In this document: positions 1 to 56,842 of the stretch, piece by piece
Layout of the letters: the number at the start of each line of letters is the position of its first letter
Position numbering within the stretch: the stretch's first letter is position 1
From: Macrostomum lignano
Taxonomy: Eukaryota
Assembly (NCBI GenBank): GCA_002269645.1
Contig: NIVC01002984.1
Location: 1 to 56,842 of the forward strand
Direction: 5' to 3'
Length of the DNA stretch: 56,842 nt
Program-made: the position numbers and the translations under genes
The notes under the pieces: model-generated
What the model saw: the letters and a program-made list of their open reading frames with translations, nothing else
The model's database searches: none
What the model was told of the DNA's origin: nothing

Positions 1-3000
1 TCATGTAAACAATCATCAAGCGTCATTTAAACAATCATAGAAGCGTCATGTAAACAATCATAGAAGTCTGTAAACAATCATAGAAGCGTCATGTAAAAAA
101 ATCATAGAAGCGTCTGCAAACAATCATAGAAGCGTCATGTAAAAATCATAGAAGCGTCTATCTTAAAATCATAGAATCGTCCTGCGCAAATCGGTAGAAG
201 CGTCATGTAAAAAATCATCAAAAGCGTCATGTAAAAAAATCATAAAGACGTCATGTAAAATCATAGTAGCGTCATGTTAAAAAATCATAGTAGGTCATGT
301 AAACAATCATTTAGTAGCGTCATTGTAAAAAATCATAGAAGCGTCATGTAAACAATCATTAGAAGCGTCATGTAAACAATCATAGAAGCGCATGTAAAAT
401 CATAGAAGCGTCATGTAAAAATCTAGAAGCGTCATGTTAAAAATCATAGAGTCTATGCCAAAAATCATAGAAGCGTCATGTAAACAATCATAGAAGCGTC
501 ATGTAAAATCATAAAGCGTCATGATAAAAATCATAGAAGCGTCATGTTAAACAATCATAGAAGCATCATGTAAAAATCATAAGCGTCATGTAAACAATCA
601 TAGAGCGTCATGTAAACAATCTAGAATCGTCATGTAAACAATCTAGAAGCGTCATGTAAACAATCATAGAAGCGCATGTAAACAATCTAGAAGCGTCATG
701 TAAACAATCATAGAAGCGTCATGTAAACAATCATAGAAGCGCCATGTAAAAATCATAAAAGCGTCATGTAAAAATCATAGAAGCGTCATGTAAAACATAG
801 AATCGTCCTGCAAAATCGTAGAAGCGTCATGTAAAAAATCTTGAAGCGTCATGTAAACAATCATAGAAGCGTCATGAAACAATCATAGAAGCGTCATGTA
901 AACAATCCTAGAAGCGTCATGTAAACAATCCTAGAAGCGTCATGTAAACAATCATAGAAGCGTCATGTAAACAATCCTAGAAGCGTCATGTAAACATCTA
1001 GAAGCGTCATGTAAACAATCATAGAAGGCGCCATGTAAAAATCATAAAAGCGTCATGTAAACAATCATTCAAGCGTCATGTAAACAATCATAGAAGCGTC
1101 ATGTAAACAAGCATAGAAGAATGTAAACAATCATAGAAGCGTCATGTAAAAATCATAGAAGCGTCATGAAAACAATCATAGAAGCGTCATGTAGACAATC
1201 ATAGAAGCGTCATGTAAAAATCATAGAAGCGTCATGTAAAAATCATAGAAGCGTCATGTAAACAATCATAGAAGCGTCATGTAAAAATCATAGAAGCGTC
1301 ATGTAAACAATCATAGAAGCGTCATGTAAACAATCTAGAACGTCATGTAAACAATCCTAGAAGCGTCATGTAAACAATCATAGAAGCGCCATGTAAACAA
1401 TCCTAGAAGCGTCATGTAAACAATCATAGAAGCGTCATGTAAACAATCATAGAAGCGCCATGTAAAAATCATAAAAGCGTCATGTAAAAATCATAGAAGC
1501 GTCATGTAAAGACATAGAATCGTCCTGCCAAAATCGTAGAAGCGTCATGTAAAAAATCCTTGAAGCGTCATGTAAACAATCATAGAAGCGTCATGAAACA
1601 ATCATAGAAGCGTCATGTAAACAATCCTAGAAGCTTCATGTAAACAATCCTAGAAGCGTCATGTAAACAATCATAGAAGCGTCATGTAAACAATCCTAGA
1701 AGCGTCATGTAAACAATCATAGAAGCGTCATGTAAACAATCATAGAAGAGTCATGTAAACAATCCTAGAAGCGTCATGTAAACAATCATAGAAGCGTCAT
1801 GTAAACAATCATAGAAGCGCCATGTAAAATCCTTGAAGCGTCATGTAAACAATCATTCAAGCGTCATGTAAACAATCATTCAAGCGTCATTTAAACAATC
1901 ATAGAAGCGTCATGTAAACAAGCATAGAAGAATGTAAACAATCATAGAAGCGTCATGTAAAAATCATAGAAGCGTCGTGAAACAATCATAGAAGCGTCAT
2001 GTAAAAATCATAGAAGCGTCATGTAAAATCATAGAATCGTCCTGAAAATCGTAGAAGCGTCATGTAAAAAATCATAAAGCGTCATGTAAAAAATCATAAA
2101 AGCGTCATGTAAAAATCATAGTAGCGTCATGTAAAAATCATAGTAGCGTCATGTAAAAATCATAGTAGCGTCATGTAAAAAATCATAGAAGCGTCATGTA
2201 AACAATCATAGAAGCGTCATGTAAACAATCATAGAAGCGCCATGTAAAAATCATAAAAGCGTCATGTAAAAATCATAGAAGCGTCATGTAAAATCATAGA
2301 ATCGTCCTGCCAAAATCGTAGAAGCGTCATGTAAACAATCATAGAAGCGTCATGTAAAAATCATAGAAGCGTCATGTAAAAATCATAGAAGCGTCATGTA
2401 AACAATCATAGAAGCGTCATGTAAAAATCATAGAAGCGTCATGTAAACAATCATAGAAGCGTCATGTAAACAATCTAGAATCGTCATGTAAACAATCTAG
2501 AAGCGTCATGTAAACAATCATAGAAGCGCCATGTAAACAATCTAGAAGCGTCATGTAAACAATCATAGAAGCGTCATGTAAACAATCATAGAAGCGCCAT
2601 GTAAAAATCATAAAAGCGTCATGTAAAAATCATAGAAGCGTCATGTAAAGACATAGAATCGTCTGCCAAAATCGTAGAAGCGTCATGTAAAAAATCATGA
2701 AGCGTCATGTAAACAATCATAGAAGCGTCATGAAACAATCATAGAAGCGTCATGTAAACAATCTAGAAGCGTCATGTAAACAATCTAGAAGCGTCATGTA
2801 AACAATCATAGAAGCGTCATGTAAACAATCATAGAAGCGTCATGTAAACAATCCTAGAAGCGTCATGTAAACAATCATAGAAGCGCCATGTAAAAATCAT
2901 AAAAGCGTCATGTAAACAATCATTCAAGCGTCATGTAAACAATCATTCAAGCGTCATTTAAACAATCATAGAAGCGTCATGTAAACAAGCATAGAAGAAT

Positions 3001-6000
3001 GTAAACAATCATAGAAGCGTCATGTAAAAATCATAGAAGCGTCGTGAAACAATCATAGAAGCGTCATGTAAACAATCATAGAAGCGTCATGTAAAAATCA
3101 TAGAAGCGTCATGTAAAAATCATAGAAGCGTCATGTAAACAATCATAGAAGCGTCATGTAAAAATCATAGAAGCGTCATGTAAACAATCATAGAAGCGTC
3201 ATGTAAACAATCCTAGAATCGTCATGTAAACAATCATAGAAGCGTCATGTAAACAATCATAGAAGCGCCATGTAAACAATCCTAGAAGCGTCATGTAAAC
3301 AATCATAGAAGCGTCATGTAAACAATCATAGAAGCGCCATGTAAAAATCATAAAAGCGTCATGTAAAAATCATAGAAGCGTCATGTAAAGACATAGAATC
3401 GTCCTGCAAAATCGTAGAAGCGTCATGTAAAAAATCCTTGAAGCGTCATGTAAACAATCATAGAAGCGTCATGAAACAATCATAGAAGCGTCATGTAAAC
3501 AATCTAGAAGCTTCATGTAAACAATCTAGAAGCGTCATGTAAACAATCATAGAAGCGTCATGTAAACAATCCTAGAAGCGTCATGTAAACAATCATAGAA
3601 GCGTCATGTAAACAATCATAGAAGCGCCATGTAAAAATCCTTGAAGCGTCATGTAAACAATCATTCAAGCGTCATGTAAACAATCATTAGAGCGTCATTT
3701 AAACAATCATAGAAGCGTCATGTAAACAAGCATAGAAGAATGTAAACAATCATAGAAGCGTCATGTAAAAATCATAGAAGCGTCGTGAAACAATCATAGA
3801 AGCGTCATGTAAAAAATCATAGAAGCGTCATGTAAAATCATAGAATCGTCCTGCCAAAATCGTAGAAGCGTCATGTAAAAAATCATCAAAGCGTCATGTA
3901 AAAAAATCATAAAAGCGTCATGTAAAAATCATAGTAGCGTCATGTAAAAATCATAGTAGCGTCATGTAAAAATCATAGTAGCGTCAAGTAAAAAATCATA
4001 GAAGCGTCATGTAAACAATCATAGAAGCGTCATGTAAACAATCATAGAAGCGCCATGTAAAAATCATAAAAGCGTCATGTAAAAATCATAGAAGCGTCAT
4101 GTAAAATCATAGAATCGTCCTGCCAAAATCGTAGAAGCGTCATGTAAACAATCATAGAAGCGTCATGTAAAAATCATAGAAGCGTCATGTAAAAATCATA
4201 GAAGCGTCATGTAAACAATCATAGAAGCGTCATGTAAAAATCATAGAAGCGTCATGTAAACAATCATAGAAGCGTCATGTAAACAATCCTAGAATCGTCA
4301 TGTAAACAATCCTAGAAGCGTCATGTAAACAATCATAGAAGCGCCATGTAAACAATCCTAGAAGCGTCATGTAAACAATCATAGAAGCGTCATGTAAACA
4401 ATCATAGAAGCGCCATGTAAAAATCATAAAAGCGTCATGTAAAAATCATAGAAGCGTCATGTAAAGACATAGAATCGTCCTGCAAAATCGTAGAAGCGTC
4501 ATGTAAAAAATCCTTGAAGCGTCATGTAAACAATCATAGAAGCGTCATGAAACAATCATAGAAGCGTCATGTAAACAATCCTAGAAGCGTCATGTAAACA
4601 ATCCTAGAAGCGTCATGTAAACAATCATAGAAGCGTCATGTAAACAATCATAGAAGCGTCATGTAAACAATCCTAGAAGCGTCATGTAAACAATCATAGA
4701 AGCGCCATGTAAAAATCATAAAAGCGTCATGTAAACAATCATTCAAGCGTCATGTAAACAATCATTCAAGCGTCATTTAAACAATCATAGAAGCGTCATG
4801 TAAACAAGCATAGAAGAATGTAAACAATCATAGAAGCGTCATGTAAAAATCATAGAAGCGTCGTGAAACAATCATAGAAGCGTCATGTAAAAAATCATAG
4901 AAGCGTCATGTAAAATCATAGAATCGTCCTGCCAAAATCGTAGAAGCGTCATGTAAAAAATCATCAAAGCGTCATGTAAAAAATCATAAAAGCGTCATGT
5001 AAAAATCATAGTAGCGTCATGTAAAAATCATAGTAGCGTCATGTAAAAATCATAGTAGCGTCATGTAAAAAATCATAGAAGCGTCATGTAAAAATCGTAG
5101 AAGCGTCATGTAAAAATCATAGAAGCGTTATGTAAAAATGATAGATGCGTCATGTAAACAATCATAGAAGCGTCATGTAAACAATCATAGAAGCGTCATG
5201 TAAAAAATCATAGTAGCGTCATGTAAAAATCATAGTAGCGTCATGTAAAAAATCATAGAAGCGTCATGTAAAAATCGTAGAAGCGTCATGTAAAAATCAT
5301 AGAAGCGTTATGTAAAAATGATAGATGCGTCATGTAAAAAATCATCAAAGCGTCATGTAAAAAATCATAGAAGCGTCATGTAAAAATCATAGAAGCGTCA
5401 TGTAAAAAATCATAGAAGCGTCATGTAAACAATCATAGAAGCGTCATGTAAAAAATCGTAGAAGCGTCATTTAAAAATCATAGAAAGAGTTATTTAAAAA
5501 AATCATAGAAGCGTCATGTAAACAATCATAGAAGCGTCATGTAAAAACCATAGAAGCGTCATGTAAAAATCATAGAAGCGTCATGAAACAATCATAGAAG
5601 CGTCATGTAAACAATCATAGAAGCGTCATATTAACAATCATAGAAGCGTCATGTAAAAATCATAGAAGCGTTATGTAATCAATCATAGAAGCGTCGTGTA
5701 AAAATCATAGAAGCGTCATGTAAAAAATCATAGAAGCGTCATGTAAAAATCATAGAAGCGTCATGTAAAAATCATAGAAGCGTCATGTAAACAATCATAG
5801 AAGCGTCATGTAAAAATCATAGAAGCGTCATGTAAACAATCATAGAAGCGTCATGAAACAATCATAGAAGCGTCATGTAAAAATCATAGAAGCGTCATGT
5901 AAAAATCATAGAAGCGTAATGTAAAAAATCATAGAAGCGTCATGTAAAAATCATAGAAGCGTCATGTAAAATCATAGAATCGTCCTGCCAAAATCGTAGA

Positions 6001-8100
6001 AGCGTCATGTAAAAAATCCTTGAAGCGTCATGTAAAAAATCATAGAAGCGTCATGTAAACAATCATAGAAGCGTCATGTAAACAATCCTAGAATCGTCAT
6101 GTAAACAATCCTAGAAGCGTCATGTAAACAATCATAGAAGCGCCATGTAAACAATCCTAGAAGCGTCATGTAAACAATCATAGAAGCGTCATGTAAACAA
6201 TCATAGAAGCGGCATGTAAAAATCATAAAAGCGTCATGTAAAAATCATAGAAGCGTCATGTAAAATCATAGAATCGTCCTGCCAAAATCGTAGAAGCGTC
6301 ATGTAAACAATCATAGAAGCGTCATGTAAAAATCATAGAAGCGTCATGTAAAAATCATAGAAGCGTCATGTAAAAATCATAGAAGCGTCATGTAAACAAT
6401 CATAGAAGCGTCATGTAAAAATCATAGAAGCGTCATGTAAACAATCATAGAAGCGTCATGTAAACAATCCTAGAATCGTCATGTAAACAATCATAGAAGC
6501 GTCATGTAAACAATCATAGAAGCGCCATGTAAACAATCCTAGAAGCGTCATGTAAACAATCATAGAAGCGTCATGTAAACAATCATAGAAGCGCCATGTA
6601 AAAATCATAAAAGCGTCATGTAAAAATCATAGAAGCGTCATGTAAAGACATAGAATCGTCCTGCCAAAATCGTAGAAGCGTCATGTAAAAAATCCTTGAA
6701 GCGTCATGTAAACAATCATAGAAGCGTCATGAAACAATCATAGAAGCGTCATGTAAACAATCCTAGAAGCGTCATGTAAACAATCCTAGAAGCGTCATGT
6801 AAACAATCATAGAAGCGTCATGTAAACAATCCTAGAAGCGTCATGTAAACAATCATAGAAGCGTCACGTAAACAATCATAGAAGCGCCATGTAAAAATCA
6901 TAAAAGCGTCATGTAAACAATCATTCAAGCGTCATGTAAACAATCATTCAAGCGTCATTTAAACAATCATAGAAGCGTCATGTAAACAAGCATAGAAGAA
7001 TGTAAACAATCATAGAAGCGTCATGTAAAAATCATAGAAGCGTCGTGAAACAATCATAGAAGCGTCATGTAAAAAATCATAGAAGCGTCATGTAAAATCA
7101 TAGAATCGTCTGCCAAAATCGTAGAAGCGTCATGTAAAAAATCATCAAAGCGTCATGTAAAAAATCATAAAAGCGTCATGTAAAAATCATAGTAGCGTCA
7201 TGTAAAAATCATAGTAGCGTCATGTAAAAATCATAGTAGCGTCATGTAAAAAATCATAGAAGCGTCATGTAAAAATCATAGAAGCGTCATGTAAACAATC
7301 ATAGAAGCGTCATGTAAAAATCATAGAAGCGTCATGTAAAAATCATAGAAGCGTCATGAAACAATCATAGAAGCGTCATGTAAACAATCATAGAAGCGTC
7401 ATATAAACAATCATAGAAGCGTCATGTAAAAATCATAGAAGCGTCATGTAAACAATCATAGAAGCGTCGTGTAAAAATCATAGAAGCGTCATGTAAAAAA
7501 TCATAGAAGCGTCATGTAAAAATCATAGAAGCGTTATGTAAAAATCATAGAAGCGTCATGTAAACAATCATAGAAGCGTCATGTAAAAATCATAGAAGCG
7601 TCATGTAAACAATCATAGAAGCGTCATGAAACAATCATAGAAGCGTCATGTAAAAATCATAGAAGCGTCATGTAAAAATCATAGAAGCGTAATGTAAAAA
7701 ATCATAGAAGCGTCATGTAAAAATCATAGAAGCGTCATGTAAAATCATAGAATCGTCCTGCCAAAATCGTAGAAGCGTCATGTAAAAAATCGTAGAAGCG
7801 TCATTTAAAAATCATAGAAAGAGTTATTTAAAAAAATCATAGAAGCGTCATGTAAACAATCAGAGAAGCGTCATGTAAACAATCATAGAAGCGTCATGTA
7901 AAAAATCATAGAAGCGTCATGTAAAAATTATAGAAGCGTCAAGAAAAAATCATAGAAGCGTCATGTAAAAAATCATAGAAGCGTCATGTTAAAATCATAG
8001 AAGCGTCATGAAAAAATCATTGAAGCCTCATTTAAAAACTAAGGAAAGTGTCATTTAAAAAATTAAGAAGCATCATGGTAGAATAAAAGAAGCGTCATGT
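1..8100 (+). repeat. 22-23 bp minisatellite array (consensus ATAGAAGCGTCATGTAAA[C]AATC), ~350 monomers, with higher-order repeats; runs off the left edge
   Basis: Monomer is directly visible throughout. Diagnostic variants (GCATAGAAGAATGT; AATCGTCCTGCCAAAATCG) recur at kb scale. The array decays from ~7900. Confidence 0.98.
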
Positions 8101-9170
8101 CAGACATGAAGGGTGTCATGTAAAAATTAAATGTAGCTATAATGCTGTGCTGGGGAGAAAAACTGAGACGCAAAGGCTCTCAGAGAATAACTGAGATTAC
8201 GGGGGGGGGGTTGCTGAGATGTCAAAGCAAAAGTCAGAAGCTACTTCAAAGTTCATGTACTTTACTCAATTTTTTTATTACATTCTTTGTTGGCTCGCCA
8301 CGGGGGGGGGTCGCTGATAGAAGAAGAGTCATGTAAAAAATAAAAGTAGCACTATGTAATACATAAAAGAAAAGTCATGTCGAAGTTAAAAGATTCATTT
8401 GGGAATTGCTATGATGTCAAAGCTTGGAGGGAGAAGAATTGCTGAGATTCAAGGCTTTAGGTTGGGTTAAAGTTAGGTTTAGGTCAGGTGTGGGTTGAGG
8501 GTTATATTTTATCTGGTTTCAAGGTTAACGGGGGATTTTTCAGATTTCAAGGTTTATGGAGGCCATCGCTGACATGTCAAGGCTTACGGGGGGAATAGCT
8601 GAGATGTCAAGGCTCACGGGGGTATAAATGAGATTTCAAAGCTAAAGTCAGAAGCTACATGTAAACAATCATGTAAAGTTTATTGAAAACTTTTTATTAC
8701 ATTATTTGATGCCTCCTCAGGGGAGGGATTGCTGATAAAAAAAGCGTAATGTAAAAAATAAAAGAAGCTTCATGTCGAAGTTAAGAGATTCATTTGGGAA
8801 TCCCTACGATGTCGAGGCTTGCAGGAAATCGCTATAATGCTGTAGCAGTGCTATAATGACTCTTAGAGAGAATTACTGAAATGTCAATGCTTTAGGGTTA
8901 GGTTAGGGTTAGGTTAGGGTTAGGGTTAGGGTTAGGGTTAGGGTTAGGGTTAGGGTTAGGCTAGGGTTAGGGTTAGAAGGTTGACAGATTTTTTAGATTT
9001 CCAAGGCTTATTGGGGGCATTGCTGAGATGTCAAGGGGGGAGTTGATATGTTAAAGCTTGTGGTGGGGAATTACTGACATGTCAAGGCTTACAAGGTTTG
9101 ACAGGAGATTTTTTAAGATTTCAAGGATACATGTAGCTTATTAAAAAAACGTGTAGCTATTGCATTTCTT
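8100..9170 (+). repeat. Degenerate ~27-30 bp G-rich tandem repeat (GGGGAATTGCTGAGATGTCAAGGCTTA-like), 3' part of Helitron-like element H0
   Basis: Recurrent GCTGAGAT(G/T)TCAAGGC motifs; the same family occupies ~18400-20050; internal duplication ~8225-8420 vs ~8635-8820. Confidence 0.7.
8892..8976 (+). repeat. Interstitial telomeric repeat (TTAGGG)n, ~14 units
   Basis: TTAGGG tandem run with a few TTAGG/CTAGGG variants, flanked on both sides by non-telomeric repeat. Confidence 0.95.
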
Positions 9171-9173
9171 TGG

Positions 9174-9201
9174 CTCCCCAACGGGGGGCGTAGATTGCTA
9201 G
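9174..9201 (+). mobile_element. Helitron-type 3' terminus of element H0 (5' end lies outside the window)
   Basis: CTCCCC-AAC-GGGGGG hairpin, short spacer, CTAG (9198-9201) followed by T; near-identical ends at 25467 and 28607. Confidence 0.78.
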
Positions 9202-9231
9202 TCTAATCTAATATACTAAAAATGGTCTGTT

Positions 9232-9262
9232 TGTGTGTGCGTGTGTGTGTGTGTGTGTGTGT
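9232..9262 (+). repeat. (GT)n microsatellite in the H1 head
   Basis: Visible TG run. Confidence 0.95.
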
Positions 9263-9761
9263 GATCGATTTTAGCAAAAACGGCTGGACCGATTTTCTTC
9301 GAACCTGCACTGTTCGATCAGAAATTATTCCGTGACGGTACATGCATCGTGGCTAAGAAATTGCTCAATGTTAAAGGGATTAAATATTCGAAAAACATGC
9401 TTTTTTGCAAAAGGTCAAGCAGCTCTTTCGACTTGAAATGCATTGTAAGAATGCTAGCAGAAAAACTGACTGGTTGAATTCTGATTCTGAAATAGATTGC
9501 ATCACAATACACTTTATTTATCGTCTGTGTACTGGCTGAATTTGACACTCAATTGAATTGCGTCACAGCTTTGAGTGTGAAAGCATAGCGCAGTACTGAA
9601 TTTATATTACGTAACCATATTGTAAACTTTCATAGACACTGGTACTGACTTGCCTAAGAAATTGATTATGTCATAACTGCTTCGTGAGACTTTTTACTCT
9701 ACCTGACTTGGTGTGAGTGTTGAATTATATAAGTGGTACAACATCACTGATAACTTCGATG

Positions 9762-9820
9762 AGAGCTAGCCTAGAGCTGAACAGACCAGACTGCTAATGC
9801 AGCGACCTAGGTTCGAATCT
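9762..9820 (+). ncRNA. tRNA-derived Pol III cassette (degenerate copy) in the H1 head
   Basis: A-box-like TAGCCTAG, loop CTGCTAA, B-box GGTTCGAATC; T-run at ~9849-9853. Confidence 0.5.
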
Positions 9821-9889
9821 AAGTAGTTTAAAAGTAGTAGTGTAAAAATTTTTATTAAAAGGTTTTATTAAAGGACTAAATAAAAACAC

Positions 9890-12800
9890 TTAGATTACTG
9901 CACTCGATAAGCCAAGGATTATTGCTATTAATAAACCAAGGACTACTGCACTCGATAAACCAAGGACTATTGCTCTTGGCAAACCAAGGATTACTGCACT
10001 CAAGAAGCCAAGGATTATTGCTATTAATAAACCAAGGATTACTGCACTTGGAAAACCAAGGATTACTGCACTCGATAAACCAAGGACTATTGCTCTTGGA
10101 AAACCAAGGATTACTGCACTCAAGAAGCCAAGGATTATTGCACTTGGAAAACCAAGGATTACTGCACTCAAGAAGCCAAGGATTATTGCACTTGGAAAAC
10201 CAAGGATTACTGCACTCGATAAACCAAGGACTATTGCACTTGATAAACCAAGGATTATTGCACTTGATAAACCAAGGATTATTGCACTTGATAAACCAAG
10301 GATTATTGCACTTGATAAACAAAGGATTATTGCACTTGATAAACCAAGGATTATTGCACTTGATAAACCAAGGATTATTGCACTTGATAAACCAAGGATT
10401 ATTGCACTTGATAAACAAAGGATTATTGCACTTGATAAACCAAGGATTATTGCACTTGATAAACCAAGGATTATTGCACTTGTTAAACCAAGGATTATTG
10501 CACTTGTTAAACCAAGGATTATTGCACTTGATAAACCAAGGATTATTGCACTTGATAAACCAAGGATTATTGCACTTGATAAGCCAAGGATTACAGCGCT
10601 TGATAAGCCATGGATTATTGCACTTGATAGTAAAGAATGTTGCACTGGATTATTCAAGGATTATTGCTATTAATAAACCAAGGATTACTGCACTTGGAAA
10701 ACTAAGGATTACTGCACTCGATAAACCAAGGATTATTGCTCTTGGCAAACCAAGGATTACTGCACTTGGAAAACTAAGGATTACTGCACTTGATAAACCA
10801 AGGATTATTGCACTTGATAAACCAAGGATTATTTCACTTGATAAACCAAGGATTATTGCACTTGATAAACAAATATTGCACTTGATAAACCAAGGATTAT
10901 TGCACTTGATAAACCAAGGATTATTGCACTTGATAAGCCAAAGATTACTGCGCTTGATAAACCAAGGATTATTGCACTTGATAAACAAATGATTATTGCA
11001 CTTGATAAACCAAGGATTATTGCACTTGATAAACCAAGGATTATTGCACTTGATAAGCCAAGGATTACAGCGCTTGATAAGCCATGGATTATTGCACTTG
11101 ATAGGCCAAGGATTACTGCACTTGATAAACAAAGGATTATTGCACTTGATAAACCAAGGATTATTGCACTTGATAAGCCAAGGATTACAGAGCTTGATAA
11201 GCCATGGATTATTGCACTTGATAGTAAAGAATGTTGCACTTGATAAGCCAGAGATTAATGCACTGGATTATTCAAGGATTATTGCTATTATTAAACCAAG
11301 GACTATTGCACTCGATAAACCAAGGATTATTGCTCTTAATAAACCAAGGATTACTGCACTTGGAAAACTAAGGATTACTGCACTCGATAAACCAAGGATT
11401 ATTGCTCTTGGCAAACCAAGGATTACTGCACTCGATAAGCCAAGGATTATTGCTCTTAATAAACCAAGGATTACTTCACTTGGAAAACTAAGGATTACTG
11501 CACTCGATAAACCAAGGATTATTGCTCTTGGCAAACCAAGGATTACTGCACTCGATAAGCCAAGGATTATTGCACTTGATAGGCCAAGGATTACTGCGCT
11601 TGATAAACCAAGGATTACAGAGCTTGATAAGCCATGGATTATTGCACTTGATAGTAAAGAATGTTGCACTTGATAAGCCAGAGATTAATGCACTGGATTA
11701 TTCAAGGATTATTGCTATTAATAAACCAAGGACTACTGCACTCGATAAACCAAGGATTATTGCTCTTAATAAACCAAGGATTACTGCACTTGGAAAACCA
11801 AGGATTACTGCACTCGATAAACCAAGGATTATTGCTCTTGGCAAACCAAGGATTACTGCACTCGATAAGCCAAGGATTATTGCTCTTAATAAACCAAGGA
11901 TTACTGCACTTGGAAAACTAAGGATTACTGCACTCGATAAACCAAGGATTATTGCTCTTGGCAAACCAAGGATTACTGCACTCGATAAGCCAAGGATTAT
12001 TGCACTTGATAGGCCAAGGATTACTGCGCTTGATAAACCAAGGATTACAGAGCTTGATAAGCCATGGATTATTGCACTTGATAGTAAAGAATGTTGCACT
12101 TGATAAGCCAGAGATTAATGCACTGGATTATTCAAGGATTATTGCTCTTAATAAACCAAGGATTACTGCACTTGGAAAACTAAGGATTACTGCACTCGAT
12201 AAACCAAGGATTATTGCTCTTGGCAAACCAAGGATTACTGCACTCGATAAGCCAAGGATTATTGCTCTTAATAAACCAAGGATTACTGCACTTGGAAAAC
12301 TAAGGATTACTGCACTCGATAAACCAAGGATTATTGCTCTTGGCAAACCAAGGATTACTGCACTCGATAAGCCAAGGATTATTGCACTTGATAGGCCAAG
12401 GATTACTGCGCTTGATAAACCAAGGATTATTGCAGTTGATAAGCCAATGATTATTGCACTTGATAAACCAAGGATTATTGCAGTTGATAAGCCAATGATT
12501 ATTGCACTTGATAAACCAAGGATTATTTCACTTGATAAACCAAGGATTATTGCACTTGATAAACAAATATTGCACTTGATAAACCAAGGATTATTGCACT
12601 TGATAAGCCAAGGATTACTGCGCTAGATAAACCAAGGATTATTGCACTTGATAAACCAAGGATTATTGCACTTAATAAACCAAGGATTATTGCACTTGAT
12701 AAACAAAGGATTATTGCACTTGATAAACCAAGGATTATTGCACTTGATAAACAAAGGATTATTGCACTTGATAAACCAAGGATTATCGCACTTTATAAGC

Positions 12801-12912
12801 CAAAGATTACTGCACTTGATAAACCAAGGATTATTGCACTTGATAAACCAAGGATTATTGCACTTGATTAATCAAGGATTATTGCTATTAATAAACCAAG
12901 GATTATTGCACT
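9890..12912 (+). repeat. 24-bp minisatellite (ATAAACCAAGGATTATTGCACTTG), ~125 monomers, 430-bp higher-order repeat
   Basis: Unit visible and gives 8-aa periodic ORFs (LLHLINQG). Marker GATAGTAAAGAATGTTGCAC at ~11220, 11650, 12080. Confidence 0.98.
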
Positions 12913-13029
12913 AGCTGAGAAGCTGATTACTGCGCTGTCTAAAAAAGAGATTATTGCGCTCGCTGAGACGTGGATTGTTGCACAACCTGAGAAAGCGATT
13001 ATTGCATTAGCGGAAGTAACATTTGCACT

Positions 13030-13385
13030 AGCTACTTGCTATCTCGTGGATGCTTGCTCTCGAGGGGGGATACTTGCTATTTGGGAGAGGGGGTGCTGGC
13101 TACATGCATGGGATTCTTTCAATCCAGGGATGCTTGCTATTTAGGGATTCTTGCTATCTGCAGGATGCTTGCTATCTGGGTGGATGCTTCTATAATATCT
13201 GGGGGATGCTTGCTATCTGGGTGGATGCTTCTATAATATCTGGGAGGGGTGCTTGCTAATCTGCAGATGCTTGCTATCTGTGGTGATTCTTGCTATGAGC
13301 ATTAGAGGATGCTTGCTATCTGCGATTGTTCACTTTTGGAGGGGGTTGCTTGCTGTCTTGGGAATATTTTCTATTTAGGGAAACG
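13030..13385 (+). repeat. Degenerate copy of the 18-bp GGGGGATGCTTGCTATCT repeat
   Basis: Repeated GATGCTTGCTATCT cores at the same relative position as in H3/H4. Confidence 0.85.
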
Positions 13386-13611
13386 ATATTTTGTTGACTG
13401 TTTGTTAATTTTAGAGAAAAAGTGATTTTTTAATTTTGCAAACATCTTAGTCCGTGACAATTTTACACGAATAAGGTGATTTTTAAAATGTGAAGAAGGA
13501 ATTAGTGTTTAAGAAAATGTGTTTTTTTATTGTTTTCCATGAACTATTTTTGCTCCTTTCTTATTGGGCGCCCCGAAGGGGGGCCGCACTAGATTGCTTT
13601 AGTTGTCTGTA

Positions 13612-13637
13612 CTAGCGGTACCCCCACCCTTCGGGTG
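13612..13637 (-). mobile_element. Helitron-type 3' terminus on the minus strand (different family; 5' end not found)
   Basis: Minus strand reads CACCC-GAA-GGGTG GGGGTACCG CTAG^T: perfect hairpin, spacer, CTAG, T target base. Confidence 0.7.
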
Positions 13638-14523
13638 TTCCCATCCATCTATATTCCATCAGGCCAAATTCACACACATTGCAACTCCTTGCCATGGACG
13701 TTGAAATCAGCAAAAAAAAATTCATTTTGCTGATGTCAATTAAATCAAGACCTACGTTGTTCAACTTTCTAGAAAGATTTATTATCTCTATCGTTATTGT
13801 ACCCAATTTTCCCATTGGTTACAATACAGGGGATTCATCCATCCCCTCTCCCACTCATCCATCCCATCTCCCATCCATCCATCCATCCTCCTCCCACTCT
13901 CACCCATCCCATCTCCCTCTCTATCTCACATTTATCCCACTGTCATATGGATAATGTAAGTTTACCAAATGGTCACTTCATTGGCGCTTTCCATATATTT
14001 TTTTCATTTTGCCATCCGTCCATGCATCGAAATTGGCATGTAAAACTGCGCACAGTTAAATTCTGTGGGAAAATTCGTCAATGGGATGTTATATCCGTTC
14101 GCATATACTATTCCATGCACACAGAGTCATTTCATACAAATATGTCAGGAAAGAATAACAAACACGAGAAGTATTACTTAACGCAGCAATTAAACAGCAT
14201 AGCAGGCTATCCTCGCCTCGATAAAGAAGCACAACAGATCTGAGTCCGTATCCTAATACCGTAGGTGAATTTGTTTTTTTTGTCACTGTCATTGTCGTAA
14301 AAAAATAGTAGTGGTGTAATAAGTGATCCGCTGCAAGATGTATCATTGCGTGTATAACAAACTATACTATAGTATGTATTAATTAACTACAATTTTGGGA
14401 AACTTACTATGCCATCAGTCAATAAAGTAGCTTCCTCGGGATGGGATCTACCATGCACGAGACTCATACAAGTGGTTCAGTAGCATTTTTTTGCATTCTG
14501 TTTTACGCAGTGTGGCAACACCT

Positions 14524-15075
14524 CTAACTGTCCATTGAAGACCTTCCCGCAGAGCCGGACTCGTCCAGAGACATCACGGAGGTTTGGCTTGCATTCGCGA
14601 TCTGTTCTTGCACCTCTGTTCCGTCCAGTGGCTCGGCTGTTGACGTCTCAGTTGATGCAGCCGGGTCCGCATCCTCGCTATGTCGGGCTCGCTTGCGGGG
14701 AGAGGACTCATCCTCAGGGCAGCTCTCTTCAAGCTGCCGTCCAAGCACGGACTCCAGGTGGTCGCGTTCGTCACGCACGGTTGCCAGCTCCTTCCGCACA
14801 GTCGCAAGCTCGTCTCGCTCAGCTTGTACGATGGTGAGCTCGTCCCGCAGTTCAGAAACCGTTCTTCGTAGCTGCGCAATTTCGCATTGCTGCTGTGCAA
14901 CCAGCTCAGCCAGGGCAGATTTCCTGTCGGATTCTTGTTGGGCTATCGTCTCCTGATGACGGACGATGTTCGAAGCTTTCTCCATGAAGGTCTTCATGTG
15001 TTGTTCCATTCCTCGTCGTTGCTTCTCAAACATCTCGGGGTAGCTATCCGGCCTATTTGTCGGTTGCTGAGACAT
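14524..15075 (-). CDS. 183-aa hypothetical coiled-coil protein with acidic/Ser-rich tail and basic NLS-like PRKRAR
   Basis: ATG-started ORF in a GC-richer island; heptad-like helical E/Q/R/L pattern and an internal ELATVR duplication. No family recognised. Confidence 0.6.
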   Translation of the reverse strand: MSQQPTNRPDSYPEMFEKQRRGMEQHMKTFMEKASNIVRHQETIAQQESDRKSALAELVAQQQCEIAQLRRTVSELRDELTIVQAERDELATVRKELATVRDERDHLESVLGRQLEESCPEDESSPRKRARHSEDADPAASTETSTAEPLDGTEVQEQIANASQTSVMSLDESGSAGRSSMDS

Positions 15076-18000
15076 TGGGATTGTCTTAGTCCAAATTATA
15101 CGTGAAAAAATTCAAAATTAGGCGAATGACAGTGACAGTCACATTCCTGAATCCTGTGATCGTTGAGGCAGTAGCCTCTTTCCCTCACTCTAATCTAAAT
15201 ATACTAAATCTCTAATATTTGTTTGTTTGTTTGTTTGTTTGTATGTTTGTCCATAACGCTCTAGAGATTGCAATTCTTCACCGATTTTGATCGCGTTTTC
15301 GCCAAAACATTCAAAATTGTCTGGAAAGAAGACAGTTAAAATTTCTTGTATCTGCTTCAATGCTAAAGGGATTAAATATTCGAAAAACATGATTTTTTGC
15401 AAAGGTCAAGCAGCTCTTTCGACTTGAAATGCATTGTAAGAATGCTAGATAAAAAACTGACTGGCTGAATTCTGATCCTGATAAAGATTGCATCACAACA
15501 AGTTGAAAACACTGTGCCAAGTTGAAAGACAGAAATTGCGTAACCATATTGCTAACTTTAATTGAGACTGATGCTGACTGCCTGAGTAATTATGTCATAG
15601 CTGCTTCGTGTGACTTTCACTCCAAGAGAATTTGTGTTAGTATTCGTGTAACGTTCTAGAGATCGAACCGATTGACCAATTTTAATCGTGTTTTCGCCAA
15701 AAGATTTGTAATTATCTGGAAAGAAGACAGTTAAAATTTATTTAATCGGCTTTAATGCTAAAGGTATTAAATATTCGAAAAACGAGTTTTCCCAATGCTT
15801 TTAATGGTAGGGCAAACTAGGTTGAATTCTTGACTGGACTGGCTGAATTCCAATTCCAATTATGATTGCGCCATAACTTTTCTCTCTCCACTGTGTAAGC
15901 TTCAATACTGGTTGCAGTGTGCAAGGAGAAAAAATGCTCAGTGGCTGCGTGTGTACATTCTGACCCTGGCTCTGACTGGCGGACTCCATAGAAAATTGCT
16001 ATTTATAGATTTCACTCAATCAACTGTGCATTGGCTCCGCCTGCACGCCTACACACTGAGCAGCCTATCACTGCTATGTATTTTAACTGCAGTTCTGAAG
16101 CATATATGGCTGATTTTGTTGTCCTCCCATCAATAGGCGGAGTAGCCGCACTGTAGGCACTTAGGACTAGGTTTAGGCTAGGCGTAAGGTCCAAGGTTCG
16201 AGTCTGCCTCCCCGGCGGATAATTAAAATTAAAAAATTTCAATAATTTATAGCTTAATTGTGCCTCGACTAATTGGAATATTTTTTTATTAATTTCAATT
16301 GAAGGATTTTTTGCTATTCGGCACAAGCCACTAATCAATCCAAATATACTAAATCTCTAAGGTTTGTTTGTATGTTTGCTTGTCTGCTTCGAGTTTAACT
16401 GATCCCATCAATGGGTATTGTCTAGCTCCATAAAAGTGCTAAATGCTGACCTTTTGCTAAATGCTGACCTTTTTTTAAGACTGCCGATATGTATCGAAAA
16501 TTGATTAGTGAGCCGTAGAATGCTGAGTAAATTGCAGTTTTCTGAGGGGTCTGAGGTGCCGGCCAGAGAAGAACTGCAGACTGTGAAGTAGTTCCTCTAG
16601 ACTTAAATCTAATTTATAGATTTCACTTAACTGCGCATTGGCTCTGCCTGCATAAAACCCGTGCACTAAGCAGCCTATCACTGCTGTGTATTTCACTGCA
16701 GTGCCAAAGCATATATGGCTGATTTTGTCGCCTTCCGATCAATAGGCGGAGTAGCCGCACTGTAGGCACTAGGACCAGTTTTAGGATAGGCGTAAGGTCC
16801 CAGGTGCGAGTCTGGCTCACAGCGGACAATTAAAATTTAACTAATTATGATTTCATTTTAGCACAAGTCGATAAGCAAATTTGATTTGTAGAAACTGCTT
16901 CAAGTACATGTATTACAAGCGTACTGATCCCATCAATGAGTATATTGCCTAGCGCCATGAAAGTATGAAATTGCTAAACTGCAGACGATTCTGAAAAAAC
17001 TGCTGACGGTATCGAAAAATGCTGAGTTTTGAAAGACTGCCGATATGTATCGAAAATTTATTAGTGAGCCGTAAAATGCTGAGCAAATTGCAGTTTCCTG
17101 AGGAGCTGAGGAGCCGGCTGAGAGAAGAACTGCAGGCTGCTGAGAGGATGACTGAAAATTGTTAATTGAACACTTGTAGACTGCAAATGGAATGACTGCA
17201 GACTGCTTAGGGGAACTGCAGATTGTCGAAGGGATCATTGCAGATTGCAAAGGGGAAACAACTGCAAACTGCTGAGGTAGTTCCTCCAGACGTATGAGCG
17301 TATAGCTGTAGACTGCTGAGAGGGAAACTGCGGACTAATTGGAGGATAATGGCAGACTTCTGAGGCTAATAACTAACTATTGAGTTTTGAGTGGATATTA
17401 ACTGTGGAAGATTAAGTACAAGTTGTTGAGGTGATTACTGCGGGCTGCTAAGTGAAATATTTTTTGCTAAGGGGACAATTCTATGAGCTGAGGGTATACA
17501 TGCTTAAATTTAATAAAAGTCGTAGAATGCAAAGTGGATGATAAATGCTGGCTGTTAAGAAATAACTGCAGCCTTTTTGCGAGATTCGATGCAGGGATAA
17601 TTTCAGGTTATTGTGGGTATAAATGCGGGGTTAACTTCAAACGGCTGAAGTTGCTAAACTAGATTATTTCGACCACATGTCAATAGGCACAACAGCCGCA
17701 GTAGGCAGGCAGTATCCGGCAGAAGCTAAGCAGAATGCTTTGATGTCAGCAGTTCGAGCCTGCATTGAAGCAGCGAATTTATCTTTGTGACCTGTGACAA
17801 TAATGATTGCATCCTATGCAGATTCATGGAGATGTTAAACACTTAAATTTAAAGATACTTTTGCTGGGGGGCTGCGTTAGTCTTCTAGAGCAGTGCTAAT
17901 CTACTGTAAGTGCTAATTTGCAAAGGGTCTAATCTGGGTGAGCAGTGCTAATCTGACCTACAATGAAGTAATAAATATGCAAGAGGATTGCAAATCAATT

Positions 18001-18097
18001 TTAAACTGCAAGTTGCAAACATTTCAAATGGTTTCGATTATTGAGAAGCATATGGAGATCAGTGGCCATCTGCTCCCAGATTTTGCGGAACAGTGCC

Positions 18098-18286
18098 GGT
18101 GAACCATTGCTAAACTGCTGGTGAAGCATTGCTGAACTGCTGGTGAAGCATTGCTGAACTGCTGATGAACCATTGCTAAACTGCTGGTGAAGCATTGCTA
18201 AACTGCTGGTAAAGTATTGCTAAACTGCTGGTGAAGCATTGCTAAACTGCTGGTGAAGCATTGCTTAAGTTGTGGTGAAATATTGT
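18098..18286 (+). repeat. 22-bp minisatellite (CATTGCTAAACTGCTGGTGAAG), ~8 copies
   Basis: Visible tandem units. Confidence 0.92.
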
Positions 18287-18511
18287 ATTTTTTTAAATAA
18301 ATGCTTCTTTTAAAGAGAAGAAAGCGCAATGCAAGAAAAGGCAAAAAAAAATCACCATGTCAATCATAAAAGAAGCGCACTGTTGAACATAAAAGACTCA
18401 TTGGGAATTTTTAAGACTGCTATGTCTATTGCTACGAGCGTAAGGCTGGTATGGGAAATTGCTGTGATATCAAGACTCATGGGAGAATTTCTAAGATCTC
18501 AAGGCTCAGGG

Positions 18512-18606
18512 GAATTGCTACAATGATGTGATTCTGGGGAGAATTGCTACAATGATGTGATTCTGGGGAGAATTGCTACAATGATGTGATTCTGGGAAGA
18601 ATTGCT
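18512..18606 (+). repeat. 29-bp tandem repeat (GGGGAGAATTGCTACAATGATGTGATTCT), 3 copies, within the G-rich degenerate array (~18400-20050)
   Basis: Three near-identical units. Confidence 0.9.
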
Positions 18607-21040
18607 TTGATTTGAAGGTTTATTTGGGAAATTGCTGAGGTAGCAAGGCTTATTAACAATGCTTTGCGGTCAAGGCTCATGGAGATAATTACTGGAATGC
18701 TGTGGCTGTTGGGGGAATTGCCGACATTGTTAGGGTAAGAGTAAGGCGTAAACCATAAATGAATTGGCCTGTCAAACATAAAAGACTCATCGAGGAATGT
18801 CAAAGCTCATGGGGGGTATCTGAATTATACTGTAGCTCAATGCTCAGGGGGAATTGTTGTGATTGCAACTTAGGATTATTAGGGAAATTTTGTGGCTAAA
18901 AAATGAGTTGCTGAGATATCAAGGCTCATTGGGGAATCGCTGAGATGTCAAAGCTTACGGGGGATCCCTGTAATGCTGTGGGCTGTGACTCTTGGGTATT
19001 GCTGAGATGCCAAGGTTCACAGGGGAATGACTGAGATTTCAAAGGCTCCTAAAGGGAATAGCTGAAATTCAGGAAATGTCAAGGTTCATTGGGTAATTGT
19101 TGAAATGCTGTGGTTCATAGTGGGAAAAGCTGAAATGCTGTGACTTGGCAGGGTTAGGGTTCAATCATAAGACTCGTGTGAAAGTGCCAAGGTATCAAAA
19201 GGTTAGTCCCTCAATTTTCTTGCTCATGGGAAATTGCTAAGATTTCAAAAGCTCATTGGGGAATTTCTGAAATTCTTGGGCTGAGAGGGAGTTGCTGAAA
19301 TGCTGTGACTCGGCTGCAGTTAAGGGTTAGGGTTTCGGTTCAATTATAGAGCGATCGTTGTGTCAATCATAAATGATTCATCAAGGAATTGCTCAGATTA
19401 AAGTATTTGGGGGCGAATTACCTAAATGCTTTGGCTCTTTGATAATTGCTAACAGGTCAAGGCTTTCAGTGAAATTTAAATTTTAAAGCTTATGAGGAAG
19501 TTACTTTAATGCTGAGGCTCAAGGCTCATGAGGGGGAATAGCTAACATGCCGAGACTCACTTATGGGTTAGGGTAAGTGGCTTAGGGTCAGTTTTGGTTC
19601 AATCATAGATTAACCGCTGTCAACCATCAATTAAAGAGCTGCTAAGATGAGAATTGCTATATTGCTTGATATCGTAGGATATCAAGGCTTATGTGCGGAA
19701 TCGCTGAGTTGACAAGGACCATGAAGAAATTGCTGAGATATCAAGGCTCATAAAGGGATTGCTGAATTCTTGAAGGAGGGGAGTTGGGTTGGTGGGATGT
19801 CAAAACTTACTGGGCTGGGAGAATTGCGTAGATGTCAAGGCTCGAGTTTAATTGCTGCGATGTCGATCTTAATGAGGGATTTTCTGAAATTTCAAGGCTT
19901 ACTGAGGGAATTATTTAGATTTCAAGGCTTACTGGGGGATTGCTAAGATGTCAAGGCTTACTGGGCGAATTGCTGAGATATCAAGGCTCATAAGGGGTGT
20001 CTGAATTATTGGGGGGAGGGGGTTAGGTTGTTGAGCGATTGTCAGATCGTCAAGTAGAACGGCTCAAGTAGCTCATTTAATTCAGATAATGAGTGATGCA
20101 AAAACACAAGTGATGCTGCTTTTTGCTAATAGGAAATATCAGCGTTTTTATTAAAGGCTTGGTTTTCCGAGTTAGGCTAATAAAGAGGGGTCTAAGGCCG
20201 TCAGGGATTTACACATTGAGCTCCTGCTGCGGACCAGAATATGCCCAGGCCAATGACGATATGCACTAAGAGTTTGTGCTTGAAAGGATAGGCATTATTC
20301 GCTGATTGAGAAAGGGTTTTAGGCTGATGTCGGAAACTTTTTTGGCTGGTGAAAGTTTTGATTCATGGCAATTTATCTTTGCCAAAAATAAAAAAAGTAA
20401 TTATTGATGAATGGAAATCAACATTTTGGATAATTAGTAAGGTTAAGATCTTAGAGATTTAGTATATTGTGATATACTCTTGGGCCAAAATAAAAACCAC
20501 TTTCATTTTAAATGCTGGGGGTGTCATTTTTAAGGCCCCCCAGCGGGGGGCTAAATGGCTAGTCCTATATACTAAAAATGAGTTGTCTGTATGTGGGTAT
20601 GAGGGTATGCGATAGATTTCAGAAAAATTGGCTCAACCAATTTTCTTCAAACATGCACCATTCGATCAAAAATTTTCCTGGGACGGTACATGCATCTTGG
20701 CTAAGAAATTGCTCAATGTTAAAGGGATTAAATATTCGAAAAACATGCTTTTTTGCAAAGGTCAAGCAGCTCTTTCGACCTGAAATGCATTGTAAGAATG
20801 CTAGAGAAAAATGACTGACTGAATTTCAATTCTGATAAAGATTGCATCACAACAAGTTGAAAACAGTGCCGAAGAAATGCACACACGACTTGATTAAAAT
20901 TGCGTAACCAATATTGCTAACTTGAACTGAGACTGATACTGGCTGACTGAGAAATTGATTATGTCATAACTTTTTACTCCAATTGACTTGCTGTAAGAAT
21001 TGAATTATAAGGGCCACAATTCATGTTCTCCAATTGAAAA

Positions 21041-21098
21041 GAGATAGCCAAGATGCGAACAGACTGGACTGCTAATGTAGCGACCTAGGTTCGAATCT
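21041..21098 (+). ncRNA. tRNA-derived Pol III cassette in the H3 head
   Basis: TAGCCAAG A-box-like; CTGGA-CTGCTAA-TGTAG anticodon-like arm; 4-nt variable loop; CTAGG-TTCGAAT-CTTAG T-arm; T8 run at 21116-21123. No acceptor stem. Confidence 0.6.
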
Positions 21099-21149
21099 TA
21101 GTAGTGCAAAAAAGATTTTTTTTATTAAAACACCTAAAAAACACAAAAC

Positions 21150-24100
21150 TACTAAACATAAAAGAAGCGCAATGTGAAACATAGAAGAGCCACCATGTCG
21201 AACATTAAAGAGCCAACATGTCAAACATAAAAGAGCCACCATGTCAAACCTAAACGAGCCACCATGTCTAATATTTAAGAGGCACCATGTAAAACATATA
21301 AGTGACTTTATGTCAAACATAAAAGAGCCACCATTTCGAACATTAAACAGCCACCATTTCGAACATTAAAGAGCCACCATGTCGACCATAAAAGAGCCAC
21401 TATTTCGAACATCAAAGAGCCACTATGTCAAACATTTAGGAGCCACTTTTTCGAACATTAAAGAGCCACCATGTCAAACATAAAAGAGCCAACATGTCAA
21501 ACATAAGAGAGCCAACATGTCAAACATAAAGAGCCACCATGTCAAACATATATGTGACTTTGTGTCAAACATTAAAGAGCCACCATTTCGAACATTAAAG
21601 AGCCACTATTTCGAACATTAAAGAGCCACCATGTCAAACATGAAAGAGCTACCATTTCAAACATTAAAGAGCCACCATGTCAAACATTCAAAAGCCACAT
21701 TGTCAAACATTAAAGAGCCATTATGTCGTACATTAAAGAGCCACCATTTCGAACATTAAAGAGCCACCATGTCGAACATAAAAGAGCCACTATTTTGAAC
21801 ATTAAAAAGCCACCATTTCGAACATTAAAGAGCCACCATTTCGAACATAAAAGAGCCACCATGTCAAACATAAAGAGCCACCATTTTGAATATTAAAGAG
21901 CCACTATGTCAAACATTTAGGAGCCACTTTGTCGAACATTAAAGAGCCACCATGTCAAACATAAAAGAGCCAACATGTCAAACATAAGAGAGCCAACATG
22001 TCAAACATAAAGAGCCACCATGTCAAACATATATGTGACTTTGTGTCAAACATTAAAGAGCCACCATTTCGAACATTAAAGAGCCACTATTTCGAACATT
22101 AAAGAGCCACCATGTCAAACATGAAAGAGCTACCATTTCAAACATTAAAGAGCCACCATGTCAAACATTCAAAAGCCACATTGTCAAACATTAAAGAGCC
22201 ATTATGTCGTACATTAAAGAGCCACCATTTCGAACATTAAAGAGCCACCATGTCGAACATAAAAGAGCCACTATTTTGAACATTAAAAAGCCACCATTTC
22301 GAACATTAAAGAGCCACTATTTCGAACATAAAAGAGCCACCATGTCAAACATGAAAGAGCTACCATTTCAAACATTAAAGAGCCACCATGTCAAACATTC
22401 AAAAGCCACATTGTCAAACATTAAAGAGCCATTATGTCGTACATTAAAGAGCCACCATTTCGAACATTAAAGAGCCACCATGTCGAACATAAAAGAGCCA
22501 CTATTTTGAACATTAAAAAGCCACCATTTCGAACATTAAAGAGCCACCATTTCGAACATAAAAGAGCCACCATGTCAAACATAAAGAGCCACCATTTTGA
22601 ATATTAAAGAGCCACTATGTCAAACATTTAGGAGCCACTTTGTCGAACATTAAAGAGCCACCATGTCAAACATAAAAGAGCCAACATGTCAAACATAAGA
22701 GAGCCAACATGTCAAACATAAAGAGCCACCATGTCAAACATATATGTGACTTTGTGTCAAACATTAAAGAGCCACCATTTCGAACATTAAAGAGCCACTA
22801 TTTCGAACATTAAAGAGCCACCATGTCAAACATGAAAGAGCTACCATTTCAAACATTAAAGAGCCACCATGTCAAACATTCAAAAGCCACATTGTCAAAC
22901 ATTAAAGAGCCATTATGTCGTACATTAAAGAGCCACCATTTCGAACATTAAAGAGCCACCATGTCGAACATAAAAGAGCCACTATTTTGAACATTAAAAA
23001 GCCACCATTTCGAACATTAAAGAGCCACCATTTCGAACATAAAAGAGCCACCATGTCAAACATGAAAGAGCTACCATTTCAAACATTAAAGAGCCACCAT
23101 GTCAAACATTCAAAAGCCACATTGTCAAACATTAAAGAGCCATTATGTCGTACATTAAAGAGCCACCATTTCGAACATTAAAGAGCCACCATGTCGAACA
23201 TAAAAGAGCCACTATTTTGAACATTAAAAAGCCACCATTTCGAACATTAAAGAGCCACCATTTCGAACATAAAAGAGCCACCATGTCAAACATAAAGAGC
23301 CACCATTTTGAATATTAAAGAGCCACTATGTCAAACATTTAGGAGCCACTTTGTCGAACATTAAAGAGCCACCATGTCAAACATAAAAGAGCCAACATGT
23401 CAGACATTAAAAAAGCCACCGTACAGATATAAAAGAGTTACCATGTAGAACAAAAAAGAGCCACCATTTCGAACAAAAAAGAGCCACCATGTCAAACATA
23501 AAAGAGCCACCATGTCAAACATAAAAGAGCCAACATGTCAAACATAAAGAGCCACCATATCAAAAATTTAGGAGCCACCATGTCAAACATATATGTGACT
23601 TTATGTCAAACATTAAAGAGCCACAATTTCGAACATAACAGAGCTACGATGTCAAACATTAAAGAGCCACCATGTCGAACATTAAAGAGCCACCATGTCA
23701 AACATTAAAGAGCCACCCTGTTGAATATCAAAGAGCCACCATGTCGAACATTAAAGAGCCACCATGTCTAACATTAAAAGTCACCATGTTAAACATTAAA
23801 GAGCCACCATATCAAGCATAAAAGAGCCACCATGTCAAACCTAAAAGAGCCACCATGTCGAAAATTTAAGAGCCAAAATGTAGAATATAAAAGAGCCACC
23901 ATGTCAACCATATAAGTGACTTTATGTCAAATATTTAAGAGCCACCATGTTAAACCTAAAAGAGCCCCCATTTTAAACCTAAAAGAGCCACCATGTTAAA
24001 CCTAAAAGAGCCACCATGTCGAACACTTAAGAGCCACAATGTAAAATATTTAAGAGCCACCATTTCGAACATATAAGTGACTTTATGTCAAACATTAAAG

Positions 24101-24790
24101 AGCCACCATGTCGAACATTAAAGAGCCACCATGTAAAACAAAAGAGCCACCATTTCGAACATTAAAGAGCCACCATGTCTAACATTAAAAGTCACCATGT
24201 TAAACATTAAAGAGCCACCATATCAAGCATAAAAGAGCCACCATGTCAAACCTAAAAGAGCCACCATGTCGAAAATTTAAGAGCCAAAATGTAGAATATA
24301 AAAGAGCCACCATGTCAACCATATAAGTGACTTTATGTCAAATATTTAAGAGCCACCATGTTAAACCTAAAAGAGCCACCATGTCAAACATAGAAATGCC
24401 ACCAAGTAAAATATAAAAGAGCTACCATGTCAAACATAAAATAGCCATCATGTCAAACATAAAAGAGTCATCATGTGAAACATATACGTGACTCAATGTC
24501 AAACATTAAAGAGCCACCATGTCAAACATAAATGAGACACCATATGACGAACATTAAAGAGCCACCATGTCAAACATTAAAGAGCCACCATGTCAAACAT
24601 TAAAGAGCCACCATTTTAAACAATAAAGAGCCACCATGTCGAACATTAAAGAGCCACCATGTCAAACATTAGAGAGCCACCATGTCAAACATAAAAGAGC
24701 CACCATGTCAAACATAAAAGAGCCACCATGTCGAACATAAAAGAGCCACCATGTCAAGCATAAAAGAGCCACCATGTTGAACATAAAATT
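21150..24790 (+). repeat. 23-bp minisatellite (ATTAAAGAGCCACCATGTCAAAC), ~158 monomers, 481+230=711 bp higher-order repeat
   Basis: Unit visible; marker ATTATGTCGTAC at 21720, 22201, 22431, 22912, 23142. Confidence 0.98.
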
Positions 24791-24877
24791 TACACAATTT
24801 CAAACGTGAAAGTAAGCGAATTTTAAAGGAGCCACTATAATGCTAAGGAAATTGTCGCACTAGCTACTTATTGTCTG

Positions 24878-25330
24878 GTGGATGCTTGCTATTTGGGGAT
24901 GCTTGCTATCTGAGGGATGCTTTCTATCTGGGGGATGCTTGCTATCTGGGGGATGCTTGCTATCTTGGGGATGCTTGCTATCTAGGGGATGCTTGCTATC
25001 TGGGGGATGCTTGCTATCTGGGGGATGCTTGCTATCTGGGGATGCTTGCTATCTGGGGATGCTTGCTATCTGAGGGATGCTTGCTATCTGGGGGATGCTT
25101 GCTATCTGGGGGATGCTTGCTATCTGGGGGATGCTTGCTATCTGAGGGATGCTTGCTATCTGAGAGATGCTTGCTATCTGGGGGATGCTTGCTATCTGGG
25201 GGATGGTTGCTATCTAGGGGATGCTTGCTATCTGGGGGATGCTTGCTATCTGGGGGATGCTTGCTATCCGGGGGTTGCTTGCAATCTGGAGGATGCTTGC
25301 TATCTGGGGAATGCTTGCTGTCTTGGGATG
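24878..25330 (+). repeat. 18-bp G-rich minisatellite (GGGGGATGCTTGCTATCT), ~25 copies
   Basis: Unit visible; gives GDACYL periodic ORFs. Confidence 0.97.
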
Positions 25331-25852
25331 ATTTCTTTTTGCATTGCACTTCCTTTGAGTATTTTGTCTGTTTTCTTTGTGAAGGCTTTTTTTGGCTATC
25401 TTTTTGTTACTTGTAGAGAACAGAGGTTCTATACAGACGTCCCCCAACGGGGGGCGAAGATTGCTAGTCCTATATACTAAAAATGAGTTGTCTGTATGTG
25501 GGTATGTGGGTATGCGATAGATTTCAGAAAAATTGGCTCAACCGATTTTCTTCAAACTTGCACCATTCGATCAAGCAAAATTTTCGACTTGAAATGCATT
25601 GTAAGAATGCTAGAGAAAAACCTGACTGACTGAATTTCAATTCTGATAAAGATTGCATCACAACAAGTTGAAAACAGTGTCGAAGAAATGCACACACGAC
25701 TTGATTTAAATTGCGTAACCAATATTGCTAACTTGAACTGAGACTGATACTGGCTGACTGAGAAATTGATTATGTCATAACTTTTTACTCTAACTGACTT
25801 GCTATAAGAATTAAATTATAAGGGCAACAGTTCATGTTCTCCAATTGAAAAT

Positions 25853-25909
25853 AGATAGCCTAGATGCGAACAGACTGGACTGCTAATGTAGCGACCTAGG
25901 TTCGAATCT
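25853..25909 (+). ncRNA. tRNA-derived Pol III cassette in the H4 head
   Basis: Nearly identical to the 21041-21098 copy; T-run at 25926-25932. Confidence 0.6.
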
Positions 25910-25959
25910 TAGTAGTGCAAAATAATTTTTTTATCAAAACACCCTAAAACACAAAAAGC

Positions 25960-28225
25960 TAAACATAAAGGAAGCGCAATGTCAAACATTAAAGAGCCAA
26001 CCATCTAAAACATTAAAGAGCCACCATGTCAAACATATACATGACTCAATGTCAAACATATGCGTGACTCAATGTCAGACTTTAAAGAGCCACCATGTCG
26101 AACATTAAAGAGCCACCATGTCGAACATTAAAGAGCCTCCATGTCAAACAGATACATGACTCCATGTCAAACATATACATGACTCCATGTCAAACATTAA
26201 AGAGCCACCATGTCAAGCATTAAAGAGCCACCATGTCAAACATTAAAGAGCCACCATGTCGAACATTAGAGAGCCGCCATGTCAAACATATACATGACTC
26301 CATGTCAGACATTCAAGAGCCACCATGTCGAACATTAAAGAGCCACTATGTCGAACTTTAAAGAGCCACTATGTCAAACATTAAAGAATCACAATGTAAA
26401 ACATTAATGAGCCGGCATGTCAAACATCAAAGAGCCACCATGTCAAACATCAAAGAGCCACCATGTCAAACATATACATGACTCCATGTCGAACATTAAA
26501 GGGCCACCATGTCAAACATTAAAGAGCCACCATGTCAAACATAAAAGAGCTATCATGTCAAACATTAAAGAGCCATCATGTCAAACATAAAAGAGCCACC
26601 ATGTCAAACATAAAAGAGCCACCATGCCAAACATTAAAGAGCCACCATGTCAAACATATACGTGACTCAAACATGAAAAACCTGATGACAAACGTGGCGA
26701 ACATTAAAGAGCCACCATGTCGAACATAAAAGAGCCACCATGTCAAAAATTAAAGAGCCGCAATGTCAAACATTGAAGAGAAATCATGTCTAACATTAAA
26801 GAGCCACCATGTCTAACATTAGAGAGCCACCATGTCTAACATTAAAGAGCCACCATGTCAAGCATAAAAGAGCCACCATGTCGAACATAAAAGAACCACC
26901 ATGTCGAACAAAAAGAGCCACCATGTCCAACATATATGTGACTCCATGTCAAACATAAAAGAGCTACCATGAAGAACATTAAAGAGCCACCACGTAAAAC
27001 ATTAAAGAGCCATCATGTCGAACATTAAAGAGCCACCATGTCTAACATTAAAGAGCCACCATGTCGAACATTAAAGAGCCACCATGTCGAACATTAAAGA
27101 GCCGCCATGTCAAACATATACATGACTCCATGTCGAACATTAAAGGGCCACCATGTCAAACATTAAAGAGCCACCATGTCAAACATAAAAGAGCTATCAT
27201 GTCAAACATTAAAGAGCCATCATGTCAAACATAAAAAAGCCACCATGTCAAACATAAAAGAGCCACCATGCCAAACATTAAAGAGCCACCATGTCAAACA
27301 TATACGTGACTCAAACATGAAAAACCTGATGACAAACGTGGCGAACATTAAAGAGCCACCATGTCGAACATAAAAGAGCCACCATGTAAAACATATAGGT
27401 GACTCCATGTCAAATTTTAAAGAGCCACCATGTCAAACATTCAAGAGCCACCATGTCTAACATTAAAGAGCCACCATGTCAAGCATAAAAGAGCCACCAT
27501 GTCGAACATAAAAGAACCACCATGTCGAACATTAAAGAACCACCATGTCAAACATTAAAGAGCCACCATATCGAACATTAAAGAGCCACCAAGTCAAACA
27601 TTAAAAAGCTACCATGTCAAACATTCAAGAGGCATCATGTCAAACAGTAAAGAGCCACCAAGTCAAACATAAAAGAGCTACCATGTCAAACATAAAAGAG
27701 CCACCATGTCAAACATTCAAGAGCCACCATATCAAACATTCAAGAAACACCATGTCAAACATTAAAGAGCCACCATGTCGAACATAAAAGAGCCACCATG
27801 CCAAACATAAAGTAGCCACCTTGTCGAACATTAAAGAGCCACCATATCGAACATTAAAGAGCCACCGAGTCAAACATAAAAGAGCTACCATGTCAAACAA
27901 TAAAGACCTACCATGTCAAACATTAAAGAGCCACCATGTCAAACATAAAAGAGCCACCATGTCAAACATATATGTGACTCCATGTCAAACAGTTAAGAGC
28001 CACCATGTCAAACATAAAAGAGCCACCATGTCAAACATATATGTGACTCCATGTCAAACAGTAAAGAGCCACCATGTCAAGCATAAAAGAGCCACCATGT
28101 CGAACATAAAAGAACCACCATGTCAAACATAAAAGAGCCACTATGTCAAACAATAAACAGACACCATGTCAGACAATAAAAAAACCCGAATCAAACATTA
28201 AAGAGCCACCATGTCAAACATAAAA
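25960..28225 (+). repeat. 23-bp minisatellite, same family as in H3, ~98 monomers, 644-bp (28-mer) duplication
   Basis: Unique insert ACATGAAAAACCTGATGACAAACGTGGCG at ~26671 and ~27315. Confidence 0.97.
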
Positions 28226-28321
28226 TTTACAAAATTTCAAACGTAAAAGTAAGCGTCATACTAATTTTAAAGGAGCCACTATAGAGCTAAGGAAATTGTA
28301 GCACTAGCTACTTATTGTATG

Positions 28322-28470
28322 GTGGATGCTTACTATTTGGGGATGCTTGCTATCTGGGGGATGCTTGCCATCTGGGGGATGTTTGCAATCTGGGGGATGC
28401 TTGCTATCTGGGGGATGCTTGCAATCTGGGGGATGCTTGCTATCTGGGGGATGCTTGCTGTCTTGGGATG
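28322..28470 (+). repeat. 18-bp G-rich minisatellite, ~8 copies
   Basis: Same unit as 24878-25330. Confidence 0.95.
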
Positions 28471-28637
28471 ATTTCTTTTTGCATTACACTTTATTTGAGC
28501 AGTTTGTCTGTCGTCTTTGTGAAGGCTTTATTTGGCTGTCTTTTTGTTACTTGTAGAGAACAGAGATTCTATCCAGATGTCCCCCAACGGGGGGCGAAGA
28601 TTGCTAGTGTCTAACTATAACTTTGTTATATTCTAGG

Positions 28638-29360
28638 CAGTGGCATATGCAGACGGGGGGGGGCAAGGGGGCTGTGGCCATTCCAATTGCCTAAGGGGAG
28701 ATAACAGAGGTTAGTGGTATGGTATCCACCAGGCTGAGTATGACTTTCTATTGCTCTCCACTTTTTACTAGCCTAGGTGTACTTTAAAAAATCCTTTATT
28801 GTAGCAACCCCAAAAGGTCTTTTATTGTCATAACTCATTGATGGTGCCTCCTAATGGAAAATCCTGTATAATGTATACCACTATTCTAGGAATCTAGGAA
28901 TCATATCCTATTGGGTCCTATTAGCTTAGGTCTAATTATAAAAAAACTTATAGTCAGAGTCATTTTGGCTAGGCCCTAGCCTAAAACTTAAAAAATCAAA
29001 ATCATAGAAAATGTGAACAAAATATTTAAGACAAATTACAATTACAAGCAAGTTCAAACAGTTTTGAATTATTAAATAAGTATAATTGATTCGCTAAATT
29101 AGCTGATATATATGTGGAAAAATAGTTAGGGCTGGGTGGGAAGCATAGAAAAATGGCAACATAAAAAATTTCAGGGCATAGGGAGGGGTGGATAGGGGGG
29201 GGGTGTTACCCCCCAAAGAGCCTGACCAAAAATTTTGGTGCCCTTTGATGCTATACATGCTACCATGTGACTCTGTCATAGCACTTTTACCTAGGTGTAT
29301 CCCCCCATAAAAAATTCACCTTGGTGTATCCCCCGTAGGAAATTCCTGGCTACGCCCCTG
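28638..29360. mobile_element. Possible old MITE-like element with imperfect termini
   Basis: Left CAGTGGCATATGCAG vs reverse complement of right CAGGGGCGTAGCCAG (11/15 match); no TSD found. Confidence 0.35.
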
Positions 29361-31768
29361 CAAAATTTGTGCTCATGTCGAAAGGTCGGACTCTTTCTTC
29401 GTCTTCATCGTGCCGCTGTACCTACATGTACCAACAAGTATGACTAAAAGTAACGGCGCGTATACTTAACGTCTACTTAAGTAGTCCTTGACATGTACAT
29501 GCCGAGAGATCACACGTACCGAGATGCTGCCGGGGACGAAGCCTCTCTTCCGCGCTGCCGTGTAACATCGGAGCTGACTCGCGCCGGACATCGCCAGTGA
29601 CATAAGAAGGCTGCTGGCCTGGGACGCCTATGTTCGGTACTACACTCGGTACGTAGGCTTTGAATGACGGGATCAGGATGTTGAGACTGTTCTGGTCTAC
29701 AACGCTACATGAGATCGCCTGGACCCTGACGGGGATGCCCTGGAGAAGTAACTATATAGAACGCCGCGTACTCTGCGATGCTGCGCTCTGTGTTCGGTAT
29801 GCGCGCGCTGCGGCCCGCGGGCTTGGAGATTTGTATCTGTCACAGGGGTCAGATGCAAATACGAATTGCATGCAAAAAGCACATGCGTGTCATTTTTTTA
29901 GTCATTCAGTCAAACAATTTTTGAATTTTTAACACTTAACGAGCCTCGTACTTTGCTCTGTCGGTGCTCGCATTTGCTCAAAACGGAGGTTAGCAAAGCG
30001 CTCATTCTCAAACTCAGGTGCTGTGTGTTCACAAGTTTTCAGAAGGTGCATGGTCAAGCTGCATGCTCCCCGGTACTTCTACAGAACTGCCAATTCCGCC
30101 CTTTGACCAAAGATTTGGATGGAAGTGGGTATATATTTTGGTTGGGCGATCTCATTATTCCGATCGATTGCCAACGCGTTGCTGTTTAAACTTTCTTCGG
30201 CATGATGACGCTGCTGCTTGTTTGATGCTGGGCTTGGGCCAGTTGGATCGGCGACGTTGGCCGACGTTTCCGACATCTATCGACATCGCTGATTAATAAG
30301 TACTTTACGATCGATGTCCCAATGTTACAGATGTTTTTTGGCGCAACTACTGCATGCGATAAAACAGTTGCCACGTTTCAGGAAGACCTACAAAGTTTTG
30401 AATTCGATTTTAAGCAATTTTTCTTCGAAATGCGGACCGTCCCGCTTCCCTCAGCTCCCCCCCCCCGATGCTCCCCTCTAGGGACTTCTATAGTTGCACC
30501 AGTTCTATTTGCTTAGGTCGCCTTGGAACATTAATTGCAGTCTCTAACCACCAAAATTTTGATTAAAATTTTGTTACATACTATAGTTTATTACTATTAT
30601 TATTTTTATTAAACAGACGCCGTCACAGGGGTCAGCAAAGCACCCGCTGGTCAGAGCCAGCTACAGTCTCGCGATCAGTGCAAGTCAGAGTGGTGCAGCG
30701 AGAGGTACCGGCGGGAGTGTCCCACCGGGCGGGCTGAGCAGCAGGTGGGCGAGCGGGGCTCGGCGCCCCTTGGGTGGGCACGCAGGCAGTGGCCGATCAA
30801 CATCTGGTGTCGGCCCTGCAGGGTGCGCCCAGGGAGGCGGCACGCGGGCCCGAACCGCTAGCTCGGGATTGCTCAGGGAATTATTTAATAAGCTTGTATG
30901 CAGATTTTAAATGATCGAAAAAGCCTCACTCAATCAAAATTACGTTACCATTTGCATGCACCTACGTACTACATGTACCACCTTGCAAAGTTAAATGTTC
31001 TCAGAAAGTGTTGAAACCAGCAAATTCTGAGTCCGTCTAAGCGAATTAACAGCAGAGCAAAGATTACGCTCGTACGCCTACACAGGCTTAATTTGCTTTT
31101 AGAGACAAGAATGGAGACTGCTTCTGTCTAAAACGCTAGTCTAAAAGACTTACCTGAGAGGGCAAAAGCCTTGCAGTTAATTGGCAAGCCAGAGTTTCTT
31201 ATACTAAGGCAATTTTCCCATGGCACCTGCGGCATTTGATATAAATCTGCCCGTTCTCCCGAATAAAATGATAAAAGACGCTTCAGCCGTATTCAAACGC
31301 TTCAAAGAAGACGCGGATAAAGCAATTAACTTACCTGCGCTCAAGGAAATTTTAATCGAGATTTTTAGACGAGAACTTAGCTCAAAGGAAAGCGGCTAAA
31401 TTGAGAGAAAGCAGCATCTGAGGCCTCTTTGATTTTTTCAGTTTTAAGGGTGGCAAACGATTTGCATGGTTATCCCATCAACTGCATGAAAGAATCACAA
31501 AGCCAACGCGGAGACGGCAAAACGAAAACGACCTCAGATGAAAATTGGAAGCGAACGAGTCTATATAAAGCTGATGAAGCTTTGTCGAAGCGAACGTCGA
31601 TTACGTCAACCTGCCGAGTACCTCCTCTCAAGCTCTAATTGGTCAGGTTGGGTTTCGCATCTTTTATATAAATATTAAGGCCGAAGCGATGCCAAGAGAT
31701 TTAGCGACACGATGCTTCAACAATAGCTAGAGTAACCAACCGGATTTGATCGGATTCAAATCCAAGCA

Positions 31769-32761
31769 ATGAACGATTCTGACGCCTTGAAAGAGCTGCG
31801 CTCCGACAGCATCCAGTTGTACGAATGGAATCTACCGGCCAGCTATTCCCAGTTTTTTACAGCCGCTGGCTGCGCCCTGTGCAACTTTCTCGTCGCGCTA
31901 ACCTGCTTCGGATCGAAAGCATTGCGACGCCGCTCCTACTACATTGTCATGGCGAATTTGGCCATTGCAGACGCATGGATTGGCGCAGCCTACATGTACG
32001 TCACTGGCCGGCGTCTACGCGACCATTACGTCGGCCAGGGCAACCTGAGAACCGAGCTGCAATGCCTCACAGACATTGTGCCCATGACATTCGGTCTTGT
32101 AGCCTCAACGGTGTTCACCCTGGCGCTGTGCTGCGACAGGTGCACTGCTCTGCTCTGGCCCCAGAAGTACATCGTGTACTCGCATCGCTACAGAGCGTTG
32201 GTGATCCTGGTGGGTTGGCTGTACACCTGTGCCGACTCAGTGATAGCTCTGTCCCTATCTATCGACGAGCCGGACAATGTGACGCCGATGTGCACCAACT
32301 CCGGAGTCTACGGCAACGCTTACAACATTTGGCTGCTGGTATCGACCATCACCTACAGCTGCTTGGCCCTGGGGCTCAGCCTGGCCTGCCTGTTCCGCGT
32401 GCTGCACCAAATAAAGATCAGTGCGGAGATCGGCAGTCGAACTGGAGAGCTTCTCGAGAGCGCCGGCACCATCGCCATCATCGCCGGACTGCTCGTCCTG
32501 AACCAGGTAGCGTCTCGCATTGGTTATCTCTACCTGGCCCAGCTGCCTAAGCGTTACCGCTCGCGCTTCGGCAACTTCTTGCGCCTGCCCCAGATGCTCA
32601 GCTCCATGGTGAACCTGTTTGTATACCTGGCACGGTCCAGCATGTTCCGCCAGGAGTTCATGGCCCTGCTGCGAATGCGGACTCGCAGAGGACAATTGGG
32701 CGAACCTGATGAAGCCGGCGGCGCACGCGTAGGTCCCATCGATCCAGGGCGGAGGAGTTGA
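31769..32761 (+). CDS. Intronless class A (rhodopsin-like) 7TM GPCR, 330 aa, probably chemoreceptor-type/orphan
   Basis: Seven hydrophobic segments; TM1 N (ALCNF), TM2 NLAIAD, Cys at the start of TM3 and in ECL2, DRC for DRY, TM4 W, TM7 NLFVY, helix-8 FRQEF. Confidence 0.92.
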   Translation: MNDSDALKELRSDSIQLYEWNLPASYSQFFTAAGCALCNFLVALTCFGSKALRRRSYYIVMANLAIADAWIGAAYMYVTGRRLRDHYVGQGNLRTELQCLTDIVPMTFGLVASTVFTLALCCDRCTALLWPQKYIVYSHRYRALVILVGWLYTCADSVIALSLSIDEPDNVTPMCTNSGVYGNAYNIWLLVSTITYSCLALGLSLACLFRVLHQIKISAEIGSRTGELLESAGTIAIIAGLLVLNQVASRIGYLYLAQLPKRYRSRFGNFLRLPQMLSSMVNLFVYLARSSMFRQEFMALLRMRTRRGQLGEPDEAGGARVGPIDPGRRS

Positions 32762-33334
32762 AGTCTATAATAATCTAATCTAATACGAGCGTAGTTGTAT
32801 AATTTTGAAGAAAACTTTTAAATAAAAATTTACGCAATTAAATCTTCTTTTAAATATTAAAACTCGGACTAAATTACTCGTACGTAAAGCCATGCAGTTG
32901 GAGTTAAATGCAAAATGCATGGAGACTTGAAGTACTCTGAGGATATATCGTATGCTCGTATATATTCAAGCCAATAGAAATATCATATTTTTGCAAGCCC
33001 TTTAATAATCCGAGCACTCATTTAGTCATTTCCAGTGTCACTGGTGTCGCTTTGGCTACAAATAGACGCACACATTCAACATGGTTGTAGAAGAGGACGC
33101 CAGCAAGCTGAGCAGCGAGCTTTTAGGGTACGATGGGGAGAGCTTTGTCACCGCAGATGAAGCGCTACGAACAAGACCACGCAACACGATATGCATAGGT
33201 TTAGGTTAGGTTTAGGCATTTGCTCCGCTTCATTCCCCGCTGCATCACTGGTCAAGCAATTTTACAAAATACTACTGATACTTAGCTAATTTCAATGACT
33301 TTCCCGTAAGTGAGAGCGTAACATTTTAATCTGT

Positions 33335-33950
33335 CGACGTCGAAGTATTCCTCGAGTGCAGAAATCAGAGATGCTAATAATTATGCTAATCAATTAACAA
33401 AATCAACTCTATAACAATGACGAGGTCCTCCAGGAAGGGCGTCTTCTAGAAATAACGGTTACTCTGGAGTCACACATGTTTGACATGGTTGCGCTTTAAT
33501 GTTTGACATGGTGGCTCTTTAATGTTTGACATGGAGTCTGGCTCCTTAATGATCGACATGGTGACTCTGTATGTTTGACATGGTGGCTCTTTAATGTTTG
33601 ACATGGAGTCACGTATACGTTTGGATACCAAAATCAATCAAATCAATAACCTTCTAAGAGTATCGGAATCGGTCCGCAGATTCTATCCAATCCCTTAGGA
33701 ATAGGGAGGACTCAAGGTCAATTACTCAGTAAAATCAACTGATCAGCAATGGCCGGCAATAAAACCGCTCTCAATCATCACGAAGACTCGAACAAAGGCT
33801 TACCGAACAGTATCTACTTCTCTCAGAGATGTAGTCTCGTAGTTCTTGGGTGTTCTCAAGTCCTCTTGAGGCTGCTCCAAGTCTGAGGTTTTTCAGGCTC
33901 GCAGAGCGCTTGTATTTAGAGACAAATTTTTGCGAGATGTACAATAGTAA
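33335..33950 (-). repeat. Diverged direct repeat, copy 1 (of 35285-35790), interrupted by a satellite patch
   Basis: Shared blocks, e.g. GTATCGGAATCGGTCCGCAGAT at 33660 and 35495, CGAGGTCCTCCA, TTGAGGCTGCTCC.AGTCTGAGGTTT. Confidence 0.8.
33466..33625 (-). repeat. Isolated ~6-monomer patch of the H3/H4 23-bp minisatellite, inverted
   Basis: TTTGACATGGTGGCTCTTTAATG is the reverse complement of the monomer; absent from repeat copy 2. Confidence 0.93.
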
Positions 33951-35284
33951 CATGAATAATCTTTTCGCCATAAAAGGTAACACGATTCATCTTCTCGCTA
34001 TGAATAGTAACATGACTTATTTTTTTAGTTTTAATAGTAATATGATTTATTTCTTTGCTATAAATAGTAACATTATTCATACTTGACATTTTGGTGCGCA
34101 TATGTGGGCTGCTCTAGTCGCAGTAGCATTCTATGAATAAACCTCCACACTGTTTGTGCTTTACTCAGTAGTGTTCAGATGCGACACCAGTGATACTGGA
34201 AATGACTAAATGGGTGCTCGGATTACTAAACTAGTTGCTCCAAAGCGGTTTGGACCATACTGTACTGATAAATCAATCTTTTAGCGCTGGATTTTCCCAC
34301 TAATTATTTAATTGCCTGCTCGTAGTAATAAATGGCTTGCAAAAAGCCATAGTACAATAGTTTGTTTTACGTTTATATAGCGTCGTTATATCTGATAATG
34401 ATGTGAAAACCTACAAAATAATCATTTCCTGATAATTATTTTTCATTCTTAAAACCCAGCGATAGGAGACGTTCTCCAACGCAATTAATTCATAAAGACT
34501 AAACCGAACCGATGCTATATCGCGAATGCAATTAATACCTATCTATTCAGATTATTTCAACATCTGCTCAGACATGGCGATGTCAAATAACTTAATTAAG
34601 TTTCAGGAATACGCAAATAAAAGTCCGGTTCAAATTTCTGTCCCTAATATTATTCAGTTCTTCAGTCCCGGCCGTCTCAGATGCATGTGAACGAGAGCTG
34701 CGCGGCCTTACAGCCAAACCATCCTGTCGAGTAGGCCTGCGTGTCGCTCGAGCAATTATCAAACGAGCAGTTGCTTACCTTTTCCTCGTCGATTATTGGG
34801 AAATTCAAGGTGTGATGAGAGAGTGTCTAAACCACCAACCAACGTTTCCATGTTTCTTTGAGCATGACGAACGGTAACTATGATCCCAGTCGTAGGTGCT
34901 GAACTCTGAACCGTTTTCTTCATCCGACATAGTCCTAAATATACTACTGGCTGATTTCGGGCGCCCGACCAGCAACCGATAGTTTTCATCTGCGCCGCGC
35001 ACTTGAAAACTATTGTATATGATAACTGTGAAGAGTTGATTCGGGAGGTGATCAGTCTCCCGAAAACTCCCACTTCCAGACACTTAAGCCTGGGAACAAA
35101 ATTAACGTGTTCACTTACTGTGGCGGGCTCTTCTTCTGTGTCCGGCAGGTTCTCCGAGCTCGTTCCTTGTTTCTTCTTTGTTGCGCGCGTTTGTAGAGTT
35201 TGCTTCTTCCAATCTTCTTCTCCGGAGGAATCTTCTTGAAGTCTTCGAAGTCCAAAGTCGGCCTAGAGTGAGAGCAGAACAGTG

Positions 35285-35790
35285 AAGTCGACGTCGAAAT
35301 ATTTCCTCGAGTGCGGGATTCAGTACGTTTCTCGAGTGCCAAATCAGTACCAACAGTGCGCCCTAATAAACTCAAATTCTAACGCGAGGTCCTCCAAAGG
35401 GGGCGTCTTCTTCTAGATCTAACGGAATCGGAGTCGTGTGCTCCTATCGGTTAATCTAGGATAATCCAAATCAACAGTCAGTAATCCTCTAAGGGTATCG
35501 GAATCGGTCCGCAGATCCTATCCAATCCCTTAGGAAAATGGGAGGCCTCAAATAGTCTCAGTAAAGTCCACGGATCAGCAACGGCCGGCCAGCAATAAAA
35601 TCGCTCTCAATTAATCAAAATAACGAAGACTTGAACAACGCTTCTCAATTGATACGCTTCTCTCCCAGAGATATAGCTTCGATTAGTTGCTCTAACTAAC
35701 CACAAGATCTTTTGAGGCTGCTCCGAGTCTGAGGTTTCAGCTCGGATTTTACGCTTATATTTATAGTCGAAATTTTGGCATATACTTAGT
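35285..35790 (-). repeat. Diverged direct repeat, copy 2, with a TATA box at its minus-strand 5' end (LTR- or leader-like)
   Basis: Homology to 33335-33950; minus-strand TATAAATA (35758-35765) with CTCAGACT ~30 bp downstream. Confidence 0.75.
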
Positions 35791-36744
35791 AGCACGACTC
35801 ATATTTCATCAGATTTCAACTTATTTCACCATAGTGATGTAACCGCCCTTGTCGCCTGTCCGCTCCGTAGAGAGACGAACGCATGGCTAGAGGGGGCAAT
35901 GACCGTAGGCTGCCTATGACCGGGCGATGGCCTGACGGACCTCCAGCACCAGACTGTCCCGCCCACATGATTGATAGCTTTGGTAGCGCTTTGTGACCAG
36001 AGGGCTAAGGACCCACATGGACCCCACCTGTAGCCAAGGTGCAATAGTTGGTCACTCGGTCATAGTATGACCGAGTGGCTGCCACCACTCTATGTGACCT
36101 GGCGCACCTGGATCTTTCTACCAGACCTCTCGAGGCTAGAGCCCCGCCTGGGATGGTTACCAGGAGATTTAGGCTAACAGGGGAGACACATGCAGCCGAG
36201 TACAGGGACTCTGCTTGGGGCATGATCGGGAACTCTGGGCTCAATCTGGAGGATTTCTCAGCAGGGGATCCTTTGTGGCTGTGAGCGAGGCTGACTTGCG
36301 ACTTTGATTACTAAGAGTAGTATGAGACGAACATGTACTGTTCTATAGTTTAGATTGCTCAGGGCGAAGGGACGCGTCAGCATGGGGTTGCAACCTTCCT
36401 ACTACCATTCTGTGCCAAGACTCGCTAATCCCTCTACTGCACGCACACACAGCCCCGCAGCACGCACTCACAGGCGGGCTTTGACACCCCGGGAGAAAGG
36501 CTTAGCAGGCCATGAGTGAAAAGATGTTGAAAGAGTGAAAAATGATGAGGTTAGTTAATAGTTAATGATTAGGCCCTTAGGCAAATAATCAGGCAATTAG
36601 GCGGCTTCACCATTGAGTAAAATACAGCAAAAGATACGGTATCACAATTGGCTCAGCTCTCTAATCAGACAATGGAAAATAGGCAAACCCCGGATAAGCA
36701 AGGCGATCAGAGCACAAATTAGTAACAGGAAATTACCGGCAGCT

Positions 36745-36748
<4 letters not shown>

Positions 36749-36836
<88 letters not shown>
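36749..36836 (+). repeat. (AG)44 microsatellite inside the solo LTR
   Basis: Visible perfect run. Confidence 0.99.
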
Positions 36837-36839
<3 letters not shown>

Positions 36840-37111
36840 GAGTGACCGAGGGCGGCTGTAGGCTGCAGTCAGGCAGGCAGTGAAGCGGCGATGCGCTGAA
36901 GCGACGAGGCGCTGGTGTAGATCAGGCGAAGCTGATGATGCTGGGCGGTATCAGACCGCTGGCCGATAGGCGAGCTCACTTGGGGAGCTGAAGATAACTT
37001 GGCGGTAACAGACCGCGGACCGGCAGGGATTCGTCCTTTAGACGAATGGGTCAGAGCTCAGTCTGACAGCAAGTCTAAAGAAAGACTAGGAGCCCGAAGG
37101 AGGGCAAAAGG

Positions 37112-37224
37112 AGACTGAAGATTCTCATGCCGAAATCGCTTCCTTTTATAGCCTTCCCAGCCGCCGCTCCAAGGTCGTTTCCATGACTCCCTCTCTCTGA
37201 TTGGCTGCCGGCAGAATGACGTCA
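37112..37224 (-). promoter_or_regulatory. Pol II promoter within the solo LTR: CRE - CCAAT - TATA - Inr
   Basis: TGACGTCA 37217-37224; CCAAT 37200-37204; TATAAAAG 37143-37150; TCAGT initiator with A at 37116. Order and spacing are canonical. Confidence 0.7.
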
Positions 37225-40013
37225 GAATGAGTCATGATGAGAAGCATGAGACCGGCATAGCAACATGAGAAATAGGGAAATTGCGCAATCCGGAGGTGGG
37301 GTGGGGGATAATTGGCGCAGCGGGTGGTCGCGAAAGTGTTGCGCAAGCAAACATTGAGAACAATGGGGCTGGGGTCGAGAACAAAGGAATTGGAAGTCGG
37401 GGATAATTGGGGAGAATTGAGAACAATAGAAAAGTAAACATTGGGGAAAAGGTGATAATTAGGTGCGAAAACGAGAACAAAAGAAAGAGAAAATCGGAGA
37501 AAATGTGATAATTAGTGGGGATAAAGAGAACAAAAGAATCAAAAACGAGAACAATAGAAGCGGAGGTGGGGTGGGTGTCGCATGAGAAATTTAAGGAGGA
37601 GAACAATGGCGTGAGAAAAGATTGCGCAAGAGAGGGGATGAGTCATCGATGAGTAACCGAGGGGGAGAAGGGGTCACACGACTTGCGTCACCGTTTGGGA
37701 GTTTAAGAGGGGATGGGGAGACGGTGAGCACACAAAATACTGTAAGTAGACACAGAGAAAGAGGGGACAGCGCAGGAAAAGAGTGCAGAGAGAGACAAAA
37801 AGAGGGGGGAAGGGAAAGTACATGTACAAGAAGACTAGGGCGGAAAACAGAAGCGATAGGGTAGAGGGGGAGGTACAGAGAGGGATAGGGGGCTCTGGAA
37901 AGGCAGGTGTGGCGGCAGGGGAAACGGAACCAAGGCAGCAGGGGGGTGCAGCAGAGCGGGAGTCTCCAGGCCTGGTCGGAGACCTGGCCGAGTCTCGACA
38001 GCTCTGTGCAGGGGGTGCACGGGATAGGAGGCACTTTCGAAAAAGTTCCCATGCCCTATCCCGCGACCAGAGCGTGGTTACATCAATAGTCGCAACATAT
38101 TTCACCATAGTTGCAACTTGTCTCATGCTTCGTCGTACGTTGTATTCACGGTCTTAAAATAGAGTATGACATTTTGCAATTTTTGAAACATTAAAGTTTT
38201 TCGCATTTTTATGTTACTACTTACAGTAGTTTACTTTGTATCGTATTTGGAGATCTCTACAACTGCAACAGAGCCATTGAACTGCAGTCCCTCAAAGATG
38301 AGATAGCAGTTGCGGTTCTTTGTTAGCTAGGAAAGGCGACTCAGACCTGTGCGAGTGCGATAGAGCAGTGTTGGTTCGTGCATTGAACCGTGGATTGCTA
38401 TAGTGAGGCCGGATTCCTACTACTCCAATCAAATATATTCAATATTATTCAATAAAAAGACAAAACAAAAGAGCACAGGAGAACGCAAGGAAAACATGAA
38501 AACAGGCTATATTTGCTATATTAGGAGAAGAATATCCCCCTTAAGAAGGGAGATATTTCGTGTTATGATAGAATTTGAAACTTTCACTACACAGCTATAC
38601 TCAGCACATTGAAAAGTCGCCACTCAATGCGCCAGTGAGCAATTTCTCTTGGACTATGCTGAAATAAAAATACGAAGAAACTTGAGGGTAGATTTAATCC
38701 GTCCAACCCTCGCACACCGCTCCCCGACTTCATTCCTCAACCAAAGTCTGCCGCGTGGCGTAGCTGTACTCAGCAGCATAGAAAAGTCGCCATCACAGAT
38801 GATTCCGTGTGCGTCGCCACTTTTGGGAGTGCACGTAAAGTCTCTCAATCTTTTCGAGTGACGCAACTTAGCTACGCCGTGGAAGACTTGAGTTGGGAAA
38901 TGAAGTAGGGGGAGCGGTGTTCGACCCACTAAAAACGGGTTATCGGATTGACATCGGAATCTGGCCGGATTTTAGCAGGGCAATCGGAATCTGGTGGAAC
39001 TAGATTTGCAAGCAAAAAAACGATGAAAAATGTGCTCCAATGACATCCAAAAACTACACAAAGTATTTCCTGGCTTTCTTTGCTTCTCGGAAGCACCCCG
39101 GAAACATACCGGAATATGAGGCTCCATATTCCGACCGGAATTTACACTGCACCCGAGCCGTCACTTTCCGACAATAATTTTGAACGCAAGCTTCGCAAAA
39201 ATATCAGCATACTTATCAACTAGTATGATGACTGTCCACTTTGAAGAAAAAACTCTTTTAGACGGGAATTCTGCGCCCTCGCAATTTGCAAGAAGAACAG
39301 CTAGCAAGCTTTGTTTTACGCGATCAAGTGTTGAAGCTATTGACCAGTTTAATTTGCACACTTCCATTTTCACTAATTTGCGCTCGCTTGGAACATCAGC
39401 TCTTTTGAACACAGCTCCTTTAGCCAACACAGGACAGTGAGACCACAACTTTGAACTCTCTGCAACTTCATCTGTGGTTACACGCAAATACTATACTAGT
39501 ATGCTACTCCTTTCGTTCATTTAGTGCATTTCTTTAGTCTCCTATTATCTTGTATGCTTGAATTTTTTACTGGCGGACTATATAATCGCTAATTTCAGTA
39601 ATAAAATATATTATTATTGTTTATTTGTGATAACAGCTAGCCAAAACTATTATACTATACCTAAAAAGAACAATTTGGTATACTGCAATACTGCATAGTG
39701 AGTTTTGACCATAGTGGCACTTGCAGAAGCTTATTAATATTTGAGTACAGTATATGATAGGCACCAATTGTCCAGCTATACATAATATATACTGACATTG
39801 TACTATACTCATAGCCAGTTTCAATTCAGACCATCGCAAAGTAGTAAACAAGGGCCAATTCTATAAATTCTATCTAGTGCTAGTCCTAGATTTCTCATAT
39901 TGAAAGAGACTGCAAATTAAAATAATTGACTACATTGTGTACTAAAAACATATAAGGCAAAAGCTAGTTCTAATAATAAATAAGTATTGTCATTTATTGA
40001 TTAATTTGATTTA

Positions 40014-41924
40014 ATGGCTTTGCCAAGTCGTGCATCAAATAGACAGGTAGCCAGGGAAATGCAAGAAATACTACAAGAGCTTCCGACGATTGGGGCTACA
40101 AATATTGAGGCTAGGCTAGATCTAGAAAATGTGATGGGACAAAATGAAGATACAAAGAGCAATGCTGAGCCTGAAGAGACATTCTTTGATGCAGTGGGTC
40201 CAATGCCAATGGACTTTGATAGCCAAATGCATGCTCTTTTTGAGGAAGAAATGGATGAAGAAGTTGAAGAACAAGATGACTCTCTTGGCTATAATAGACC
40301 TCCGCCACTTACTTTGGTGCAAGAGTTACTATTGTTTTACATAACATTCAATATTACTAGTGCTGCCATGAATTACCTACTTCGGCTTTTGGCTCGTTTC
40401 TTCACTGACATACCCACTTCTGTCTACATGCTTAAGAGGCAGTGTCCAAGCACAGAGATCACGAGGTTCAATGTCAATAATGGTCATGTTGCCTTTCTCT
40501 CCATTGTGGACAATTTGAAATTTTTACTTGATTCCAAAATCCTTACAATTCCATCTGGAATTACAAACTTCTTTGTTTCCTTAAGGGTAAATGTTGATGG
40601 TCTTCCTTTATTCAAGTCATCTAGAATCAATCTTTGGCCTATATTGATGCTAGTAAATAATTGTTTTAGACCTGTGCCATTTGGCCTTTTTTGTGGCATT
40701 GGAAAGCCTGACCTACATGTCTTCTTAGAAAGGTTTTGTTCTGAAATTGCAGGTCTACAGAATGGTTTTGACTATAATATGAAAAGAATTTTTATTAAGT
40801 CAATTGTCTTTATCTGTGACACACCTGCTAGAAACTTTATTCAATGTTTGAAAGGTCATTCCAGTTATCTTGGCTGTAGTTGGTGTCGTCAAGTAGGAAA
40901 TTACACAGGTGACAGAATTTGTTTTTCTAATACCATTGCAGAGGCTCGAACAAATCAAGATTATGAACAAGGGCGTGAAAATAACCAACTTGGTATTTCT
41001 CCACTAGCCAGGATTGTTCCAATGTATTCCAATTTTGTACCCGACCCAATGCATATTGTCTACTTAGGGGTTGTAAAGAAGTTGCTCAAATTTTACTTCC
41101 TTGGAGCAAAGCACATTCGACTTGCTTGCAAGTTGTCATCCCAATTAAAAGAGGAAATAAATAGAAAAATAATGTATATTAAGGAATTTGTTCCTTCAGA
41201 TTTTCAAAGACGGCTTCGCACTTTTGCTGACATTGAATACTTTAAAGCAACGGAATTCCGCCAATGTCTTTTGTACTTTGGTCCGTTCCTTTTTAAGAAT
41301 ACCTTGCCAAAGGTCTACTTTAATCATTATCTATTATTGCATTGGTCAATTTCAGTCCTTAATTCACCTGAGTACTGTGAAATTTATTTTGATGCTGCTG
41401 AGGCTTGTTTGAAAAAGTTTGTTGCTGAGGCACCAAGCCTATATTACAACAGTGTAGTTTCTTATAATTGGCATGCTCTGTTGCACCTTCCTGAGTTTGT
41501 GCAAATGTATGGCCCACTTGACACGTTTTCAGCTTTCCCTTTTGAAAACTACTTGCAATTGATCAAGAAGAGAATTCGTTGTACCAATCATGTTTTTGCC
41601 CAATCTGTCAACCAGTTGTTGAATGTGAGATTTTTATATTCTAATGACAAGTTGGGTGACATTGGTTTTACTAATAAGAGTCCTAATAACTGTGCTATTG
41701 TTGATGGAAAGGTTGTCATTGTCACCAATTTAAATGATGGTCTTATTTCAGGCCAGGTTCTCACATTTGATAGAAGCCTTTATTCCTATCCATATCCATC
41801 AAAATCAATTGGCATAGGCTACTATAAGCATTCAAAGACATTTGTATCCAACTTGCAACCTTCTAAGAAGGCCATTCTAATTCCCTTTGGCGGAGACTAT
41901 CTGGTCATTCCTTGCATCAAGTAA
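40014..41924 (+). CDS. CMC/EnSpm-family DDE transposase, 636 aa, uninterrupted
   Basis: NVDGLPLFKS...WPI, FICDTPAR, C(2)C motif CSWC, DPMH, FKATEFR, H(3)H motif HALLH, SAFPFEN - CMC superfamily signatures. Confidence 0.95.
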   Translation: MALPSRASNRQVAREMQEILQELPTIGATNIEARLDLENVMGQNEDTKSNAEPEETFFDAVGPMPMDFDSQMHALFEEEMDEEVEEQDDSLGYNRPPPLTLVQELLLFYITFNITSAAMNYLLRLLARFFTDIPTSVYMLKRQCPSTEITRFNVNNGHVAFLSIVDNLKFLLDSKILTIPSGITNFFVSLRVNVDGLPLFKSSRINLWPILMLVNNCFRPVPFGLFCGIGKPDLHVFLERFCSEIAGLQNGFDYNMKRIFIKSIVFICDTPARNFIQCLKGHSSYLGCSWCRQVGNYTGDRICFSNTIAEARTNQDYEQGRENNQLGISPLARIVPMYSNFVPDPMHIVYLGVVKKLLKFYFLGAKHIRLACKLSSQLKEEINRKIMYIKEFVPSDFQRRLRTFADIEYFKATEFRQCLLYFGPFLFKNTLPKVYFNHYLLLHWSISVLNSPEYCEIYFDAAEACLKKFVAEAPSLYYNSVVSYNWHALLHLPEFVQMYGPLDTFSAFPFENYLQLIKKRIRCTNHVFAQSVNQLLNVRFLYSNDKLGDIGFTNKSPNNCAIVDGKVVIVTNLNDGLISGQVLTFDRSLYSYPYPSKSIGIGYYKHSKTFVSNLQPSKKAILIPFGGDYLVIPCIK

Positions 41925-42625
41925 ATCAAGTTATTTGCCTGAAGTCCATCGTCCATAATTGTGTCTTGCCTAAGTTGTTTACAAATGTAATTGTGTATAC
42001 AGTCAGCAAATATAATTTAATTAGGTCTAGAATAAAAAAATATATAATTCCATATATATTATATAATATTGAAGTAGTATAGCCATTATAGCCATTAACA
42101 AACTAAAGCATTTGTTCGGATCATGGTATGAAATAAGATGATCATTATTATTTTTATTATTATTATTAATTAATTTTATTACAAAAAACAATTATTATTG
42201 TTTTGTATAATTTCTATGCTTTATTATAACCTTCCTAAGTGCTTGCAAATATGAGTACGTATTATTTAAGTAATGTGTCCTTCAATGTGAATGTCCTAGT
42301 CAGACTATTTATGATTTTTGTGGTAGAATTCTAGTGTAAATGTATTTTGACAAGTTGTCTACTAGTAAGTTAGCAAGTAGCAATAGGCCCCTATGAACAA
42401 TTCAATAAACATTTTTTGTGTATCCTCTAAATTTGTAACTCACTTGTTCCAATGGAATAATTACATGTTATGTGCCATATTATGCTGTAAAAACTTTAGT
42501 TACTGCTTGGCCAACATTACACCACAATGAGTAAATAGTCCTTCTTAGTACATGCAGTGTCTTGTGCAGTTGCTAAATCATTAAATAATAAAACTTTAGT
42601 TCAGTAATCTTGTTGCAGTGACTCA

Positions 42626-45136
42626 ATGAAGTTTATTGTGTATTTTACCTCTGACTATGAAGTAATAGAAGCTGATGAGGAAGATTGCCTTCTTGGCTCT
42701 TTTACTAAGTGGACTATTGAGCAATGGAGGCAAGTGGACAAACTTGAAGAAGTTCATATTCAGGTAATATATAATGACAAGTTGGAAGATTGCATTGTTT
42801 TGCAAGTTGTTCCACATGCCTGTGACACCAGTGACACTGTTGCCATGCTACGAGCTGTGGTCAAAGAGAAGCACTATCGTCCAAGCAAGCTACTAAAGAT
42901 TCTGCCAGATCGTGTTCGATCCAACAAAAGACAGACATTTCCTCCTATGAAGAATCTTGAGACAGACAATGATGCAACAGATATTGATGCTGTAAGTATA
43001 ATGTAAAATAATATTTAATTTAATATTTAGTATACAACTAAGGTCTGCCACGTGCGTTAATATAAAATATAAAATAATATAATTGTAGGTTGCTGATGCA
43101 GCCAGCCATGGACAAGCCAACCGGGGTCCCACACAGAGAAGTGAATCATTGTCTGGGTCTTCTGGTGTTGTTTGCCTCCCTCCACTGCCAACTCTGCAAG
43201 CTTCGGGAATTGCAGAAGTACGTGCTTACATTTGTGTCTATTTAAAAATGTCAAGCATTTATAGTCTTTATGTATTCATGCATTTGGAGTACAGTATGCT
43301 TATTAATTTCAAATTATTGCACTTGGCAGTTTGCCAGACATATTACAAAATGATTGAGACAGTTTTAATAGTTTGGATTTTATTCTTTTCTTTAATTTCT
43401 CTAATCTAACACTGTCTTCACCTCACCCCAATGCCAGGCTAGCGTGACGGCTTGTTGTCACACATCACATTGTTATGTTTATATCTATACACCTCTGTTA
43501 TGTCTGCATCATCTCATTCAATGCGTGTATGGTTACTGTTGAGTATATCATTTCTCCTACTATGTTACAGATTAACGTGCTGAGAAAAAAATTATCTATT
43601 CTAATCATTTCTTTACCAACCCAGGCCTACGACGGCACAATGGCGCAGAGCACTGTCAGGAAACTTCAGAACCGCACCTCCATGGCACCTCCACCAGAAC
43701 CGCAGTCGATCGACAGCCCAGCCTTTGAGCGACTGCACCCTCAAGCAGCTCTCAATTCGTCTGGAAGCTCGACGCCTACTCGACACCCGTCTAGGCAGTT
43801 TTCGTGCACTCCAACTTCAGCCCCAAGAGCCAGCTTCTCGCGCGAACAGCTGCGACAGCCTGCGCAGGTAATTTGTAAAACTCGTTTCATGAAGTCTTGC
43901 AACAGTTTTTTTCAGAACTTGCCACGGTTTCTAACGAAAATTTAATCCACAGTTTTCAGCTCTGCCTCAGCTGGAAACGCAAGCCAGAAGCCAGGTTGAG
44001 GCTTGTGGGTACACGTGGGGATCTGTTGAAGGTAATGGAGTTATTGTTATTGACGCTGAGATAGCAGTAGTTGACAACAGCCGCAAAATGTAACTGGTGA
44101 CCAGCGCACACTCGTTGCTTGAACAGCTAGGTGGATGAAATCGACAGCGTCTAGCTTGGAACTGGCACGTAAATTGAAGTTAATTTACTATGCAACTTTC
44201 AACTCATTATTCAGGGCTCTACTGTCTGCAGCTCTTGAGCATTCGCGAACTCATGAAGCTAAAGGCCACGATTGAGTCGTCCAGTCTCCGGGGAGCTGCT
44301 GCGGCACCCACGCTCGAAATTCCATTCGGGCTTCCTGTCGCAAACGAGGCCGACCTCAACAGTGCAGTCGAGAAGATTTCTGCCAGTGCGGAGGCCAAGA
44401 CTGCGCTGGTTAGTTAATATCTTATGAGCATTTCTCTTACTATTAAACTTCCACCATGCGTTCGGAACTTCGGTACTGTAGACTCGGGGAAATGGTCCAG
44501 ACGCTTTCATGTGTGAATTTTAGACTTCGTTCATTCAGAAAAAGTGCCTGGGCCCTTCTGTGACTCAGTCTGTTCGCTATGCGATGAACGAGCTTCTGGC
44601 GCGAGACTTCCAGCAGCGCTTCAATCGCACTGGCGGCAAGGATGCCCGAGGCCGTGGCCAACAAGAGAACTCCAAGATGTCTTTCGACAAGTGCTTTGGA
44701 GGGATTGTGAAGGGTAGGTTATGCTTTACTGTCGCATATGTACCAATTACCAGAGTTGATTCTTAATAGTGATATCAATAGTGATATACTGTCTGATACA
44801 ACGTACTGATAAATGTACGGGGTGGGTACTGCCATAACCATACGTATTCATGCCGTAATTCATACATGTATTTCTCTCAGGTCAACAGTTGTGGACTTGA
44901 CAACCTGCTTATGTTGTGATTGTCAAATTTCAGACGCGTTGGGCTCTTCATTTACGCTGCACGACATCAATAAGGCAATCGAACGGTTCTTCGATGGCGT
45001 CCGGAAGCGTCGAAGCCACGAGGGATCAGCTGAATCGGACGTGGCCGGCGGGCATGGCGCCCCCACTCCAAGCAGGCGTCGCTCGACGATGCGAGTGCAA
45101 CGCATATCCGACAGCACTGACGAGGAAAATATGTAA
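42626..45136 (+). CDS. 7-exon accessory gene (467 aa) with a C-terminal DUF4806-like domain
   Basis: Exons 42626-42991, 43089-43217, 43625-43867, 43953-44031, 44215-44408, 44524-44713, 44934-45136. All introns GT-AG with matching phases (0,0,0,1,0,1); total 1404 nt open. C-terminus LPVANEADL...VRYAMNELL...FNRTG...KMSF...INKAIERFF fits my recollection of the DUF4806 pattern. Confidence 0.8.
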
Positions 45137-46192
45137 CTTGGTGGCATAGTAAAAAATTGTCCCTTTCGTCGAAACTTCGCGCTAACTTAAATTTTAACTG
45201 CTCCGAGACCGAAATGCTAGTGTAGTACAACTGGGTTTGAAGGCCGCGAATTTGAACAGTTTCACTACAGCAATTTAACGTCTTCAGTTCACTCGCAGCG
45301 CAGCGCCTTACAATTGTTCACTCGATTGCAGCGCGCTTTTCAAACTGGTGCGATTATATTTTAATTAGACAACGATTAAAATAATTTATAATTAATATTT
45401 GCTTTATTTTCAAGGGTCAAAAAAGTAGAAATTAATAACATAATAATGCTATTTGCAATTGCTATAGTTACTATATAGCAACAATTAAATATTTAGTGCA
45501 ATTTTAACAGAACATTTTCAGCCGCACTACACTAGGCCTAATCAAATTGACCTAACAACTATAAAATACTTGTCGAACTGTCTCCAACCTGCACCCTATT
45601 AGTGACTGCTTTGGTGGCCCACCACGCGTTGCTGCAATGTTCTATTTTGTAAACACTAAATAAACACTTATTATTCCTTTCCATCTGCTGCCATTGAGCA
45701 ATTTTGTATTTGATGTAAAATGATGCACACCCGGTCTTTGTGTCATTGAATTTTCAGACGGGATCGGGCTGTCTAAATGTACATGCGTGACTGCGTGTAC
45801 ACTGATCTTCGGCTACATTGTAGCACATGCATGTTTGTACTCGCTTTGTGCTTCGTCATTTATATCAGCTCGGAAAGTGAAACGAAAAGCTCTGGATGAG
45901 TCCGATCGTCAAATCCGATCAGAATCCGAATGGATTTCCCGGGACAAATTTCCACTCGGTTTCCGAGCTGCATTTCCGATCGGAATCCGACCAAGCTTTT
46001 TTAGTGGGGAGTGTTGGGGTGATTAAAGCTACCCGATCAGTTTTCCCGTATCTTTTATTTTAGAATAGTCCAAGAGAAGTTGCTCAGTGGCGCATAGAGT
46101 GGCTACTTTTCAATTTTGCTGAGTATAAATGAGGCCCTCTCTCTCCTAAACTGCGCCAGATCAAATGCAATCACAGATTTTGTCCTGATATA

Positions 46193-46775
46193 CTACAGCA
46201 GCAGTGGTCCTTGATAAGACGTGCAACTCCAGTCAGACTCACTCACCCGTCCAGTAGTTTCCGCTATCCAAATTTCCAAAAGCCTTGGCTTGGCGTAAGT
46301 GTCCCAGTTCTGGACGAACGAGAGAATGTTGTTGACGTTATTCAGGAACACGTTGTCGCTTAGCAGTGGCTTAGATTGTTGTACTCCGTTGAGCTTGGTC
46401 AAACTACTCTGAAAGATTTTTGGGTCAATATTGATTTTTTCTTAAGTTCCGATAACCTTGAAAAGGATTTGCATTGAAAGACCAACTCGCCGACAGCTCC
46501 ATTTGCGGACACTCGAACCGTCATTTTGACCTCAAAATCTTTGCCACTTTCCACATTCAGTCTGGGGATTGCCACCGGCAGTCTCAGCTCGTATCCGGCT
46601 CAAGGACTACTAGACTATATAGTAAAGTGTTCCTAGTGGTCCTTAATCCGGCTCTGAAAACGTTGTAGTTGACGGACGCAGTCTGCTTCACGAAGTCCAC
46701 CTTGTCGTCTGCGGCGGAAGTCTCGAAGACCAGACAAAGCAAAATGAATCGAAAAAGGAAGGGTCGGATATTCAT
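46193..46775 (-). CDS. Putative small secreted protein (signal peptide); either frameshifted (194 aa) or one intron (126 aa)
   Basis: MNIRPFLFRFILLCLVFETSAA-DD signal-like N-terminus; three consecutive protein-like segments in shifted frames. Confidence 0.45.
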
Positions 46776-49349
46776 TTTGCTGCAAACCGTTTTCCAAAAC
46801 GATTAATCAGGTTTTGCTGGCAATCTTATCGATTATATATTGAGTTCCCTTATTTCATCAATTTCAACTCTATATGAGCAGCAGCAGCTTTTCAGTCTGG
46901 AATTCAGAGCAGTCTACTCGTAGTTCAGTTTAGTTCTGCTTCCTGTCTTCGCTTCTGTAGAGTATTGTGGCCTCTCCGCCAGCGACTGTATTTTCCAGCA
47001 AATTTTCCTTCAAATGACCGTGTACTCGGCACTGAGCAAGTCTGCAGATCATCTGCCAGGATATCGTACAGAGCACAGTACATAGCATAGCATACCTGCG
47101 CATAATTCAACGTGTAAAAAACTTTTTTCTCCTGCTGATTAGTATCGATTTTGTATTTTCTGCAAGTCTCCGCTCATCATTAGTTTCTCCATTGTGACAT
47201 TATGCAATTTGGCGTAATATACGAGCTAGTAGATGTCACCGTGTTGACTTCTTCGGAGATGCTAGAATACATTCCCAAAAGATCAGTTTTCCGGAGTCGC
47301 AGTTGAGGACCACTAGCTAGAAGTTTATAAGTATCTAGTCGGCCGCAAACTAATTAAGATCTTACATATGTTTTGAACTAGTGAGAGGCAGATAGCTCTA
47401 TAAGAGAGTGGCATACAAGCAAGCAATTTTTTCATTTTTAGAATACTAGACTTATATAGTAGAATGAGTCACTTCTTTCATTTTGAGTTAAGCAAGAAAC
47501 AGACAAAGTATGCTTTAAATGAAAAATATACATAGAATAAAGGAAGCACAATATAAATACGCATGACACATGTTGTTGTTGCCAAGGTTAGACCTAGTAA
47601 TAAAAATTGTAGAAATTATATTCTATTTGAAACAATTTTAGAAAGCTTAGAAAGAAAGAAAAGAACTTTTTATCAAAAAAGAACACTCATTTAAATCATC
47701 TATCCAGATTCCAAAGTAGCTATCAAATAATAATAATAAATTATATACAATATTAAAACCATTTGCCAAAACAAAGTAGATGCTTTTTAAACATATAGAT
47801 GTTTGTATGTATTAAATAATTACAGTTTTTTTATATATTAACTATTAGACCTGACCCTGGTCTAGACCTAATATAGGCCTAACTATTAATTATAATTATA
47901 ATATAAGCCAAGGCTACATTTAGCTTAGGCCATTATATTGAAAAAAATTAATAATAATTTGTATTATTAATTGTGGATATATGATTATAGTAGGCATGCC
48001 AGTAATATATTGACGTATGTTACAAATAGTAGATCCTTATAGATCCCTAATTGTTTGATTTGATCATCAGCCATTAACATAGTTTATGCTTTGCTATGTG
48101 TTCAATTGTTTTAGAATTCATTAGCAGCTATGTGAAAAATATAGAACTACAAGTAGAAGCTTGACACAGATTGCTGATTGCTTTTTGTAGCTTTGTTTTA
48201 TATATTATGGTTCAAAAGTTAAAAGTGCTTAAAGGTTAAAAACATGATAAGACCCTATTTTGTAGAATAACCAATTTACTATTGCAATACAAAAAGGTGA
48301 TTTATTATTTCAATATTAGCCTAGATTTGAGTGTGGGCATGCATTCAAATTTTTGGCATGCATTTGTTAGGGGCCTACTATTCATTTTTTGCATAAGTGT
48401 GCAACTAGTATGATCCAGACTATGGTTTAGACTGTAGCTACAATTAAATAGTTGAGTATATTATAAGGCCCAGACAATAGATAAAAAATAAACGAGAAAA
48501 GCATATAAAATGAAAATATTTCATTTATAGGCTCTATAATTTTAAAACACTTATTTATATACAAAAGCTAAAGATATAGAGAGTATTTACAAAGTTGAAT
48601 ATTTGGCTATCTTTTGGTTTCTTGCATTGAATTATGTTAATATGATATTATATTATAAAACAAGTTTGAATGGCACAATAGACATGAGCATAACAAAAAA
48701 TGAAAAATACAATAAAGGAAGCTAGTCAATTACCTATCTCAAGAAAATGTAGTACATATTCTAGCATGCATTTGAAAATGTCAATATGCATAGTATGCAT
48801 TATAAAATATCAGCATGTAACTGAAGGAAAGTATAGTTATGAGCACATATAAATGACATGCAATATGCATTATTATATATTGGCATAAATCATATGATCT
48901 TTAGTTTGGAAGGTGACATGTATGCTGGGATTTCCCAGTATACAACAAAGATCTTACCATTTTTAGCATATATCAAAGTATATCCCAGCGTACATGACAG
49001 CAGATACATTGTATCAAATGACAATTTTTTGTATTGGCACATAAACCCAGCATACAAATGAGGTCTTGTCATTTTTTCTAGCATTAAACCCAGTGTACAC
49101 TAATATACAATCTAAACTATGGCATTTGATAGATAAACATTCAAAGTCATTTGTTGCAAAAAGTTTTTATGATTTAAGGCTAAATTAGAAGAATAGTTTT
49201 TCTACAGTATTACCTAAAATAAATATATAATTAAAAAGACATCAATAGTATTTTTTAGAGGCAGGGGGGTTGTGTGCACCTTGGTGCACTTTAAGCGACA
49301 TAGGCACACAACTGGCGAGAGGCATTGCTGCCCATTTTGCCAATTCCCC

Positions 49350-49604
49350 TGAGCAGGCATACAAGCGTGCGGATACATACGCAGGCACACACTCACATAG
49401 GAGTATACAGCAGCCTTAACTTTATATTATCATTAGGCATATACACTTTAGTGCCTTGGGGGTTGGCTCTCAAGGCCATTAATTGTACAAGCAGAGCCAA
49501 GCCAAGATTCCAATTCAGCCCCAAATTAATGTGACTGCACTTGGAATCGAGCCTGGGTTGCTGGCACAGCAGAGCAGCTACGCTACTGCTGGGCTATGGC
49601 CCCC
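49350..49604 (-). mobile_element. tRNA-derived SINE (head 49604-49543; 3' boundary uncertain)
   Basis: Minus strand GGGGGCCA-TAGCCCAGCAG (A box)...CCAGGCTCGATTCC (B box). Confidence 0.55.
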
Positions 49605-50141
49605 AACATCAATAGTTATTAGTAGGAGAGTAGGACTATGTACATATAGGTTGTATCATTAGTTTAGTTTCAATTGAAACTTATATTATAAAAATAAAAA
49701 GCCATAAAAGAGATCCTTTATTGTTGTAACTATAAAAAGATCTTTAATTATTGTTGCCACTATAAAAAAGTCCTTTGTTGCATCTATAATTGGCATTTAC
49801 TTGGTGTTAGTATGCATTTACTTGGCATTGGTATGAATTAATTCAAAACATTCTAGTGTGCACTCAGCATTATCTAGACTATGGGTCAGCTAGTAAGTTG
49901 CACTACAGTAGATAGTAGTAACTAATCTAGAATAGGATGAACTCCTAAAGTGCCATTGCCATATAATGGAATATATATAATGCATGTCAAAATAATTTAA
50001 CATTGGAAACCAAAAGATTGCTGAATATTTAACTAGGCATAGGTCAAGACATATTATTCAAAACTAGGCCTAGGCCTCTCTATATAATAAATAAATTTAT
50101 TTTTCCTTTTGCTTTCTATAAAGCAAGTGTGATTATTGTAA

Positions 50142-50736
50142 CTTAAAAGAATTTTTGGATATCTTGCAAAATCGTTTGTTAAATTCATTATACACATATT
50201 TTTTAGCTATTGATATGAAACTTTCCGAAAAAGAATATTTTCATTATGCTAACATTTTAGAAGTGTTTTGGCATTAAAATTCTATTTGTATAGGGGTTGT
50301 AAGTTAACTTTTATTGCAATTTCTGGGTTTTTCTAGTTTTTTTTTCAAAATTTAATGACTAGCCCTATTAACAATTATGCAATTTTGAATTTGTGCATTG
50401 ATGTCACTGGCAAATAATTTTCTATGGCTAAAATTAGTTACAAACTCTAGGGCTTTAAGGAGATTGGTGCTACTAAGCTGCAAATACTGCAAAAAAGTGC
50501 TTTCCACTTAAAAATGGCTAGTGGACAACTTTCTGCCCTAATACAGATTGTGCCATCTCACGAGGTTTGTCCAGCCCTTGAACTAACAAAAATAGACACT
50601 TTTAAACACTTTTAAAATTTTGGCATAATGAAAATATTCATTTTTGAAAAGTTTCATGTCAATAGCTAAAAAATGTGTGTACAGCCATAGAGTGAATTTA
50701 ATAAACGATTCTGCAAGATAGCCAAATTCTTATAAG
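50142..50736. mobile_element. ~595-bp AT-rich MITE with ~130-bp TIRs
   Basis: 50142-50269 matches the reverse complement of 50604-50736 with scattered mismatches and one short indel. Confidence 0.85.
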
Positions 50737-51306
50737 AATATTGATTAAAAATCCTTTTGTCGTATACATTATTTATTTAAAGTAAAAATTGCATAAAATC
50801 ATATTAAAACATTAACATTAGCTACTTTTATTGATTTTATCAGTAGGTAGGCCTAGACTAAGTAGGGGCCTATAAAAACAAATAGGCCTAGGCCTAACTA
50901 AGCAATAGCCTAGGCCAACAAATTATTAGACCAGATTTTTAGCATATTGAATTTTAGTCATTTAGATATATAGACCTAAAATAATTAAATAGACCTCAAT
51001 AGACTTAAAATAGGTTGACGGTCATTTCGTCTGCCGCCTTTTCGTCTGCCAATATACGATATAGTCGTTTCGTCTGCCAATATATATAATATAGGACTTC
51101 TTCAAGTTTATGTTGATAAAATACTTCCGATTTTTCGATTTTTCCAGCGTTGGCTGTACAGCGCAGAAAATCTGTTTGCACAGTTGGCGTTATGAGTGTC
51201 ACGATTATTGGTGTAGCGGCTATGACCCTTAGAAGGGCCGTTTTACGAGAGTCGTCGTAAGTCGTAGTCCCAAAATGAATCGAGTCAAGTCTTGAGAAGC
51301 GGATTG

Positions 51307-51921
51307 TGTAGCGAAGCACTTGGCGTACAAGGCAGGGAACTGCCGTAGTTGATTTATTGTTGAGATCAATATTCTAATTGGTTAATGTCAATACAGAACT
51401 TATTGCGCTTTGGGACACTGGCGGCTGCAACAATGGTTTTGAATTGAAGGTAGGTTAGAAATTGCAGTCGAGTGGCAGGCGAGTGATGCAATGCGATGCA
51501 ACGTGGTGAGTAACGGCGATGAGCACAGAAGAGGCAGATGCGTAGTGGTGAGATTGGCGTTAGCCGTGGCAGACAGTGGCAGGCAGTGTAAACAGGCTGG
51601 CCCAGACAGAGGAGCCGTGGCGAGAGATAAGGAGGCTCGAGGCAGCCAGACAAGAGAAGGAAAACAAGACGCCAAGAGGCCAAGAAGCCTAAACAGCTAA
51701 ACAGGCTAGACAGGCCAGCACAGAGAGGAGGCCCCCAGCCCGCCAGGCAGGGTTTAATAAAGGAACGCAGAGGGGGGTAGCGCGAAGCACGAGCGGTTTT
51801 CATTGGCTGGCTAAAGAACTTAAAATTATCGATCGTGCAAGTTTTCTACGGCGCATGAGAGGATAGCAAAACGCGCAGTGAATTAGCGACATTAGGTACA
51901 GATTCATTGGGCACTACTACA
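51307..51921 (-). mobile_element. Possible LTR-like fragment
   Basis: Minus-strand CCAAT (~51802-51806), TTTATTAAA, pyrimidine-rich leader, AATAAA (~51353-51358); TGTAG...CTACA ends but no TSD. Confidence 0.3.
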
Positions 51922-51929
51922 AGTAAACG

Positions 51930-52430
51930 TTAAAATAAACGATTGGAGGAATTGTAGAGGAGCTGCAGTCCAACGGCCCTTTTACGGGACCACTTTAAAC
52001 TGACAACGTCACAATGAGCATCACTGTGTAGATTGAGAACAGGTTGAATCGCTGCAGCAAACTTCCGTTGAAAGCAATCACCTATATGGCTGAGATGGAG
52101 ACCATATCGACTTTTCACTGTTCAGATAGAGACGCTCCATGGTCCTGACAGCAGTCACCAACTTTTCGCTTGGGTATTTTAGACTGAGCTCTGTTATGCT
52201 TTTCATTCTGATAAAAAGCTTGCTTGCATCGTGATTAACTTCTTGGAGTTCCAACATGCAGCCATCACTGCAGCATGTCCGCAGCAGCCAACCTGCAATG
52301 TAGGCAAACTTCTCGTCTATGAAACTAGCTATCGAAATCATCTTGCAGATCGGCAAGATCTTCCGACAAATTTTTGCCAAATTTGCCACATGATGTCTGA
52401 TTACAGTCGACCACGGATTGTTCACGTGGT
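51930..52430 (-). pseudogene. C-terminal remnant of a P-element/THAP9-like transposase
   Basis: YIAGWLLR..C..GC..L....FIRMK....LKYPSEKLV.AV..ME fits the P/THAP9 C-terminal pattern; frameshifted; catalytic core absent. Confidence 0.7.
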
Positions 52431-52563
52431 CTGTCTCACGGATTGTTCAACACAGTCAGACGAAGGCATGCCTCTGAATGGCTTTCAGTCAGTTAAAGAT
52501 TTTGTGATTTACTACACCTTTTCACGTTCAATTTTGAACAAAGTCCAGTTCTAAAAAAGCGGA

Positions 52564-52652
52564 AATTCAGACTGGGGCAACAACCCCAGTTAAAAACATT
52601 ATGCAACCGAAGCAAATTTTAGTCATAGACAAAATTGTCCCCAGTCTGAATT
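52564..52652. repeat. 89-bp element with a 14-bp perfect inverted repeat
   Basis: AATTCAGACTGGGG (52564-52577) / CCCCAGTCTGAATT (52639-52652). Confidence 0.8.
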
Positions 52653-53869
52653 GTCTGAATTGCATTTCGGCTAGTTTTTTACTACTAGAATTTGTTCAAA
52701 ATTGAACGTGAAAAGGTGTATTAGCCTATGCACCTATAAGTACGACTTGACTAGCCAGAATTCAGACCTCAGCTCCTTGCTCACACAGTCTGCTGTCTAT
52801 GGCTTATACGCTAGCTATCTGAAACTAAGCTGACATGTTGAGATTCGCTTCTGCTTAAAACGGGCTTCGATGCTGGCTACGGTTACTCAAATTCCTTCAT
52901 CGGAAAAATAGTCTATGCGAGTATCTATTTCGGCGCACTTTTCACCCTAAAAACTAGTCTTGAGTATTAAGTATTCAATTGAGTATTCTGTGCAAGTTTT
53001 GTGGCCCTAACCGCGTGCAATCGGGCCCTCCATTTTTCCATGCATTTGTATGTCATTGTTGTGTATTGCGCCAATTGTTCTCATTTTTACTTTTTTATAC
53101 TGTTCTTGCTAATTGCCCCTATTGTTTTTGTTCTGCTTCTTTTTTTATCTGAACCCTATCTACCAGACTTCCAGAACTGTGTCACTGTCGACCTGAATGC
53201 GCCCACCTCCTGCAAATCTGCATTTTTTTCACTCACTTGTTGATGCATTTTTAGAAACGGGTCAAGAAAGTTTGAAGACCTCAGCCCAGAAAAAAGGAGT
53301 CCTATAAACGACCTAAGAGACCATCAGGTACGGCCTTGGGATTCTTTTTAAACAGAGGATTTCTCTCTCAAAAACCATCAGGGTCTCTATCGGTGCTGTC
53401 GACAGGCGTAGAGCCCATATTTCCCGACTCCTTTCTGTCTGTGTGCGCATGTTCGCGACTAAATAGGTCGCATGGTGGATTGAGGACGAAGACCACAAGG
53501 GGGTTCATTTTCCCGCGTCTGTAGCTGCGTAGCACATGGCGTCGTCGGCTGCAGGATTTTCCTCGCCAGCTCTATTTGTGAATCGAAGTCCAACATCGCC
53601 TTAGGCCGGTGTGGGGTGCGTTTTGGCAGCACCACGGTGGCAGATGCGACGGCGGTGACGAAGGCGTCGCGGGTCAGAAGTTAGAAGGGTTTAAACAAAA
53701 TTGGTCTTCGTATCTGGGTTGCGGAGATCGGACCAGAGAGTAAAGGGCGACTGCTATATGTACGCTCGTAGATGTGCCAGCGGAAGTCGACGTCCCAGGC
53801 GTGGTCGGGCAGAGTTAGCTCGTAAGACACTTGGGCTAATGTTGCTCACCTTGGCCATGTGCTTTTTGT

Positions 53870-55560
53870 AATATATTTTGGTTAGTTTTGAATTAATAAA
53901 TAGTCATGTTTCGGGCAAAGCAGCCGGTCAAGGCGAGTGACACGCCCGTTGTACCATAAAAAAGTGGGAAGCTTGGCAGAACAGCTCCTTCGAGGTGTAA
54001 ATCAGTGAGGAAAGAAGAGTTGGGATTTAGACGTCCACATCGGTTCTTGACCAGCTCGCCGTCAACCGCATGGGAGCCATGATAAAGAAAGCGTTGTGGG
54101 CCTGTAGAGAGCTGCAGATCTGTCTCGGAGTCCTGGTCCTGTGTAGAGATCGCCGGTGGCCTCGCTGTCTTCACTCGTTTGTGGACTAGTCGGTGCGTAC
54201 ACGCAGATGAGATTCAGCCGGCAGCCTTTCAGGGCAAAGGTCGCGCGGCCGATTCGGTCGTTGTTGAAGCTGATGTCGATAAGAGCAGCAACAGTAGCGT
54301 AAGACAGGAGGAAGCCGATTCAACCCTCGCCTCCATCCTCCATGGCGATTGGCTGGAGTGGCCCTGAACTGCCATCTAGCTCCGACATCAGTTTCCTCGA
54401 TGCTGACTCGGCGGTGCTCCTGAGCAGTGCGGGCGGGGCATAGTTCGCCAAGCCTCAGCGTGGCCACTAACTATAACTCGGCGTGGAAACTGGACGTCAC
54501 GTGGCCAGCAGCGACGCACAGCGTGGCGTTGGGCTCGACCAGGACGCCGCTGCGCCGTCCAGGACGCCGTCCTTCGCCGCTCCGTCGGTCCAGACCACGG
54601 TGCGGGCGGGCGGCATAGCGGCGAGCGTCTGCTCCACCGCGGCTCTCCGGGCCTCCGGCAGGTCCCCCCGCGAGGTCGGGGAGGCGCCAGCTGCAGCCCG
54701 AAGGTGACGGAGTCCAGGTCAGCCCAGGGAGGTGCCGCAGGTGCAGCAGGTGCCGGGACTCGGCCCACCAGTAGAGCCGCGCTAGAGACGCTCGGCCAGC
54801 TTGGCCAGGGTGGAGGTGAGGGCAATCGGCCGGTATAAGCCGATCTCGTCGGCTGGCTTGCCCTTTTTGAGGACCGGCACGTGGGCACGGCGCCACGCCG
54901 CGGGGACCTCCCCGGATCCACGACCGTTGATCAGCTGCAAGACCGCCGGCGCTGCAAGTTGCTATTTCAACCGAAGCGCACCCTCGTGGATGAGTATTGC
55001 AACACCTTCTCCGCGCTTGGGGCCGCCGGAGTGCCGGCCGCTCTGTCGGTGGCACCAGATCGCGTTGAACCCCGACAGGCGCGGATCCGATCCCTCGGTG
55101 ATGTGGGTCTCTTGTTGACACGCCACGTCGACGCGCAGGTCAGCAGCACCTTGCACAGTTCGGGCATCTTAGAGGCGACGCCCTCTGCGCGTTGAGTTGC
55201 AAGAGGTGCAGGCTACTGGGGGGGGGCCGCGCACGCGCGGACCGCCGGGTCGGGAGGCGCCTCGCGCCGCCGGGGTCGCCGTTGAGACTCGGCGGCTGGT
55301 TCAGGCGTCGGCTAGGCATTTAATCGGCAGGTAGCGGCCAGATGCCAATTGGGCGGCGAAGGGACTGAGTTGCGGTGCTGGGCCTCGGGAAGGGCCCGTT
55401 GCTGGTCTGCATTTCGTGCACCTTGAGGTCCTCCTCGAGGAGGCGTAGGCCGTTGCTCTCCGTCTCGGCATTGCGCCTTGCGCCTGGCGGTGTATCTGCA
55501 CCGTCGACGCTGGGAAGCTTCAGAACTGCGCCGACCGCGGTGGATTGCCATATTAGCCGT
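53870..55560 (-). mobile_element. Degenerate, multiply deleted non-LTR retrotransposon with APE endonuclease, RT and RNase H remnants (I-group: Ingi/I/R1/Loa-like)
   Basis: APE: LHLLQLNAQ, VDVACQQETH, GEGVAILI. RT start: GEVPAAWRRAHVPVLKKGK...YRPIALTSTLAKLAERL. RNase H: VVWTDGA, SSFHAEL. Many frameshifts and stops; boundaries approximate. Confidence 0.85.
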
Positions 55561-56842
55561 AAGGAGGGTCTCTTACTGCCAAGACTAAATTTATGGCATG
55601 TTGACTTGTATTAGCATCTAGCATTAGCATGTATAGCTCTATCCGGGTGCCTCCGTCCGGCGGTGTAAAGGCCACGGTCAACAGGTGCTGCCGGCCTTCT
55701 GGCAGGTGCGGCAGCTAATATATCAAACCACCAATCTTACTGAGGACAATAACAGCATCGCCAGTCATGTACAGACTCACATACTGTATATGTTACCATT
55801 GCACTATATAAAGAACTGTCGCTCAATCGCTTACTCTTGCACTATCGAACTATGCAGTCTCTCAGACTTAATTCCTACACCGGGGATATAGCCTAAATGA
55901 TATCGATCGACGAATCCCTTGAGAGTTGATGGACGCAGGTTTTAAATTTTGTTAGAGCTCAGATGAGGCTGGTGGGAGTTCAGATACACGCAATCTATTG
56001 AGGTGGTATGAAGGGGTATAGGTTAGGAAGTTTTTAATATGCTGGCAGGTGCACACATTACATGTATATAACCAATATTTTTGTTCCCTACTCGTACTCT
56101 TTATCTCTGAAACATACTCGTATTCACATTGCAGTACACAGCCCCTTCCGCAAAACAATATAATAACTCGTGAAATATATTATCATTAAAACTTAATAAA
56201 AACATTTTTTTGAATGTCGAATTCTGCTATGCTGCAGCTGATAACTCTGATGACAAATATTGACTCACATCTACGTCTCGGACTCTTTATTTTCTTAATA
56301 ATATCTTTATTGGTAAATCCAAATGCTTTTTAGTAGATCTAATGTTGTTACAAGAATTGATAAGTAAAGATAATACAGTTCGTCACATATTTAGAAAATG
56401 CTACTAGAGCTGGAGGGATAAGCTTCTTCAACTGGGCAAAGTTCATGTACTGAGCTTCAACTAGTGACACACTAGCAAACAAAAACGAGGGAACGAGACT
56501 GAAAAAATTAAATAATCTGTAATAAAACTTTGAGATAACAGAAACTGTACAACACAACTAGGTGGAAAATTAAGGTGATCTTATAACTGAATAAAATTTC
56601 TATTAGAATTTTCTGTGAATCATCAGTGCACCATTTGTGTACTACCAAAACTACATTCAATAAAGTGAAAAACGAAAAAAACATGGCAAGAATTACTACA
56701 AATCTGCATTGAGTTCCTTCTAATTGTAATGCAGATATCAAGACGCAAAGATATGGAAAGGATGTCAACAACGCACCCCCTTCATCGCTAGTTTGAACGC
56801 CATCGACAAGTGTCATCTTCACCAGCACTGCTGCGAGAAGTA

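What the first reader, a model, noticed from the sequence alone, without database searches (positions are those of the whole stretch)
1..28607. One Helitron-like chassis carrying interchangeable minisatellite cargo
Seen: the apparently independent satellites all lie inside units with a shared architecture: TC...TATACTAAA head, tRNA-like cassette (H1, H3, H4), array A, G-rich array B, hairpin plus CTAG. Array A is 24 bp in H1, 23 bp in H3/H4 and 22-23 bp in H0 (head outside the window); H2 has only short arrays. Known: Helitrons/Helentrons with central tandem repeats are described in Drosophila (DINE-1 type) and oysters. Inference: here one head family ships several different satellites of 2-8 kb, so a rolling-circle element could be the vehicle that generates, swaps and disperses this genome's minisatellites.
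Basis: partly seen in the sequence, partly recalled or inferred. Interest (0 to 1): 0.85.

Follow-up and report, generated by a model that had tools for sequence, protein, structure and literature searches.

The report
Helitron-like transposons packed with minisatellite arrays
The first half of this animal genome window is a head-to-tail cluster of protein-less rolling-circle (Helitron-type) transposon copies whose interiors have swollen into kilobase arrays of 18-30 bp repeats; the structure is real, but the kind is already described in oysters, flies, frogs and ciliates.

Summary
Positions 1-28607 contain six plus-strand units. There are five 5' ends (TC...ATATACTAAA) and five 3' ends (G/C hairpin, about 10 nt, CTAG). 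Three junctions read exactly ...CTAG|TC.... A roughly 600-bp head is shared by H1, H3 and H4 (73-93% identity).

- The "tRNA-like cassette" is not a tRNA by ARAGORN or Rfam. It is at most a decayed relic.
- "H2" has two heads. Its main part shares only about 50 nt of head, and it alone has a 19-nt Helentron-type subterminal inverted repeat.
- The H0, H2, H3 and H4 arrays are one diverged 22-23-bp family. Only H1's 24-mer differs, and it resembles the motif at the A/B boundary.
- The arrays are not colinear between copies, so they expanded in place rather than being swapped in.
- A 150-bp piece of the 23-mer also sits inside an unrelated TIR element at 33472-33622.

Best reading: non-autonomous Helitron-like elements with canonical Helitron ends and a DINE-1/HINE-like interior. 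No RepHel gene is in the window, and no outside copy could be found, so mobility and a genome-wide role are untested. The concept is already published (oyster Cg_HINE, DINE-1, Xenopus Heli2Xen, Paramecium). Verdict: new member of a known kind, of modest interest.

The parts
1..8100 (+). H0 array A: about 361 copies of a 22/23-bp monomer (ATGTAAA(C)AATCATAGAAGCGTC). The head lies outside the window.
8101..9201 (+). H0 tail complex: three headless [A-like monomers, then 29-30-bp G-rich B repeats, then hairpin] sub-units (8215-8430 resembles 8629-8825). It includes (TTAGGG)14 at 8892-8976. The true 3' end has a hairpin at 9173-9189 and CTAG at 9198-9201.
9202..9892 (+). H1 head: TCTAATCTAATATACTAAA terminus, (TG)18 microsatellite at 9228-9263, conserved core, decayed tRNA-like relic at about 9760-9830 followed by a T-run.
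9893..13011 (+). H1 array A: about 126 copies of a 24-bp monomer (GATTATTGCACTTGATAAACCAAG), with a 430-bp higher-order duplication. It grades into transitional 23/24-mers at 12901-13011.
13025..13381 (+). H1 array B: degenerate 18-bp G-rich repeats (GGATGCTTGCTATCTGGG).
13382..13602 (+). H1 tail: hairpin at 13567-13585. The 3' end is CTAG at 13589-13592 or the mutated CTTTAG at 13597-13602. The next base after 13602 is T.
15189..16338 (+). H2a: head (TCTAATCTAAATATACTAAA), (TTTG)8 at 15218-15250, and the shared head core at 15357-15602. It has no tail of its own.
16339..20562 (+). H2b: head TCCAAATATACTAAATCTCTAAG, short arrays only (22-mer at 18094-18279, A-like remnants at 18290-18400, 29-30-mers at 18451-19988 mixed with TTAGGG-like runs). 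A 3' subterminal inverted repeat at 20450-20468 is complementary to the 5' end (19/19). Hairpin at 20534-20552, CTAG at 20559-20562.
20563..21153 (+). H3 head: TCCTATATACTAAAAATG terminus, GT-rich microsatellite, core, tRNA-like relic at about 21045-21110 followed by a T-run.
21154..24817 (+). H3 array A: about 160 copies of a 23-bp monomer (ATGTCAAACATWAAAGAGCCACC family), with internal 481/711-bp duplications.
24874..25327 (+). H3 array B: 25 copies of the 18-bp TCTGGGGGATGCTTGCTA.
25328..25467 (+). H3 tail: hairpin at 25438-25456, then 11 nt ending in CTAG at 25464-25467. It abuts the H4 head directly.
25468..25978 (+). H4 head: 93% identical to the H3 head, with an ~85-bp internal deletion.
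25979..28225 (+). H4 array A: about 98 copies of the 23-bp monomer. Same family as H3 but not colinear with it.
28320..28467 (+). H4 array B: 8 copies of the 18-bp repeat.
28468..28607 (+). H4 tail: hairpin and CTAG at 28604-28607. Similarity to H3 stops here. The flanking base at 28608 is T, followed by unrelated DNA.
33472..33622 (-). Off-cluster piece (about 6 monomers) of the H3/H4 23-mer satellite, 85-88% identical. It has no Helitron head or tail and sits inside a TIR-bounded element (33001-34230) whose paralogue at 35365-35535 lacks it.

Best explanation
Positions 1-28607 are a cluster of non-autonomous rolling-circle (Helitron-like) transposon copies, all in the same orientation.

Each copy keeps the cis signals a RepHel transposase would need. 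These are a left terminal sequence starting with TC (TC..ATATACTAAA) and a right terminal sequence made of a short G/C hairpin followed about 10 nt later by CTAG. That these act as nick and termination sites is inferred from the Helraiser work, not shown here.

The interior is organised like DINE-1/HINE elements:
- a GT-rich microsatellite directly after the 5' end;
- a roughly 600-bp core;
- then two zones of short tandem repeats, an A-rich 'A' zone (22-24 bp) and a G-rich 'B' zone (18 or 29-30 bp, sometimes mixed with TTAGGG).

The repeat zones are resident parts of the element family. In individual copies or subfamilies they have diverged and been blown up to 2-8 kb, most likely by slippage and unequal exchange (inferred). 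This happened largely after the copies separated.

The exact CTAG|TC joints between neighbouring, partly different, copies can arise in three known ways (all inferred):
- insertion of a new copy into the A|T site that every canonical Helitron creates at its own 5' border;
- read-through of a 3' terminator;
- for the H3-H4 pair, integration of a multimer from a circular intermediate.

The transposase must come from an autonomous partner elsewhere in the genome. None is present in the window.
For: - End motifs are far above chance and sit at the similarity boundaries.
- Hairpins of 5-8 G/C pairs end 10-12 nt before the CTAG in four of the five tails; H1's spacing is ambiguous.
- Three junctions read ...CTAG|TC... 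with no intervening base. This is the same junction as in Helraiser circles (PMC4778049).
- H4 ends exactly at CTAG, followed by T and unrelated DNA.
- The H0-H1 and H2-H4 blocks are separated by 1.6 kb of unique DNA.
- The last 26 nt of the tail are 25/26 identical between H0 and H3/H4, while the rest of those tails does not align.
- The head is shared by H1, H3 and H4, and its core by H2a.
- Every head carries a 5' microsatellite.
- H2 has a 19-21-nt 5'/3' subterminal inverted repeat.
- H0, H2, H3 and H4 monomers are homologous.
- H1's 24-mer grades into transitional repeats at its own A/B boundary, and that boundary region aligns with H3 and H4.
- The arrays are not colinear and carry private segmental duplications.
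- No TSD, poly(A) or terminal inverted repeat was seen at any boundary on reading the junctions.
Against: - All copies lie in one cluster and one orientation. No second locus, empty site or autonomous RepHel element could be examined (searches were all empty; two searches found no Helitron domains).
- Of the two 5' junctions not preceded by a tail, H2a is preceded by C (an A lies one base further) and H2b by A.
- H2a has no tail.
- The 3' end of H1 is ambiguous (CTAG at 13592 or CTTTAG at 13602).
- Only H2 shows the Helentron-type inverted repeat, so placement in Helitron1 versus Helitron2/Helentron is unresolved.
- The homology of the H0 and H3 monomers rests on short consensus sequences (17/23 identity, shuffle p about 0.01).
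Confidence: 0.7

Rival explanations
1. The satellites are interchangeable cargo that the element captures and swaps. The family would be the main generator and disperser of this genome's minisatellites.
For: - One head family carries a 24-mer array in H1 and a 23-mer array in H3/H4.
- The same 26-nt 3' end is combined with different interiors in H0 and H3/H4.
- The 23-mer also appears in another mobile element at 33472-33622, showing that it can move between contexts.
- Modular LTS-satellite-RTS combinations are reported in oyster and Paramecium Helitrons (PMC7492417, PMC13085455).
Against: - Four of the five A arrays are one monomer family.
- The fifth array is related to H1's own boundary repeats, in a region shared with H3 and H4.
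- The arrays are not colinear between sister copies and grew by private duplications.
- There is no evidence of dispersal: no copy in the other 28 kb and none in the searched collections.
- The one off-cluster array has no Helitron ends.
Confidence: 0.2
2. This is a purely local product. One ancient Helitron-derived unit was multiplied at this locus by segmental or tandem duplication and unequal crossing-over, as in a macrosatellite. The CTAG|TC joints would then simply be inherited, and none of these copies ever transposed independently.
For: - All six units are on the same strand and contiguous apart from one 1.6-kb spacer.
- H3 and H4 are 91-93% identical neighbours.
- The H0 tail shows local duplication of whole [A-B-hairpin] modules.
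- There are no dispersed copies in the window.
Against: - Neighbouring units belong to clearly different subfamilies. H0 and H1 differ in tails and arrays, and H2b differs from H3 in its head beyond the first ~50 nt and in its tail. Yet they still meet exactly at CTAG|TC.
- The termini are much better conserved than adjacent sequence (25/26 nt against unalignable), as expected for selected cis sites.
- A unique 1.6-kb spacer with its own ORF separates the two blocks.
Confidence: 0.15
3. The units are tRNA-derived SINE-like retroposons, or TIR-type MITEs, that happen to contain minisatellites.
For: - The head contains a B-box-like GGTTCGAATC, an anticodon-loop-like CTGCTAA and a downstream T-run.
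- H2 has a 19-nt inverted repeat.
Against: - No tRNA is called by ARAGORN, or by Rfam even at E<=10.
- The relic lies about 480-560 nt inside the element, not at its 5' end.
- There is no poly(A) or A-rich 3' end and no TSD.
- The inverted repeat is subterminal, present in one unit only, and followed by the hairpin-CTAG tail. That is the Helentron/HINE pattern, not a MITE pattern.
Confidence: 0.03

Closest known systems
Cg_HINE, non-autonomous Helentrons of the Pacific oyster (Vojvoda Zeljko et al. 2020, PMC7492417)
   Same: - Protein-less Helitron-superfamily elements built as left flank with microsatellite, central tandem repeats in a fixed orientation, then right flank with a palindrome.
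- One or two consecutive arrays per element.
- Their 'group 2' elements have similar flanks but unrelated repeats.
- No TSD.
   Different: - Oyster monomers are 138-181 bp in arrays of about 2-5 copies. Here monomers are 18-30 bp in arrays of up to 8 kb.
- Cg_HINE elements all have 11-12-bp subTIRs and prefer TT sites. Here only H2 has a subTIR, and the ends are TC...hairpin-CTAG.
- Sequence relatedness could not be tested, because their consensus table is illegible in the held supplement.
DINE-1 / HINE elements of Drosophila and other arthropods (Thomas et al. 2014, PMC4067079)
   Same: - A 5' subTIR starting 2-4 nt from the end, a microsatellite, a core, central repeats, and a 3' stem-loop 8-35 bp from the end.
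- Tandem repeats can fill about half of the element.
- H2b fits this plan, although its 3' subTIR lies 94 nt from the end rather than 38-60.
   Different: - H1, H3 and H4 lack subTIRs.
- The termini are the canonical Helitron1 TC/CTAG.
- Insertion into TT is not seen.
Canonical (Helitron1/HLE1) non-autonomous Helitrons, e.g. the bat Helibat/Helraiser family (PMC4778049; definitions in PMC4067079 and PMC11417382)
   Same: - 5' TC and 3' CTAG.
- A palindrome about 11 nt from the 3' end.
- A 3' flanking T and no TSD.
- The CTAG|TC head-to-tail joint is identical to the Helraiser circle junction.
   Different: - Canonical Helitrons are not typically built around a 5' microsatellite plus two resident minisatellite zones.
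- No RepHel partner is known here.
Heli2Xen / Helitron-N2_XT (Xenopus), Helitron-N1_DR (zebrafish), and Paramecium Helitron 'types' defined by LTS-satellite-RTS combinations (PMC12001565, PMC13085455)
   Same: - Helitron families made largely of minisatellite arrays.
- Different satellites combined with given terminal sequences.
- Association with telomeric repeats in Paramecium.
   Different: - Xenopus monomers are 166 bp, and the autonomous copy is known.
- Paramecium elements insert in telomeric repeats at chromosome ends, whereas here TTAGGG runs lie inside the element.
- No sequence relationship was tested.

Membership tests
Canonical Helitron (Helitron1/HLE1), non-autonomous | 5' end begins with TC | tested here: met
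   All five heads begin with TC at the point where similarity starts. Three of them directly follow the preceding CTAG.
Canonical Helitron (Helitron1/HLE1), non-autonomous | 3' end is CTRR | tested here: met
   CTAG is present at 9201, 20562, 25467 and 28607. H1 has CTAG at 13592 or a mutated CTTTAG at 13602.
Canonical Helitron (Helitron1/HLE1), non-autonomous | 16-20-nt palindrome about 11 bp from the 3' end | tested here: met
   G/C stems of 5-8 bp with 3-4-nt loops end 10-12 nt before the terminus in T0, T2, T3 and T4. In T1 the distance is 7 or 17 nt.
Canonical Helitron (Helitron1/HLE1), non-autonomous | Insertion between A and T, without target-site duplication | tested here: inconclusive
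   - The 3' neighbour is T at all five tails if H1 ends at 13602; it is A if H1 ends at 13592.
- The 5' neighbour is A for H2b but C for H2a, with an A one base further.
- No TSD is visible.
- No empty site is available for comparison.
Canonical Helitron (Helitron1/HLE1), non-autonomous | An autonomous RepHel element sharing the termini exists in the genome | not testable with these tools
   No Helitron_like_N or PIF1 domain, or any other Pfam hit, was found in the 13 of the window's longer ORFs scanned, most of at least 100 aa. The source genome was not found in any collection.
Canonical Helitron (Helitron1/HLE1), non-autonomous | Multiple dispersed copies with different flanks (evidence of transposition) | not testable with these tools
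   In the window all copies form one cluster, and there is none in 28608-56842. The two blocks do have different flanks and a unique spacer.
Helentron-derived HINE / DINE-1-like (Helitron2/HLE2) | 5' subterminal repeat complementary to a 3' subterminal repeat upstream of the palindrome | tested here: not met
   Present only in H2: 16341-16359 pairs with 20450-20468 (19/19), and the H2a head pairs 20/21. It is absent in H1-T1, H3-T3 and H4-T4, where shuffle p ranges from 0.06 to 0.97.
Helentron-derived HINE / DINE-1-like (Helitron2/HLE2) | Microsatellite after the 5' end, and central tandem repeats in a fixed orientation | tested here: met
   The heads carry (TG)18, (TTTG)8 or GT-rich tracts directly after the terminus. 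The A and B arrays are in the same orientation in every unit.
Helentron-derived HINE / DINE-1-like (Helitron2/HLE2) | Insertion between T and T | tested here: not met
   The external 5' neighbours are C and A, not T. The 3' neighbours are T. Only two informative 5' junctions exist.
tRNA-derived SINE | tRNA-related Pol III promoter region at the 5' end, an A-rich or simple-repeat 3' tail, and flanking TSD | tested here: not met
   - No tRNA is detected.
- The relic lies about 480-560 nt inside the element.
- The 3' end is hairpin-CTAG.
- No TSD is present.

The most novel reading that the evidence does not exclude
This could be a lineage that bridges Helitron1 and Helentron/HINE. It has TC...hairpin-CTAG ends and a DINE-like microsatellite and repeat interior, and some members still carry subterminal inverted repeats. 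Under this reading its left and right terminal modules recombine freely with resident repeat zones. By head-to-tail concatenation (circle multimers, or homing to its own 5' A|T site) it would seed most of this genome's kilobase minisatellites, including interstitial TTAGGG tracts.
Probability: 0.12. Interest if true: 0.6.

Novelty: new member of a known kind. Interest (0 to 1): 0.3.

Why it matters
If a genome-wide survey confirmed it, this family would add a short-monomer, kilobase-array example to the growing evidence that rolling-circle transposons seed and spread tandem repeats. Existing examples come from oysters, Drosophila, Xenopus and Paramecium.

Its mix of canonical Helitron ends with a DINE-1-like interior, plus one member that keeps a subterminal inverted repeat, could also inform how Helitron1 and Helentron-type elements relate.

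Practically, recognising these units explains about half of this window as one repeat family. It also warns annotators that the 'independent' minisatellites here are parts of one repeat family: the copies of the shared head and tail match at 73-93%, but the arrays themselves are poorly alignable. As it stands, it is a well-formed instance of a published phenomenon, not a new principle.

Tried and rejected
- tRNA identity of the 'cassette'. ARAGORN at default and relaxed thresholds, Rfam at gathering score, and Rfam at E<=10 on 20560-21160 and 15900-17900 gave no tRNA. The only hit was a weak match (E=4) to a bacterial sRNA model over the T-arm-like part. Rejected as a tRNA and kept only as a possible decayed relic.
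- Finding the source genome or other copies. All of the following found nothing: exact-protein look-ups for three window ORFs; two metagenome scans, one with the conserved head core and one with the 26-nt 3' end; one viral-contig scan; and a full-text search for six diagnostic strings.
- Identifying the organism. The GPCR ORF had no homologue. The 636-aa transposase-like ORF has only 42-50% relatives in diverse metazoans. The organism stays unidentified beyond 'metazoan with TTAGGG repeats'.
- RepHel or other domains in the window. Pfam scans of 13 ORFs gave only a rhodopsin-type GPCR hit and a weak DUF4218 hit.
- Helentron-type subterminal inverted repeats in H1, H3 and H4. None above shuffles.
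- Colinearity of the H3 and H4 arrays, which would show the array was copied with the element. Not found.
- Direct comparison with oyster Cg_HINE flank consensus. The relevant supplementary table is illegible in the held text.

Full report
WHAT IS THERE

The window comes from an animal genome. It has TTAGGG runs, a rhodopsin-type GPCR ORF, and a DUF4218-type transposase-like ORF whose relatives are all metazoan. The organism could not be identified further.

Positions 1-28607 are dominated by tandem arrays:
- a 22/23-bp array at 1-8100;
- a 24-bp array at 9893-12912;
- 23-bp arrays at 21154-24817 and 25979-28225;
- G-rich 18-bp arrays at 13126-13296, 24874-25327 and 28320-28467;
- 29-30-bp G-rich repeats at 8547-8643, 18451-18606 and 19699-19988.

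Autocorrelation and monomer counting confirm these periods. The four long A arrays alone make up 17.0 kb, about 60% of the region.

THE SHARED FRAME

- ATATACTAAA occurs six times against 0.22 expected. Five of these are on the plus strand, a few bases after a TC that starts a head (9202, 15189, 16339, 20563, 25468).
- CCCC-N3-5-GGGG followed within 22 nt by CTAG gives nine overlapping matches against 0.02 expected. They mark five tails ending at 9201, 13592, 20562, 25467 and 28607.
- The last 19 nt and the first 18 nt recur only at these places.
- The tails fold into 5-8-bp G/C hairpins. In four of them the hairpin ends 10-12 nt before the terminus; in H1 the spacing is ambiguous.
- At 9201/9202, 20562/20563 and 25467/25468 a tail meets the next head as ...CTAG|TC... 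with nothing between.
- After 28607 the similarity to the sister copy stops. A T and unrelated DNA follow.
- The roughly 600-bp head of H3 aligns with H1 (73-83%) and H4 (93%, with an ~85-bp deletion). Its core also aligns with 15357-15602.

CORRECTIONS TO THE DESCRIPTION

1. The 'tRNA-like cassette' is not a tRNA.
   - ARAGORN finds nothing there, even at relaxed thresholds.
   - Rfam finds no tRNA at gathering score or at E<=10.
   - What exists is a B-box-like GGTTCGAATC with a 4-5-bp T-stem, an anticodon-loop-like CTGCTAA whose stem is not kept in H1, and a downstream T-run.
   - This could be a decayed captured tRNA or SINE fragment, but that is inference only.

2. 'H2' is two things.
   - H2a (15189-16338) has a head plus the shared core but no tail.
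   - H2b (16339-20562) shares only about 50 nt of head with the others and has its own interior.
   - Both H2 heads are complementary (20/21 and 19/19) to 20448-20468, about 65 nt upstream of the H2 hairpin.
   - That is the subterminal inverted repeat typical of Helentron/HINE/DINE-1 elements.
   - H1, H3 and H4 have nothing comparable.

3. Every head carries a microsatellite straight after the terminus: (TG)18, (TTTG)8 or GT-rich tracts. This is another DINE-1/HINE and oyster Cg_HINE trait.

4. The H0 tail (8101-9201) consists of three headless [A monomers, B repeats, hairpin] modules. The first two have degenerate ends, CTGATAG and CTGATAA. One module contains (TTAGGG)14.

ARE THE SATELLITES INTERCHANGEABLE CARGO?

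The monomer consensus sequences were compared in all rotations against shuffles.
- H3 and H4 share one 23-mer (20/23).
- H0's 22/23-mer aligns with them at 17/23 (p about 0.01).
- Remnant monomers in H2 and in the H0 tail are intermediate.
- Only H1's 24-mer falls outside this family. It grades into 'transitional' repeats at 12901-13011.
- Just downstream of those, H1's A-to-B boundary region (...GCACTAGCTACTT...GTGGATGCTTGCT...) aligns with the same boundary in H3 and H4.
- The B arrays fall into an 18-bp form (H1, H3, H4) and a 29-30-bp form (H0, H2).

So there are two A families and two B families, all traceable to positions inside a common plan.

H3 and H4 are sister copies, yet their arrays are not colinear. 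H4 segments mostly match the last 250 bp of H3's array. H3 has private 481/711-bp duplications and H1 has a 430-bp one.

The simplest reading is that short resident repeat zones diverge and expand in place. Foreign satellites being swapped in and out is a less economical explanation.

One finding cuts the other way. A 150-bp piece of the H3/H4 23-mer (85-88% identity, minus strand) lies at 33472-33622. It sits inside an unrelated element with 45-50-bp terminal inverted repeats, and the paralogous interior at 35365-35535 lacks it. The satellite can therefore occur without Helitron ends.

WHAT IT MOST LIKELY IS AND HOW IT WORKS

The ends meet the published definition of canonical Helitrons: 5' TC, 3' CTRR, a palindrome about 11 bp from the end, and no TSD.

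The genomic CTAG|TC joints are the same as the precise head-to-tail junction of Helraiser circles. In that system the hairpin acts as a termination signal, and its bypass causes read-through.

I therefore read the units as non-autonomous rolling-circle elements mobilised in trans by a RepHel protein encoded elsewhere (inferred).

Two facts argue that the ends are selected cis sites and that at least some units arrived independently:
- The last 26 nt are 25/26 identical between H0 and H3/H4, while the remaining tail is unalignable.
- Neighbours of different subfamilies still meet exactly at CTAG|TC.

Such joints can arise in three ways:
- A new copy inserts into the A|T formed by the flanking A and the first T of a resident element.
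- A 3' terminator is read through.
- For H3-H4, a circle-derived multimer is integrated.

None of these can be distinguished here.

LIMITS

- No RepHel or other Helitron domain is present in the window.
- The other 28 kb contain no head or tail.
- No related DNA or identical protein was found in the metagenome, viral or assembly collections.
- Transposition, empty sites, copy number and the share of the genome's minisatellites carried by this family remain untested.
- A purely local origin by segmental duplication is not excluded, though the subfamily differences and the unique 1.6-kb spacer (13603-15188) speak against it.
- Insertion-site preference is inconclusive. The 3' neighbour is T at every tail if H1 ends at 13602. 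The two informative 5' neighbours are C and A.

COMPARISON WITH KNOWN SYSTEMS AND NOVELTY

Helitron-superfamily elements built mostly of tandem repeats, with modular combinations of flanks and repeats, are already described in several systems:
- oyster Cg_HINE, including a group with similar flanks but unrelated repeats;
- DINE-1/HINE;
- Xenopus Heli2Xen and zebrafish Helitron-N1_DR;
- Paramecium, where LTS-satellite-RTS combinations define types.

The present family differs in detail:
- it has canonical TC/CTAG ends together with a DINE-like interior;
- its monomers are very short (18-30 bp) and its arrays very long;
- it has internal TTAGGG tracts;
- it forms an exact head-to-tail cluster.

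I file it as a new member of a known kind with modest interest.

Noticed in passing
window 8892-8976; also 8455-8510, 19150-19170, 19320-19345, 19565-19590, 33195-33215: There is an interstitial telomere-type array, (TTAGGG)14, inside the H0 tail. Degenerate TTAGGG/TTAGG runs are interleaved with the G-rich B repeats of H0 and H2. One more short run lies in the TIR element at about 33.2 kb.
   Followed up: partly
window 33001-34230: A ~1.2-kb non-coding element is bounded by 45-50-bp terminal inverted repeats (43/45 identical). It contains a 150-bp minus-strand piece of the H3/H4 23-mer satellite. A paralogous interior at 35365-35806 lacks the satellite.
   Followed up: partly
window 38596-46127: Inverted repeats of about 110 bp (83% identical) flank an intact 636-aa ORF (40014-41924). 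The ORF has a weak DUF4218 hit and 42-50% identical homologues in many metazoans (Macrostomum, Lingula, insects, fish). This is probably a TIR DNA transposon with its transposase.
   Followed up: partly
window 31769-32761 (+): An intron-less 330-aa rhodopsin-family GPCR ORF (7tm_1, E=4e-10) has no homologue at E<=1e-5 in the 5.8-billion-protein collection.
   Followed up: partly
window 14524-15075 (-): A 183-aa ORF lies in the unique spacer between H1 and H2a. It is rich in E, Q, R and L, looks coiled-coil-like, and has no Pfam hit.
   Followed up: no
window 21154-28225: Most H3/H4 23-mers contain GCCACCATG, a perfect Kozak-like context. This is probably coincidental.
   Followed up: no
window 36749-36836; 54000-56000; 50142-50268 vs 50604-50736: There is a perfect (AG)44 microsatellite, a G+C-rich stretch (0.57-0.64) at the right end of the window, and a further ~130-bp inverted-repeat pair (82% identical) that may mark another small TIR element.
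   Followed up: no
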